Shown: positions 1 to 53,624, counted from the first letter of the stretch. The stretch is 53,624 nt of DNA from a virus (IMGVR_UViG_3300035018_000016:1-53624), one strand, 5' to 3'. Numbers and translations: made by a program. Notes: generated by a model not told the origin, from the letters alone.

Positions 1-2115
1 TTGTCGGCCGACCGCCCGGTGCGCTGGGGGCTGGGCCTCCGGCTGTTTGCGGTCCTGACCCTGCTGGGGGCGGTCGCGGTCCTGGTCACCGGCGTCCTGG
101 GCTATGTACGGGCACGCGATGCGCTGGAGCAGGCGATCTACAACCAGCTTACGGCGGCGCGCGAGACCAAGGCGCGCCAGGTCGAGACCTACTTCCGCAC
201 GGTCCATGCCGAGCTGCGCCTTCTCGCCACGTCCAAGATGGTGGTCGAGGCCACGCGCGAGTTCCGGCTCGCGGTCGAGGCCCTCAATCGCGAGCCGGCA
301 GCAACGGAGCTTCAAGGGAAGCTCGGCGACTGGTACGGCGCGCACTTCCTGCCCGAGATGCGTCGCGTGCTGGGCCGCGAGCCTGAATTGGCCGACTACT
401 TGCCGTCAGGACCGGCCGCAGTCTATCTGCAGTACCACTATATCGCAGCCAATCCGCATCCGGCGCCACGGCGGCGGCTGCTCGACAACGCCGGCGACGG
501 CAGCCGCTACAGCGAGCTGCATGCCGTCTACAACCCGCTGCTGCGGGCCGCCGCCATGACCGTCGGCTTCGACGACTTCATGATCGCCGATCCGAAGTCG
601 GGCGATCTCGTTTATACGGTCGACAAGGAGGTGGACTTCGTCACCTCGCTGCAGGTCGGCCCGTACCGCAATTCGAGTCTCGCCGCCGCCGTCGCCCATT
701 GCGCGGCTTCGGCCGACAGGTCGGCTGTGTGCCTCGAGGATTTTGCCCGGTTCGCGCCTGCGGGCGGCGAGCCGACCGCGTTCGCGGCCGCACCGGTGAT
801 CGACGAGGGCGTCGTTATCGGGGTTCTGGTGGCCCAGCTGTCGGATCGCGAGATCGACAAGGTGCTGACCGGCGACCGGCGCTGGCGCCACGAGGGATTC
901 GGGAGCACCGGCGAGGCCTATCTCGTCGGGCCCGATCACCTGCTGCGCTCGGGCGTGCGCGCCTTCTACGAGAATCCGGGGCGCTATTTCGCCGACCTCA
1001 AGGCGGCCGGTGTGCCGGAGGCGGAGATCGTCGCCATTCGCCGCTTCGATTCGCCGATCCTGCTCCAGCATGTCGACACGAGAGCCAGCCAGTTGGCGCT
1101 CGCCGGCATCGACGGCACCGGCGAGGTCGACGGTCATAACGGCGTTCCGACCCTGGCCTCCTGGGGGCCGCTGGCGATCCCGGGTGTCAAATGGGCGCTG
1201 ATCGCCAAGATCGACTCGGCGGAAGCCTTCGCGCCGGTCTACAAGCTGCGCCAGGATCTGGCGATCGTCGGCGGCCTCGCGCTGGTGGTCGTGATCGCGA
1301 CCGGCGGCTGGCTGTCGCGCGCGTTGCTCGGGCCGCTGCGCGACCTGACCGCGGGCGTGCACCGCTTCGCTGCCGGCGACTACGGTGCCCAGGTGCCGGT
1401 GCGCAGCCGCGACGAGATCGGACAACTCTGCCTTGCCTTCAACGGCATGGTCGACGAGTTGCGCGAGAAGAACGTCGTGATCGAGGGCAAGAACCGCGAG
1501 AACGAGGAACTGCTCCTGAACGTGTTGCCGGCACCGATCGCCAACCGGCTGCGCGGCGGCGAGCAGAGCATCGCCGACGGCTTTGCCGAGGTCACGGTCG
1601 CCTTCGCAGATCTGGTGGGCTTCACGGCTTTGTCCTCGGAGATGCCGCCGCAGGAGGTCGTGACGCTGCTCAACGGGCTGTTCACGCGCTTCGACGACGC
1701 GGCCCATGAACTGGGCATCGAGAAGATCAAGACCGTCGGCGATGCCTACATGGCGGTGTGCGGTCTGCCCGTGCCCGTGGCCAACCATGCCGAACGAATG
1801 GTACGCATGGCGATCCGCATGGTCCACATCACGCGCGAGCATGCGCTTGAGAACCGGGTCGACATGAAGCTGCGCATCGGCCTCAACAGCGGCCCCGTGG
1901 TGGCGGGCGTCATCGGCAAGAGCAAGTACATCTACGACCTGTGGGGCGACACGGTGAACCTCGCCAGCCGCATGGAATCGGGTGGTGTTCCCGACTCCAT
2001 CCAGGTCACCCGCCCGGTCTACGAGAAGTTGCAGGGCCTGTTTGCCTTCGAACCGCGCGGCTCGATCGAGGTCAAGGGCAAGGGCGGCGTCGAGGCATGG
2101 CTCCTGAAACTCTGA
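1..2115 (+). CDS. Membrane adenylate/guanylate cyclase (sensor domain + HAMP + class III cyclase); host gene, start uncertain at window edge
   Basis: Two TM segments, HAMP (RSRDEIGQLCLAFNGM), cyclase motifs FADLVGFT, KIKTVGDAYM, YDLWGDTVNLASRMES. Confidence 0.92.
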   Translation: MSADRPVRWGLGLRLFAVLTLLGAVAVLVTGVLGYVRARDALEQAIYNQLTAARETKARQVETYFRTVHAELRLLATSKMVVEATREFRLAVEALNREPAATELQGKLGDWYGAHFLPEMRRVLGREPELADYLPSGPAAVYLQYHYIAANPHPAPRRRLLDNAGDGSRYSELHAVYNPLLRAAAMTVGFDDFMIADPKSGDLVYTVDKEVDFVTSLQVGPYRNSSLAAAVAHCAASADRSAVCLEDFARFAPAGGEPTAFAAAPVIDEGVVIGVLVAQLSDREIDKVLTGDRRWRHEGFGSTGEAYLVGPDHLLRSGVRAFYENPGRYFADLKAAGVPEAEIVAIRRFDSPILLQHVDTRASQLALAGIDGTGEVDGHNGVPTLASWGPLAIPGVKWALIAKIDSAEAFAPVYKLRQDLAIVGGLALVVVIATGGWLSRALLGPLRDLTAGVHRFAAGDYGAQVPVRSRDEIGQLCLAFNGMVDELREKNVVIEGKNRENEELLLNVLPAPIANRLRGGEQSIADGFAEVTVAFADLVGFTALSSEMPPQEVVTLLNGLFTRFDDAAHELGIEKIKTVGDAYMAVCGLPVPVANHAERMVRMAIRMVHITREHALENRVDMKLRIGLNSGPVVAGVIGKSKYIYDLWGDTVNLASRMESGGVPDSIQVTRPVYEKLQGLFAFEPRGSIEVKGKGGVEAWLLKL

Positions 2116-2122
2116 TATGTAG

Positions 2123-2332
2123 ATGGCGCGACGCGCATCCGGGAGACCATTCGTGCCGAACCAGTCCGCCAAGATCGACCTTGCGAATCTCATGATCAGG
2201 AAAGCTGGCCTGATCCGTACCGTGCGGGACGAACTGGCCAAGCAGGGCGTGGTCTACTGGACCGGCTTGACCGAGATCCTCGACGCCATCGAACGGGCAC
2301 GCGGCGAGGAGTCCGGAGAGCAACCCCGATGA
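2123..2332 (+). CDS. Small hypothetical protein (host)
   Basis: 69-aa ORF just after the cyclase; its stop overlaps the next ATG (ATGA). Confidence 0.4.
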   Translation: MARRASGRPFVPNQSAKIDLANLMIRKAGLIRTVRDELAKQGVVYWTGLTEILDAIERARGEESGEQPR

Positions 2333-2706
2333 CGCTGGGAGGGTTGACGCTCATCTACCTGGCTTGCGGTGCGGCGACCCTGCCGCTCAGCATCGTGGTT
2401 CTTCGGTTCATCGTGTCGCTGTCGGCGCCGAATGGCGAGGCGCGCGAGATCGATCACGTGTTCGATCGCGCCATCGACGTGTCGGTCTTCCTCTGGATCG
2501 TGGGCGGCCTGGCCTTCTATTTCTGCGCGGCGCACATCGAACGCCGGAAGCCCTGCGGAGAGCAGCGCACCAATCAACTGACCGCCGAATGCCGCCGACA
2601 GCTCGGGGCGTTCAATATCCGGAGCGATGCGGACGACCGGATTGCGCAGGCTGTCGCACGCGCGGTGTCGCGGCCTAGTTCGAACCCTCGCCACGAGCCA
2701 GCCTGA
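2329..2706 (+). CDS. Hypothetical membrane protein (host)
   Basis: Two hydrophobic segments; GGAG upstream. Confidence 0.45.
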   Translation: MTLGGLTLIYLACGAATLPLSIVVLRFIVSLSAPNGEAREIDHVFDRAIDVSVFLWIVGGLAFYFCAAHIERRKPCGEQRTNQLTAECRRQLGAFNIRSDADDRIAQAVARAVSRPSSNPRHEPA

Positions 2707-3040
2707 CGTAGCGCAAGGCCTTGGCGTCGTTGTCCGCGATGATCGCCGCTGTCACCTGCGGGTCGTGGTAAGGGTTGGTCACGGCAATCAGCTGGTTGGT
2801 TTCGGGCATGCACGACAGGGAAACAGCCCGGGCAACGCTGGCGACATCCGGCTCGCCGCTTGTCGGTGCGGCATTCTTGGTAAAACAAGCGTCTCGCGCT
2901 TCGTAGGCCCGCTCGACTTTGGTGACCTCCCTGGGGTTGCTGTAACCGCCGGCCTTGAACAGCGCCGGAGTGTTGCAGGCCCCCAGCGCCAGCGCCAGAA
3001 TCACCAGGCCGGTTCGCGTCGGATGTTGCGATGAGATCAA
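2675..3040 (-). CDS. Putative lipoprotein (paralog of the adjacent gene)
   Basis: Lipobox LALGAC; shares YEARDAC..KNA and DVAS.A.AVSLSC.PET with 3037-3393. Confidence 0.7.
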   Translation of the reverse strand: MISSQHPTRTGLVILALALGACNTPALFKAGGYSNPREVTKVERAYEARDACFTKNAAPTSGEPDVASVARAVSLSCMPETNQLIAVTNPYHDPQVTAAIIADNDAKALRYVRLARGEGSN

Positions 3041-3393
3041 CGCGGCGCCCTCATGACGTACAGTACTGCCCGCCTGTCCGTGTCGTTGCGGATCGCCAGG
3101 GCAACCTTCGGATCGCGGTCGGGATTGCTCGCGACGATGAGGCGGTCGGTCTCGGGCGCGCAGGACAGGGAGACGGCCTTGGCAATGCTGGCAACGTCCG
3201 AGTTGCCGGTATCCGAAGGGACGGCGTTCTTGGCAAGACAGGCGTCCCTGGCTTCGTAAAGGCGCTTGATACTATTTACCGTCATCGGGCTGCTGTATTG
3301 GTTGCCCTCGAAGATGTAGTCGCGGCTGCAAGCCCCAAGGGACAGAGTGAGGACGGCCATGGCGACCCGCATCGAAAATATCAAAGGTTTCAT
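3037..3393 (-). CDS. Putative lipoprotein
   Basis: Lipobox LSLGAC; start moved to ATG 3393 because the longer ORF overlaps the tRNA remnant. Confidence 0.7.
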   Translation of the reverse strand: MKPLIFSMRVAMAVLTLSLGACSRDYIFEGNQYSSPMTVNSIKRLYEARDACLAKNAVPSDTGNSDVASIAKAVSLSCAPETDRLIVASNPDRDPKVALAIRNDTDRRAVLYVMRAPR

Positions 3394-3437
3394 CGGCAGG
3401 CTGCTCACGTACGTCCCGGCGCCAGATCGCGAAAACT

Positions 3438-3484
3438 TGGCGGACCCGGCGAGATTCGAACTCACGACCTCTGCCTTCGGAGGG
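3438..3484 (-). tRNA. 3' half of tRNA-Arg(CCG): att-core remnant at the left prophage boundary, not a full tRNA
   Basis: Reverse complement is CCCTCCGAAGGCAGAGGTCGTGAGTTCGAATCTCGCCGGGTCCGCCA: anticodon loop CTCCGAA, T-loop GTTCGAATC and CCA end; no D-arm or 5' acceptor strand upstream. Confidence 0.88.
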
Positions 3485-3550
3485 GAGAGGCCTTAGTTCG
3501 CTAACCCGTTGGGCACGCGGCGCTTTTTCTGTGGCATCCAGCCTCGCGTG

Positions 3551-4108
3551 TCAACCAGGTGTCACCCGGAAGAGGATGAGCTGCAGGGCTCCCCAGATGA
3601 AGCCACTCCAGGAAGCTACACCTAGCACCATTCCCAACAAGCTCGTCCAGCCGGTGTGCTTGCGTATCCGTTCGGCGCGCGCCACGGCGACCGGGACCGC
3701 CTGCCGGGCTTTCTCATTGCCGAAATGACGGTCCCCCGTGTTGTGGACTTCGGCATCCCAGTCCGACCAGTAGGCCGACGCCATGAGCTGAGCGTTGATG
3801 TAGGCGATCAGGCAGCACAGGGCGGCGGCAAAGAGCGCGCCGGCGAACCAGCAGGCGGCACCGCTCGCGTCGCTGACGTCGATCCGATATGTGCCGGTGT
3901 GGTTGAGGAGATAGGGAAGCGCTGCCAGCGCACCGGCATTGACGATCAACGCGTATTGCACCGCCAATCTTGCCCAGGCGCCGCTTTCCTTGACGATCTC
4001 GAGTGCATCCCTCCGCAGCGGCCCGGCCATCAGATTGAAGTCGCTGGAGTAGGCCGAGTATTTCTCCCGCCACTTCCGTCGAGACTCTTCAGCAGCATCA
4101 TCGCTCAT
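3551..4108 (-). CDS. Hypothetical membrane protein (prophage-end cargo)
   Basis: Three hydrophobic helices; AAGGA upstream. Confidence 0.7.
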   Translation of the reverse strand: MSDDAAEESRRKWREKYSAYSSDFNLMAGPLRRDALEIVKESGAWARLAVQYALIVNAGALAALPYLLNHTGTYRIDVSDASGAACWFAGALFAAALCCLIAYINAQLMASAYWSDWDAEVHNTGDRHFGNEKARQAVPVAVARAERIRKHTGWTSLLGMVLGVASWSGFIWGALQLILFRVTPG

Positions 4109-4129
4109 GGGTCATTCCTTCGCGGTTGG

Positions 4130-4435
4130 TCACAGCGGCCAGAACTCCGGCAGGTCGGCCGGATCGCCGTCGCCGGCGTAGACGCGGAAGGCGTAGTAAG
4201 CCGTGCCGTCGGCCCGTTCCCGCACGATGCGGTGCGCCTGGCCGAGCAGCTGCATGGTGCCGACGTCGTGGCCGTGGGGTTGGTCCATGGCGCCCCAGCG
4301 CGGCACGACAGCCCGGGACATCATGAACTTGCCGACCGGGATCTGCAGCCGCGTGAAGCCCACGAGTTCGTTCCAGGCGTCGAACACCGGCGACCAGCCG
4401 CTCGAGTCCCAGTCCGCCTCGTCGTCGTCGCTCAT
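4130..4435 (-). CDS. Hypothetical protein
   Basis: 101 aa; ATGA overlap with the upstream gene. Confidence 0.65.
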   Translation of the reverse strand: MSDDDEADWDSSGWSPVFDAWNELVGFTRLQIPVGKFMMSRAVVPRWGAMDQPHGHDVGTMQLLGQAHRIVRERADGTAYYAFRVYAGDGDPADLPEFWPL

Positions 4436-4803
4436 GGCCTGCGCTCCGCCGCGAAGCCTCGGCCGATCCAGGCCGCGACCAGGCCCAGCACATAGACCAG
4501 CAGGGGTGGGCCCAGCAGGAAGGCGAAGAACAGGGGCACGAAGAAATCATGCTCGGCGGCCAGGCGGCCGATGCGTCGGCCGAGCGTGTCGTTCCGCTCA
4601 AGGTACTCGTACCGCTTCACGCCAAAGCACAGATGGTCCTCGGCCGTAGCCCTGCCGCAGGCGGCGGCGGCCGACTGCTCGGCCTCCGCATTCATCTCGG
4701 TCGCCCGGGTGGCGATATCGTAGGCCAGCCACGCGGTGAAGCCGATCGTCCAGGCGATCGACCCAACCACCCAGAGTCGCCGCAGGCCGCGGGCGGCGTT
4801 CAT
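4432..4803 (-). CDS. Hypothetical two-TM membrane protein
   Basis: Two TM helices; ATG overlaps the integrase stop. Confidence 0.65.
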   Translation of the reverse strand: MNAARGLRRLWVVGSIAWTIGFTAWLAYDIATRATEMNAEAEQSAAAACGRATAEDHLCFGVKRYEYLERNDTLGRRIGRLAAEHDFFVPLFFAFLLGPPLLVYVLGLVAAWIGRGFAAERRP

Positions 4804-6119
4804 GCCGTCTTCTTCTCCGCCGCCGGCGCGCCGATCGGCAGCTGGTCGACTACGGCGCGGCGCACGTCGGGCACGTCGTGGGCATAGGCCATGTAGCTCT
4901 CGACCGTGAGCCAGCCCGCCTGGTCCATGGCCACGCGCGCCGGCGCCTTCATGGCGTGCAGCGTCGTGGCCAGCAGGTGGCGGAACCAGTGCTGGGTGAT
5001 CTGGCGCATGAGGCGGATATCGGCGTGGGCCTGGCCGATGGTCTGTCGCGCCTGGTCGACCAGGCCCTGGCGGCGCAGCTCGAGCGCGGCTTCAAGCGCC
5101 TGGCGCCGGCGAACGCCGGTCGCCCGGACCTTGGCGTTGTTGAAGGCGGTGCGGTTGTGCCCGCTCAGATCGTTGTCGGTCTTGTACGGCTTGCCGGCCT
5201 TGGTCAGGAACAGCGGCCCCTCGCGGTCCCACAACCGGCCGCGGCGCTTGATGTACTGGCGCAGCGCCTCGGCCGCGTTCGGATGCAGCGACGCGGTCAC
5301 GGTCTCGCCGGTCTTGGTCGACCGGAACGTGATCTGCTCGCGGCCGAGCGCCAGCATGGCGTCGGCCAGGCGCGTGCGCAGCACGGCCGAGACGCGCTGC
5401 CCGGTGCTCCATTCGACCCAGAGCTGCGGCTTCAGGTGCCAGCCGGCCTGGTCGACGAGCAGCTGCACGAGCTCGGGCCGCCAGTCGGCGACGTGCCGGC
5501 GCTGGCGGTGCTTGGGCTTGCGGGCGGCTGCGTCGCGCTCGAAGTGCGGCATGGTCTTGTCGCCGATCCAGCGCCGCGGCTTGGCGCGGCACCAGTTCAG
5601 GAACGACATGAGCCCGTTCAGGTAGCGCTCGCGGGTCGAGGCGGCCGCGCCGGCGACGGCGGCCTCGGCCAGCGAGACCCATTCCTCGGCGCCGATCGCG
5701 CCCAGCTTGCGGATCTTGAAACGGCGCGCGATCGCCTGGGTCATCGAGACTTCGCGCCAGCTGGGCTTGCGGCCGTGCTTGCGCGTGCGCTTCAGGTACC
5801 GTTCGATGGCGATGGAAACGGCAACACTCGGCTGGACCCCGTGGATGATCTCTTGCCGGGCTTCGAGCGACCAGGCGTCCCGGAGCGCTTCGGCGTCGGG
5901 CAAGCATTCGGCGTTCGCCGGAAGGCCAGTACCCTTTCTAAGGCGGCGTGAGCGTCGCGCTCCGTCGAGGGTTGCGGCGCGGACAGTGCCGACGACGTGC
6001 CAGAACCCGTCTCTGGCGACGATCTGGAGGCCCGGAGACGCCTTACGCGGGCGCTGGCCCGATCGGCATCCTCGGCCGCGATCGCCGCGCCCAGGGCCCT
6101 GTATTCGTTCTCCGACCAT
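4800..6119 (-). CDS. int: Tyrosine recombinase / phage integrase (start uncertain)
   Basis: Catalytic set TGQRVS (R), HWFRH (HxxR), AGW and YMAY (Y); lies near the tRNA att. Confidence 0.88.
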   Translation of the reverse strand: MVGERIQGPGRGDRGRGCRSGQRPRKASPGLQIVARDGFWHVVGTVRAATLDGARRSRRLRKGTGLPANAECLPDAEALRDAWSLEARQEIIHGVQPSVAVSIAIERYLKRTRKHGRKPSWREVSMTQAIARRFKIRKLGAIGAEEWVSLAEAAVAGAAASTRERYLNGLMSFLNWCRAKPRRWIGDKTMPHFERDAAARKPKHRQRRHVADWRPELVQLLVDQAGWHLKPQLWVEWSTGQRVSAVLRTRLADAMLALGREQITFRSTKTGETVTASLHPNAAEALRQYIKRRGRLWDREGPLFLTKAGKPYKTDNDLSGHNRTAFNNAKVRATGVRRRQALEAALELRRQGLVDQARQTIGQAHADIRLMRQITQHWFRHLLATTLHAMKAPARVAMDQAGWLTVESYMAYAHDVPDVRRAVVDQLPIGAPAAEKKTA

Positions 6120-6295
6120 CTCTTCGATCCGCCGATGTGGTGATGGTGCTGCAGCCGCTGCAGATGCGTGGCCCGCCGCCCATCCTCCGTCAACCGAGAT
6201 TGCAGCCACCGGGAGGACTTGCCAAGCCGCGCGGCGACAACCGCCAGCGGTTGGTGGTCGGGATCGACCTGTGCAAGCACGGTGCTGGCAGTCAC
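5792..6295 (-). CDS. Putative excisionase-like DNA-binding protein overlapping the int 5' end
   Basis: GTG overlaps the upstream stop; N-terminal HTH-like LAVVAARLGKSSRWLQ..IGGSKRWSE; directly upstream of int. Confidence 0.5.
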   Translation of the reverse strand: MTASTVLAQVDPDHQPLAVVAARLGKSSRWLQSRLTEDGRRATHLQRLQHHHHIGGSKRWSENEYRALGAAIAAEDADRASARVRRLRASRSSPETGSGTSSALSAPQPSTERDAHAALERVLAFRRTPNACPTPKRSGTPGRSKPGKRSSTGSSRVLPFPSPSNGT

Positions 6296-6486
6296 GGCGC
6301 CAAACCCGCCGCGACCTGGGCGGCCGCCTCCTCGAGGCGGGCGTGCAGATGGGGATAGGTCTCCTCGAGTCGCACCAAGTAGCGCGCATTGTCTGTGCGC
6401 CACTGGTCGATCTCAGTCCGGCGGCTGGCGAAGCCCAACGTCCGGATCGCAACGTCGGTCCACAGGGTGGCGTTGACGTCGGTCAT
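6292..6486 (-). CDS. Hypothetical phage protein
   Basis: 64 aa; coupled to both neighbours by overlapping start/stop codons. Confidence 0.6.
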   Translation of the reverse strand: MTDVNATLWTDVAIRTLGFASRRTEIDQWRTDNARYLVRLEETYPHLHARLEEAAAQVAAGLAP

Positions 6487-6917
6487 AGCAGACGCGCCTG
6501 TTCAGGCGGGACCGCGACGGCCAGGGTGTGATCCCAATCGAAGAAGGACTGCCGCCCCTTTGCGAGGGGTGGATCGGCGAAGACGCGAGGCTCCTCGAGA
6601 CGCCAGGCGTAGCGGCCGGGTGCCCAATTGCCGCAAAGCTGTTCAATGGCGTCGACGTCATAAGCCTCCGTGCTCTTGCACTCGACCAGATCGACGATGC
6701 CCAGCATGCGGCCGCGCGGTAGTTCGGCGCGCCAGTTTTGCCCGAAGGTATCGCAGCACAGCTCGACAAGCAGATCGTCGATCGGCGGGCAGGGGCGTTG
6801 TGCGGCGTGAATCGCCAGGGGGCCGCGATAGAAGGTGGGCCAGTGGCGTGTCTCGAACTTCTTCAAGCGCGCGAAGATCAGCGAGCCCCACGGCTGCCAG
6901 AGAGAAATGGCCCTCAT
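6483..6917 (-). CDS. ASCH domain protein
   Basis: MRAISLWQPWGSLI..KKFETRHW..YRGPLAIHAA and KGRQSFF, the ASCH signature. Confidence 0.85.
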   Translation of the reverse strand: MRAISLWQPWGSLIFARLKKFETRHWPTFYRGPLAIHAAQRPCPPIDDLLVELCCDTFGQNWRAELPRGRMLGIVDLVECKSTEAYDVDAIEQLCGNWAPGRYAWRLEEPRVFADPPLAKGRQSFFDWDHTLAVAVPPEQARLL

Positions 6918-6956
6918 GTCGATCGGCCCCACGGCGAACGCCGTTCGCTATGGCCA

Positions 6957-7442
6957 TCACCCATTGCCCGGCTTCCCGTGAACGGTGGCGGTCTGGTCCT
7001 TGATCGCCTGCCAGTTGTTGTCGACGGCCTTCGCGAGATCGCCGCCGACGTGGGCGATGATTCTATGGGCTTCATCGGGATCGTCGGCGGCAAAGGCAAT
7101 CGTGCAGCCCAGGCTGTCGATCTGGGCCGCGAGCACGGTTGCCGTCGGAAGGCCGGCACAGACCAGCTGAATGCCCCGGAAGCATTTGTCCCGGCCGGGA
7201 TCGGCCACGCTGCCCCGAGCGAGGACGACCTTGTCCAGTGCCGGCGGCACGTAGCCGGCCGCTCTCAACGCGGCCTGCAAGTCGTCGGCGAACCCCACGT
7301 CGATCGCGCGCCGCTGCTCGGCGTAGTCCCACAGGGGCTGCCAGGCGCCGGCGTCGGTGATCTTCAGCGGCACGAAGCCCGGTCGACACCACGGATACTT
7401 GTCGCTCTGAAACTGGCCGTCAGCGTTGATGTGGTCACCCAT
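6957..7442 (-). CDS. Hypothetical phage protein
   Basis: ATG at 7442 overlaps the upstream TGA; begins MGDHINADGQFQSDKYP. Confidence 0.65.
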   Translation of the reverse strand: MGDHINADGQFQSDKYPWCRPGFVPLKITDAGAWQPLWDYAEQRRAIDVGFADDLQAALRAAGYVPPALDKVVLARGSVADPGRDKCFRGIQLVCAGLPTATVLAAQIDSLGCTIAFAADDPDEAHRIIAHVGGDLAKAVDNNWQAIKDQTATVHGKPGNG

Positions 7443-7690
7443 CAGTTCACCCGGTGGCTGCCGGGCACTTCTTCCGGGCTGGCCTCCCATCCGGCCAGCA
7501 ACGCCCTGAGGCCGCGAACGACCTCGGCGCGATCGCAGTTCGAGACATAGTTGCAGCGCTCGTTCTCCGTCCGCGGCCAGACGATGATCGAGAACCCCAT
7601 CGGCTCGCCGGCATTCGTCTGGAGGATCTTGTCGACGCCGCCCGCGATGGCCTGCAGTAGCGACGCCGTCCTGGCCATGGCGTCGCTCAT
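7442..7690 (-). CDS. Hypothetical phage protein
   Basis: 82 aa, coupled; GFSIIVW..CNYVSNCDR. Confidence 0.65.
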   Translation of the reverse strand: MSDAMARTASLLQAIAGGVDKILQTNAGEPMGFSIIVWPRTENERCNYVSNCDRAEVVRGLRALLAGWEASPEEVPGSHRVN

Positions 7691-8664
7691 TTTCCGTCTC
7701 CGTCGATTTCGGCCTGCCGTTGCTGCAGCGACGGCTCGGGCAGGCCGAGGTCGCCATACGTCATCGGCTCACGCCAGGGCGCCTGGCGCTGCCACTTCTC
7801 CTCCGCCGTCAGCGGCTCGAGGTGCCAGCGGACCACCTGCTTGCCCTGGTCTTCGTCGAAGCCGTTCTGGTCGATCACCAGCACGGCCTCGCCCAGCTCG
7901 GCGCTGAAGCTGACGACGTGGCGGCAGCCGGCCGGGAAAGATTCGGGCTCCTCGGAGATCGCGTTCACGTCGATCTCGTCGGCCCAGCCGTATTCGTCGT
8001 GGACTTCGCCGTCCCAGATGCCGGAGCAATGCTCCAGCAGCGCCGCCGGGCAACGGGCGAACATGCCGTCGAGCAGGCGCTTCACGTCCCGGATATTGTC
8101 CTCGAGCTGGTCGTTGCCGTAGAGCGACCACGGTTCCGGCGCGGGCTTGGTGAACTCGGGCACCATCGGATACTTGCCCGCGTAGAACACCGGCTTGCCC
8201 AGCTTCTCCGCCCAGGCGATTTCGCGCGCGGTGCTCTCGCCGATGTAGGGCTTGCCGTCGACCGGGGAGTCGATCACCAGAACGGCGTCGGCCTGGGCGA
8301 TCTTGGCGAAGTGCACGGCCTCGAGCGTGGCCTTCGTCATGGGCGACAGGCTGCCGAGGTCGGGCGCGCGGTTGATGCCCAGCGACCACACCAGGAAGCC
8401 GTGCGTCGAGAGCTGGGCGTTCCACTCGTGGAACTGGCGCAGGAAGCGCGCCGAGCCGCACAGCACGACGGACTGGATCGGCTTGGCGCCTTCGGCCGAG
8501 GAGACGGTGTACATGCCGGCCATCCAGGCCTCGACCTCCTCGACGGTCCGGAGACCCTTGAAAGTCTCCGGGTCGGGCCGCGTCAGGCGCGACAGTGGCG
8601 AATGGTACATGAGCAGGCTGAAGCCGGTCTGCCTGAGGGGCTTGTCACTGATGGCGTCGGTCAT
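7687..8664 (-). CDS. Protein with a nucleoside 2-deoxyribosyltransferase-like domain plus an acidic C-terminal domain
   Basis: VVLCGSARF..HFAKIAQADAVLVI..YIGESTAREIAWAEKLGKPV motif set. Confidence 0.65.
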   Translation of the reverse strand: MTDAISDKPLRQTGFSLLMYHSPLSRLTRPDPETFKGLRTVEEVEAWMAGMYTVSSAEGAKPIQSVVLCGSARFLRQFHEWNAQLSTHGFLVWSLGINRAPDLGSLSPMTKATLEAVHFAKIAQADAVLVIDSPVDGKPYIGESTAREIAWAEKLGKPVFYAGKYPMVPEFTKPAPEPWSLYGNDQLEDNIRDVKRLLDGMFARCPAALLEHCSGIWDGEVHDEYGWADEIDVNAISEEPESFPAGCRHVVSFSAELGEAVLVIDQNGFDEDQGKQVVRWHLEPLTAEEKWQRQAPWREPMTYGDLGLPEPSLQQRQAEIDGDGK

Positions 8665-8929
8665 CGGTCGGTTCCTTCCCGTTCAGACGTTGCAGCAAGA
8701 CGGTGAGATCGCCGGCGAAGTCGCCGACCAGGTCGAGGACGGCGCGCATGGCGGTGTGTTCGCCGATCAACTGGTTGAGCGCGTCGATCGGCGTGCCGTC
8801 GCGAGCGGGCGTGAAGCCGCGCCACGACGGCAGCGTCGACTCGTTGACCCAGCGCGAGAGGGCCTGCAGCTCGGCGTCGGTCAGGCGCTCGTTCGCCGTC
8901 GCGCGGGAGATCCGGAGCGGGGCGTTCAT
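8645..8929 (-). CDS. Hypothetical phage protein
   Basis: MNAPLRISR..; ATGA-coupled to 8926-9477. Confidence 0.6.
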   Translation of the reverse strand: MNAPLRISRATANERLTDAELQALSRWVNESTLPSWRGFTPARDGTPIDALNQLIGEHTAMRAVLDLVGDFAGDLTVLLQRLNGKEPTDDRRHQ

Positions 8930-9477
8930 GCCGCACCTGCCTGGTCGTCGGCGCCGGCGCGCTCCGGCAGCCAGTGGGGCGGCGCGTCCAGCGGCACGCC
9001 GAGGGTGATCTGGCGGATGGTCCGCAGCCGCTCGTCGAGGGCGCCGCGCAGTTCGGCGCCGGCCGGCGGCGCATGGCCGGTGAGGGCGTCGATCACCTGC
9101 TGGAAATGGGCCAACAGCGGGCCGAGTTCGGGCATGTCGCCCACGATCTGCGCCAGCGCGACAAGGTGGCGCTCCCCGTCGTGCAGCCGGTCGAGCGCCA
9201 GGCTGTAGAGGTTGGCGTCGACCGCCTCGCGCGTCCGGCTGTGGGCGCGCGGGAACAGGAACAGGCCCTGCTCGAACAGCCCGGCCACCAGGGCCGTGGC
9301 GAACGCCGTTCGCCACTCGGCCGCGGTGCCCGACGTCGGCGCCACGGCCAGTGCCTGGTCGATCGCCTCTGCCAGCGCGGGCGGCACCGGCACGCTCTCG
9401 CCGGCGGCCATGACGATCTCGGCCGGCAGGGTGCGCAAGGGGCGGGGCGCCGGCGCATCGGAAGGCGCCGGGCTCAT
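8926..9477 (-). CDS. Hypothetical phage protein
   Basis: 183 aa, coupled within the leftward operon. Confidence 0.65.
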   Translation of the reverse strand: MSPAPSDAPAPRPLRTLPAEIVMAAGESVPVPPALAEAIDQALAVAPTSGTAAEWRTAFATALVAGLFEQGLFLFPRAHSRTREAVDANLYSLALDRLHDGERHLVALAQIVGDMPELGPLLAHFQQVIDALTGHAPPAGAELRGALDERLRTIRQITLGVPLDAPPHWLPERAGADDQAGAA

Positions 9478-9722
9478 ATCGTCGTCCCCAGCCGCTTCAC
9501 GCCCGACAGCTCGAGCGCGGCGCGGTAGTGGGTGTCGATCTCGATCTGGCTGAAGCCGCCGCCCAGCAGCTCTTCATGCGTGATCGAGCCGCCGCCCGTG
9601 ACGCGGCGCGTGACCAGGTCGGCCATGCGCTTGCGGATGCTGCGCCCTGACTCCTTCCAGGGCGCGCCGTACAGCATCGACGACCAGCTGCGCGCCGGTG
9701 CCGGCGGGGCGGCGGCCGTCAT
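9474..9722 (-). CDS. Hypothetical phage protein
   Basis: 82 aa; ATGA overlap with the ParB gene stop. Confidence 0.6.
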   Translation of the reverse strand: MTAAAPPAPARSWSSMLYGAPWKESGRSIRKRMADLVTRRVTGGGSITHEELLGGGFSQIEIDTHYRAALELSGVKRLGTTI

Positions 9723-11467
9723 GCGGCCTCCGCAACTTCGGCGTCGGTGCCGGCGTCGTGGTCGCTCGCCTCGGCCGGCCCTCCAACCTCATCGGCAACC
9801 GGCTCGGGCACGAAACGCGCTGGGATCTCCACGCCCAGCTCGGCCGCGATAGCACGGTGCAGCCCGTCCGCCTTGCCGAAGGCCGGAACGTGCAAGACCT
9901 CGGACATGAAGCGGCTGATCAGGCCGTCAATGGCCGCGTCGTCCAGGGCGCGAAGGGCGGACCACAGCTTGTCCTCTGCTCCGACTTCGGGATCGTAGCG
10001 GTCGAGGTAGAAGCCATCGCCGCCCAAGAACTGCCCAAGCTGCTCGGCTTGGTCTCCGAGGTGCGGTCGGGGATCGACGTTGATCTCAAGATCGGCGCCG
10101 CCCAGGTTGCCGAGAAAGGCATAGACCACGAGGCGTCGAGCTAGGTCCGGCCGGCCGGGAAGGCCTTGGGCCAATGCAGCAGTCACGGCGTCGGCTTGCC
10201 GCTCTTCCTTCGAGGCACGCTCAGGCCGGTCACGCTCGACCCGTTGCGGCTTGGCCTTGTCGATTTTGGCGTCCCACACTTCGCGCGGAACGACGTTTTT
10301 CGCGGTCCTGATCTTGTTCCGCTCGAGCCAAACGACCGCGGTACAGTCGGACTCCGTAATTCCTTTCTTCCGCTTCTTCGCCTCGGCCTTGTTCTCCCAC
10401 CACGAGTTGATCGAGCCGCCATCGTCTGCCCAGACGAAGTTGCCAAGGGTCTGTGTGTTGACCCGTTGCGCGGTCGGCCAGGTCTTTTTCAGACGCTCGA
10501 CCCGGGCGTCGGCGGCGTCCGATTGAAGGCGGTTGAACTTGGCCTTGTCGGCGAACCACTTCTTGTCGCCTTCGACCAGGTATTCGCCATCGTAGAGATC
10601 GATCTTGAAGGCCGCGGTCGAAACCGGGATGGCCTTGTCCTGCAGCTTGCGGCGCACCGTATCGGCGTCACGCAGTGCCCAAGGGTCCTTCGCCATGATC
10701 TTCTGCAGCTTGCTCGGGGCACCGGCGAGGATGCGGGCCACTTCGACCTTCAATTCGCCGGCGGCGAGCTTCTGCTGCAGGTCGGCGGCGAGATTGCGGG
10801 CGATGTTGATGCGCTGCGCGACGAATCGATCGCTCTTGCCGATCAGCTTGCCGATAGCGGTAGCAGTCCAGTGCGTCTTGTTCTCGTCCTGTAGAGCGGC
10901 GAAGGCCTGCGCTTCCTCGAGCGGCGGAATGTCGACGCGCTGCAGGTTTTCGATAATCTGCAAGGCGCGGGCGCTGGCGGTGGTCTCGGCGGTGCGGACG
11001 AGGCAAAGCGCGGTGTCGGCGTTGTTCAGCTTGAGCGCGCGAAGCCGCCGGTGCCCGGCGATCAGCTCGAACCGGCCCTTGGTCAGGGAGTTCATCACCA
11101 CGAGCGGCTGCAGCAGCCCGCTCTCCTGGATGCTGGCAGCGAGGCCGGCCAGTTCGTCTTTGTCGTAGTCTTTCCGCGGATTGTGCGGGGAGGGGTCGAT
11201 GAGGTCGATCGGGATGGGGCGAACGGCGTTCGGCCCGTCGCCTTCCGACTGGCCGGCGAGCAGCTGCTCGATCGTAACGCCCATCGCGGCGGCCAGGCGG
11301 CCGGCCGATTCCATGTTGAGCGAGGCCTTGTCGCCCTTGGTGATCTTGCCGAGGTCGCTGTGGTCGATCTCGGTCCGGCGCCCCAGCTCGCGCAGACTGA
11401 CGTCGGGATGAGCCGTCAGCCAGCCGACCACGGCTTTCTGCAACGGTGTCTTGAACGTATTGGCCAT
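9719..11467 (-). CDS. XRE-HTH / ParB(Spo0J/KorB)-family fusion protein
   Basis: N-terminal XRE HTH (SLRELGRRTEIDHSDLGKI); ParB N-domain (PSPHNPRK, GLLQPLVV, IAGHRRLRA, IIENLQR); central HTH (TATAIGKLIGKSDRFVAQR); long C-terminal region. Confidence 0.88.
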   Translation of the reverse strand: MANTFKTPLQKAVVGWLTAHPDVSLRELGRRTEIDHSDLGKITKGDKASLNMESAGRLAAAMGVTIEQLLAGQSEGDGPNAVRPIPIDLIDPSPHNPRKDYDKDELAGLAASIQESGLLQPLVVMNSLTKGRFELIAGHRRLRALKLNNADTALCLVRTAETTASARALQIIENLQRVDIPPLEEAQAFAALQDENKTHWTATAIGKLIGKSDRFVAQRINIARNLAADLQQKLAAGELKVEVARILAGAPSKLQKIMAKDPWALRDADTVRRKLQDKAIPVSTAAFKIDLYDGEYLVEGDKKWFADKAKFNRLQSDAADARVERLKKTWPTAQRVNTQTLGNFVWADDGGSINSWWENKAEAKKRKKGITESDCTAVVWLERNKIRTAKNVVPREVWDAKIDKAKPQRVERDRPERASKEERQADAVTAALAQGLPGRPDLARRLVVYAFLGNLGGADLEINVDPRPHLGDQAEQLGQFLGGDGFYLDRYDPEVGAEDKLWSALRALDDAAIDGLISRFMSEVLHVPAFGKADGLHRAIAAELGVEIPARFVPEPVADEVGGPAEASDHDAGTDAEVAEAA

Positions 11468-11482
11468 GTCATTCGTCCCCTG

Positions 11483-11800
11483 TCATTCGTCGTTGGGCGG
11501 CACGGCGTGGTGGGCGAACAGGAGGGCGCGCGGCCGTGCCGCCGGCGCCTCCTGGGGAATCGGGGTAGGCGCGGGCAGCGCGCCGTCGGCATTCGCGAGC
11601 GGTAGCTTCGCGATCTCGGCCTTGATTTCGGCCAGGTGCGTGCCGAGGCGGCGCAGCTCGTGTGCCCAGGCCGGCCGGTGGCCGCCGGTGCGCCGGCCGT
11701 TGGGATCGAGATAGGCGCAGACGACGTGGCCGTCGGCCTGCCGCGCGACCAGGGCGACGTCGGTGCCGCCCAGCGTGTAGGGGCGCGGCCGGTCGGTCAT
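11483..11800 (-). CDS. Hypothetical phage protein
   Basis: MTDRPRPYTLGG..; ATG overlaps the stop of the upstream small ORF. Confidence 0.6.
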   Translation of the reverse strand: MTDRPRPYTLGGTDVALVARQADGHVVCAYLDPNGRRTGGHRPAWAHELRRLGTHLAEIKAEIAKLPLANADGALPAPTPIPQEAPAARPRALLFAHHAVPPNDE

Positions 11801-11871
11801 TTCGCGGCGGCCGAGAAGATGCCGCCCAGGACGAACAGGATGGCGGCGACGACGATGATGCCTTCGATCAT
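11797..11871 (-). CDS. 24-aa single-TM peptide (not in the ORF track)
   Basis: MIEGIIVVAAILFVLGGIFSAAAK*; GGAG upstream; TGA overlaps the next ATG. Confidence 0.55.
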   Translation of the reverse strand: MIEGIIVVAAILFVLGGIFSAAAK

Positions 11872-11873
11872 GG

Positions 11874-12062
11874 TCAGGCTCCCACGGATTTGCGCAGCGC
11901 GGCGACGTGATCGGCCGCCTCTTCAAAACGACGCAGCACGTCAGGCAAGAGGGCAGTGCGGCGCTGTTGCAGCGCCACGTCGATCAGATCGTTCATGCGA
12001 TCCAGCGAGGTCTGCAGCATGCGAAGGCGGGCGGCTGAGCCGTCGGAAAGAGGGCCGCTCAT
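11874..12062 (-). CDS. Hypothetical phage protein
   Basis: MSGPLSDGS.., 62 aa, ATGA-coupled. Confidence 0.55.
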   Translation of the reverse strand: MSGPLSDGSAARLRMLQTSLDRMNDLIDVALQQRRTALLPDVLRRFEEAADHVAALRKSVGA

Positions 12063-12220
12063 GGCCGCACCAGGAGGGCGACGGCCAGGAGGACGAGCAG
12101 GGCGATTACCGCGCCCAGGACGGGACGGCAGGCGCTGGCGCGGCGGTCGGGTTGGGGCGCAATGGAGACGGCCGACAGCGCGCGGTCCGGGCGACCGTCG
12201 CGGAGCAGGTGCGGCGCCAT
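12059..12220 (-). CDS. Small protein with a C-terminal TM helix
   Basis: MAPHLLRD..VLGAVIALLVLLAVALLVRP; coupled on both sides. Confidence 0.5.
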   Translation of the reverse strand: MAPHLLRDGRPDRALSAVSIAPQPDRRASACRPVLGAVIALLVLLAVALLVRP

Positions 12221-12498
12221 CACGCGATCCTCCGCCAGCCGGCGTCGGCTGCACAGTGCCGGCAGTAGCCGCATGCCGCCGACTCGTGAGCCGTCGTTAG
12301 GCGGCCGCACGCCCCAAGGCAGGGACGGGCCTTCGGGCAGTGCGCATGCAGCAAGCCGTGGCACGGGCAGAGGTCGGACAGGCCGGACGTCACGCGCCGC
12401 CGGCGCGCCGCCGTGCACCGGCACGGTTTGCCGTTCATGCCGATGTGGGCTGCCTCGGCCTCGAGGTGCTGATCGAGCGGGGTCGGGCGGGCCATCAC
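12220..12498 (-). CDS. Cys/His-rich small protein (possible Zn binding)
   Basis: CRC, CPCH, HAHC, CLGAC and CGYCRHC clusters. Confidence 0.55.
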   Translation of the reverse strand: MMARPTPLDQHLEAEAAHIGMNGKPCRCTAARRRRVTSGLSDLCPCHGLLHAHCPKARPCLGACGRLTTAHESAACGYCRHCAADAGWRRIA

Positions 12499-13010
12499 CG
12501 GCCACTCCCGAGGACGGCGGCGGCGCGCTGGGCGATCGTGCCCAACTCGCCGACGAAGTTGCAGGCTTCCATGCCCCGGTCGACGCGGCCGGTCTCCAGG
12601 GCCTCGTCGACACGATCGGCCGACAGGCGCAAGGCCCGGGCGAGATCGCGCAGGGCTTCGCGTTCCTTGGCCGTCAGCGGCTCGATCGAGGCGATCGGCA
12701 GTCCGGTGGGCCGCATGGTCGCGCCCTGGGTGGCTTCAACCGCGTCGAGTAGCTCGATCATCTGCTCGGCGTCGGTGAGGGTGGGCGCCGTGCCCTGCTT
12801 GTTGGGAGCCCCGTGGCCGTACAGCGTCCAGTGCCAGCGGTAGTCGTCGAGGGAGCGGAACACATCGCCGACCGGCCCGGCGTTGTTGCGGTAAATCCAG
12901 AAGCGCACGCCGGCGGCCTGCATGCCCGGATCGGCGTCGCGGAAGGTGAACACCAGCCGGGGCGAACGGCGTTCGCCCGGGGCGGGCGGGAGTGTGCTGG
13001 CGTCTGGCAT
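12495..13010 (-). CDS. Hypothetical phage protein
   Basis: 171 aa; GGAGG upstream. Confidence 0.65.
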   Translation of the reverse strand: MPDASTLPPAPGERRSPRLVFTFRDADPGMQAAGVRFWIYRNNAGPVGDVFRSLDDYRWHWTLYGHGAPNKQGTAPTLTDAEQMIELLDAVEATQGATMRPTGLPIASIEPLTAKEREALRDLARALRLSADRVDEALETGRVDRGMEACNFVGELGTIAQRAAAVLGSGR

Positions 13011-13013
13011 GGG

Positions 13014-13406
13014 TCAGGCCTCCGGGACGAAGATGGAAGGGGCGATGCCGGCCGCGACGAATTTGTCGGCGGCGGACTGCAGGACGCGCCGGCGGGCGCG
13101 AAAGAGCGCGGGCTCGTCGGCGACGATGGCGGCCCATGTCGAGCCCTCGATGCTTTCCGCGAGAATGGCGCGGTCGAGGGTCGACAGGATCGTGGGCAGG
13201 GTGCGGTCGGCACGGTCGAGCAGGCGGTGCAGGTGCTGCACGCGGGCCTCGACCTCTTCCACGCTTTCCGGCACCGGCGGCTGATCGCCGTCCGATACGT
13301 CGGTCAAGGCATTGGCGATGCAGTCGGGCAGGTTGAGCCGGTCGAGCACGGCGGCATGCTCGCCCTTCGTGAGGGTGACGCTCGGGATCGGCTGCAGGTC
13401 GCTCAC
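13014..13406 (-). CDS. Hypothetical phage protein
   Basis: GTG start with GGAGG RBS (MSDLQPIPSV..). Confidence 0.6.
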   Translation of the reverse strand: MSDLQPIPSVTLTKGEHAAVLDRLNLPDCIANALTDVSDGDQPPVPESVEEVEARVQHLHRLLDRADRTLPTILSTLDRAILAESIEGSTWAAIVADEPALFRARRRVLQSAADKFVAAGIAPSIFVPEA

Positions 13407-13408
13407 GA

Positions 13409-14011
13409 CTAGGCCTCCCGCGCCGGAAGCGTGTCGGCTTTGGCGAGCGCGGCATCGACCATGGCGCTGAGTGTCGTGACGGGGGCCTCGGCGGCGTCGG
13501 GCGCCGCGGTGAGGATCAAGGTCTGATCCTTGATCGCGCCGGACTTCAATCCTTTGGCGACGATGCGTACAACTTCGTACAGTTCGTCGCCGGCCTGGCT
13601 CTTGGCCCAGGAGATATCGGTCAGGCGCTGCTGCTCGGCCTCGCGCGCCTCTTTCGCCGCGTGCTCGGCGCGTGCCCTGGCGATCAGGCCGTCGCGTTCG
13701 ATCGTCTCGAACAGCCTGGCGACCAGAGGGACGTTGGCCTTGGCGGTCGGGCTGCAGTACGCGCTCGTGAACAAGGCGGCATGGCCGGCGCGCGGTGTTT
13801 GCTTGTGCAGGGTGCCGCCGTCCAGCGTCTTGCCGTCCTCGCGCAGCCACAGGAAATAGAGCGCCCCGTCGAGGTGGAACGAGGCCACGAAGGAAGTGCC
13901 GTGGACCCTGACCGCGATCCCGGTCATCCGATCGACCGGCCGCGACCGGCCGCGAACGGCGTTCGGGGAGGGGAGGCGAGGCGAGGGGGTGTCGGCGGCT
14001 GCGGTCTGCAT
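13409..14011 (-). CDS. Hypothetical protein, first gene of the leftward early operon
   Basis: ATG 14011 with GGAG RBS, just downstream of the OL-like operators. Confidence 0.65.
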   Translation of the reverse strand: MQTAAADTPSPRLPSPNAVRGRSRPVDRMTGIAVRVHGTSFVASFHLDGALYFLWLREDGKTLDGGTLHKQTPRAGHAALFTSAYCSPTAKANVPLVARLFETIERDGLIARARAEHAAKEAREAEQQRLTDISWAKSQAGDELYEVVRIVAKGLKSGAIKDQTLILTAAPDAAEAPVTTLSAMVDAALAKADTLPAREA

Positions 14012-14044
14012 GGGCGGCTCCGGGTGCGTGGGTGGCAACACACA

Positions 14045-14121
14045 GTTACCAAAAACGCAACATCGGGGCAAGACGAATGTTGCCGAAAGCGCAACCTTTG
14101 AAATTGAGGTTGCGCTTCGGC
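14045..14121. promoter_or_regulatory. OL-like operators and leftward promoter region
   Basis: 17-bp imperfect palindromes GTTACCAAAAACGCAAC (14045-14061) and GTTGCCGAAAGCGCAAC (14079-14095), plus a degenerate third copy from 14109; they match the cI-cro intergenic sites. Confidence 0.75.
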
Positions 14122-14159
14122 CCCTTGACGCCCGGCTTTCAACCGATTTCGGTGGGGGA

Positions 14160-14999
14160 ATGGAAATGCAATCGTGGGTTAGGAGCGTCCTTGCCGGAGT
14201 GGCCGGAGTCCTGGGCCTCGCCCTCCTGGCCAGTGCGCCGGCCGGCGCGCAGGTCGTGCGTTACGAGAACGTGGATCGCATCACCGATGCCAGATCGGCG
14301 CTGCTGATGCTGCCGGCGACGGCGGGGCGCGGCTTTCTGCTGATCCGTTGCCGCGACATGCTCGTGCCCGACCTGCTGCCGTCAGGCACGACCTCGGCGA
14401 CGCTCGCCTGGCGCATCGATCGCGAGCCACCGGTCGATTCGATCGTGCAAATGCTGACGCCGGCGGTCGCCGGCTCCTCGGCCGCCATCGTCGAGCATGC
14501 CGGCCTCGGCAAGCTGCGGCCGGCGCTGCGCGGCGGCACGTCGCTGGCAATGCGTTTCGACGGGCCGTTCGGCCAGCTCGATATCGAGTTCATCCACGGC
14601 CACGACACGCGGCAGAGCTTCGTGGTCGCCGCCGCCGCCATGGGTGTCCCCGAGGCGGCGGCCCGCATGGGCTACGACCACCTCGAACAGACGATCATCC
14701 GTGCGATCGCCAAGCAGGCGCCCGACTTCGCCTCGCTGATGGACAGGATCAAGGTGCCGTTGCGCGACGGCACCCGCACCCGCGAGGCTTGGGAACTGAT
14801 GCCGCAGATCCTGGGCTCGCTGCACGCCAGCCGCCAGCGCGTGGTCGTGGAAGACATGGGCGGCGTGATCTTCGGCCATGCCTGGTCGCAACTGAAGCCG
14901 CTGCTGAAGCTCGACGCCATGGGCTACAGGGCATTGAACGGGCCCGCCGCGCAGCAGCTCGACTGGCTGCGCGAGACCTGTCAGGGGGCCGGCGGCTAG
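14160..14999 (+). CDS. Secreted/periplasmic hypothetical protein in the immunity region
   Basis: Signal peptide (..VLAGVAGVLGLALLASAPAGA-Q); convergent with cI. Confidence 0.7.
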   Translation: MEMQSWVRSVLAGVAGVLGLALLASAPAGAQVVRYENVDRITDARSALLMLPATAGRGFLLIRCRDMLVPDLLPSGTTSATLAWRIDREPPVDSIVQMLTPAVAGSSAAIVEHAGLGKLRPALRGGTSLAMRFDGPFGQLDIEFIHGHDTRQSFVVAAAAMGVPEAAARMGYDHLEQTIIRAIAKQAPDFASLMDRIKVPLRDGTRTREAWELMPQILGSLHASRQRVVVEDMGGVIFGHAWSQLKPLLKLDAMGYRALNGPAAQQLDWLRETCQGAGG

Positions 15000-15008
15000 C
15001 GCCGGACG

Positions 15009-15656
15009 CTACACCAGGATGCGGTGATGCTCGACGGCCACGCCGATCACGCGGCCGCCCTTGACGTTCAGCGTCATCACCGGCCAGTCGGGATTGAGCG
15101 GCACCAGCTCGACGATCGGTCGACCGCGGCCGTCGTGGCCTTTTACCCGGAAGCGCTTGAAGGTGGCGAGGTTGTCCTCGTCGATGCGCGCGGCGACGTA
15201 ATGACCGGGCCTGGCCTCTAGGTCGGGGTCGATGATGACCACGTCCTTGTCGTGGAACTCCGGTTCCATCGACGGGCCGTCGATCTCGAGCGCGAAGGCG
15301 CGCGGGCCGACATGGCGGCGGACCGGAATCCAGGTCACCCCGTCGCCCTTGGGGTAGGGGTCGGCAACTTCGGTCCAATGCCCGGCCTGGATCGAATCGA
15401 TGAGCGGCACCAGCTGCACGCCGGTGCGACCGCCACCCTTGATCTTGCCCGGCTCTTCCAGCAGTTCGGCCGGTGTCGCATCCAGGGCCGGTGCCAGGCG
15501 CTCCAGCCACTTCTGCGACAGGCCCCGCTGGCCGCTCTCGAGGCGGGAGATGTTCGCCTTGTTCGTGCCGATCGCGTCGGCCAGCGCTTCCTGGGTCATG
15601 CCGTCGCGAAATTTACGCCACTCGGCCAGGTGGTTGCGGGTGACTTTGCGTTTCAT
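15009..15656 (-). CDS. cI: CI-like repressor (XRE HTH + S24 peptidase)
   Basis: HTH MTQEALADAIGTNKANISRLESG; Ala-Gly site (QAG); catalytic GPSM and TFKR; divergent from cro. Confidence 0.92.
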   Translation of the reverse strand: MKRKVTRNHLAEWRKFRDGMTQEALADAIGTNKANISRLESGQRGLSQKWLERLAPALDATPAELLEEPGKIKGGGRTGVQLVPLIDSIQAGHWTEVADPYPKGDGVTWIPVRRHVGPRAFALEIDGPSMEPEFHDKDVVIIDPDLEARPGHYVAARIDEDNLATFKRFRVKGHDGRGRPIVELVPLNPDWPVMTLNVKGGRVIGVAVEHHRILV

Positions 15657-15664
15657 GCTTGATT

Positions 15665-15747
15665 GTTGCCGGACTGGCAACGACGTTCCATCCACCGGAA
15701 TGGCAACCCTCTGTTGACGATTGTTGCGCTTTTGGTAACATAGCGGC
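15665..15747. promoter_or_regulatory. OR-like operators and rightward promoter
   Basis: GTTGCCGGACTGGCAAC (15665-15681), degenerate copy 15691-15707, GTTGCGCTTTTGGTAAC (15723-15739); -35 TTGACG (15714) and -10 TAACAT (15736). Confidence 0.78.
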
Positions 15748-16062
15748 ATGACCTCCCTCGCCGCATGGCTGAAAGACCAGGACATCAGCGACGCCGAATT
15801 TGGCGGCCGCATCGGCTGCGACCGCGGCTCGGTGGGCCGCTATGCCCGTGGCGAGCGCTTTCCCACCCCGGCGACCCTGGTCCGTATCCGCGAGGAGACC
15901 GGGGGCCTGGTGAACGCCGACGATATGCTGCGGACCTGGGAGGCCAAGAATCCGGGCCAAGCGCCGGAGGGCGAGGGGGCTGTGGACGAAAGCGGGGCGC
16001 CGAACGCCGTTCGTGACGCCAGCGCAGGGGAGTTGGTGGCCCGGCCGGGAGAGGCGGCGTGA
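15748..16062 (+). CDS. cro: Cro-like HTH regulator
   Basis: MTSLAAWL..ISDAEFGGRIGCDRGSVGRYARGERFP..TGGLVNADD; divergent from cI. Confidence 0.85.
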   Translation: MTSLAAWLKDQDISDAEFGGRIGCDRGSVGRYARGERFPTPATLVRIREETGGLVNADDMLRTWEAKNPGQAPEGEGAVDESGAPNAVRDASAGELVARPGEAA

Positions 16063-16271
16063 TGCGCGTATTCGTCTTCCTCGGGCCGGACCCGTCGCCC
16101 GACGCTCTGCGGCCGTGGTTCGTGCAAGAGGTCGAGCCGCTGTCCGTGTCGTTCTCGAAGCCGCTGAAGCGGTCGGGTCGTGTCGAGCAGGTCATGGTCG
16201 ATGATCTGGGCCCGCTCGACCCCGACCGCCGCCAGAATGCGGCCGCTCGTTTCCGGGAAGGTCGGCGATGA
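16062..16271 (+). CDS. Hypothetical phage protein
   Basis: Coupled to the cro stop (TGATG). Confidence 0.55.
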   Translation: MRVFVFLGPDPSPDALRPWFVQEVEPLSVSFSKPLKRSGRVEQVMVDDLGPLDPDRRQNAAARFREGRR

Positions 16272-16741
16272 GGCCCGCCTTCAACCCGGTCAAGCCACGG
16301 CCGCCGGGCACGGTGAAGGCCTGCGTGGTGGATCTGTTCGCCCAGAACGGCGGGCCCAAGCGCGTGATGGTGAAGCTCGACCTCGGCGAGAGCCAGGTCT
16401 ACGCCTTCACCGATCCGCAGAGTCCCGAGCGCATCAGCTTCGAGCGGGTCGCAGCGCTGACCAGCGAGGCGGCGCCCGCCGGCGCCGAGTTTCTCGCGGC
16501 CCTGGCCGGCGGTTTCTTTCAGCCCATGCCGTGCGCCGGCCGTAGCGGCCCGCAGGCGCTCACCGCGGAGTCGGCGCGCCAGCATGGCGAGGCGATCGCC
16601 GTCCTGGTGTCGGCCCTGGCCGATGGACGCATCAACGAGGTCGAGGCGCGCAACGCCATGACCGAGGTCGACGAGGCGCTGCGCGCCCTTTGCGGCCTCC
16701 GCGCACTGCTGATCGAAGCCAGCGGCCGGCCGCCGGACTGA
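16268..16741 (+). CDS. CII-like phage regulatory protein
   Basis: Position after cro; C-terminal ALADGRINEVEAR typical of CII/CP76-type proteins. Confidence 0.6.
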   Translation: MRPAFNPVKPRPPGTVKACVVDLFAQNGGPKRVMVKLDLGESQVYAFTDPQSPERISFERVAALTSEAAPAGAEFLAALAGGFFQPMPCAGRSGPQALTAESARQHGEAIAVLVSALADGRINEVEARNAMTEVDEALRALCGLRALLIEASGRPPD

Positions 16742-16768
16742 ACCCACAGGAATGGAGCGGGGGCTCTG

Positions 16769-17164
16769 ATGAACAAGACCATGACATTTGCGGTACTGCG
16801 CGAGGCCAATCTCGCCCGGCTGCCGCGGTTCAGAAACAGGCAGGGCGAGATCGCGCATCCGTCTCCTGACGGGTCGGACTGGTCGCTGGCCGACTGGATC
16901 GTGGCTGTCACCGGCGAGCTGGGCGAGCTCGCGAACCTGCAGAAGAAGGTCCGCCGCGGCGATTTCACGCTCGACGCGGCGCGGGTCGAACTCGGCGAGG
17001 AACTGGCCGACGTGGCGACCTATCTAGACATCCTCGCCATGCGTTACGGCGTCGATCTCGGCCAGGCTGTGGTCGACAAGTTCAACGAGGTCAGCCGCCG
17101 CGTCGATGCCGGCGTGTTCATCGAGCCTACAGCCTCGGGCCAGCAGGTCACGGTGTTTCCGTGA
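16769..17164 (+). CDS. MazG-like NTP pyrophosphohydrolase
   Basis: GELGELANLQKK..EELADV (ExxE..ExxD). Confidence 0.85.
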   Translation: MNKTMTFAVLREANLARLPRFRNRQGEIAHPSPDGSDWSLADWIVAVTGELGELANLQKKVRRGDFTLDAARVELGEELADVATYLDILAMRYGVDLGQAVVDKFNEVSRRVDAGVFIEPTASGQQVTVFP

Positions 17165-17724
17165 TTGCCCGCTTCGGCGACTGGCAGCTGACTGCCCGGG
17201 GCCGGTTGATGTGGCCGCTCGATCCACGCCCCGACGAGATCGATATTCGCGACATCGCCCACCACCTCGCGCGCATCTGCCGCTGGGGTGGCGCCGTCAC
17301 CGATTACTATTCGGTCGCCGAACACTCGGTAATGCTGGCGCGTCACTTCTGCATCGACCAGGAGCGTGGTCTCGCGCGCTGGGCGCTGTTGCACGACGCG
17401 GCCGAGGCCTATCTCGGCGACATCGTCCGACCGCTGAAACCCTACTTCTACGAGGCCCAGAAGTTCGAGGGTTACCTCGAGCGCATGATCTGGCAGCGGT
17501 TCGGTCTCGACGGTGACCTGCCCGACGAGGTGAAGCGCGCCGACACGGCAATCCTGGGTGACGAGCGGGACCAGCTGTTCGGCGAGACCAGTGCTCATGC
17601 TGAACGCAAGCGCGAGGGTGAGACCGGTCTCGGGCTGGTCCTGAGGCAATGGGGCCCGAAGCGGGCGACGGAAGAGTTCCTGTGCCTTTTCGGTCAGCTC
17701 TTCCCCGAGTGGCGGGTGCCATGA
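17161..17724 (+). CDS. HD-domain 5'-deoxynucleotidase (YfbR-like)
   Basis: DIAHHLARICRWGG..YSVAEHS..LLHDAAEAYLGDI..VKRAD. Confidence 0.85.
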   Translation: MIARFGDWQLTARGRLMWPLDPRPDEIDIRDIAHHLARICRWGGAVTDYYSVAEHSVMLARHFCIDQERGLARWALLHDAAEAYLGDIVRPLKPYFYEAQKFEGYLERMIWQRFGLDGDLPDEVKRADTAILGDERDQLFGETSAHAERKREGETGLGLVLRQWGPKRATEEFLCLFGQLFPEWRVP

Positions 17725-18089
17725 CCGTGGTTTCACGCGAAACGTTGGCGCAACCGAAGAGCGGAGGAGGCAAATACGTCTCGCCCTTTCGGCAGGGGCA
17801 GGGCGAGCGGACGCGGACGGCGATCCTGGAGGCGGCGCTGCAGCTGATCCGGAAAGGTCGCTTTCGCCCCGAGGCCCGCGAGCTGGCTTCCCTGGCCGAC
17901 ATTCACCGCTCGGCCGTCGTGCGCCACTTCGGTTCGCTGCAGCTCCTCTACAACGTCATCGCCCGCGAGCATGCGGACAAGGTGCTGCAGGCGCTGGGCA
18001 TCGAGCCGATGGACGACGCGCGCACCTGCGCGCTGCAGGACGACCTGGTCTGGATCGCCATGACGGGGCACCGGAGGCCGCCGCTGTGA
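17721..18089 (+). CDS. TetR-like HTH protein
   Basis: ERTRTAILEAALQLI..ARELASLADIHRSAVVRHFGS. Confidence 0.75.
   Translation: MTVVSRETLAQPKSGGGKYVSPFRQGQGERTRTAILEAALQLIRKGRFRPEARELASLADIHRSAVVRHFGSLQLLYNVIAREHADKVLQALGIEPMDDARTCALQDDLVWIAMTGHRRPPL
17729..17744. promoter_or_regulatory. parS-like site (chromosomal consensus type)
   Basis: GGTTTCACGCGAAACG versus consensus TGTTTCACGTGAAACA; 13 of 14 core bases match. Confidence 0.4.
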
Positions 18090-18748
18090 GCGAGGCCCGT
18101 GTCAATCCTGCACCGCGCGGTCTCTCGGCGTTGACGACAACGCCTGCCGACCGCCGGGAGGATCGGCGGGCCGATCCTCCGACCTGGCCGCGTGCCGTCG
18201 ACCGGTCGGTGCTGTGGGGCGATTCCGCGCCCGGCGTCCTGGTTGCCCGCCTGCCGTCGGCGCGGCCCGTCTACGAGCCGCTCGTCGTCACGACGCTCCG
18301 CCGCTACGTCCGTCGCGGCGCGTCGGAACGCCTGCTGCATCGCATCGCCGGATCGGCGGCGCATTTCAGGACGCTGGTCCGTGTGTGGGATCTGGATGGT
18401 CGGTCGCTGCGGCGGGCGCTGCAGCTGCTGCCGGCCGAACGACCGGCGCCCGCCCCGCGGTCCGAGGCCGGCGGGGCGACCGGAGGCGGCGGCGAGGTCG
18501 GTGTCGTGCTGTCGATCCCGGAACGCCGGCTCGCGCTGTTCCAGGTCATCGCCGAGTACGCCCGCGCCGGCGCGGCGATGCCGACCACGGCCCGTCTGTC
18601 GCGCTTCTTCGGCGTGAGTCCGGGGACGATCGACAACGATATCGACTGCCTGCGCGGCGACGGTCGCATCGCCTGTTCGCTCGCCGCCGACGTGCACGGC
18701 CCGCGCCGCGTCATCCGTCTCGTCCCTCCGGCGGGAGCGCGGGCATGA
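18086..18748 (+). CDS. Hypothetical protein with a C-terminal winged HTH (paralog of 19901-20455)
   Basis: PTTARLSRFFGVSPGTIDNDIDCLRGDGRI; shared N-terminal motif EPL..T.LRR...RGAS...LHRIAGS. Confidence 0.65.
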   Translation: MSEARVNPAPRGLSALTTTPADRREDRRADPPTWPRAVDRSVLWGDSAPGVLVARLPSARPVYEPLVVTTLRRYVRRGASERLLHRIAGSAAHFRTLVRVWDLDGRSLRRALQLLPAERPAPAPRSEAGGATGGGGEVGVVLSIPERRLALFQVIAEYARAGAAMPTTARLSRFFGVSPGTIDNDIDCLRGDGRIACSLAADVHGPRRVIRLVPPAGARA

Positions 18749-19845
18749 GAACGGACCGCCTCGCCGTCAGCTTCGACCGCGACCGCTGGACCAAGCGCAA
18801 GGCCGCCGTGCTGGAGCGGGTCGGGCTCTACGATGCGATCGTGAGCGTCGTCGCGCTGAAGAGCGTCGCGAAGCATGAATACAGGGGCGTCTGCCCGTTG
18901 CCGACGTGCGGTGCGTCGTCGTTCACGCTGAACACCAAGAAGGGCCTGTTCAAGTGCTTCGGCTGCGATGCCAGCGGCACCAATGCCATCGACTTCGTGA
19001 TGGCGCGGCAGAAGCTGGAGTTCACCGAAGCGATCGAGCTGCTGGAATCCGAGAACGGCCTCTCGCGCCTGGCCGCGAGCCCGGCGCCGGCGCCGCGGCC
19101 CCAACGCTTGGACCCGGCGACGGGTCTAAGCGTGCCCGTGCCGCAGGCCGACGACGTGCAGCGCGATCAGCGGGTGCAGCGCCTCTGGGCCCGGGCCGTC
19201 CACGACCCGGCCATCGACCAGTACCTGCGTGGCCGCGCCCTGGTGCCCTGTGCCGAGTACGGCTTCGGCGATCCCGCCGTCAACGGCGGCTGGCCGGCCG
19301 CCCTGAAGTTCGTGGCGGCCTGTTATCACGGCATCGAGCAGCGTGACTTCCCCGCGATGATCGTGCCCTACCGCAAGCCGGACGGCACGGTGGTGGCCGT
19401 CCATCGCACCTACCTGAAGCGCGTCACCGGCGGCTGGGAGAAGGCCGGCACCCGCAAGGACAAGATGCACCTCGGCCCCCGCGCGGGCGCGCTGCTCATG
19501 TTGTGCGAGCCGGCGGAAGCGATGACGGCCGGCGAAGGCCTCGAGACGTCGATGTCCAACATGCAGCTGTGGCGCCGCGCCGGCTTTGCCTACGGCTCGG
19601 CCGACGCCATGGCCAAGGTCGAGCCGCCGTTCCTCTGCAGCGACCTGCTGATCGGCGCCGACTGGAACAAGCTCCGCCGCACCGGCGAACGCGCCGCCTG
19701 GGCCGCGAAGAAGGCCTTCAGCACGGGCGGCCGGCACATCGGGATCATGGTCCCGAACATGCGCCACCTCGACAAGGCGGATTTCAACGACGTGCTGAAA
19801 GAGCAACGGGCGGCCGAACGGCGTTCGGCAGGGGAGGCGGCATGA
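18745..19845 (+). CDS. DNA primase (CHC2-type zinc finger + Toprim)
   Basis: GVCPLPTC..FKCFGCDASG; AVHRTYL; GEGLET; IGAD; DFND. Confidence 0.85.
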   Translation: MRTDRLAVSFDRDRWTKRKAAVLERVGLYDAIVSVVALKSVAKHEYRGVCPLPTCGASSFTLNTKKGLFKCFGCDASGTNAIDFVMARQKLEFTEAIELLESENGLSRLAASPAPAPRPQRLDPATGLSVPVPQADDVQRDQRVQRLWARAVHDPAIDQYLRGRALVPCAEYGFGDPAVNGGWPAALKFVAACYHGIEQRDFPAMIVPYRKPDGTVVAVHRTYLKRVTGGWEKAGTRKDKMHLGPRAGALLMLCEPAEAMTAGEGLETSMSNMQLWRRAGFAYGSADAMAKVEPPFLCSDLLIGADWNKLRRTGERAAWAAKKAFSTGGRHIGIMVPNMRHLDKADFNDVLKEQRAAERRSAGEAA

Positions 19846-19904
19846 GGATGTGGCCCAATATCGGCATTCGCGCGATCGCTGAAATCCTGAGGGCGCAGGC
19901 ATGA
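19842..19904 (+). CDS. 20-aa peptide coupled on both sides
   Basis: MRMWPNIGIRAIAEILRAQA*; GGAGG RBS; ATGA overlaps at both ends. Confidence 0.45.
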   Translation: MRMWPNIGIRAIAEILRAQA

Positions 19905-20455
19905 GCGTCCTGATCGCGCATGACCTCGGCTTGCCGCCGCGCCGCGAGCCCCTGACGGTCACGCAGCTGCGCCGGCAGATCGCCCGTGGCGCATCGGCGG
20001 CCGTCTTGCATCGCATCGCGGGCTCCGAGGCCGACTATCGGCGGCTGTCTGCGGAATACCGGCTGCAGGGACCGGCAGTCCGTGCGGCCGCGCCCCGGCC
20101 GGCGCCGACTGTCTCGACCTCGGCGGTCGCGCCGCCAGCGCCCGAATCGCCCAAGACGACGTCCTGGGAGCGCCGGGCCCGGCTGATGCGGTTCATCCTG
20201 GGCACCGCCGAGGCCGGCCTGGTACTGCCGGAAACGGCGGACCTCGCGCGCGAACTCGGCCTGCCGACTCTTGCCATCGAGCAGGATCTGCTCGGCCTGG
20301 TGCGGGACGGCCGCGTGCGCGTGTCGTCGTACTGGTGTGTCGATCACGCCGTGCGCCGTGTCGAGCTGGTCGGCCGCAACCTCTTCACGGCACTGCCGCC
20401 GCTCGATCGACCGATTGAGGGTGTCCGTCCGATGACACAGGAGATCAGAACTTGA
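19901..20455 (+). CDS. Hypothetical protein with a C-terminal winged HTH (paralog of 18086-18748)
   Basis: EPLTVTQLRRQIARGASAAVLHRIAGS; PETADLARELGLPTLAIEQDLLGLVRDGRV. Confidence 0.65.
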   Translation: MSVLIAHDLGLPPRREPLTVTQLRRQIARGASAAVLHRIAGSEADYRRLSAEYRLQGPAVRAAAPRPAPTVSTSAVAPPAPESPKTTSWERRARLMRFILGTAEAGLVLPETADLARELGLPTLAIEQDLLGLVRDGRVRVSSYWCVDHAVRRVELVGRNLFTALPPLDRPIEGVRPMTQEIRT

Positions 20456-20691
20456 GCGATCAGCTTCTCGAACATCACTCTGGCAATCGCCGGCTCGCCG
20501 ATCTTGGCAACGCCATCAGCGATGCCGCGTACAAGGCCATTGCCGACGGGCTCGCGCCCGACTTCGTCTGCTCGGTCCTCGTGGGGGTGGCGGCCGATTA
20601 CTGGCTGCAGGCCTATGACCGTCCGGTAACGGTGCTCGGTGATATCTTGGTGGCGAAGGCGCGGGCCGCTCGGGCGGGTGGTCGTGGCTGA
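20452..20691 (+). CDS. Hypothetical phage protein
   Basis: 79 aa; TTG start overlapping the upstream stop, GGAG RBS. Confidence 0.55.
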   Translation: MSDQLLEHHSGNRRLADLGNAISDAAYKAIADGLAPDFVCSVLVGVAADYWLQAYDRPVTVLGDILVAKARAARAGGRG

Positions 20692-21499
20692 AACCCGGCG
20701 CAACAAATCGAAACCCGTCGTCGAGCTCGGCACGCCGCCCAGCCTGGACTGGATCGCGCTGGAGCGGCTCACGGTCGACAAGCGCTACCAGCGCGCGATG
20801 GGCGAGAAAAACCAGCGGCATGTTCGCCGCATCGCCGGCGCGTTCCGCTGGAACTACTACCAGCCGATCATCGTCACCGAATCGGGGTCGCAATATGCCG
20901 TGATCGACGGCCAGCACCGCCTCGCCGCGGCGAAGTTGCATCCCAAGATCACGGCCCTGCCGTGTTACATCGTCGATGCGCCCGACGTGGCGACCCAGGC
21001 CGGCATTTTCGTCGCGACAAATAGCCAGCGCATCGGCCTCTCGCGCATCCAGAAGTTCTGGGCGGCCCAGGCGGCCGGCACCGATTGGGCCCTTAGCATC
21101 CACAAGCTCTGTGCCGACGCCGGCGTCACCATCCTGCGCGGGCCGCCGTCCTATGTGCTGCCGCCGCGCTCGACGCTCGCGACCTACACGCTGCAGAAGC
21201 TGCTGCCGCTCGGTCGCCAGGTCCTGGCCGATGCGCTCGGCGTGCTGGTGGCTACGCACGGCGAGACCACGAACGCGCTGCGTTCGCCCACGATCGCGGC
21301 CGTCACGCGCATCGTGAAGGCGGAGCCGGCGGTCGTGGCCTCGGGCCGGCTGGCGCGTGGCCTGAAGCGGCTCGATCTCGACCAGACCATCAACGAGGCC
21401 AAGACGAATCGGGTTACCGGGGGGGGCTCGCTCGAAGCGGCGCTCGAGCGCGTCCTGCGTCAGAGGCTCGGCCTCGCCGACGAGCGGAGGGCGGCGTGA
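20684..21499 (+). CDS. ParB N-terminal-like (DGQHR-type) domain protein
   Basis: LTVDKRYQR..QPIIVT..YAVIDGQHRLAAA..LPCYIV. Confidence 0.78.
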   Translation: MAETRRNKSKPVVELGTPPSLDWIALERLTVDKRYQRAMGEKNQRHVRRIAGAFRWNYYQPIIVTESGSQYAVIDGQHRLAAAKLHPKITALPCYIVDAPDVATQAGIFVATNSQRIGLSRIQKFWAAQAAGTDWALSIHKLCADAGVTILRGPPSYVLPPRSTLATYTLQKLLPLGRQVLADALGVLVATHGETTNALRSPTIAAVTRIVKAEPAVVASGRLARGLKRLDLDQTINEAKTNRVTGGGSLEAALERVLRQRLGLADERRAA

Positions 21500-21501
21500 G
21501 C

Positions 21502-22017
21502 CTACTTCGTCTCGCCCAGCCAATCCTTCCAGAGGCCGCGTCGCGCCTTGCGGGCCTCGGCTTCGGCCGTCGCATAGGACACGCTCAGCGCCACCTTGTC
21601 CGGCGCGGTGTCGCTCAGCCAGAAGCCGTAGGCCATGCCGCCCTTCAGCAGCTCGAGGCTGACATCGGTCGTGCCGGCGCTGCAGCTCGCCACGACGCGG
21701 CAGTAGCGGTCCCACTTGCGCGGCTCGCACTTGGCGCGGTGACCCGACGCCGCCAGCAGATCCTCGAGGGCGGCGCGCGTGCGCATGCCGGCGGTGCTTT
21801 CCTGGCCGGTCTGCTTGTCGCGCAGCTCGGGCGCCTGGATGCCCCAGAGCCGGATCGAGGGCGCGTAGCCCACGCCGTAGATCGTGTCGCCGTCGCCGCT
21901 GAACACGAGGCCCTCGAACGTGCCGGGCAACTGGCCGCAGTCCTTTTTCGGCGTGTCGGCGCCGGCGGGGAGAGCGACGAGGGCGGTTACGACGGCGGCG
22001 ACGGCGAGCTGGTTCAT
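21502..22017 (-). CDS. Secreted thermonuclease (SNase-fold) family protein
   Basis: Signal peptide; DGDT, IRLWGIQAPE, DRYCR, AEAEARKARRGLW. Confidence 0.85.
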   Translation of the reverse strand: MNQLAVAAVVTALVALPAGADTPKKDCGQLPGTFEGLVFSGDGDTIYGVGYAPSIRLWGIQAPELRDKQTGQESTAGMRTRAALEDLLAASGHRAKCEPRKWDRYCRVVASCSAGTTDVSLELLKGGMAYGFWLSDTAPDKVALSVSYATAEAEARKARRGLWKDWLGETK

Positions 22018-22136
22018 GGGCGCGATCGTGGCGGCCGAATGCGACCGCCACGCGGCGCTCCCGCGGCGGCGCCGGGGTGAAGTGTTGCGTTCGGTGAAGA
22101 GGCGAACGGCGTTCGGCGTAGCGTAGAGCGGGGACA

Positions 22137-24050
22137 ATGAACAATAACGACCAAGATCCTGGCGAGGACGACGAATGGGGCGACGGCGCGACAGGTGACT
22201 TCGCCGTCGATTCGATCGATCCCGACGCCGGCGCCGCTCCGCAGGAGAAGCCGGACGGTCCACCGGAGAAGTACCGCGACGGCTCGTGGTACGACCGGTC
22301 GCGCCAAGACTGGTGGTGGAACAGCCGTCTCGATCCGTGCCCGGTACGGCCCTACGGCCACGGGCCCGGCGGCATCTACTATCTCGTGACGCCGCAGGGT
22401 GAGCTGCGCAAGTTCACGGCGGCACAGCTGCATCGCGCCGGCGGTCTCGCCGATCTCTTCGCCGCGCGCCTGTGGTGGCTCATCAAGCACTTTCCCGGGG
22501 TCGACAAGAAGACCGGTGAGCCGACCAAACGGCCCAATGCCGTCATTGCGGCCGAAGCGATGATGCGGGCCTGTGTCGACGTGGGCTATGTCTCGGGCGA
22601 CGTCGAGCATCGCATGGCCGGCACCTGGCGCGGTCCGGACGGACGGCCGATCGTGCATGCCGGCAACGCCTTGATCCGCGAGGGCGAGATACTGAAGCCG
22701 GGCGCGCGGCTCGGCACGCCGCTCTACGTGATCGCGGGCAAGCGCGAGCGGCCGGCGATGGTCTCGCTTCCTCGCGGCGGCTCGGCCTATGCCGACGTGC
22801 CGGCGCAGCTCGGGCAAAATCTGGTCGCGGCCTTGTTCAACTGGAATTTCCAGCAGGAGGGCGCCGCGGAGCTGGTCGCCGGCTATCTCGCCCAGGCCTT
22901 CCTGGGCGACGCGACGCACTGGCGCTCGCACATGTTCCTGCGCGCCCAGCCGGGCTCCGGCAAGTCGACGTTGATGCTGCTGATGCGCGCCGCCTTGGGC
23001 GGTGCCGGGCAGGACATCGCGAACACCTACTCGGGCGCCTTCGTCGAGCAGGAGTTCCTCCGGCAGGCCTGCGGCATCCTGCTCGACGAGAACGAGAGCG
23101 ACGGCGACCAGCAGCGTATGAAAAAGCTGCGCGAACTGATCCGGTTGCTCAGCGACCAGGGCGGCGCCAAGGGCGGGCGTGGCGGTGCCGATGGCACGGC
23201 GCGTAAGCTCGACGTGCGCGGAGCCGTCTGCATGGCGGCGACGGCGGTCGGCCACATGAAACAGCAGGACCGCGAGCGCATCACGATCATCCAGTTGCTG
23301 CGATTCGAAGAGGAAGGCCGCGAGCGCGCCACCCAGGAAGAAATCGAGGCGCTGATCCTGCGTGTCGCCGAATGGTCGGCCCAGCTACGCGCCCGCGTGC
23401 TGGGCCGGTGGGATCTCTTCTGCGAGAATTTGCGGCTCGCGCGCACGCGTATTCACGATCTTGGCGGCACTGCCCGCGACGGCAATCAGCTCGGCCACCT
23501 GCTCGCGGGGTGGTGGACGCTGACGCAGGACCATCCGGCCGATGCCGACATGCTGGATGACATCGGCAAGCGATTCCTGCCGTGGATCATCTCGCTCAGC
23601 GATGCCGAAGAGGGAACGGACCCGGCCAGCCAGTGCTGGAACAAGCTGCTCGGGTCGGACGCACACGTCTGGCGTGGCGGCGAATCGCTCACGGTCGGCC
23701 AGGTCATTGCGCGCGCGCGCGAACCCGGTGGGGGCGAGTCGCACCGCCGCGCGCTCCTTGGGATGGGCCTTCGGCTGCTGCCGGCCGATCTCAAGGACAA
23801 GAATCCGCTCTGGTTCCTCGCCGATCTCGGAATCGCCAACACGCACGACGGTCTCATGCGGATATTCGAGGGCTCTGACTGGTCGGACGGCCGCTGGGCC
23901 GATGTCCTTTGCCATCTCGAGTTCCGGCCGATCGGCGGCGACAAGGTGAAGGTCTCGCTGCATGGGCCCGTCCGCTTTGGCGGCCCTCAGAGCCGTGGCG
24001 TCCTCGTGCCGTCTCTTTTCCTGCCCTCAATGGCGGACGAAGAGCCATGA
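22137..24050 (+). CDS. Phage replicative helicase / P-loop NTPase
   Basis: Walker A AQPGSGKST, Walker B ILLDENES; in the replication module after the primase. Confidence 0.75.
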   Translation: MNNNDQDPGEDDEWGDGATGDFAVDSIDPDAGAAPQEKPDGPPEKYRDGSWYDRSRQDWWWNSRLDPCPVRPYGHGPGGIYYLVTPQGELRKFTAAQLHRAGGLADLFAARLWWLIKHFPGVDKKTGEPTKRPNAVIAAEAMMRACVDVGYVSGDVEHRMAGTWRGPDGRPIVHAGNALIREGEILKPGARLGTPLYVIAGKRERPAMVSLPRGGSAYADVPAQLGQNLVAALFNWNFQQEGAAELVAGYLAQAFLGDATHWRSHMFLRAQPGSGKSTLMLLMRAALGGAGQDIANTYSGAFVEQEFLRQACGILLDENESDGDQQRMKKLRELIRLLSDQGGAKGGRGGADGTARKLDVRGAVCMAATAVGHMKQQDRERITIIQLLRFEEEGRERATQEEIEALILRVAEWSAQLRARVLGRWDLFCENLRLARTRIHDLGGTARDGNQLGHLLAGWWTLTQDHPADADMLDDIGKRFLPWIISLSDAEEGTDPASQCWNKLLGSDAHVWRGGESLTVGQVIARAREPGGGESHRRALLGMGLRLLPADLKDKNPLWFLADLGIANTHDGLMRIFEGSDWSDGRWADVLCHLEFRPIGGDKVKVSLHGPVRFGGPQSRGVLVPSLFLPSMADEEP

Positions 24051-24060
24051 CCGTCCCGCT

Positions 24061-24292
24061 TGTACCAGCGCCGTACCGCGCCCGTACCGGGCCTAAACGA
24101 TTGTGGCGACGACCAAAAAGGCGACAGCGGTACGGCGGTACGGGCACCCCTCACAGGGGACTCATGCGTGCGTGCGCGACAGGACGGGTCATTTCTTAGC
24201 GTACCGATGTAACGACTTCTAAATTAATGAAGAGATTCAAATGAGTAAGAGCGTTACGGAGCCGGTACAGAAGCGGGACGAAGCGGTACAGC
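24061..24292. repeat. GTAC iteron-like cluster with AT-rich core (putative replication origin)
   Basis: GTAC at 24062, 24073, 24084, 24130, 24138, 24201, 24265 and 24286; AT-rich stretch about 24217-24250. Confidence 0.55.
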
Positions 24293-24885
24293 CCCAGCAG
24301 AGGTTCAAAACGCCGGTTCGAGGCGCTGATGAGCGGGCTTTCCTGCTCAGCGAGCGAAGTGCTGCCTGGGGTAAGCGTGAGGTGGCGCTGCCGCCGGTCG
24401 TCGAGCCGTCGTTCGAGACGGGTGCTTTCGGACCGATGCCGATCGAATGGACCCATGACCTGGTCCACTGCCGGTTGCTGTCGGTCAACGCGTTGATGAA
24501 GAAGTTGCCGCCCGTGAAGGTGCCGCCTCTCTACCGTTCGTTCCTTGGCGATCTGCAGCCGCAGTCGGCGGGCGTGCTGCGCCGATCGTTGACGCCGGAG
24601 GAGGTGACCCGGCTCGATTGGACGATGGACCGGGTCTACCTGCGCTCGGACATCGATCGAGCCGTGCTCATGGGCATCATGTCGGGCTGTTCACTGCGCA
24701 AGGTGGCGAAGATTACCGAGGTTGTGGCGGCGCGCCTGGGCGGCAAGGCGCTGAAGAAAACCGCCGTCAGTGAACGGTATCTCTATCTCACGACGATCAT
24801 GGCGGCCGAATGGAACGGCGAGAAGCAGCCGGTCGATGACGTCACGCGGAAGTGCTGGCTCATCCTCGCCGAGAAAAAACATTAG
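24241..24885 (+). CDS. Putative late-gene transcription regulator (start may be further downstream)
   Basis: Between replication and packaging modules; C-terminal HTH-like SGCSLRKVAKI. Confidence 0.55.
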   Translation: MSKSVTEPVQKRDEAVQPQQRFKTPVRGADERAFLLSERSAAWGKREVALPPVVEPSFETGAFGPMPIEWTHDLVHCRLLSVNALMKKLPPVKVPPLYRSFLGDLQPQSAGVLRRSLTPEEVTRLDWTMDRVYLRSDIDRAVLMGIMSGCSLRKVAKITEVVAARLGGKALKKTAVSERYLYLTTIMAAEWNGEKQPVDDVTRKCWLILAEKKH

Positions 24886-24979
24886 AGGCCGCTGGACACG
24901 GCGGACAGTTTGAGCGTATTTTTTTGTTAGTGATGGCGGATCGCGCCTCACACCCCCAACAAACCGATCTGGCGACACA

Positions 24980-25573
24980 ATGCGGACGTACGTCACATCT
25001 GACGTCGACCGCTTCACGCGCCATATGGACGATGCCGCGCGGCGGCACGTTCCCTTTGCCAGGGCCCGCGCTCTTACAAAGACGGCGCAGGATGCCCAGG
25101 GCGATGTTCGGGCCGATCTGCCCAGTCGCTACACCCTGCGGAACAAATGGGTGAGCAACGGGATTCGCATCACGCCGGCGACCAAGACTGTGCCGCAGGC
25201 CGTGGTGGGTTCTCTCGAACCGTTCATGGAACGGCACGAGCGAGGCGGCACCAAGCGCGCGCGATCTCATTCGCGCGTTGCCGTGCCGGTCAATGCCAAG
25301 CGCAACAAGCGAGACATCATCCCGAGGGGTCAACGTCCTGGCGCCCTGCGAGGCAAACCGAAAATCTTCATGCTTAAGACGGCCTCGGGTGCGGGCATCG
25401 TTCGGCGTGTCGGCAAGAAGCGCTATCCGTTGCAGCTGCTCTATTGGCTGAAGCTTGGGGTGCAAGTGAAGCCGACCTTCGGTTTCAAAGCTCGGACCGA
25501 GGGCACGGTGAGCAGGAGGTTCGGGCCGAACTTCGTGGCCAGCCTGTCGGATGCAATGGGGCATCGCGGCTGA
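24980..25573 (+). CDS. Basic virion morphogenesis protein (lambda gpZ-like)
   Basis: VPFARARALTKTAQDAQ motif; highly basic; first late gene. Confidence 0.55.
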   Translation: MRTYVTSDVDRFTRHMDDAARRHVPFARARALTKTAQDAQGDVRADLPSRYTLRNKWVSNGIRITPATKTVPQAVVGSLEPFMERHERGGTKRARSHSRVAVPVNAKRNKRDIIPRGQRPGALRGKPKIFMLKTASGAGIVRRVGKKRYPLQLLYWLKLGVQVKPTFGFKARTEGTVSRRFGPNFVASLSDAMGHRG

Positions 25574-25663
25574 GGTCTAGGACTAGGGACGTGAGGTCGG
25601 TGAGGGCCAGCCCTAGGGGGTGCCGTCGCGCAACTTCCTTTCGTTTGAACGCAATTTTGTTGC

Positions 25664-25790
25664 GGGTCCTTCCTGCCGGGGCCCCTACAACGGGTAACGC
25701 GCACCCGTTTAGTTTTCTAGTAACGCCTTGATAAATTTGATGAAACGCCGTCGTTTCCCGTGTGGAAACGGGAAACGCGGCTGAGAAACC
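25664..25790 (+). other. Putative cos site (cosQ + cosN + cosB-like repeats)
   Basis: GGGTCCT (identical to lambda cosQ) at 25664-25670; dyad AACGGGT-N7-ACCCGTT at 25689-25709; GAAAC/GTTTC repeats about 25742-25790; GpA-type terminase downstream. Confidence 0.65.
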
Positions 25791-25930
25791 ATCGCCGGAA
25801 AGAGGCGGGGGCCGCAGCGTTGGAGCGCTGCAAACCGCGTGTTGGAAGCACGCACGACCGAATACCGGCCGGATATCGGCCGTCCCGCCACCCGATCACG
25901 GGCGGGGAATCAGCGCATCGGTTGTGCATC

Positions 25931-26560
25931 ATGACAAGAGAACGGAAGAGGATCGTCTGGCGCGATCCCGCGTCGCTAAGCCCGTCCCCACGCAATGCGC
26001 GCCGGCACAGCGACGACCAGGTCGCCCAGCTCGCGAAGTCGATTGAGGCGTTCGGGTTCAATTCGCTGATCCTGGTCACGCCCGACGGCGAGATCGTAGC
26101 CGGCGAAGGCCGTTGGCTGGCATCGCGTCGTCTCGGCATGGCCGAGGTGCCGACGCTCTGCGTCGACCATCTTTCGGCCGACCAGGTTGAAGCCTACCGG
26201 CTGGCTGACAATCGCATCGCCCTCAACTCCCATTGGGATGAGAGGCTACTGGCGGAAGCCTTGGCTGAGTTGCCCGCCGATCTCGATATCGTGCCGGGGG
26301 ATCTTGGCTTCGACGTGAGCGAGATCGAGCGCCTGCTCGGCACTCCTACGCCGATCGAGAACGGTTTGGTCGAGGTTGTCCGCAAGGGATCGCGCAAGGC
26401 CTCGCTTGAGCCCGGCATTCACGTCACGATCGGCGAGCACCGCTTCGCCGTCGAGCGCGCGCCGTACATGGCGTGGCTCGAAACCGTCCGGCACCAGGTG
26501 GGCTTCGACAATGAGGCGATTACCGGCGAGATCCGGCGGCGCCTCGGGATGGCGGCATGA
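25931..26560 (+). CDS. ParB/Srx N-terminal domain protein
   Basis: PSPRNARRHSDDQVAQLAKSIEAFGF..IVAGEGRWLA..YRLADNR..WD. Confidence 0.85.
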   Translation: MTRERKRIVWRDPASLSPSPRNARRHSDDQVAQLAKSIEAFGFNSLILVTPDGEIVAGEGRWLASRRLGMAEVPTLCVDHLSADQVEAYRLADNRIALNSHWDERLLAEALAELPADLDIVPGDLGFDVSEIERLLGTPTPIENGLVEVVRKGSRKASLEPGIHVTIGEHRFAVERAPYMAWLETVRHQVGFDNEAITGEIRRRLGMAA

Positions 26561-28092
26561 CTGCCGCGCTCTTGCACGAGCTGGTCCCGGTCGATCGCCT
26601 GGTGCCGTCGACCTACAATCCGCGCGCGACCGACCCGGCGCGCCTCGACCTGATCGAACTCAGCCTGCGCAAGCTGGGCTTCGTGCTGCCGATCTACGCC
26701 CAGGGCGACGGCGAGATTCTGTCCGGCCATCAGCGCCACCTCGTGGCGACTCGCATGGGCTGTCGCCAGGTGCCGGTCGCGTGGCTGCCGCCGCTCGCCC
26801 TCGACGACCGCAAGGCGCTCAACATCGCCTTCAATCGCGGCACCAACGACCTGCGGCCGCACGACACGCCGACCGACCTGACGCGCCGCCTCGCCGCGGC
26901 GAACGCCGTTCGCCTGGCCGAGCAGCTGCCCGATCTCGCGCCCGATACGCCGGCGTTCTTCGCCTGCCTCGCCGCGACAGCCGAGCCGCTGGCGCCCTTG
27001 CTCGTGGCGAACGCCGGCCGCTGGCTGGGCTACGCCCGCAATCTCGCGCGCACGCTCGCCCGCCAGGGCGTCCGCATGCCGCTGGTCGCCGGGCCCGACG
27101 GTGTCGTGGTCAATGGAGTCGGCCGGCTGCAGCACGCTGCCGAGCAGCGCGACGAGCGCATCGAGGTCGTGCGTCTGGACCAGGGCCGCGCCGCCTTCGC
27201 CGAGGCGATGCTGAACCTGCTCAGCATGGAGTTCGACGTCCAGACCCGTTACCGGGATCTGCTGCGCTACAACAGCTTCCGCCGCGCGCGCCGCTTCCGC
27301 TCGACCCTGGGGCGTGGCTTCGTCGCCGAGATCGTGGGTCCCAAGCCCGCCAACACCTTCGACATCGCACGGCCCGCCGACCGGGCCCGTTGGCTGGCGC
27401 TTTACGGCTCTTCGATCGTGGACTTCGGCGCCGGCCATCTGCACGAGACCAAGCTGCTGCGCGCCCAGGGCGTGCATGTCGCGCCATTCGAGCCCTATCG
27501 CGTGGTCGACGGCAGCGACGCGATCGACCTCAAGGAGTCGCGCACGCTCACGCGGGAGTTCCTAGCCGACGTCGCCTCGGGCCGTCCGTACACATCGGTC
27601 TTCATCAGCTCGGTCCTGAACAGCGTTCCCTTCGTCGAGGACCGCCGCCAGCTCGCGACGGTCTGCGCCGCACTCTGCGGCCCGCGCACGAGGCTCTTCG
27701 CCTGCGCCACCTCGACCGCGTCGGTCGGCTGGCAGCGCGTGGGCGAGGGCAAGGACTATCTCGACCGCACGCACGGCAAGGGCTTGGCTTTCGCGCTGGG
27801 CTACGAGCCCGGCATCCAGCTGGGCGATATCACCGACCGGCCCAAGGTCCAAAAGTTCCACACGCCGGCCGAGTTCCGCGACCTGTTCGCACCGCTGTTC
27901 GGCCGCGTCGCCGCGCGTGAGCGCGAGCACTGCGTCGAGGCCGCCTGCGCCGAGCCGTTGCCGATCGACCGCGCCGCGCTGCGCGCCGCGATCATTTTCG
28001 AGTTCGACCTGCCTTATCCCGACAGCAAATCGCTGGGTATGGTAGACGAGGCCATGCAGGCCTTCTCGACACGACTCGGGGTGCCGCTATGA
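26557..28092 (+). CDS. Tandem ParB-N domains fused to a SAM-dependent methyltransferase-like domain
   Basis: YNPR..SLRKLGFVLPI..ILSGHQR; second repeat MPLV..VVNGVGRL; MTase motifs IVDFGAG, FEPY, SSVLNSV. Confidence 0.78.
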   Translation: MTAALLHELVPVDRLVPSTYNPRATDPARLDLIELSLRKLGFVLPIYAQGDGEILSGHQRHLVATRMGCRQVPVAWLPPLALDDRKALNIAFNRGTNDLRPHDTPTDLTRRLAAANAVRLAEQLPDLAPDTPAFFACLAATAEPLAPLLVANAGRWLGYARNLARTLARQGVRMPLVAGPDGVVVNGVGRLQHAAEQRDERIEVVRLDQGRAAFAEAMLNLLSMEFDVQTRYRDLLRYNSFRRARRFRSTLGRGFVAEIVGPKPANTFDIARPADRARWLALYGSSIVDFGAGHLHETKLLRAQGVHVAPFEPYRVVDGSDAIDLKESRTLTREFLADVASGRPYTSVFISSVLNSVPFVEDRRQLATVCAALCGPRTRLFACATSTASVGWQRVGEGKDYLDRTHGKGLAFALGYEPGIQLGDITDRPKVQKFHTPAEFRDLFAPLFGRVAAREREHCVEAACAEPLPIDRAALRAAIIFEFDLPYPDSKSLGMVDEAMQAFSTRLGVPL

Positions 28093-28541
28093 GCGGCGGT
28101 TTGGTCGTACTGCTCGACCTCAACTACACGCTGGTCTGCAACAGCGAGGAAAAGAACCGGCGGTTCGCCGAGCAGATCCGCGGCGAACGCTATCGCGCCT
28201 GGCTGATCGACCTCTGCCGGCCGCATCGCACGATCCTGATGACGGCGCGTCCCGTCCGGCACGCCGCCGAGACCCTGGCCAGTCTCCTGGAGAAGAACCG
28301 CTGGCAGCCGGCCGAGTGGCACTTCAACGCGCGCAATCTGCCGCCGCCGGCGTCGAAGCGGCTCGCGCTCGAGGAGAGCGTCTTTCCGGCGCACGGCCGC
28401 CCGGAGAGCGGCACGCGCTACCTGGCGCTCGAATCGAACCCGCGCTCGCGGGCGATGTACGCCGGCCGTGGCATCCCGGCGCTGCGCTGGGAAGACGTGC
28501 AGGGACTGACGGCTCTGCCTGGCGCGGAAGACGCGCCATGA
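28089..28541 (+). CDS. HAD-superfamily phosphatase-like protein
   Basis: VLLDLNYTL (motif I variant), MTARP (motif II), K, ALESN. Confidence 0.65.
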   Translation: MSGGLVVLLDLNYTLVCNSEEKNRRFAEQIRGERYRAWLIDLCRPHRTILMTARPVRHAAETLASLLEKNRWQPAEWHFNARNLPPPASKRLALEESVFPAHGRPESGTRYLALESNPRSRAMYAGRGIPALRWEDVQGLTALPGAEDAP

Positions 28542-29227
28542 GCGAACCCCTTAGCTCCCGCCCCATGGAGATTCCGCGCGAGTGGACATTCGAGCGCACG
28601 GCCGTGGCCGAAGGCTTCGACGTGCATGTCCGCGAGCAGCTGCCCTGGTACGAGCTGGCGACCGGCGCCGTGGTGCATATTGCGCGCCACTACATTCCGC
28701 CGCGCGGGCTGGTCTACGATATCGGCGCCTCGACCGGGAACATCGGCCGCGCCATCGAGAATGTCCTCGACGAGCGTCGCGCCGAACTGGTGTCGATCGA
28801 GGCCTCGGCCGAGATGGCGGCCCGCTACACCGGACCGCAGGCCGGCCGTCTGCTGCGCGCCGACGCGCTGTCGGTCGAGTTTCGGCCGTTCGATCTCGCG
28901 ATCCTGTTTCTGACGCTGATGTTCGTGCCGCCCGCCGATCGTGCCGCCTTCATGCAGCGCCTGCGCGGCCTGGTGAATCCCGGCGGCGCCATCGTCGTCG
29001 TCGACCGCGTGCAGGCCCTGTCCGGCTATCCGGCCACGGTGCTGTCGCGGCTGAGTTGGGCCGGCAAGCTCGCCGCCGGCGTGACCCCGGCCGATATCGT
29101 CGCCAAGGAGCTGAGCCTGGGCGGCGTGCAGCGGCCGGTGACCTGCGAGGCCCTGGCCGGTCCCGCCGTCGAGTGGTTTCGCTTCGGCGATTTTGCCGGG
29201 TGGCTGATCGAGGGCGCCCCGGCCTGA
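28538..29227 (+). CDS. CmoA-like class I SAM-dependent enzyme
   Basis: WTF..VAEGFDVHVREQLPWY, VYDIGASTG, TLMF, PGGAIVVVD, WFRFGDF: the CmoA layout. Confidence 0.75.
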   Translation: MSEPLSSRPMEIPREWTFERTAVAEGFDVHVREQLPWYELATGAVVHIARHYIPPRGLVYDIGASTGNIGRAIENVLDERRAELVSIEASAEMAARYTGPQAGRLLRADALSVEFRPFDLAILFLTLMFVPPADRAAFMQRLRGLVNPGGAIVVVDRVQALSGYPATVLSRLSWAGKLAAGVTPADIVAKELSLGGVQRPVTCEALAGPAVEWFRFGDFAGWLIEGAPA

Positions 29228-29236
29228 GGTTCTGAC

Positions 29237-29908
29237 ATGGCGTCATCCGGCCTGCTCGGCGTGTCCGCGCTCGCGCGCGAGCTCGGCGTCGGCAAGGGCA
29301 CCGTGAGCAAGCAAGCCGCGGCCGGGAAAATTCCGGTCGCGGAGCGCGATACCCAGGGCAACCCCCTGTTCGATCTCGCCGCGGTGAAGGCCGCGCGTGG
29401 CGACAATCTCAATCCGCTGATGCGCCGTCAGCCGATGACGGCCGGCGACGCCGACCAGGACAGCAGCGCTGCGCCCGACGGCGCTGCCCCGGCCGAACGC
29501 CGTTCACCGGATCGCGCGCCGTCCGGCCTGGTCCAGCAGCAGCAGCTCGAGAAGCAGCTGAAGAACCGGCGCCTTCTGCGCCAGATCGCGGTCGACGAGG
29601 GCCTCGTCGTGCTGCGGTCGGTCGTCGACGACGACCAGACCACCTTCGCCCGCCGCACCCGCGACGGCGTCACCGGCCAGATGGCCGACAAGGCGAGCGC
29701 CCTCTACGCCTTCGTCGGCGAACGGCCGCGCACCGAGGCCGAGTTCCGCGTCTGGCTGGACGAGCACACCGGCCAGGCCTTCGACGAGGTGTCCAGGCTG
29801 ATCGCCGCGGAAGACGAGGACGAGTTCGGCGATGCAGAGCCCGGCCAGTCCGACCCCGAGTCCGACCAGTTCGAGTCTGGCGAACCTGACGCCGAGGCAG
29901 CTCCGTAA
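29237..29908 (+). CDS. Terminase small subunit (Nu1-like)
   Basis: N-terminal wHTH GVSALARELGVGKGTVSK, coiled coil, overlaps the large-subunit gene. Confidence 0.75.
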   Translation: MASSGLLGVSALARELGVGKGTVSKQAAAGKIPVAERDTQGNPLFDLAAVKAARGDNLNPLMRRQPMTAGDADQDSSAAPDGAAPAERRSPDRAPSGLVQQQQLEKQLKNRRLLRQIAVDEGLVVLRSVVDDDQTTFARRTRDGVTGQMADKASALYAFVGERPRTEAEFRVWLDEHTGQAFDEVSRLIAAEDEDEFGDAEPGQSDPESDQFESGEPDAEAAP

Positions 29909-31928
29909 GCTGCTGCCCGGCCTCGGCTCTGCCCGGCGCACTGTGCGCCGCGCCTGGTCGCGCGGCCTGCGCCGCGATCCGCCGATGAAGCCCAGCGACT
30001 GGGCCGAGCGCCATCGCGTCGTTGCCGAGGAGACGAGTCCGCATCCGGGCAAGTGGCGCAACGCCCGCACGCCGTTCCTCGTCGAGATCATGGACACCAT
30101 GGCGCCGTCCCACTGGGCGCGGCGCACCACGGTCATGAAGAGCGTGCAGGTCTCGGGTTCCGAGGGCCTGTCGAATATCCTGGGCTGGATCATCGATTCG
30201 GCGCCGGGCCCGGCGCTGGTCGTGCATCCCACGATCGAGGCCGGCCGCGACTGGACCTCCGAGAAATTCGAGCCGACGATCGAGGCGACCAAGCGCCTGA
30301 AGCGCAAGGTCAGCAACGTCGTCATCCGGGGCCGCGACGGCAGCACGCTCAAGCGCAAGCGCTTCCCGGGCGGCAGCATCGTCGTGACCGGGGCCAACTC
30401 CGGCGCCGGCCTGCGCCAGAAGTCGGTGCGCTACGTCTTCCTCGACGACATGGACGAGTTCCCGCCCAAGATCGGGGACCAGGGCGATCCGGTCGAGATG
30501 GCCCGGGCGCGCAAGACCTCGTTCGAGAAGTCGGGCAAGGACAAGGAACTCGATGTCTCGACGCCGACCATCAAGTCGGCGTCGCGCATCGCCCGGCAGT
30601 ACGAGGCCGGCACCCAGGGCCGCTGGCACGTGCCGTGTCCGCACTGCGGCGCCGAGCAGGTGCTGAAGTGGGGCGGCAAGGACCAGGCCTTCGGCATCAA
30701 GTTCAACCCGGTGCCGCCCTACCACGCGCACTACGTCTGCGAGGCCAACGGCTGCATCGTCCAGCACTGGCAGCTCGAGGGCATGAACGCCCAGGGCCGC
30801 TGGGTGCATGCCTTTCCCTTCCCGGGCCGCGAACCGAGCTACCACCTCAATTCGCTGATCAGCCCGTTCACGACCTGGGATCACATCGTCGCCAAATGGA
30901 TCGACGCCCAGGGCGATCCGGAGAAGCTGAAGACCTTCGTCAACCTGCAGCTCGGCGAGCCGTGGGACGAAGCGGGCGACCGGCCCAAGGCCGAGGAGCT
31001 GCTGGCCCGCTGCGAGACGTGGGACGCCGGCACGGTGCCGGCCCCTGTATCCGGCAGCGGCGTGCTGCTGATCACCCTGTCGTGCGACGTTCAGGGCGAC
31101 GGCATCTGGTACCGCTTCATCGGCTGGGGCCGCGACCGCCAGAGCTGGGGCCTCCAGCACGGCTTCCTCGACGGCGAGACCGGGACCGAAACGGGTTCGG
31201 CGTTCCAGAAGCTGGACGCGCTGCGCAGGAAGCAGTTCCGCGACCGCTGGGGCAACGACCGCCGCGCCGACGCCGTCGGTATCGACGCCAACTATCAGAC
31301 CGAAGTCGTCGTCAACTGGTGCAAGTCGCGCCTCGATTGCTTCCCGCTCCGCGGCGAAGACGGCTGGCGTCAGCCGGCCTGGCCCGGCAAGGCGACGCCG
31401 CGCACCTTCAGCGAGCGCGGCAAGGCCCGGCGCAAGGGACCGAAGACGTTTCCGGTCGGCACCTGGCCGCTGAAGACCCGCCATTTCGGCGCGCTCAAGG
31501 TGAAGAAGGAAGCCGACGCGATCGTCTTTCCGGGCAGCTACTGCCACTTCAACCAGGACTGGTCCGAGTCGGACTTCAAGCAGCTCCTGTCGGAGATCTT
31601 CGCGACGCAGCGCAACCGCAAGACCGGCAAGGTCACGCAGGGCTGGCACCAGACCGAGGTCGACAACCACCTGCTGGACTGCACGGTCTACGGCCTGGCG
31701 CTGGCGGAGAAGCTGGGCATGAGCACCAAGTCGCCGGCGGAGTGGGAGTGGCTGGAACGCAAGTGGCAGCGGCTGGCAAGCGAGCAGCGCTCGCTGTTCG
31801 ACGCGCCCGAGCTGGCGGACGAACCGCCCGACGACTCCGACTCGCCGGCGATCGAACCCGTGCCGAACGCCGTTCGGCCCACCGTCACGACTTCCGTCGT
31901 GATGGAAGAAGTCATCGACCTGGGATGA
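29832..31928 (+). CDS. Terminase large subunit, lambda GpA family
   Basis: WAERHR, KSVQVSGSE, VFLDDMD, STPT, VPCPHCG, CDVQ, NHLLDC. Confidence 0.93.
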   Translation: MQSPASPTPSPTSSSLANLTPRQLRKLLPGLGSARRTVRRAWSRGLRRDPPMKPSDWAERHRVVAEETSPHPGKWRNARTPFLVEIMDTMAPSHWARRTTVMKSVQVSGSEGLSNILGWIIDSAPGPALVVHPTIEAGRDWTSEKFEPTIEATKRLKRKVSNVVIRGRDGSTLKRKRFPGGSIVVTGANSGAGLRQKSVRYVFLDDMDEFPPKIGDQGDPVEMARARKTSFEKSGKDKELDVSTPTIKSASRIARQYEAGTQGRWHVPCPHCGAEQVLKWGGKDQAFGIKFNPVPPYHAHYVCEANGCIVQHWQLEGMNAQGRWVHAFPFPGREPSYHLNSLISPFTTWDHIVAKWIDAQGDPEKLKTFVNLQLGEPWDEAGDRPKAEELLARCETWDAGTVPAPVSGSGVLLITLSCDVQGDGIWYRFIGWGRDRQSWGLQHGFLDGETGTETGSAFQKLDALRRKQFRDRWGNDRRADAVGIDANYQTEVVVNWCKSRLDCFPLRGEDGWRQPAWPGKATPRTFSERGKARRKGPKTFPVGTWPLKTRHFGALKVKKEADAIVFPGSYCHFNQDWSESDFKQLLSEIFATQRNRKTGKVTQGWHQTEVDNHLLDCTVYGLALAEKLGMSTKSPAEWEWLERKWQRLASEQRSLFDAPELADEPPDDSDSPAIEPVPNAVRPTVTTSVVMEEVIDLG

Positions 31929-31932
31929 GACC

Positions 31933-32160
31933 ATGGCCACGCAGCAGCAGCTCACCGCGTGGCTGGCCGAGGCCGAGCAGGCGCGCCACGAGCTGATCAT
32001 GGGCAACAAGGCGGTGAGCGTGTCGACCAGCAGCGGCCGGTCGGTGTCCTTCGCCGCGACCGATCTCGCCAAGCTCGACAACTACATCGTCTCGCTGCGT
32101 TCGCAGCTCGGGCAAGAGACCGGCGCCGGCTTCCCGTTCGTGCCGACCTTCGGAGGCTAG
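31933..32160 (+). CDS. Head-tail joining protein, gpW-like
   Basis: AEQARHELIMGNKAVSV..GRSVSF..LDNYI; between terminase and portal. Confidence 0.85.
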   Translation: MATQQQLTAWLAEAEQARHELIMGNKAVSVSTSSGRSVSFAATDLAKLDNYIVSLRSQLGQETGAGFPFVPTFGG

Positions 32161-32163
32161 CCG

Positions 32164-33768
32164 ATGCCGCCTGCCCAGCTGGTCGCCGCCGACGGCACGA
32201 CGCCGCTTCGTGCCATGGCCGCCGTGCCCTATCGCGCCGGCGATCGCCTCAGCCAGGAGCTGGCCGGCTGGGACCCGATGCTGCAGTCGCCCGATGCGGC
32301 GATGTGGGGTTTGCGCGACGATGTCGTGGCCCGCGGCACCGATCTCGGGCGCAACAACGGCTTCGCCGCCGGCGCGCGCCAGAGCCAGATCGACAACGTC
32401 ATCGGCGCCAACTGGATGCTGGCGGTCGAGCCCAACTGGCATGCGCTCGGCCTTTCCTCGATGTCGGACGACGAGCGCGACGCCTGGGAGGAGCATGTCG
32501 AGGAGGCCTTCGACGAATATGCCAACGACCCGGGCAACTGGATCGACGCCGGCCGGCGCGTCTCCTTCATCGGGCAGCTGCGCCAGGACTTCGCCGCCTG
32601 GTTCGATTCGGGCGAATTCCTGGCGGTCTCCCATTGGCTGCCGGATCGTCTGGGCCCCGGCCGCGCCCGCTATGCCACGGCCTGGCAGAACATCAGCACC
32701 CACAGGCTGAGCAACCCGGGCGGCGCCGCCGACACGGCGACGCTGCGCAACGGTGTCCAGCTCGGCCCGCAGGGCGACCCGCTAGGCTACCACATACGAC
32801 GCGCGCACCCCTACGATCCGTGGCTCGGCGCCGAGTCCTACGTCTGGGAGTATTTCGAGCGCGAGGACAATTTCGGCCGGCCGAACGTGCTGCACGGCTT
32901 CGTCGTCGAGGGCGACGGCATGACCCGTGGTGTTTCGCCCATGGCATCGGTCATCGAGGCCTTCCGGCTGCACGACGTCGCCGATCGGGCGACGGCCAAG
33001 GCGGTGCTGATCAACAGCATCATCGCCGCCGTGATCGAGACCCAGAGCGGTCTCGACAAGGAAGCGCTCGAAACCATGTTCGCCGGCCCCGTTGGGGCGG
33101 GTGGCAAGGAATCGCTGCAGATCGGCGGCCCGCCGATGCGGCTCGACCGCACCATCGTTCCGAAGATGCCCCCGGGCACGACGCTGAAATTCACCAATCC
33201 GGTCCAGCCGGCCGGCGCCGCCTACCAGCAGTTCACCGACACGCTCCTGGGACGCGAGGCCGCCGGCCTCGGCATGAGCCGCGAGGAGTTGAGCCGCGAC
33301 TACTCGAAGACGAACTACTCCAGTGCCCGCGCCTCGCTGCTCGGCGCCTGGAAGGCCATCACCGGCCGCAGCGCCTTCCTCGAGCGCACCTCGGCCGCGC
33401 CGCGCTACGGCAGCTGGTTCGAGGAGGCGGTCGACCGCGGCATCGTCGAGCTGCCGTCGATGCGGAAGAACGGCGGCACGCCGGGCTTCTACGAACGCCG
33501 TTCGGCCTGGCTGCGCCACGGCTGGATCGGCCCGGGTCGCGGCCACATCGATCCGGTGAAGGAACGGCAGGCCTACCAGATCGGCCGCGACACCTACACC
33601 GACACGCTGCAGTCGGCGAACGCCGAGCAGGGGCGGGACTGGCGCAAGGTCGCGCGGCAGTCGGCACGCGAGGCGCGCGTGCTGGGCCGTCTCAATCTGC
33701 CCGTCGCCACGACCGCCTCGCTGATGGGCGTCAAGGGGACGAGCGACAACGAAAGGCCAGCCGCATGA
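32164..33768 (+). CDS. Portal protein, lambda family
   Basis: DLGRNNGFA, RGVSP, DYSKTNYSSARASL, WIGPGRGHIDPVKE. Confidence 0.93.
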   Translation: MPPAQLVAADGTTPLRAMAAVPYRAGDRLSQELAGWDPMLQSPDAAMWGLRDDVVARGTDLGRNNGFAAGARQSQIDNVIGANWMLAVEPNWHALGLSSMSDDERDAWEEHVEEAFDEYANDPGNWIDAGRRVSFIGQLRQDFAAWFDSGEFLAVSHWLPDRLGPGRARYATAWQNISTHRLSNPGGAADTATLRNGVQLGPQGDPLGYHIRRAHPYDPWLGAESYVWEYFEREDNFGRPNVLHGFVVEGDGMTRGVSPMASVIEAFRLHDVADRATAKAVLINSIIAAVIETQSGLDKEALETMFAGPVGAGGKESLQIGGPPMRLDRTIVPKMPPGTTLKFTNPVQPAGAAYQQFTDTLLGREAAGLGMSREELSRDYSKTNYSSARASLLGAWKAITGRSAFLERTSAAPRYGSWFEEAVDRGIVELPSMRKNGGTPGFYERRSAWLRHGWIGPGRGHIDPVKERQAYQIGRDTYTDTLQSANAEQGRDWRKVARQSAREARVLGRLNLPVATTASLMGVKGTSDNERPAA

Positions 33769-33778
33769 GTGTCGCCGC

Positions 33779-34681
33779 ATGAGATACGCTCACGTCGCGA
33801 GCCGCGCCTTCGGCCGGCCTCTGCTGCTCGAGCCCCGTCACGGCGGCGTTTGGCTGGAATCGTTCGGCCGCATGCTGCACGCCCGCATGGGCGTCGCCAC
33901 CAATCCGCGCGATCTCCGCGCCATGGACGACGACGAGGGCGGCGAACGCCGGCCGGTCTATGCGTCGCTGCCGATCGGCCTGGTCGAGCGCGACTACCGG
34001 AAGGCCTTCCCGCAGGTCCGCGACGTCGCCATCCTCGAGGTCGAGGGAACGCTGGTCAACAACCTCGGCAGCGTCGAGCCGTGGTGTGGGATGACCGGCT
34101 ACGATGGGCTCCGCACGCAGCTCGCGGCAGCGATGAACGATCCCACCATCAAGGCGATCGCGCTGCTCTGCAATTCGCCCGGCGGCGAGGTGGCGGGGTG
34201 CTTCGACCTGGCCGACCAGATCCGCGACGCGCGTGAAACCAAGCCGATCTGGGCCATCGTCGACAGCTTGGCTTGCAGCGCCGCCTTCGCGCTCGCTGTC
34301 GGCGCCGGGCGCATCACCTGTTCGTCGGTCGGCTATACCGGCTCGGTCGGTGTCATCACCGCGCACTACGATTTCACTAAGGCGCTGGAAATGGCGGGCG
34401 TGAAGGTCACGCTCATCTATGCCGGCGATCACAAGGCCGACGGCTATCCGGAACAGCCGCTGTCAGAGCCGGCCCGCGCCATCTTCCAGAAGGAAGTCGA
34501 CACGATAGCCGCCCTCTTCGTCGACGTGGTGGCCAAGGGTCGTGGCATCGGCGCCGACGCCATCAAGGCAACGCAGGCGTTGGCATACCTGCCGGGCGAC
34601 GCCCAGCCGATCGATTTTTGCGACGACATTCTGTCGCCGACCGAAGCCCTGCTCGAATTGGTCGAGCTGGCCAGTAAGTGA
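33779..34681 (+). CDS. S49 family prohead protease (gpC-like)
   Basis: NSPGGEVAG, ACSAAF, GSVGV, AGDHKADG. Confidence 0.9.
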   Translation: MRYAHVASRAFGRPLLLEPRHGGVWLESFGRMLHARMGVATNPRDLRAMDDDEGGERRPVYASLPIGLVERDYRKAFPQVRDVAILEVEGTLVNNLGSVEPWCGMTGYDGLRTQLAAAMNDPTIKAIALLCNSPGGEVAGCFDLADQIRDARETKPIWAIVDSLACSAAFALAVGAGRITCSSVGYTGSVGVITAHYDFTKALEMAGVKVTLIYAGDHKADGYPEQPLSEPARAIFQKEVDTIAALFVDVVAKGRGIGADAIKATQALAYLPGDAQPIDFCDDILSPTEALLELVELASK

Positions 34682-34691
34682 GGAGCCGAGC

Positions 34692-35252
34692 ATGAAGTTC
34701 AGACTGTGGGGCAAGGGCAACCGCGCCGAAGACCAGCCCAAGGACGAGAGCGACGAAGAGAAGGCCGCGCGCGAAAAGGCCGAAAAGGAAGAGTCCGAGC
34801 GCAAGGCCGAGGAGGATCGGAAGGCCAAGGAAGCCGCCGCGTCCGACGAGGACGAAGAAGATGAGGAAGACGAAGACGAAGACGAGGCAACCAAGGCCGC
34901 CGCCGCGGCGGTGCCGGCCAAGGTGCGCGCCTCCATCGCCAGGAGCGCGGTAAGGGCCGACCGCTCTCGCATCCACGCCATCGTCGATGGCGGTGGGCGC
35001 GATCGCGTCGAGACGTCGCTGCAGCTCGCGCTGGGCACCGACCTGACGGCCAAGGCCGCGCTCGCCATCGTCGCGACCACGGCGTCCGGCGCCTCGAGCG
35101 CGCCCGTTCCCGCCGGCGGTGTGCTCGGTCTCGGCGGCGAAATGGCGACGCGCCGTCAGCAGACGCTCGGCCCGGACACCGGCGGCGACAAGGGCCCCGC
35201 CGGCGAGGTCGATCGGGCGGCCGCCTTCGTTCTCAAGGCCGGCAAGGTCTGA
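34692..35252 (+). CDS. Scaffolding protein (Nu3-like)
   Basis: AGGAG RBS; acidic low-complexity N-half; between protease and decoration genes. Confidence 0.65.
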   Translation: MKFRLWGKGNRAEDQPKDESDEEKAAREKAEKEESERKAEEDRKAKEAAASDEDEEDEEDEDEDEATKAAAAAVPAKVRASIARSAVRADRSRIHAIVDGGGRDRVETSLQLALGTDLTAKAALAIVATTASGASSAPVPAGGVLGLGGEMATRRQQTLGPDTGGDKGPAGEVDRAAAFVLKAGKV

Positions 35253-35299
35253 GCGCAGCTCGCGCCCAGGCAGCGACTCCAAACTGAAAGGATCGATAC

Positions 35300-35677
35300 A
35301 TGACCACCGCATCCGGCTTCACCGCCGAGGGGACGCACAATCCCGACAGCCTCTTCGCCGGCAACTTCCCGGTCGCGACCCGCAAGGTAACGATCGCCGC
35401 CGGCGCGAACCTCGGTCGCGGCGCCGTGCTCGGCCGCGTCACCGCCACGGACAAGTGGAAGCTCTCGGCGTCCGCCGCGGGCGACGGCAGCGAAGTGCCC
35501 GATGCGGTGCTGCTGACCGACGCCGCCGCCGCCGGTGCCGACGTCGAGGCGATGATCGCCCAGACCGGCGAATTCAACGAGGCCAAGCTGGTGCTTGGTG
35601 TCGGCCACACCATCGCCTCGATCCGGGCCGGCCTGCGCGGTCTCGCGATCTTCATCAAGAAGGTCGTGGCGGCCTGA
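35300..35677 (+). CDS. Head decoration protein (gpD-like)
   Basis: LFAG..RGAVLG..DGSE.P.AVL..GEFN. Confidence 0.85.
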   Translation: MTTASGFTAEGTHNPDSLFAGNFPVATRKVTIAAGANLGRGAVLGRVTATDKWKLSASAAGDGSEVPDAVLLTDAAAAGADVEAMIAQTGEFNEAKLVLGVGHTIASIRAGLRGLAIFIKKVVAA

Positions 35678-35716
35678 GCGCCGCGGCCGATCCCGATCTG
35701 AAAAGGAGTCATTGCG

Positions 35717-36778
35717 ATGGACATCTACGCCACCACCGTCCTCAACAAGGTCGTCGAGCAGAAGCCGGCGCCGTCGTCGTTCCTGCTCGACAAGTTCTTC
35801 CCGGTCATCCAGACGGGCGACACCGCCGAGATCCACTTCGACATCGACAAGTCGAAGCCGCGCATCACGCCGTTCGTCCACCCGACCGTGGCCGGCAAGG
35901 TTGTCGCCGATCGGGGCGTCGAGACCAAGAGCTTCAAGCCGGCCTATGCCAAGGACAAGCGCCTGCTGCAGCCGGACTCGCCGCTGAAGCGCCGTCCGGG
36001 CGAAGCGATCGGCGGCACGCTGTCGCCGATGCAGCGTCGCGCCGCGCAGCTGAGCGACTCGGTCGACGACCAGCTCGACATGCTGACCCGGCGCGAAGAG
36101 GTCATGGCGTCGGAAGCGCTGCGACTGGGAACGGTCACCGTGGCGGGCGAGAACTACCCGACCGTGGTCGTGAACTTTGGCCGCGACGCCGCGCTCACCG
36201 TGGCGCTGGCGGGTGGTGCCCGTTGGGCCGAGGCGGGCGTGTCTGTGCTCGACAATCTCGAGACCTGGGCCGGCCTGGTCCAGGCCAAGTCGGGCGCCGC
36301 GCCGCATGAGGTCACGATGGACCCGCTGGCCTGGGGCATCTTTCGCAAGGACGCCGAGGTCAAGGATCTGCTCGACCGCCAGAAGCGCTCGGCCAACGAG
36401 GCCCGCGCGCCGGCGCTCGATCGCGGTCCGATGAGCCGTGGGGACGGCGCCGACCGCGCCCGCTATGTCGGCATGGTCGGCGACTTCGAGATCTACGTCT
36501 ATTCCGACGTCTATGTGGACGAGAATGGCGCCGATCAGAAGATGTGGCCGGACTACACGGTATCGCTCGCGGCCGGCAACGGCGGCCGCAAGGGCGGCCT
36601 CGAAGGCGTGCGCGCCTATGGCGCCATCCTCGACGAGGAAGCGGGCTACAAGGCGCAGCGCTATTTCTCGAAGAGCTGGATCGAGAAGGACCCCGCCATC
36701 CGCAACCTGCTGCTTCAGTCGGCGCCGCTCGTGGTTCCCTACCGCCCGAACGCCAGCTTCTGCGCCACGGTCCGCTAG
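35717..36778 (+). CDS. Major capsid protein (lambda E family)
   Basis: FLLDKFFP, TPFVHP, FKPAYAKDK, RREEVMA, YGAILD, LQSAPL. Confidence 0.92.
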   Translation: MDIYATTVLNKVVEQKPAPSSFLLDKFFPVIQTGDTAEIHFDIDKSKPRITPFVHPTVAGKVVADRGVETKSFKPAYAKDKRLLQPDSPLKRRPGEAIGGTLSPMQRRAAQLSDSVDDQLDMLTRREEVMASEALRLGTVTVAGENYPTVVVNFGRDAALTVALAGGARWAEAGVSVLDNLETWAGLVQAKSGAAPHEVTMDPLAWGIFRKDAEVKDLLDRQKRSANEARAPALDRGPMSRGDGADRARYVGMVGDFEIYVYSDVYVDENGADQKMWPDYTVSLAAGNGGRKGGLEGVRAYGAILDEEAGYKAQRYFSKSWIEKDPAIRNLLLQSAPLVVPYRPNASFCATVR

Positions 36779-36795
36779 CCGGACCTGGCTTCCCG

Positions 36796-36848
36796 GCCCG
36801 CCGCCGGGCCGCCGGCGCCGCGTATTTGGCGTCGGCGGCTTGGCGGGC
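36796..36848 (+). terminator. GC-rich hairpin after the capsid gene (terminator or mRNA stabiliser)
   Basis: GCCGCCGGCGCC / GGCGTCGGCGGC stem with outer GCCCGCC/GGCGGGC; no clear U-tract. Confidence 0.35.
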
Positions 36849-36871
36849 GAACGCCGTTCGCCTCTCATGCG

Positions 36872-37222
36872 ATGGAGACGCAATTGTCCAGGAACACCCG
36901 CCGCCTGACGGCGCTGATGACGGTCGACCACGGGACGCCCAGGGAGCCGCGGCGCGCGGCGCCGGGCGAGGACTTCGACTGTCCGGCCGACGAGGCCCAG
37001 GGCCTGATCGACCGCGGCATCGCCGCGGCAGCACCGCCGCCACCGGCCGCGCCGCCGCCGCCGGTCGAGATTCCGGCGGGTTGGGCCGAACTGAACGCCG
37101 CCGAGCTGGTCAAGCTGGCGCGCGATCTCGGGGCGCCGTCCGCCGTCAACCGCAAGGACGAGGCGCACGAGTTCGTGGCCAAGGTCGCGGCCGAGCGCGC
37201 GGCCGCGCCGCCGCCGGCCTGA
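36872..37222 (+). CDS. Hypothetical head-associated protein (gpFI position)
   Basis: PGEDF..EAQGLIDRG.A, Pro-rich linker, small helical C-domain. Confidence 0.6.
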   Translation: METQLSRNTRRLTALMTVDHGTPREPRRAAPGEDFDCPADEAQGLIDRGIAAAAPPPPAAPPPPVEIPAGWAELNAAELVKLARDLGAPSAVNRKDEAHEFVAKVAAERAAAPPPA

Positions 37223-37272
37223 TGGCCTGGCGCGACCTGGCCGACTCCGTCGACCCATAGGGAGCTTCCGAC

Positions 37273-37629
37273 ATGCCGAACTGGCGCGCCCTGGCCGACG
37301 CCGTCGACCGGGCCGCCGTCCGGACCTTCGACTTCGGCGGTGTCCTCTTTCAGAAGATGGCGAACGGCGTTGCCTCTGGCGCGGCCGTTCCCGTTCCGGC
37401 CGAGTTCGACGGCGCCTTCAAATCGCTGCAGCTCGAGGACGGGGGCGAAGCGCCCACCATGCAGCCAACGGCCTGGGTCCACTACGCCGACTTCCCGCCC
37501 GGCGTGCGTCCGGAGGAGGAGGATCGGCTCGCGATTCCGGCGGGCCCGTTCGCCGGTGTCTATGCCATTGCCCAGGAAGAGCCGAACGGCGAGGGCACCG
37601 GCGCGCTGCTGCGGCTGGTGAGGGTTTAG
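37273..37629 (+). CDS. Head-tail joining protein (gpFII-like)
   Basis: GGAG RBS; position; C-terminal PNGEG..LRL. Confidence 0.65.
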   Translation: MPNWRALADAVDRAAVRTFDFGGVLFQKMANGVASGAAVPVPAEFDGAFKSLQLEDGGEAPTMQPTAWVHYADFPPGVRPEEEDRLAIPAGPFAGVYAIAQEEPNGEGTGALLRLVRV

Positions 37630-37633
37630 TGGC

Positions 37634-38263
37634 ATGCCTCTCCCCATCCTGCGGAGCGAGGAGATCAAGGAGGCCGCGCTCGCGCGGCTGCGCGCTGCCG
37701 TGGCCGCCGCCAATGTAGTCGGGGCGCCCGAGTCGGCGCTGAAGGACCTCTACATTCCGAAGCACCGCTACGAGTCGCTGCAGTCGACGAAGAAGTGGCC
37801 GGCCCTCACGGTCAGGTCGAAGGACGACGGCGGCGCCGGCATCGCGCGTCCGGTGCCGGAGATCGAGCAGGCCTGCATCCTCCATTTCAACGGTCTGGTC
37901 GCCACCGGCCGCGGCGCGACGATCGACCTCGACAAGTATGCCAGCCAGATCGCGGCGGCGGTCCTGCTGACCTTGCTCGAGGACACCACCTTTCTCGAGC
38001 TGTTCGCCTGGGTATCGCGCCTGAACGTCGAATTCGACGACGGCAAGATCGGCGCGGAACAGCGAGAGTACGACGTCTGTCTTTTCGAGATCGAACTGGA
38101 GCTGCAGCTGGGCCATCTGAAGTTCGAGCCCCGTCTGCCGGCCGACGCCGCCGACTTCAACACCGCCCAGGTCGGCGCCGATCTCGGCCCGATTCCTGGC
38201 GCCGCGCCTCCCGCGAACCTGATTGTCCGCCAGCAGTTCGATCCCAGCCCCGACGAGGAGTGA
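37634..38263 (+). CDS. Tail completion/terminator-like protein
   Basis: 209 aa; lies before the Mu gp38-like and sheath genes. Confidence 0.55.
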   Translation: MPLPILRSEEIKEAALARLRAAVAAANVVGAPESALKDLYIPKHRYESLQSTKKWPALTVRSKDDGGAGIARPVPEIEQACILHFNGLVATGRGATIDLDKYASQIAAAVLLTLLEDTTFLELFAWVSRLNVEFDDGKIGAEQREYDVCLFEIELELQLGHLKFEPRLPADAADFNTAQVGADLGPIPGAAPPANLIVRQQFDPSPDEE

Positions 38264-38265
38264 TC

Positions 38266-38463
38266 ATGCAAGACCGTAAATGGTTCCTGCCGAACGAAGG
38301 CATGACGATCCCGGACCCGCACACGCAGAAACCCTGCCCGGGAAGCGGCCAGTGGGTCGCGGCTTCCGACGAATACTGGATTCGCCGCGAGCTGGATGGC
38401 GGCGGCCGGCTGCTCGACGGGCCGCCCCCGGGTTCCGGGCCCGAGGGCTCCGAGCAAGAGTGA
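38266..38463 (+). CDS. DUF2635 / Mu gp38-like protein
   Basis: P.EG..IPDP..G.WV..YWIRRELDG; GAGGAG RBS. Confidence 0.75.
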   Translation: MQDRKWFLPNEGMTIPDPHTQKPCPGSGQWVAASDEYWIRRELDGGGRLLDGPPPGSGPEGSEQE

Positions 38464-38575
38464 AATTCCCGCGGCGCGCCCCTCCCACGAGACCCCCCGC
38501 GCCGCCGACGGCCGTCCCCGATCTCCCCCGGGGTCGGCCGTCCCCTGTTTCCGATGATCTCCGCGCGAGGCGAGC

Positions 38576-40063
38576 ATGATCCAGTTCTCGAAGATTCCGA
38601 ACAACCTCCGCCTGCCGGGCGTGTTCATCGAGGTCGATCCGTCGAAGGCCGGCCGTGCCGACGATCCGGGCCGCATCCTCCTGATCGGCCAGAAGCTCGC
38701 GGCCGGCACGGCGGCCGCCAACGTGCCGGTGCCGGTGACGTCGTTCGCCGACGCCAAGGCGCAGTTCGGAGTGGGCTCCATGCTCGCGGCCATGATGGAG
38801 ACGGTGCGCCTCGCCGATCCGTTGGGCCTGATCTGGGCGCTGCCGCTCGGCGACGCCGGCGGCGCGGTGCAGGCCACGGGCACGATCACCGTCACGGCCG
38901 CGCCGACGGCGGCGGGTGTCATCCCGCTTTACGTCGAGGGCGTGTCCGTCCCGGTGCCGGTCACCGGCGCCGAGAGCATCGCCGCCACGGCAGCCGCGAT
39001 TGCCGCCGCCATCAACGCCAATGCCGACCTGCCCGTGACGGCGGCCGCGGTGGCGGGGGTCGTGACCGTGACGGCGCGCCAGGCGGGCACGCTGGGCAAC
39101 GACATCGATCTTCGCTATGCTTGGATGGGCAGCGCCGGCGGCGAGGCCTTGCCGACCTCCTACGTCGGCGCGATCGTGGCGATGGCCAACGGCGCGACCG
39201 ACCCCAACGCCACGGTCGGTCTGGCGGCGCTGGGCGATCAGACCTTCGACTTCATCGTCATGCCCTATACCGACGCCACCAACCTCGCGGCGGCGAAGAC
39301 CGCGATGAACGACAACACGGGCCGCTGGGCCTTCAACCGCATGGTCTGGGGCCACGTCTTCTCGGCCAAGCGGGCGACGCTCTCGGCCGCCGTGACCTTC
39401 GGCCTGACCCAGAACGACCCGCACTGCACGGTCCTGCCCTTCAGCCTGTCGCCCACGCCGGCCTGGCGCTGGGCCGCCGCCTACGCCGGCGCCGCCGCCG
39501 TCGTGCTGCGCAACGACCCCGCCCGCCCGGTACAGACGATCGAGATTCCGGGTGTCCTCGCGCCACCCCTCGGCTCGGCCGGGCGCTTCACCATGGCCGA
39601 GCGGCAGACGCTGCTCTATTCCGGCATGAGCACCTTCACGGCCGCGGCCGACGGCACGGTCCGCATCGAGCGGCTGGTCTCGACCTACCAGCTGAACGCC
39701 TTCGGCCAGATCGACGAGGCCTGGCTGTCGGTCGAGAAGATCTTCACCCTCATGCTGATCATGCGCCGGCTGCGCGGCGCGCTGATGGCGAACTTCCCGC
39801 GCCACAAGCTGGCGCACGACGGCACGCGGGTGGCGCCTGGCGCGACGGTGCTGACGCCGTCGATCGCCCGCGCCTTCATCGTCGCCGAAATGCGCGAGAT
39901 GGAAGTCGACGGGCTGCTCGACAATGTCGATGCCATCGTCGACCAGGTGCGTTGCGAGGTGAACGGTGGCAATCCCGACCGGCTCGACGTCCTGTTCCCG
40001 CCGCCCCTCATCGGCCAGCTCCGTATCCTGGCGGTGCTCAATCAGTTCCACGTCCTGAACTGA
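38576..40063 (+). CDS. Tail sheath protein (Mu gpL-like)
   Basis: IQFSKIPNNLRLPGVFIEVD, FGVGSML, DPARPVQT, RLDVLFPP.LIGQLR. Confidence 0.93.
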   Translation: MIQFSKIPNNLRLPGVFIEVDPSKAGRADDPGRILLIGQKLAAGTAAANVPVPVTSFADAKAQFGVGSMLAAMMETVRLADPLGLIWALPLGDAGGAVQATGTITVTAAPTAAGVIPLYVEGVSVPVPVTGAESIAATAAAIAAAINANADLPVTAAAVAGVVTVTARQAGTLGNDIDLRYAWMGSAGGEALPTSYVGAIVAMANGATDPNATVGLAALGDQTFDFIVMPYTDATNLAAAKTAMNDNTGRWAFNRMVWGHVFSAKRATLSAAVTFGLTQNDPHCTVLPFSLSPTPAWRWAAAYAGAAAVVLRNDPARPVQTIEIPGVLAPPLGSAGRFTMAERQTLLYSGMSTFTAAADGTVRIERLVSTYQLNAFGQIDEAWLSVEKIFTLMLIMRRLRGALMANFPRHKLAHDGTRVAPGATVLTPSIARAFIVAEMREMEVDGLLDNVDAIVDQVRCEVNGGNPDRLDVLFPPPLIGQLRILAVLNQFHVLN

Positions 40064-40157
40064 GGCGTTGATCTCGTCTTCATAACCACTGTGCGGGCTC
40101 CCGGGGCTTCGCTGCGCTGCAGCCCCTGCCGCCCGCCAACGCATGGGAATGCGTTCA

Positions 40158-40532
40158 ATGAACAGGACCAAGCCGATCGGCGGCTATTCCGAAATCCGCT
40201 TCAACGGCAACCTGCTGGAGTTCCGGTCCGAACTGACCTGGAATTTCCAGAAGGCGATCAAGAAGGGCGTGGCCGGCCGGGACGGTCGCGTCCATGGCTT
40301 TACGGTCGAGCCGCATGTGCCCTTCATCGAGGGCGATTTCACGCACAGCGGTCGCTACAAGATCGCCGACCTCGAGGCGATCGCGGACGCCGTGGTCACC
40401 TCGCGCCTGGCCGACGGCCGCGTACTGACCCTGCGCGGCGCCTTCGTCGCCGGCGAGATCGCGCCGACCGGCGACGACGCCAAGGTGAAGATCCGCTTCG
40501 AGGGCGAAGACGGCGAAGAACTGGCGGCCTAG
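40158..40532 (+). CDS. Tail tube protein (Mu gpM-like)
   Basis: GRDGRVHGF..PFIEG..LADG..IRFEG. Confidence 0.85.
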   Translation: MNRTKPIGGYSEIRFNGNLLEFRSELTWNFQKAIKKGVAGRDGRVHGFTVEPHVPFIEGDFTHSGRYKIADLEAIADAVVTSRLADGRVLTLRGAFVAGEIAPTGDDAKVKIRFEGEDGEELAA

Positions 40533-40540
40533 GAGGGCAC

Positions 40541-40909
40541 ATGACCGAACCGACAGAAGCCGAACGCCGTTCGCCTGACGGGGAACTGGACCAGCGCGAC
40601 GATGCCTTCACCATTCCGGAGGAGATCGTCGTTCCGCTGAAGAAGCCGCTGAAGAAGGTGGCCAGCGACGAGACCCTGACGCAGCTCACCTTCCGGCCGC
40701 CGACCGTCGGCGAGATGAAGAAGATCGGGCAGCGGCTGAAGAGCCAGGGACAGGAAGCCGCCGGTATCCTGATGCTGTCGCTGCTCAGCAACGACAAGCT
40801 GACCGACCCCGACGTGGAGCGGCTGAACTTCATCGACGCCCAGATCTGTGCGGAGAAGCTGCAGCCTTTTTTGGAATTGTCGGCGCCTACGAAGAAGCCG
40901 ACGGACTGA
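40541..40909 (+). CDS. Tail assembly chaperone (GpE-like)
   Basis: VPLKKPL..LTFRPPTVGEM; GGAGG RBS; ends near a slippery site. Confidence 0.8.
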   Translation: MTEPTEAERRSPDGELDQRDDAFTIPEEIVVPLKKPLKKVASDETLTQLTFRPPTVGEMKKIGQRLKSQGQEAAGILMLSLLSNDKLTDPDVERLNFIDAQICAEKLQPFLELSAPTKKPTD

Positions 40910-41055
40910 GCAGGGCCGTCCACGACCTCGCTTGGTTCTGGAAGGTGCCGCCCCGGGAGGTCTGGGAGTGCCCGGCCGATCGCTTCCTCGAATGGCTGCG
41001 CGAGGCCGATCGCATCGCCGACGAGATCGAGGCGGCGCGAAACAAATCGCCGTAG
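40867..41055 (+). CDS. -1 frameshift extension of the tail chaperone (GpE'-like)
   Basis: TTTTTTG at 40867-40873; -1 frame reads ..AVHDLAWFWKVPPREVWECPADRFLEW.. to TAG 41055. Confidence 0.75.
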   Translation, partial: FFGIVGAYEEADGLSRAVHDLAWFWKVPPREVWECPADRFLEWLREADRIADEIEAARNKSP

Positions 41056-41081
41056 GGCGGCCTGTGATGGGGTGACGAGCG

Positions 41082-42809
41082 ATGTCGACCAGGTATTCGG
41101 TCTTCACGCGCATCATGGGCGAGGATGCCCTGTCGCCGCTGTTCCGCGGCGTCGGGCAGGCGGCGAAGTCGGCCTTCGCGCCGATCGCGGCCATGAACAA
41201 GGCGGTGGGCGAGCCCAAGACGAATGCGCTCGGCCGCGTCGGCACCATGGCCGACCAGGTCGCGGGCAAGTTCCGAGCCGGCCTGGGCTCGATCACCTCT
41301 TGGCTGCCGGCGCTGGGCGCGATCGGCAGCGCGCTCACTCTCGGTGGCCTGATCGCCATGACGCGAACTCAGTCCGCGGCCTTCGACGGGCTGGTGAAAT
41401 CGTCGGAGAAACTGGGGGAGGTGCCGGCGCGGCTCGCGGCCGTGCGCTATTCCGCCAAGCTGGCGAACGTCGAATATCAGTCGCTCGAGAAGGGCGCGCT
41501 GAAGCTCAACAAGACGATGTATGACGCCGCGACCGGCAAGAACAAGGACGTGGCGGCGCTGTTCCAGCGCATGGGAATCTCGCTGCGCGACGGCAAGGGC
41601 AATGTGAAGGGCTGGGCCAACTCGTTCGAGGACATCGCCGAGTCGTTCAAGAACACGACGAACCCGGCGACGCAGGCGGCCATGGCGGTGGCGCTGTTCG
41701 GCAAGGCCGGCGCCGACATGATCCCGTTCCTCGCCCAGGGCCGCGATGCGATCCGCGCCCAGATGGAGGAGTACCGGCGGTTCTACGGCATCACCGACCG
41801 GCATGCCGACAGCCTCAACCGTCTCGACGATTCCTACGACCGCCTCGACGCCGCCGGCGCCGGCCTTGCCACGCGCCTCAGCGCCGCCGTCGCGCCCGGC
41901 CTCGTCAAGGTCGTGGACGCGACGACCAACTGGATCGTCGCCAACCGCGAACTGATCGCCCAGTCGGTCGAGCGCAAGGTCGAGAAGATCGGGGTCGCCT
42001 TCGACTTCGTGTCCACGGCCGCGAGATCGTTCCTGTCCGTGCCGATCCTGGGCGACTTCCTGAAGAACGCCGACGCCGGTACCGCCTTCGACATCGCCCT
42101 GGGCGGCCTCGGCCTCACCCTGGCCGGGCCGCTGTTCGCCGCCGTCCAGGTCGTGACCGCCGCCGTGTGGCGCATGAACGCCGCCATGTGGGCCAATCCC
42201 TGGCTGCTGCTGATTGCCGGCGTCGCGGCGGCGGCCTACGCGATATATGCCAACTGGGGTCCGATCACGGGCTGGTTCGGCGAGCAGATGGACGAGATTC
42301 GCTCGGCCTTCGACCGCGGTCTGGGCGCCGGTCTGTGGGAGTTGTTCGCGCGCTTCAACCCCTTCAACCTGATCGCGAATGCGGTAAACGGCCTGTCGAA
42401 ATGGCTGTTCGACGTGGACTTGTTCGCGGCCGGCGCCCGGCTGGTGCAGCGCCTGATCGACGGCATCAAGTCGCTGCTGCCCGATCTCAGCGGTGTGTGG
42501 GCGCCGATCGAGCGCGGCATCAACTGGGCCGAGCGCAACGGGCTGGTCGGTAGCGTAACGGCCTCGGCGCCGTCGGTGGCGATGGATACGGCCGCCCGCT
42601 ACGCGCAGGCCTACGGCCAGCCCTTTCCGCGGGCCCCGTCGCCCGGATCGCCGGCGGCGCTGGCCGCGGGCGGCGCGCCGACGAAGGGCACCGTGGACGT
42701 CAAGGTCGACTTCTCCAACATGCCGCGCGGCGTCGATGCGACGGTGCAGGGCAGCGGCGTCTCGAGCCTCCAGACGAACGTCGGCCGTTCGATGGAGGAT
42801 AATACTTGA
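41082..42809 (+). CDS. Tape measure protein
   Basis: Ala/Gly-rich helical protein, ALFGKAG, WANPW..IYANW; follows the chaperone. Confidence 0.85.
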   Translation: MSTRYSVFTRIMGEDALSPLFRGVGQAAKSAFAPIAAMNKAVGEPKTNALGRVGTMADQVAGKFRAGLGSITSWLPALGAIGSALTLGGLIAMTRTQSAAFDGLVKSSEKLGEVPARLAAVRYSAKLANVEYQSLEKGALKLNKTMYDAATGKNKDVAALFQRMGISLRDGKGNVKGWANSFEDIAESFKNTTNPATQAAMAVALFGKAGADMIPFLAQGRDAIRAQMEEYRRFYGITDRHADSLNRLDDSYDRLDAAGAGLATRLSAAVAPGLVKVVDATTNWIVANRELIAQSVERKVEKIGVAFDFVSTAARSFLSVPILGDFLKNADAGTAFDIALGGLGLTLAGPLFAAVQVVTAAVWRMNAAMWANPWLLLIAGVAAAAYAIYANWGPITGWFGEQMDEIRSAFDRGLGAGLWELFARFNPFNLIANAVNGLSKWLFDVDLFAAGARLVQRLIDGIKSLLPDLSGVWAPIERGINWAERNGLVGSVTASAPSVAMDTAARYAQAYGQPFPRAPSPGSPAALAAGGAPTKGTVDVKVDFSNMPRGVDATVQGSGVSSLQTNVGRSMEDNT

Positions 42810-42810
42810 A

Positions 42811-42884
42811 CCCCGCGCACACGGCCGCCTCGGTGGAATGACCCGAAGGGTCAATCCACCTTTACCAACCCCGTGTGCGCGGGG
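42811..42884. other. 74-nt nested hairpin in an intergenic region
   Basis: Outer 14-bp perfect inverted repeat CCCCGCGCACACGG/CCGTGTGCGCGGGG; inner GGTGGAaTGACCC-GAA-GGGTCAaTCCACC. Confidence 0.7.
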
Positions 42885-42904
42885 ACCCCGAAGAGGCGTT
42901 TGAC

Positions 42905-44197
42905 ATGGCTTCTCGGTTCGATCCCCTGACCGCGCTTGAGGGCGCCTTCCTCGGCTTCCCGTTCAAGCTGGCGGGGGAACGCGGCGAGGGTGGCATTCGC
43001 GGCCCGGTCCACGAGTATCCCGACCGGGACCTGCCGTTCTTCGAGAAGCTGGGCCGCAGCGCCCGGCGCTTCGACCTGTCCGTCTACTTCGTCGGTCCCT
43101 CGGCCGACCTGCAGGCCGCGCTGTTCGACAAGCTGCTGTGGAAGGGCACGGCGGGCCCGCTGATTCTCCCCGGCCTGCGCCGCGAGACGATGCTGGCGCA
43201 GAAGTGGAACTACCAGAAAGAAGCCGGCCGGGCGCAGTGGGTCCGGTTCGACCTGCATTTCGTCGAGGTCGGGCGCAACACCTATCCCGCGCCGTCGACG
43301 AGCTGGCCGCACGCCCTGCTCGATGCCGCCCTGTCGGCCCGAACGGCGTTCGGCGACGCGCTCGGAGAGGCGCTGTCGCTGGTCGGCCTCGACGGCGGCC
43401 CGCTCGGCCAGGAGGCGGTCGAGGATCTGATCGGCCGCGCCCAGGCCCTCGGCACGGTGCTGAACGTGGCGGCGCAGCTCGCCGCCGGCGATGCGCCCTC
43501 GACGGCGCTCGCCTCGGCGGCGCTGCTGACCCTAGGCTACACCCGTTCGCTCGGCCCGTCTTCGTTCGATGGCTGGCTCGCGACGGCGACCTTCGCGGCG
43601 GCGACCGTGCAGCTGCTCGGCGGCTGGGCCGACGCCCTGGCCGGCCCGTCGCCGGACCTTCTGTCGCGCTCCAGGGCAATCGAGTCCATGTTCGTGGTCT
43701 ACGGCGAGGGCGCCTCCGATTCCTGGTACGCCCCCGAGGCCTTGACCCCTTTGGAGCTGGCCGGGATTTCCAACCAGGGCGCACTGTCCTCGGGCATCCG
43801 CCGCGTGGCCCTGGCCGAGATCGCGCGGCAGGCGGCGTCGCTCGACTTCGCGAGCTACGACGATGCGGCCCTGCTGCGCGGCCGCCTGGCCGATGCCTTC
43901 GACGACGAGATCAACCTGGCCGGCAACGCAACCGCACCGGGCGGTCGATCGGAGAGGGCGCGCGTGGCGTTGCAGCATCTGCGGGCCGCGACCTTGCAGG
44001 CGATCTCTGACGCCGGCGCCGACAAGGCCCGTCTCGTGCCCTATGCCGTGCCGCGCCCGCGCCCGGCGCTGGCGATGGCGCAGCTCTTCTACGGCGGCGA
44101 TGCCGACGTGACCGGCCGTGCTGGGGAACTGGTCGCGCGCACCGGCGCCATTCATCCTGCGTTCCTGCCCGCTAAGGGCGAACGCCTCTCGAAATAA
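42905..44197 (+). CDS. DNA circularisation protein (Mu gpN-like)
   Basis: AFLGFPF..VHEYPDRD..EKLGRSAR..FVEVG; C-terminal YGGDA..R..ELVART..HPAF. Confidence 0.85.
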   Translation: MASRFDPLTALEGAFLGFPFKLAGERGEGGIRGPVHEYPDRDLPFFEKLGRSARRFDLSVYFVGPSADLQAALFDKLLWKGTAGPLILPGLRRETMLAQKWNYQKEAGRAQWVRFDLHFVEVGRNTYPAPSTSWPHALLDAALSARTAFGDALGEALSLVGLDGGPLGQEAVEDLIGRAQALGTVLNVAAQLAAGDAPSTALASAALLTLGYTRSLGPSSFDGWLATATFAAATVQLLGGWADALAGPSPDLLSRSRAIESMFVVYGEGASDSWYAPEALTPLELAGISNQGALSSGIRRVALAEIARQAASLDFASYDDAALLRGRLADAFDDEINLAGNATAPGGRSERARVALQHLRAATLQAISDAGADKARLVPYAVPRPRPALAMAQLFYGGDADVTGRAGELVARTGAIHPAFLPAKGERLSK

Positions 44198-44270
44198 CCC
44201 CCGCGAAGAGTCGGGCCCCGCGCCGATCCGGGCGCGGGGCCACGACAGGCAGGGACCGGCGGCGGACACG

Positions 44271-45374
44271 ATGGCTCTGGAGAATCACGAACTTTCGCTG
44301 ATCGTCGGCGGGCAGAAGTTCGGCGGCTGGCTCGACGTGCGCGTCTCGCGCGGCATCGAGCGCGGTGCCGGCGACTTCCAGATTGCCGCCACCCAGCGTT
44401 GGCCGGGCCTCGACAGGCGCTTCGAGATTCCCGAGGGCGCGGCCTGCGAGATCTGGATCGGCAGGGACAAGGTCCTGACCGGGTATGTCGACCTGGTGCG
44501 CCAGCGCCGCAATGGGACGACGGCCGCCGTCGCCTTCAACGGACGCAGCAAGACTTGCGACTTGATCGACTGCTCGCCCGACTTCGACACGGCCGAACTC
44601 GCGGGGCTCGACCTGGCCGCCGTCGCCCGCAAGGTCTGTGCGCCCTTCGGGATAGAGGTCGATGCCCGGGTCTCGGGCCCGACCTTTGCGGTGGCCGCGG
44701 CCCATCACGGCGAGACGTGCTGGAAGCTGATCGAGCGCCTGGCGCGGCAGCGGCAGATCCTGGTCACCGACGATCCGGACGGACGCCTGGTGCTGACGCA
44801 GCTCGCGAGCGAGCGCGCCACCGACGAGCTGGTGCATCCCTCGGACGGCCTGCTCGAGATCGAGACCGTGCGCGATTCAAGCAAGCGCTTCTCGGTCTAC
44901 AAGGTGAAGGCGCAGGCCGGCAGCCGCTGGGCCGACGCCGGCAGCGACGAGGGGAGCCTGCCGTCGGCGCTGGCCCATGTCGAAGGCGAGTTCCGCGACA
45001 ACGGCGTCAAGCGCTACCGGCCGAAGACGATCCTGAACGAGGGCGCGGCCAAGAAGGCAGGCGCCCTCGCGCGAGCCGAATACGAAGCCCGGCGCAACAT
45101 CGGCAAGGCGCTCCGCTTCACCGCGACCCGGGTCGGCTGGCGACAGCGCGACGGGGCGCTGTGGCGGCCGAACATGCTGGTGCCCTGCCGCGTGCCGTCG
45201 ATGAACCTCGGCGCCGAACTGGCGATCGCCGAAGTCCACTACAAGAAGGGCGCCTCCGGTACGACCTGCGACCTTGAGCTGGCACCGCCCGAGGCTTTCT
45301 CGCCGGAGCCATCCGAGGCGCCGGCGGTCGCAGGCGGGCAGGGCGATCGCTGGGCCGACGTCATGAAGGGCTGA
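44271..45374 (+). CDS. Baseplate hub protein (Mu gpP/gp44-like)
   Basis: FGGWLDVRVSRGIE, VLTGYVD, GRSKTCDLIDCS, RYRP, GWRQ..LWRPN. Confidence 0.9.
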   Translation: MALENHELSLIVGGQKFGGWLDVRVSRGIERGAGDFQIAATQRWPGLDRRFEIPEGAACEIWIGRDKVLTGYVDLVRQRRNGTTAAVAFNGRSKTCDLIDCSPDFDTAELAGLDLAAVARKVCAPFGIEVDARVSGPTFAVAAAHHGETCWKLIERLARQRQILVTDDPDGRLVLTQLASERATDELVHPSDGLLEIETVRDSSKRFSVYKVKAQAGSRWADAGSDEGSLPSALAHVEGEFRDNGVKRYRPKTILNEGAAKKAGALARAEYEARRNIGKALRFTATRVGWRQRDGALWRPNMLVPCRVPSMNLGAELAIAEVHYKKGASGTTCDLELAPPEAFSPEPSEAPAVAGGQGDRWADVMKG

Positions 45375-45378
45375 ACGC

Positions 45379-45858
45379 ATGTCGGATATCGACCGCCGGC
45401 TGCGTTCGCTGTTCGCGCGGGGTGTCGTCCGGCACAGCGATGTCCAGGCTGGGCTGGCGCGCTCGCAGGCCGAATTCCTGAAGGGCGAGACGCGGCGGGT
45501 CGAGACACCCCAGGGCTACGGCTTCGCCTCGGTCCCCCTGGAGGGTTCCGAAGTTTTCGCGGTCTTCGCCAATGGCGAGCGCGACGCCGGCGTGGCGCTG
45601 GCCTACGACGACCGCCGCCGCCGGCCGAAAGACCTGGCGCCGGGCGAGGTCGCCCTCTACGGCCTGCACGCCCGCGCCGCGGTCGGTCACTGGATCAAGT
45701 TCACCGACCAGCCCAAGCCTGGCACGGTGAAGATACGCGCGTCGCGAATCGAACTTCGCGCCGGCCAGTTCTACCGCCTGCTCGACAGCGACCCGGCGAT
45801 CGGCGAGAAATCGGGCATCCATGACCCGGCGGAGGAGCTGCCGCTTAACCCGCCCTGA
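45379..45858 (+). CDS. Baseplate spike (Mu gp45-like)
   Basis: QGYGFASVP..DDRRRRP.DLAPGEVALY. Confidence 0.85.
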   Translation: MSDIDRRLRSLFARGVVRHSDVQAGLARSQAEFLKGETRRVETPQGYGFASVPLEGSEVFAVFANGERDAGVALAYDDRRRRPKDLAPGEVALYGLHARAAVGHWIKFTDQPKPGTVKIRASRIELRAGQFYRLLDSDPAIGEKSGIHDPAEELPLNPP

Positions 45859-45875
45859 TCGGACGCCGCAATCGG

Positions 45876-46184
45876 TCAATGAACCGGCTGCGCGACCAGG
45901 CGGACGCCGAGCGCCGCGCAGACGCTGCTGATCGTGTCGAAGCGCGGCGAGCTGTCCGCCCGCAGCGCCTTGTAGAGAGCCTCGCGGGCAATGCCGGCTT
46001 TCTTCGCGATCTCGGTCATGCCGTGGGCACGGGCAATGTCGCCCAGCGCCGAGGCCAGCAGCGCGGCGTCGTTCGCCTCGAGGACGTCGGTCAGGTAGGC
46101 CGCGATCGCCTTCTCGTTGCCGAGATAGGCTGCCGGGTCGAACGTGGCCAGGTCGGCTGCCTTGATCTTCTTCTTGCTCTTCAT
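45876..46184 (-). CDS. Type II antitoxin (addiction-module antidote, HigA-like HTH)
   Basis: FDPAAYL..AYL..ALGDIARAHGMTEIAKKAGIAREALYKAL..PRFDTI. Confidence 0.88.
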   Translation of the reverse strand: MKSKKKIKAADLATFDPAAYLGNEKAIAAYLTDVLEANDAALLASALGDIARAHGMTEIAKKAGIAREALYKALRADSSPRFDTISSVCAALGVRLVAQPVH

Positions 46185-46198
46185 GCGTCGCTCCTCTT

Positions 46199-46492
46199 TC
46201 ACTCGATTTCCGCCGCCAGCGTTTTCGCGCGCTTGATGTCCCTCGGTTGCGTGGCCTTCGTGCCGCCGGCGAGCAGCACGACGATCTGGCCGCCGCGACG
46301 GGTGAAGTAGACCCGCCAGCCGGGGCTGCGGTGGATACGCAACTCCATCACGCCGTCGCCGACCGACTTCGCGTCGCCCATCAAACCCGCCTGCAGGCGC
46401 TTGATCCGGGCGACGATGATGCCCTGCGCCGTCGCATCGGAGAGTCCGTCGAGCCAGGCGCCGAAGGCGGGGAGGGTCTTGATCGTGTACAT
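46199..46492 (-). CDS. Type II toxin, RelE/ParE superfamily (addiction-module killer, HigB-like)
   Basis: F.AWLDGL.D..RIKRL..GDAKSVGDGVMELRIH.SPGWRVYF..LLAGGTK.TQ.RDI. Confidence 0.9.
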   Translation of the reverse strand: MYTIKTLPAFGAWLDGLSDATAQGIIVARIKRLQAGLMGDAKSVGDGVMELRIHRSPGWRVYFTRRGGQIVVLLAGGTKATQPRDIKRAKTLAAEIE

Positions 46493-46527
46493 GCCGCGAA
46501 TGTAATCGAACGATTACAGATTGTCAA
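46493..46527 (-). promoter_or_regulatory. Toxin-antitoxin promoter with palindromic operator
   Basis: TTGACA-17 bp-TACATT-6 bp-ATG on the minus strand; TGTAATCG-AA-CGATTACA (46501-46518) overlaps the spacer and -10. Confidence 0.8.
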
Positions 46528-46546
46528 GCGGGAACGGCGGGGCGCG

Positions 46547-47026
46547 ATGCGGTTGATTTACGACAGGACGACCGGTTTCTTCGACATCGGCCTGACCGGG
46601 GCCGGCGGTCTCGATCCCGGCATCGGCAACGCCGGCGCGCTGGAGGCCGCGGTCTGGGTCTCGCTCTTCACCGACCTCCTGGCCGACCCGGCCGACATGA
46701 CGCCGGAGCTGGGCGGCGACCGGCGCGGCTGGTGGGGCGACAGCGGCCGGGCGCCGGATGCCAGCATGGGCAGCCTGATCTGGCTGCACAGGCGGGAGAA
46801 GAAGAGCGAGACCGTCCGGCTCAAAGTCGAGAACGCGGCGCGCGAGGCGCTGCAATGGCTGATCGACGACGGGATCGCTTCGGACGTGACGGTCGAGGCT
46901 TTCTTCCCGGCCCAAGGTCAAGCAGGAGGCCCGCGCGACGCGCTCGCCCTGGTCGTGACCCTGACCGAGCCGAACGGCGTTCGCCGGGACTGGAAAGTCG
47001 ATCTCCTGTGGTCCGGGGTGTTTTAG
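46547..47026 (+). CDS. Baseplate protein (Mu gp46-like)
   Basis: AVWVSLFTD..RRGWWGD..GSLIWL..REK..AREALQWLIDDG. Confidence 0.9.
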   Translation: MRLIYDRTTGFFDIGLTGAGGLDPGIGNAGALEAAVWVSLFTDLLADPADMTPELGGDRRGWWGDSGRAPDASMGSLIWLHRREKKSETVRLKVENAAREALQWLIDDGIASDVTVEAFFPAQGQAGGPRDALALVVTLTEPNGVRRDWKVDLLWSGVF

Positions 47027-48139
47027 ATGCCATACGCCCGCCCGACCCTGGCCCAGCTGTTCGACCGCATCGGCGCCTCGTGGCGCACGCGCTTCCCAGG
47101 GGCCGACGTCAACCTGCGCCAGTCGCCCGACCGCGCCGTCGTGGCCGTCATCGCCGGCTCGACCGACGAGGACCTGGCCTATCTCGATTGGCAGAAGGAC
47201 CAGCTCTTCCCCTTCTCGGCCGACGCCGACTATCTCGAACGCTGGGCCACGGCCAAGGGCCTGGCGCGCAAGCCCGCGAGCGCGGCGGCCGGCACGATCC
47301 TTCTCACCGGCACCCCGGCCGAAACCGCGCCCGCCGGCGCGCAACTGCAGACCGATTCGGGTGTCGTCGTGGTTCTCGCGGCCGATGCCACCCTGGGCGT
47401 GGGCGGCACCGTCGAGGTCGCTGCCGGCGTGCTGGCGGGTGGCGCCGGCGGCAATCTCGGCATCGGCACCAGGCTCACCTTCGTCGGTACGCCCGCGGGC
47501 TTCGCCGACACCGCCACGGTGGCGAGCGATTTCGCCGGCGGCGGCGACGCCGAAAGCGACGCCTCGCTCCGGCTGCGCACGCTCCGCAAGCTTGCCCAGC
47601 CGAGTTTCGGCGGCAACCGCAACGACTGGGAACAGGCGGCGCTGGCGGTGCCGGGCGTCACCCGCGTCTTCTCGCTCGCGGCCACGCCGACGCCCGGCGC
47701 CGTCACGCTGTTCCCCCTGTTCGACGATCTGCGGGCCAACGGGCTGCCTCTCGGCGTCGACGCCTGGTTCCGTCCCGGCACCGGGCCGGGCGCCGGCACC
47801 GGCGGCGCCGGCGATCAGCGGCTCGTGCTCGACGCCGTGCTGGCAACGCGGCCGATCTGCGCCCACCTCTACGTCACCGCACTGGTCGCGGCGCCGATCG
47901 CGATCACGATTCAGGGTCTCGCCAACGACAGCGCCGCCGTTCGGGCCGCGATCGAGGCCGAGCTTCGCCGCATGCTGGTCCGCAGGGCCGGGCCGGGAAA
48001 GACCATCCTGCGGGCCTGGATCGGAGAGGCGGTCTCGCGCGCGGCCGGCGAGGACGGCCATACGCTGACCGCGCCGGTGGGCAACACGGCGGTCGCCGCG
48101 GGCCATCTCGCGACGGTCGGGTTGGTGACCTATGTCTAG
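47027..48139 (+). CDS. Baseplate J / Mu gp47 family protein
   Basis: RPTL, AD.DYLERW, GGGDAESD.SLR.R, GGN.ND..Q.AL.VPGVTR. Confidence 0.9.
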   Translation: MPYARPTLAQLFDRIGASWRTRFPGADVNLRQSPDRAVVAVIAGSTDEDLAYLDWQKDQLFPFSADADYLERWATAKGLARKPASAAAGTILLTGTPAETAPAGAQLQTDSGVVVVLAADATLGVGGTVEVAAGVLAGGAGGNLGIGTRLTFVGTPAGFADTATVASDFAGGGDAESDASLRLRTLRKLAQPSFGGNRNDWEQAALAVPGVTRVFSLAATPTPGAVTLFPLFDDLRANGLPLGVDAWFRPGTGPGAGTGGAGDQRLVLDAVLATRPICAHLYVTALVAAPIAITIQGLANDSAAVRAAIEAELRRMLVRRAGPGKTILRAWIGEAVSRAAGEDGHTLTAPVGNTAVAAGHLATVGLVTYV

Positions 48140-48734
48140 GGCGCCGCGGCCGGCGATCGCCGAGTGGCTGGCCGCGACGATGGACCTGCTGCCGCAAGGG
48201 ATCGCCTGGTCGCGCGAGCCCGGGTCCAATCTCGGCCGTCTGATGGGGGTGGTGGCCGAGGAGCGCCAGAAGCGCCACGACCGCAAGCTCGCCCTCCTCG
48301 AGGTCGAGTCCTTCCCGACCCAGGCCGTCGAGCTGCTGCCCGAGTGGGAGCAGATGGTCGGCCTGCCCGATCCCTGCCGCGCCGCCCCCGGCACCCTGGC
48401 CGAGCGCTGGGCCGACCTCGCCGATCAGTTCTTCGCCGATCATCCGCCGACGCCGGGCAACATGACGGCCTGGGCACTGCAGGCCGGCTGGAACATCGCC
48501 ATCCGCGAGCAGCGCGACTTCGTCGCGGGCATCTCGATGGCGGGCGATACGGCGGGCGAGAACGACGCGGTCTGGGTCGTGACCGTCCTCGGCCAGGAGA
48601 TCGTCTACTTCCGCGCCGGAGAGAGCGCGAGCGGCGACGTGCTCTTCACCTTTCCCGATATCGCCACGCTCGAATGCGTGCTGCGCCGCGCGGCGCCGGC
48701 ACACACCGAAGTCCACTTCATCGTCCCGCCCTGA
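48132..48734 (+). CDS. Baseplate protein YmfQ / Mu gp48-like
   Basis: LLPQGIAW, ELLPEWE..GLPD.C, LECVLRRAAPAHT. Confidence 0.88.
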   Translation: MSRAPRPAIAEWLAATMDLLPQGIAWSREPGSNLGRLMGVVAEERQKRHDRKLALLEVESFPTQAVELLPEWEQMVGLPDPCRAAPGTLAERWADLADQFFADHPPTPGNMTAWALQAGWNIAIREQRDFVAGISMAGDTAGENDAVWVVTVLGQEIVYFRAGESASGDVLFTFPDIATLECVLRRAAPAHTEVHFIVPP

Positions 48735-48743
48735 GGCCCGCCC

Positions 48744-49547
48744 ATGCATCGTATCGATGGCGCCAACACGCTTCCCGCGCTGCCGGCGCCACTTGCGCCG
48801 GGCGCTCCCGGCTACTTCGAGAATGCGCCCGGCGCAGGGCCGGGAACCGTCGTCAGCGGCGACTGGCTGAACGCCGTCCAGGAAGAGATCATCGCCGTCA
48901 TCACGGCCGGGGGCGGCGTCCTCGACAAAGCCAATCGCGCCCAGCTGGTCGCCGCGATCCAGACCCTCGTCGGCTTCCGCAACGTCCTGACCTTGAGCGC
49001 GGCCGGCCTGACGAACTGGGTCGTGCCGGCCGGGATCACGCGCGTCTTCGCCCAACTCTGGGGACCTGGCGGCGGCTGCGACCTCGGCGCCGGCTCGCCG
49101 ACGTTCATCGGGTCCGACGGCGGCGGTGGCGGGGGCTACTCGGCCAAGCTCTGCACGGTCGTTCCCGGCGCCACCATCCCGCTCACGGTCGGCGCCAAGG
49201 GTGTCGCCGGCAGTCCTGGCACGTCCGGCGGCACGACCAGCTTCGGGTCCGTTTTCTCGGCAACCGGCGGCGGTCGCGGTGTCTACAACGGCGCCGTCGG
49301 CGGCAATCCCGGCAACGGCGTCGGCGGCGACATCAACGTGGCGGGCGGCCGGGGCGGCCGGGTTCAGAACCTGCCCTCGCATGTCATCGGCGCGACCGGC
49401 GGCGGCTCGCCGCGCGGTGGCGCAGGCGGTGGCCTCGGCGTCAGCGGCACCTGGCCGGGCGGTGGCGGCGGCGGGTCGGGCGGTGGCGACGGCCAGTCGC
49501 ACCTGGCTGGCGACGGCGCCGAGGGCGGCATCATTTTGACCTGGTGA
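48744..49547 (+). CDS. Short glycine-rich tail fibre protein
   Basis: MHRID..GYF..TVV..WLNAVQEEI N-terminal fibre anchor; Gly-rich C-domain. Confidence 0.8.
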   Translation: MHRIDGANTLPALPAPLAPGAPGYFENAPGAGPGTVVSGDWLNAVQEEIIAVITAGGGVLDKANRAQLVAAIQTLVGFRNVLTLSAAGLTNWVVPAGITRVFAQLWGPGGGCDLGAGSPTFIGSDGGGGGGYSAKLCTVVPGATIPLTVGAKGVAGSPGTSGGTTSFGSVFSATGGGRGVYNGAVGGNPGNGVGGDINVAGGRGGRVQNLPSHVIGATGGGSPRGGAGGGLGVSGTWPGGGGGGSGGGDGQSHLAGDGAEGGIILTW

Positions 49548-49550
49548 TCC

Positions 49551-50102
49551 ATGAAATACGCACGCATCGATAACGGCGCCGTGGTCGAGATCGTCGATCT
49601 CGACGGCGACCCGGCCGACTTTTTTCACCCCACGCTACAGTTCATGCCGGCGCCGGAAGGCTGCGCGGCGGGTTGGAAGGTCGAGGGCGGTGTCCTGGTT
49701 CCGCCGGCGGCCGACCTCGATCGACTGCGCGCCGACAAGCGATCGGCGATAGACGCGGTCTATGCCGCCGCCGTCGCCCGCGGCCTGCCGTTCGGCGAGG
49801 ACGATGCCATCCAGATCGACCCCGAGAGTCGACAGAATCTCGCCGCACGCGCGACACGCGCTGGCTTCGTCTTGTCGAACACGCCCGGCTTCACCTGGCC
49901 CGAGGGCGGCATGCCCTACCGGACGAAGAGCAACCGGTGGCCGACCTTCTCGCCGGCCGAGATGGTTGGCCTCTCGCTTCAGGTCGACGACCTCTTCACC
50001 GCGATCCGGGTGCGCTACGCCGCTCTGAAGGGCGCGCTGCTCGCCGCGGTAACGGCGCCAGAGATCGCCGCGATCGACGAAACCGCCGACTGGCCGAAGT
50101 GA
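49551..50102 (+). CDS. Tail fibre assembly-like protein (DUF4376-like)
   Basis: MKYARIDNGAVVEI..; QID..SRQNL; C-terminal EIAAID...W. Confidence 0.65.
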   Translation: MKYARIDNGAVVEIVDLDGDPADFFHPTLQFMPAPEGCAAGWKVEGGVLVPPAADLDRLRADKRSAIDAVYAAAVARGLPFGEDDAIQIDPESRQNLAARATRAGFVLSNTPGFTWPEGGMPYRTKSNRWPTFSPAEMVGLSLQVDDLFTAIRVRYAALKGALLAAVTAPEIAAIDETADWPK

Positions 50103-50112
50103 AGGACAAGCC

Positions 50113-51438
50113 ATGACGCTGAGCAAGCTTCTGCGAACGGCGTTCGCCGCCGTCTCCCTGGCCCTGGTGTCGTCGGTCGCGTTCGGCCAGGACGGTCCCG
50201 GTGGCGGCATTTCCAATCCGCGCCCGCTCACGGCGCAGACGGTCACCGGCGCGCTGGGCTATTCACCGGCGCGATCGGGCATCAACTACGACATCACGGC
50301 GCTGCCTGGACTCTCTACGCCGCTGCTGCCGACGGCGCTGCCGCTGCCGACCGCCTCGACTCTTGGCGGCGTCAAGTCTCTGGTGGCGTTGCCGAACCGC
50401 TTCCTGACCTCGATCACCACGGCGGGCCAGCCGGTCGCCGCCCAGCCAGCGGCGTCGGACATCACCGGCCTCGCGCCCTCGGCCACGACCGACACGACGA
50501 ACGCCTCCAACATCGGCAGCGGGTCGCTGTCTCTGCTGCGCCTCGCGTCGATCGCCGACCAGCGGCTGCTGGCAAATATCAGCGGTGGGTCAGGGACGCC
50601 TGCCGCGACCACCTTGACCGCGCTGCTCGACAACATACTCGGCAGCGCCCAGGGCAGCGTGATCTATCGCGGCGCGTCTAACTGGGGCGTTCTTACCCCC
50701 GGCACGGCTGGTCAGTTCTTGCAGACGCAGGGCGCCGGTGCCGACGTGCAATGGGGCGCGCCGGCCGGCAGCGGCAATGTCTCAAACTCCGGCACGCCGA
50801 CCAACGGCCAGGTCGCGGTCTGGACGAACGCCACGACGGTGCAGGGCGTCGATGCTGCGGTTGTCGGCGTCGTGCCCAGCGGCGCGGTGCTGCCCTTCGC
50901 CGGATCGTCGGCGCCGACGGGCTACCTTCTCTGCTACGGCCAAGCGGTCAGCCGAACGACCTATGCCGCATTGTTCACGGCGATCGGCACGACCTACGGC
51001 ACCGGCGACGGCTCGACGACCTTCAACCTCCCAGACCTGCGAGGCCGCGCCGCGTTCGGCGTCGACAACATGGGCGGCTCGGCCGCCAACCGCCTTGGCA
51101 GCAACGCGAGCATCGGCGGCATTTCGGGCACCGCCTCGCTCGGTACTGCGGGCGGCGCGCAAACCCACGTCCAGACGATCGCAGAACTGGCGCCGCACAC
51201 TCATGCCGCTCCCAACGGCATGGTGGGGGGCAGCGACGTCGGCGGCACCGGCGCCTATCTCTCGGCTGGGCTGCCGAATAACGGAACGTCGGGGAGTACC
51301 GGCAGCGGTGCCCCCTTCAACATCACGCCGCCGGCTCTGGTGCTGAACTACATCATCCGTCAGCGCCGCCGGCCGTCGAACGACAACCGGCGACACGTCC
51401 GCCGCTCCGATCGATTCCCGGCACGCCTCGCGGCCTGA
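50113..51438 (+). CDS. Tail-fibre-like protein with phage tail-collar domain and an N-terminal signal-peptide-like sequence
   Basis: Collar motif PSGAVLPFAG..PTGYLLC.GQAVSRTTYAALF.AIGTTYG.GDGSTTFNLPDLRGR; N-terminus MTLSKLLRTAFAAVSLALVSSVAFG-Q. Confidence 0.78.
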   Translation: MTLSKLLRTAFAAVSLALVSSVAFGQDGPGGGISNPRPLTAQTVTGALGYSPARSGINYDITALPGLSTPLLPTALPLPTASTLGGVKSLVALPNRFLTSITTAGQPVAAQPAASDITGLAPSATTDTTNASNIGSGSLSLLRLASIADQRLLANISGGSGTPAATTLTALLDNILGSAQGSVIYRGASNWGVLTPGTAGQFLQTQGAGADVQWGAPAGSGNVSNSGTPTNGQVAVWTNATTVQGVDAAVVGVVPSGAVLPFAGSSAPTGYLLCYGQAVSRTTYAALFTAIGTTYGTGDGSTTFNLPDLRGRAAFGVDNMGGSAANRLGSNASIGGISGTASLGTAGGAQTHVQTIAELAPHTHAAPNGMVGGSDVGGTGAYLSAGLPNNGTSGSTGSGAPFNITPPALVLNYIIRQRRRPSNDNRRHVRRSDRFPARLAA

Positions 51439-51475
51439 TCTCGACCACCAACCGCCGTCACTCACGGGAGGCCCC

Positions 51476-51826
51476 ATGTCGCTCGATCCCGAAACCGTGC
51501 TCGGCATCAAGGCCGCGGTGCTCAAGGCCGGCGCCGCCGGCACCCTGGTCGGCATCATCTGGCGACGCCAGTACCGCCTGGCCGAGGCCTTCTCGGCCGC
51601 GATCGCCGGACTCGGCTGCTCGATCTATGTCGGGCCGGCGGTCGTGGGCTGGAGCGGCGTCACGCACGAGGACGTGCACAACGGCATCATCTTCGCCTGC
51701 GGCCTGCTCGGCATGTACATCGTCGACCTGGCGTCGCTCTACGGGCCGCGCCTGGTGCGGGCGATCGCGGGCAAGTTCCTGCCGCCGCTGCCACCCGACG
51801 AGACCAAGCCGGGAGGCGGCGCATGA
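51476..51826 (+). CDS. Putative holin
   Basis: 116 aa, about 3 TM helices, GGAGG RBS, start of lysis cassette. Confidence 0.65.
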   Translation: MSLDPETVLGIKAAVLKAGAAGTLVGIIWRRQYRLAEAFSAAIAGLGCSIYVGPAVVGWSGVTHEDVHNGIIFACGLLGMYIVDLASLYGPRLVRAIAGKFLPPLPPDETKPGGGA

Positions 51827-52155
51827 ACGACCTCGCCGTCGTCGCCCTCTGCGGCATGGTCGCCGGCGGTGCCGCCTTCCTGCTCGGCATCGCCCAGCTC
51901 ACCTGCGAGCACGCCAGATCGCCGATGCCGCAACGCCTCACGACCGGCGTGCTGGCCGGCGTGGCGGCATGGACCGGACTCGATTGCTGGGACGTCCTGT
52001 CGGGACTCGACGCCACCGTCGATGCCAAGGCCGTCGTCTTCAGCCTCGCCCTCGCCCTGTCGTGGGGCTACCGCCGCGCCCGCGGCCTGGTCACCGAACG
52101 GCCCGGGCCGAACGCCGTTCGGCCCGGGCCTTGCGCACGAAAGAAGACCCCATGA
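51823..52155 (+). CDS. Membrane protein (holin/antiholin-like)
   Basis: Three hydrophobic segments and basic tail; coupled to both neighbours. Confidence 0.55.
   Translation: MNDLAVVALCGMVAGGAAFLLGIAQLTCEHARSPMPQRLTTGVLAGVAAWTGLDCWDVLSGLDATVDAKAVVFSLALALSWGYRRARGLVTERPGPNAVRPGPCARKKTP
52100..52130. repeat. 31-bp palindrome centred on the 13-bp motif
   Basis: GGCCCGGGCCGAACG-C-CGTTCGGCCCGGGCC. Confidence 0.9.
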
Positions 52156-52868
52156 TCGACTTCGCCTTCACGCCGCCGGCGCGCGCGGTGCATACGCTGT
52201 TCATCCACTGCAGCGCCAGCGACCGCCCCGAGCACGACGACGTCGCGGTCATGCGCGACTGGCACGTCAACGGCAACGGCTGGTCCGACGTCGGCTACCA
52301 CTACTACGTGAAGCGCGACGGCACGATCCAGCCGGGACGGCCGCTCGAGAGGACGCCGGCCGCCCAGGGCGACGGCTACAACGCCGGCACGATCGCGGTC
52401 TGCTTCGGCGGCCTCACGAAAAGCAGGTTCACGCCGGACCAGTTCCGCGCCGGCGCCGGTCTGGTGCGCGCGATCGCCGATGCCTACGGCGAGCGCGGCG
52501 TGAAGATCCGCGTCCGCGGTCACCGCGAGGTCTATCCGAAGGAATGCCCGGTGTTCGACTATCGCCGTGCCTTCGGCCTCGACGCCGCCGGCTATCCGAC
52601 GCGGACGCCCGACGCCAGCGTCCAGGGTGCCGATCCCGTCGCGGCCGACAACGTGCCCGGCGATCTCTACATGATGGTGCGCAACAAGACCGACGGCGTG
52701 AAGGCCCTGCAGCGCGCGCTGATCGCCGCCGGCGCCAGCCTCGATCCCGACGGCGTCTTCGGCCGCCTGACCTTCGACGCGCTGCGCGCCTGGCAGCAGG
52801 CGCACGATCTGCCGGCGACCGGCATTGCCGACGCCGCGACGCGCCGCAGGATGGGGATCGAGCGATGA
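52152..52868 (+). CDS. Endolysin: N-acetylmuramoyl-L-alanine amidase + peptidoglycan-binding domain
   Basis: FIHCSA, GWSDVGYHY, GRP, GHRE..KECP (Zn amidase); VKALQRAL..DGVFG..T..ALRAWQ..L..TGIAD. Confidence 0.9.
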   Translation: MIDFAFTPPARAVHTLFIHCSASDRPEHDDVAVMRDWHVNGNGWSDVGYHYYVKRDGTIQPGRPLERTPAAQGDGYNAGTIAVCFGGLTKSRFTPDQFRAGAGLVRAIADAYGERGVKIRVRGHREVYPKECPVFDYRRAFGLDAAGYPTRTPDASVQGADPVAADNVPGDLYMMVRNKTDGVKALQRALIAAGASLDPDGVFGRLTFDALRAWQQAHDLPATGIADAATRRRMGIER

Positions 52869-53122
52869 TCGCCGCCTGGTTCGCCAAGCCGGCCGTCAAG
52901 TACGGCGCGATCGGGTTGGTCGTGGTCGCCCTGATCGCCGGCACGCTGCTCGCCGTCAACCGGATCTACGGCAAGGGCGAGACCGCCGGCGCCTCGAGCG
53001 TGACCAACGCGGTGCAGACCGAAACGATCAAGAAGCTGGACGCCGCCCGCAAGAGCAAGGAGAGGACCGATGAAGAAGTGCGCCGCACTCCTTACGACGA
53101 TCGCGTTGACGGCCTGCGCTGA
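52865..53122 (+). CDS. Inner-membrane spanin (Rz-like)
   Basis: N-terminal TM and helical tail; overlaps the lipoprotein gene. Confidence 0.65.
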   Translation: MIAAWFAKPAVKYGAIGLVVVALIAGTLLAVNRIYGKGETAGASSVTNAVQTETIKKLDAARKSKERTDEEVRRTPYDDRVDGLR

Positions 53123-53309
53123 CCGGCCGATGCCAGTGGTCACCACGATCGACACGCTCTGCACGGTCACCACGCGCTATCGCGCGACCGACGGGCAGCG
53201 CGCCGCTTTCAAGGCCGATCCCGGCCTGTGGGAGCCCCTGGTCGACTGGATGCTCGGCTTCAACAAGGAACGCGACAAGCGGTGCCTGCAGCCGGCTCCG
53301 GGGGCGTGA
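53070..53309 (+). CDS. Outer-membrane spanin lipoprotein (Rz1-like)
   Basis: MKK..LLTTIALTAC lipobox; GAGAGG RBS; overlaps the Rz-like 3' end. Confidence 0.7.
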   Translation: MKKCAALLTTIALTACADRPMPVVTTIDTLCTVTTRYRATDGQRAAFKADPGLWEPLVDWMLGFNKERDKRCLQPAPGA

Positions 53310-53450
53310 ACTGCCTTCGCGTGTCTGGCTGCTCGCGGCCTTCGCCGCCGGCGTCGCGGTCGCCGCGGCGGCCGTGGGGTTCGTGGTGACGACACCGCTG
53401 ATCTGGGAGTGGCTGCCGATATGAGCGCGATGCGACAGGTGCACGGCTAC

Positions 53451-53624
53451 ATGAACGGCGGCGACCTGGTCGCCTTCCTGCTGATGATCGCCGGCGCCGT
53501 GCTGGCCGTGGTTCTGGCGGTCGTGGCGTTGGGCGTCATGGTCGCCGATCGGTCGGCTTCGGCCTGGTGGTGGTCGGCACTCGTCAGTTTCGCCGTCAGC
53601 TTCTTTTCCTGGCTGTACCTCTGA
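53451..53624 (+). CDS. Small two-TM membrane protein (start uncertain)
   Basis: Very hydrophobic 57-aa ORF ending in TGA at the window end. Confidence 0.5.
   Translation: MNGGDLVAFLLMIAGAVLAVVLAVVALGVMVADRSASAWWWSALVSFAVSFFSWLYL

Follow-up and report, generated by a model that had tools for sequence, protein, structure and literature searches.

Why would a temperate phage repeat one short, perfect palindrome across its entire genome, and which protein reads it? The question is raised by a prophage of Reyranella, a bacterium of soil and water, found in a window of 53,624 nucleotides (the whole stretch of DNA that was analysed). The 13-bp palindrome CGAACGSCGTTCG is dispersed over 47 kb of this window. 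An earlier interpretation made from the DNA alone, the sequence-only reading, had proposed that the copies are loading sites for a phage-encoded, KorB-like ParB-family protein.

An even palindrome array covers the prophage

The 17 exact copies of CGAACGSCGTTCG and the two copies with one mismatch (at 5110 and 29494) were all recovered at the coordinates first reported. In 100 dinucleotide-preserving shuffles of the window, exact copies averaged 0.01, with never more than 1 per shuffle; none of the shuffles reached 17. When up to one mismatch was allowed, 19 sites were observed against 0.46 expected, and a reversed-pattern control had 0 matches in the window. A scan of the whole window found no copy upstream of 5110 or beyond 52121, so both flanks are motif-free, as had been claimed for the 3.4-kb host flank. 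The gaps between sites ranged from 990 to 4797 bp (coefficient of variation 0.37), an evenness that was matched by 0 of 20,000 random placements. Even spacing was also seen in the related genomes G017 (p = 2e-4) and G122 (p = 0.004) and in six of ten IMG/VR records (p < 0.03).

Most sites lie inside genes, not at promoters. They translate as RTAF, (P/A)N(A/G)VR or ERRS, so that all three frames are used, in agreement with the sequence-only reading; by the present gene calls three sites in the window are intergenic. The first site, CGAACGCCGGTCG (5110–5122, one mismatch), is within the integrase gene, and the orthologous position is exact in all three relatives compared. It is followed by an intergenic exact site (6935–6947) and by one in gene 8926–9477 (−) read in the RTAF frame (9300–9312), where two of four relatives have an exact copy and one has a copy with one mismatch. 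The site at 11220–11232 is within parB itself, in the linker between the XRE and ParB domains (residue 81, PNAVR). It is exact at the same place in three of six relatives mapped, and a fourth, G028, has it at residue 82. A parB-internal site is therefore present in the window and four Reyranella relatives, and 9 of 14 IMG/VR records also have one inside the parB reading frame. Further exact sites are found close to the N-terminus of gene 12495–13010 (−) (12963–12975), at the left boundary of the immunity region (13953–13965), and in the C-terminal tail (residue 87 of 104) of the Cro-like gene 15748–16062 (+) (16001–16013).

The primase site (19815–19827) is at the C-terminus, residue 536 of 543, and is exact in three of six relatives despite diverged flanks. 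The site at 22103–22115, between nuclease-like and helicase genes, is probably intergenic, being a fourth such site if gene 21502–22263 begins at an internal Met. The next two are in gene 26557–28092 (+) (26900–26912) and in gene 29237–29908 (+), where the second one-mismatch site, CGAACGCCGTTCA (29494–29506), is exact at the orthologous place in three of three relatives. In the large terminase gene the site is C-terminal (31864–31876, residue 680 of 698); one of three relatives has an exact copy and two have one mismatch. The portal gene site (33492–33504) is exact in none of seven relatives and has one mismatch in one of them, which indicates a recent gain or loss. Two intergenic sites follow, one downstream of the major capsid gene (36848–36860) and one in the tail module (40561–40573). 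The site in gene 42875–44197 (+) (43340–43352) is exact in three of three relatives at protein identities of 46–61%. The one near the C-terminus of gene 46247–47026 (+) (46971–46983) is likewise exact in three of three relatives. The array ends with sites at the N-terminus of gene 50113–51438 (+) (50134–50146) and in gene 51627–52868 (+) (52109–52121), the final one ahead of the right flank. The placements noted earlier in the Cro tail, the primase and terminase C-termini and the XRE–ParB linker were thus all found again.

The array is restricted to phage DNA and conserved as DNA

We counted the motif and its reversed-pattern control in 130 Reyranella-family genomes. In 117 of them the motif occurred 0–3 times each (74 copies by hand tally, 0.63 per genome), compared with 86 control matches in all 130 genomes (0.66 per genome). 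The remaining 13 genomes had 5–17 copies, clustered in prophage-like stretches. The palindrome is thus prophage-specific, and a host-wide repeat of the REP-like or uptake-sequence-like kind was ruled out by the control-level density in the 117 genomes.

Among 39 orthologous comparisons, the motif was exact in 21 and had one mismatch in 4, and the 30 bases flanking these 25 sites were only 54% identical. Kept at orthologous places amid diverged flanks and read in three frames, the palindrome is, by these comparisons, under selection at the level of the DNA, as had been suspected. The dyad also reaches one base further to either side, in line with the sequence-only reading that the flanks often extend it: in relatives, 393 of 410 half-sites had G or C as the base directly 5'.

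A long orphan ParB is the candidate reader

The candidate reader is a long orphan ParB of 582 residues encoded at 9719–11467 (−). It comprises a weak XRE-type helix-turn-helix (residues 22–70), a ParB_N domain (82–176; PF02195, E 1.8e-19), an HTH_ParB domain (179–261; PF17762, E 6.8e-8), an unassigned alpha/beta middle (~280–400) and a helical C-terminal domain predicted to dimerise (~418–558). The nucleotide-binding fold (10940–11224, −) contains the motifs GHRRLRA (GxRRxRA) and IIENLQR, of which the RR and ENLQR are invariant in 16 homologues; the ParB-type helix-turn-helix (10685–10933, −) has the recognition helix GKSDRFVAQR. The protein passed TIGR00180 with 110.6 bits (cut-off 58.45). 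Its AF2 model (pLDDT 80.6) matched Caulobacter ParB bound to parS (PDB 6t1f) with a TM of 0.75 and Noc with 0.67 in Foldseek. By its N-terminal fold and central helix-turn-helix, as judged from these matches, it is a member of the ParB/Spo0J family. It is not a KorB, in contrast to the KorB-like system suggested in the sequence-only reading, since the profile match, which covers both domains, was far stronger to chromosomal Spo0J/ParB/Noc (E 1e-28 to 1e-37; Spo0J 2.8e-37) than to KorB (E 1.6e-15), and scans of Pfam and NCBIfam gave no KorB-specific family.

The C-terminal ~300 residues matched no named family. Two copies of residues 275–582 were predicted to form a homodimer through residues 418–558 (9794–10216, −), with a score of 0.82 (best control 0.00); among solved structures, 20 of 30 homodimers and 1 of 23 monomers scored as high. 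The runs agreed in at least 69% of contacts, with a partner pLDDT of at least 74. The nucleotide site has atypical residues: in this family Asn replaces the Gln of the NPxQPR box, and the Glu of GERR is variable, being His in the window protein. In Myxococcus ParB, that Gln and Glu are named as CTP-hydrolysis residues (PMC13229309), and the nucleotide cycle of the phage protein may accordingly deviate from the canonical one. The XRE domain is not the motif reader and is dispensable for the motif, because the ParBs of G017, G054 and G116 lack it and their prophages still hold 17, 12 and 9 exact copies, respectively.

Gene context and phage type

The start of an 82-residue gene (9474–9722, −) overlaps the parB stop, and another small gene (11483–11926, −), whose true start is probably an internal Met, is directly upstream of parB. 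Both are conserved beside parB in most Reyranella relatives and absent from G130 and distant elements. Neither had a family match, and no KorA-like partner was identified among them. No ParA/ATPase family was found in the scanned neighbours 7687–8664, 8926–9477 and 11483–11926, and the N-terminus of these ParBs is either an XRE domain or short, with no ParA-activating motif.

The palindrome is distinct from the operators of the immunity region, as previously claimed. The latter are 17-bp sites (GTTRC-N7-GCAAC, including the GTTGC-N7-GCAAC type) that form an OL-like pair (14045–14095; sites at ~14045 and ~14077) and a matching OR-like pair between the CI-like and Cro-like genes (15661–15741; sites at ~15663 and ~15723). 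The OL-like pair suggests that the leftward operon with parB is under repressor control, from which ParB may be expected to act early after infection or induction. A CI-like repressor was found in only two of seven Reyranella relatives that keep the array.

The integrase gene (4800–6452) indicates that the phage integrates. The label 'lambdoid' fits the head genes and the immunity region and fails for the tail, which is contractile with a sheath protein. Structural modules are mosaic among relatives, and all of them carry sites. The prophage also encodes two extra ParB-fold proteins (20639–21499 and 25760–26560); the second is followed by methyltransferase-like genes (26557–28092 and 28316–29227), a module that just 1 of 17 related stretches shares.

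The array travels with the ParB lineage

All-versus-all protein clustering of 21 motif-bearing elements showed that the long ParB was the sole cluster present in 21 of 21, followed by primase (17), terminase (16), portal (15) and helicase (15). The protein proposed as reader from the sequence therefore does co-occur with the motif. Nine of these elements had been chosen through ParB, so the unbiased test is confined to the 12 selected by motif alone, and the long ParB was present in 12 of 12 (family HMM, E 3e-50 to 4e-7). Among the 130 family genomes, nine have a ParB homologue at E ≤ 1e-30, and all nine carry the array on the ParB contig(s). In the reverse direction, seven of the best 8 of 80 ParB-selected IMG/VR loci had the motif at least three times. 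Of 24 motif-selected IMG/VR records, 20 had at least three copies, and ParB was found at E ≤ 1e-8 in 13 of these 20; three further records had weaker support for ParB (Pfam below or at the cut-off, hhalign 90.6%, or the family HMM). ParB was not seen in the portions examined of G531, G541 and G549, which are 58–77% complete. Three motif clusters in larger contigs had no long ParB nearby, two in G020 (one with 5 sites within 6.5 kb, the other with 4 within 14 kb) and one in G101 (4 sites within 5 kb). Judged from these records, the array layout is common to many related phages, and the link between array and ParB is one of co-occurrence.

More distant phage ParBs were found in records holding other dispersed palindromes, with 0 control matches in every such record. 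CGCACG-S-CGTGCG occurred 13 times in 32.8 kb, CGAATG-S-CATTCG five times in 26.4 kb, TAGCCA-W-TGGCTA four times in 17.4 kb, and GCAGACGTCTGC 3–5 times in each of four records. A second CGCACG case, G363, is weak, with two of three genome copies near parB and a control count of 5. The ParB recognition helices differ among the palindrome classes, so motif and ParB co-vary at the class level, the kind of co-variation that the sequence-only reading had called for as a check. The helix also varies within the identical-motif class (RFVAQR, RHVQLR, RWVELR, RDVQEK), and a residue-level correlation (Q versus T) among Reyranella proteins failed in a wider set.

Proposed mechanism and alternatives

We consider it probable that the palindromes serve as loading sites, throughout the genome, for a ParB clamp that the phage itself encodes. 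The binding and loading site would be the 13-bp palindrome, or 15 bp with its G/C flanks. The C-terminal domain would hold the ParB dimer together while the ParB-type helix-turn-helix reads both (G/C)CGAACG half-sites. We infer that ParB then closes into a nucleotide-dependent clamp, like other family members with intact GxRRxRA and ENLQR motifs, and slides to adjacent DNA. With a site every 1–5 kb over 47 kb, the entire phage chromosome could become coated, and the host chromosome, without sites, would stay uncoated. Candidate roles of such a coat are genome-wide transcription control, compaction or compartmentation of replicating phage DNA, and shielding from host nucleases.

That a different phage protein reads the palindrome, with ParB only co-travelling in an early-gene module, seems unlikely to us. 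The conserved small genes adjoining parB, the wide sharing of primase and helicase, and the variable recognition helix among identical-motif phages would all suit such a reader. However, no cluster besides ParB reaches all 21 elements, the small neighbours are missing in G130 and distant elements, and a CI-like repressor has too patchy a distribution (two of seven). Moreover, mosaic structural modules nevertheless all carry sites, and distinct ParB lineages pair with distinct palindromes.

A conserved host factor that the phages recruit or decoy would account for the constancy of the motif across very different phages, as the 13-mer is unchanged while ParB identity falls to about 25–40%. The GAAC...GTTC pattern also resembles the half-sites of Gram-positive LexA boxes, in which the spacing differs. 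Yet multi-site arrays alone freeze specificity, as in the widely conserved chromosomal parS. Since host chromosomes hold the motif at chance level, a host regulator would own essentially no sites, and phages of other hosts have other palindromes that track the ParB type. We find this account very unlikely.

ParB on its sites might instead direct a DNA-modifying enzyme, making the array an epigenetic self-mark and not a clamp-coating device. Phage ParB homologues are reported to activate thymine dioxygenases (PMC13229309), and the two extra ParB-fold proteins, one preceding the methyltransferase-like genes, would be in keeping with this. The dioxygenase-linked ParBs are reported to lack a DNA-binding domain (PMC13229309), whereas the ParB at 9719–11467 possesses such a domain; the subset of window proteins scanned gave no match to a dioxygenase family, and the motif is retained regardless of the rare methyltransferase module. 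This leaves a self-mark decidedly improbable. It is highly improbable that the sites work not as duplex binding sites but as hairpins of single-stranded DNA or of RNA, for instance in priming, processing or packaging: motif and flanks can fold (7-bp stem, 3-nt loop, about −10 kcal/mol), and primase and helicase are among the widest-shared genes, but one of three tested sites folded no better than shuffles (z = 0.15), the sequence is invariant and not co-varying (G or C centre in 124 of 127 perfect-arm sites, with only 16 one-mismatch arm variants in relatives), and only 125 of the 205 sites have complementary G/C flanks, about half being expected, a pattern more in keeping with two half-sites that are read independently than with a longer stem.

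Loading of the phage ParB could have a wider meaning, which we offer as a tentative joint reading that is doubtful as a whole. If it held, a large group of temperate phages would tag the whole chromosome with an even array of ParB loading sites, and early in infection only phage DNA would acquire a ParB coat or condensate. This would be both a protein-based mark of identity and a compartment, in which replication and packaging are organised and the DNA is protected from host nucleases. The classes CGAACG, CGCACG, CGAATG, TAGCCA and GCAGAC would then be compatibility groups, within which modules could be exchanged because they come pre-tagged. Small ParB-less elements with the identical tag, such as the terminase-capsid-protease-integrase island of G101, would be satellites on a helper's coat.

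Comparison with known systems

A literature search, which included the motif string itself, found no description of such an array, and a phage-wide array of ParB sites is apparently new to the literature. The O_B sites of KorB on the IncP plasmid RK2 have a 13-bp odd-centred geometry and number 12. The resemblance is one of layout only: a ParB-family protein of a mobile element, with one odd-centred palindrome dispersed over the replicon, here as 19 sites in 47 kb. As a CTP-dependent sliding clamp, KorB exerts its effect away from its sites (PMC11790492). Unlike KorB, the phage protein is nearer to ParB/Spo0J/Noc, neither a KorA-like lock nor a ParA (IncC) was found among the neighbours scanned, and the sites, on an integrating tailed phage, are mostly intragenic, even and not promoter-placed.

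Chromosomal ParB–parS and Noc–NBS are the closest relatives in sequence and fold, with GxRRxRA and ENLQR in common, and Noc has many sites scattered over a chromosome. The phage ParB differs in that it lacks a ParA-binding motif, that the neighbours scanned include no ParA, and that it adds a 300-residue C-terminal half and, in many members, an XRE domain. The parS site is 16 bp, in contrast to the 13–15 bp odd-centred site of the phage, which is confined to phage DNA.

Stoperators are 13-bp sites present in tens of copies through a temperate phage genome; they are asymmetric, their orientation follows transcription, and the protein that binds them is the immunity repressor. Both systems have many dispersed short sites in a temperate phage genome, and in Cluster A mycobacteriophages the specificity of the sites changes together with the phage protein (PMC6550527). 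The present site, in contrast, is a perfect palindrome, kept mostly by relatives without a CI-like gene.

In the linear plasmid-prophage N15, four palindromic SopB sites are dispersed and serve ParA-driven partition. As in the present phage, the ParB-family sites are scattered in the genome and do not form one centromere; the present phage integrates and carries about five times as many sites, and its genes that were scanned include no ParA.

BisD of ICEclc is an orphan ParB-like CTP clamp that spreads over at least 50 kb and controls genes of the element (PMC12409273). It resembles the phage system as an orphan ParB-like protein of an integrated mobile element with odd-centred palindromic sites inside genes (PMC12409273). 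BisD partners the activator BisC by means of an activation domain at its C-terminus, and ICEclc is described as having only two functional bisS sites 2 kb apart (PMC12409273), whereas the phages have 6–21 sites genome-wide.

A regularly spaced palindrome in the prophage

The 13-bp palindrome CGAACG-S-CGTTCG (CGAACGSCGTTCG, class A below) occurred 17 times in the 53,624-base window by pattern count, at precisely the positions proposed by the sequence-only reading, compared to a mean of 0.01 and a maximum of 1 copy in 100 dinucleotide-preserving shuffles. Allowing up to one mismatch recovered the two further copies of that reading, at 5110 and 29494, and brought the total to 19 sites against 0.46 expected. 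The flank was free of the motif as claimed, with no copies left of 5110, and none lay right of 52121. An unbiased count ranked the motif as the commonest of all 13-mers in the window, and it was again the commonest among palindromes with 6-bp arms. Among the gaps separating the 19 sites, the shortest was 990 bp and the longest 4797 bp. Their coefficient of variation was 0.37, an evenness matched by none of 20,000 random placements with the same end points.

Gene calls based on GC content at the third codon position placed 16 sites within genes and three between genes. The intragenic sites used all three reading frames and were read as RTAF, (P/A)N(A/G)VR or ERRS, which agrees with the earlier view that the motif lies mostly within genes in different frames. 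Whether the centre base was C or G was set by the codon requirement at each site. Site 22103 is probably a fourth intergenic one, since an internal Met is the most likely start of the nuclease-like gene at 21502-22263. This staphylococcal-nuclease-like candidate (minus strand) showed a signal-peptide-like stretch after the internal Met in a translation judged by eye, and the ORF's long 5' extension is probably untranslated. The sequence-level evidence for the array is unusually strong.

Distribution in Reyranella-family genomes

The host flank led to five Reyranella-type genomes, which contained 0, 9, 0, 2, and 1 copies of the motif, and eight of the nine copies in one genome (G002) lay inside 38 kb around a ParB homologue. 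At least one copy was present in 63 of 130 family genomes. By hand tally, 13 of the 130 genomes had 5–17 copies, and the remaining 117 had 74 copies in total (0.63 per genome), while the reversed motif pattern, counted as the chance baseline, gave 86 copies in the 130 genomes (0.66 per genome, also by hand tally). Since these rates are so close, the chromosomal background of the motif is at chance, and the motif is not the host-wide repeat that the sequence-only reading had considered as the outcome contrary to its proposal.

The proposed reader is a 582-residue orphan ParB, here termed the long ParB (9719-11467(-)). Homologues at E ≤ 1e-30 were found in nine of the 130 genomes (36–62% identity), all of which carried 6–17 motif copies clustered on the ParB contig(s) over ~40–50 kb. 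Four further genomes had 5–10 copies and no ParB at this threshold. The arrays in two of them (G061 and G080) were prophage pieces cut by contig ends. No long ParB was present near the two clusters of G020 and the single cluster of G101, although the contigs were long, and these clusters are genuine exceptions to the co-occurrence with ParB.

The G101 cluster lies in an ~8 kb island (L103, G101:C5 ~7644-15794) that encodes a large terminase, an HK97-type capsid protein, a prohead protease, and an integrase, and has four exact motif copies in 5 kb without a long ParB. This island may be either a prophage remnant or a capsid-forming satellite that bears the tag of a helper phage. In G020, a stretch partly masked as N (L099, G020:C1 ~8868-15320) had five exact copies within 6.5 kb in a low-GC island (0.60), which also encodes a different, short ParB-like protein (320-residue frame, GERRWR; E = 2.4e-4 to the window ParB).

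Arrays and long ParBs in uncultivated viruses

A ParB locus search with a single protein gave no match among genome contigs and viral contigs, and alignment-based and motif-based searches succeeded. Scanning IMG/VR for the 15-mer GCGAACGSCGTTCGC returned at least 119 stretches, and 24 records were picked among the matches listed, favoring long contigs and multiple matches. The 13-mer was present in 3–21 copies in 20 of these records and in one copy in the other four, and the reversed control was zero in all 24. A ParB homologue (E ≤ 1e-8) was detected in 13 of the 20 multi-copy records compared to none of the four single-copy records. Spacing was even (p < 0.03) in six of ten fetched records.

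Proteins were clustered for 21 elements, comprising the window, seven Reyranella prophages, the alphaproteobacterial genome G353, and 12 of the 20 multi-copy IMG/VR records. The single cluster common to all 21 was the long ParB, and the next widest were primase (17), terminase (16), portal (15), and helicase (15). A family HMM covering ParB_N and the HTH identified one long ORF per element (E = 1e-98 to 4e-7), with the weakest matches in G532, G542, and G543, of which G532 was also matched by hhalign (90.6%). No ParB was seen in G531, G541, and G549, three records outside the clustered set that were 58–77% complete and had 3–5 copies. The co-occurrence of homologues with arrays in every ParB-bearing family genome (9/9) and every clustered element (21/21) upholds 9719-11467 as the best candidate reader.

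Selection on the DNA

Window sites were mapped to orthologous genes of relatives in 39 comparisons. At the homologous position, the motif was exact in 21 and had one mismatch in four; around these 25 sites, the 15+15 flanking bases were only 54% identical, in genes whose proteins were 37–81% identical. Judged from this comparison, selection at the motif is on the DNA rather than on the protein, as had been argued earlier. The portal site at 33492 was exact in none of seven relatives, and unshared sites of this kind indicate that sites turn over with their density maintained. The relatives had mosaic structural modules, many of them unrelated to the window's own, and sites were present in them nonetheless. 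The centre base at perfect-arm sites of the relatives was G/C in 124 cases and A/T in three. In a larger set of 205 sites, the base 5' of the half-site was G or C in 393 of 410 half-sites, which extends the unit to (G/C)CGAACG-S-CGTTCG(G/C).

Palindrome classes and ParB divergence

In the reverse direction, 80 IMG/VR loci were selected by ParB similarity. CGAACG-S-CGTTCG occurred at least three times within 20 kb in seven of the eight best ParB matches, while records with more distant ParBs had other dispersed palindromes, with the control at zero throughout the virus records. These were assigned to class B (CGCACG-S-CGTGCG, 13 copies in 32.8 kb), class C (CGAATG-S-CATTCG, five copies in 26.4 kb), class D (TAGCCA-W-TGGCTA, four copies in 17.4 kb), and class E (GCAGACGTCTGC, with 5, 3, 4, and 4 copies in four records), on evidence from G353 (L144-L147, G353:C12:131307-162074), G552, G553, G554, and G555-G558. 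In G353, which belongs to another family, all five copies of CGCACG-N-CGTGCG in the genome fell within 31 kb, beside or inside the long parB; the reversed control for the whole genome was 2. G363 was rejected as a second CGCACG array, being too weak, with two of three genome copies near parB and a control of 5.

Recognition helices differed among the palindrome classes. Classes A–C have related half-sites and retain one helix Arg that is absent from D and E. Among the remaining ParB-selected loci, most had no array with exact 6-bp arms within 20 kb, suggesting that arrays typify some phage ParB lineages, not all. Among the Reyranella proteins, a residue rule was seen, with Gln (CGAACG) versus Thr (CGCACG) before the invariant helix Arg, and it was dropped when the wider IMG/VR set had Q, L, M, S, or E with the same motif. 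The proposed co-variation of the motif with the ParB HTH therefore stands by motif class (B–E versus A) and fails by residue, and we claim it only between classes.

Features of the long ParB

The 9719-11467 protein passed the NCBI ParB domain model. In an alignment of 16 homologues, the RR of GxRRxRA and the ENLQR motif were invariant, the recognition helix was conserved, and the N-terminal XRE-type domain was strikingly conserved in most. This domain was absent from the ParBs of three prophages (G017, G054, and G116) with 17, 12, and 9 exact copies, respectively. Because arrays also occur with ParBs that lack it, the candidate reader common to all is the ParB HTH rather than the XRE domain. 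The XRE-less parB genes had no internal site, as the intra-parB site sits in the XRE-ParB linker. The C-terminus (9719-9760(-)) is an acidic tail that ends in AEAA in most Reyranella homologues.

At residues 96 and 139, Asn replaces the Gln of the canonical NPxQPR box family-wide, and the window has GHRR. The Glu position of GERR is variable, with GERR in most relatives, His in the window, and G or A in others. The available text of PMC13229309 describes these two positions (Gln and Glu) as CTP-hydrolysis residues of Myxococcus ParB; with both substituted, the CTP-hydrolysis chemistry of the long ParB may be altered and its nucleotide cycle slower or different.

The AF2 model (mean pLDDT 80.6, pTM 0.45) superposed on Caulobacter ParB bound to parS with a TM of 0.75, on KorB with 0.69, and on Noc with 0.67. 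Residues 275-582 belong to no named family; for this C-terminal half, Foldseek against the PDB matched the ParB part only, and the matches in the Atlas were unnamed clusters and further long ParBs. Two copies of residues 275-582 were predicted to pair via 418-558 with a score of 0.82 (best of three controls, 0.00); 20 of 30 solved homodimers attained the mark on this scale, as did one of 23 monomers. Agreement between runs covered ≥69% of contacts, with a partner pLDDT of ≥74, and the model supports C-terminal dimerization as a prediction.

Prophage content and immunity region

The window record is an IMG/VR provirus. A Cache-HAMP adenylate cyclase encoded in its left flank has 88% identity to a protein found in Reyranella MAGs. 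The prophage has a tyrosine integrase (4800-6452), a leftward early block containing parB, a CI-like S24 repressor (15009-15812) with Cro-like and CII-like genes, a DnaG-type primase (18214-19845), a helicase that resembles the corresponding half of primase-helicases (22137-24050, DUF927-like), and lambda-type terminase, portal, protease, and capsid genes together with a contractile tail sheath. Megablast of 4000-25000 and 26000-50000 found no match among deposited phage genomes, a tRNA search of the whole window found none, and no attachment-site repeat of ≥15 bp was found between its two ends.

Three ParB-fold proteins are encoded. The 9719-11467 protein, with ParB_N, HTH_ParB, and a weak XRE domain, is the only one with a ParB helix-turn-helix. 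The second (20639-21499(+)) is DUF6551-like, a class for which ATP binding is reported in the available text of PMC12704722. The third (25760-26560(+)) has ParB_N and is followed by methyltransferase-like genes (26557-28092(+) and 28316-29227(+)) upstream of terminase; this module was present in one of 17 related stretches only.

Four 17-bp operator-like repeats, GTTRC-N7-GCAAC (~14045, 14077, 15663, and 15723), form an OL-like pair (14045-14095) and an OR-like pair (15661-15741) that surround the CI-like and Cro-like genes. These GTTGC-N7-GCAAC-type repeats suggest that the leftward parB operon would be repressor-controlled and, by its position, expressed early in the lytic cycle. A promoter-like site (15714-15741(+)) lies by the OR-like pair. 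ORFs 13409-14071(-) and 13896-14999(+), both long and GC-rich at third codon positions, overlap head to head over the OL-like operators and site 13953; neither had a family match.

Proposed role of the array and comparison with known systems

We consider it fairly likely, from the sequence comparisons, that the array serves to load the phage's own ParB clamp. The two independently constrained half-sites of the palindrome would suit a dimeric HTH protein, and intact nucleotide-binding motifs with a dimerizing C-terminus would allow a clamp to form. Even spacing, at 2.6–6 kb and in every module, would point to a need for coverage rather than for particular promoters. Candidate roles include KorB-like silencing, BisD/VirB-like activation, compaction or compartmentation, and shielding. 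The constancy of the motif despite ParB divergence has a parallel in chromosomal parS, and is to be expected if a change of specificity needed 10–20 sites to be altered together.

That another phage protein reads the site is improbable. The helicase-like protein at 22137-24050 was considered as the reader and rejected, being present in only 15 of the 21 elements and resembling the helicase part of primase-helicases. Lower in probability is binding by a host factor to a motif that is at chance level in host chromosomes, and lower again is a ParB that, at the site, directs a DNA-modifying enzyme. The least probable reading is that the site acts as a single-stranded hairpin, which is feasible at ~-10 kcal/mol but sits poorly with the invariance of the sequence. 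A restriction site, a nicking motif, and a mobile mini-repeat were dismissed by argument, as only 13–15 bp are conserved and the flanks diverge, and a palindromic nick site would cut both strands.

A ParB clamp loaded at these sites would give the prophage orphan ParB a concrete target of genome-wide, evenly spaced sites, in an array that persists in many phages with hardly anything else in common and comes in at least five specificity classes. Should binding be confirmed, this would be the first case of a tailed phage with a ParB clamp along its whole chromosome. Such a case would raise the questions of how phage DNA is distinguished from host DNA, how the modules of mosaic phages remain compatible, and whether satellites exploit the mark, and would provide natural orthogonal ParB-site pairs for use in labelling DNA and in synthetic regulation.

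ParB-family clamps serve in chromosome and plasmid partition, nucleoid occlusion (Noc), silencing of plasmid genes by KorB, activation of virulence genes by VirB, and, through BisD, the transfer competence of a conjugative element. In its available text, a 2025 survey found orphan ParBs enriched on prophages and plasmids and left their roles uncharacterized (PMC12704722), and phage ParBs without a DNA-binding domain activate thymine dioxygenases according to the available text of PMC13229309. No account of a ParB site array spanning a phage genome turned up in the main article texts searched; the 13-mer string was not found there, and an 11-mer core of it does occur. The phage array is not a stoperator system, and the phage ParB is not part of a ParABS partition set, no ParA being found among the parB neighbors scanned. 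The KorB/O_B-like system first proposed is borne out in its dispersed layout and not in its protein: with a ParB_N and HTH sequence profile, Spo0J, ParB, and Noc matched at E = 1e-28 to 1e-37 compared to 1.6e-15 for KorB. By descent the long ParB is thus of the ParB/Noc type and not a KorB, and in layout the array is like those of KorB with O_B on plasmid RK2 and of BisD with bisS on ICEclc, as far as these are described in the available texts of PMC11790492 and PMC12409273, respectively.
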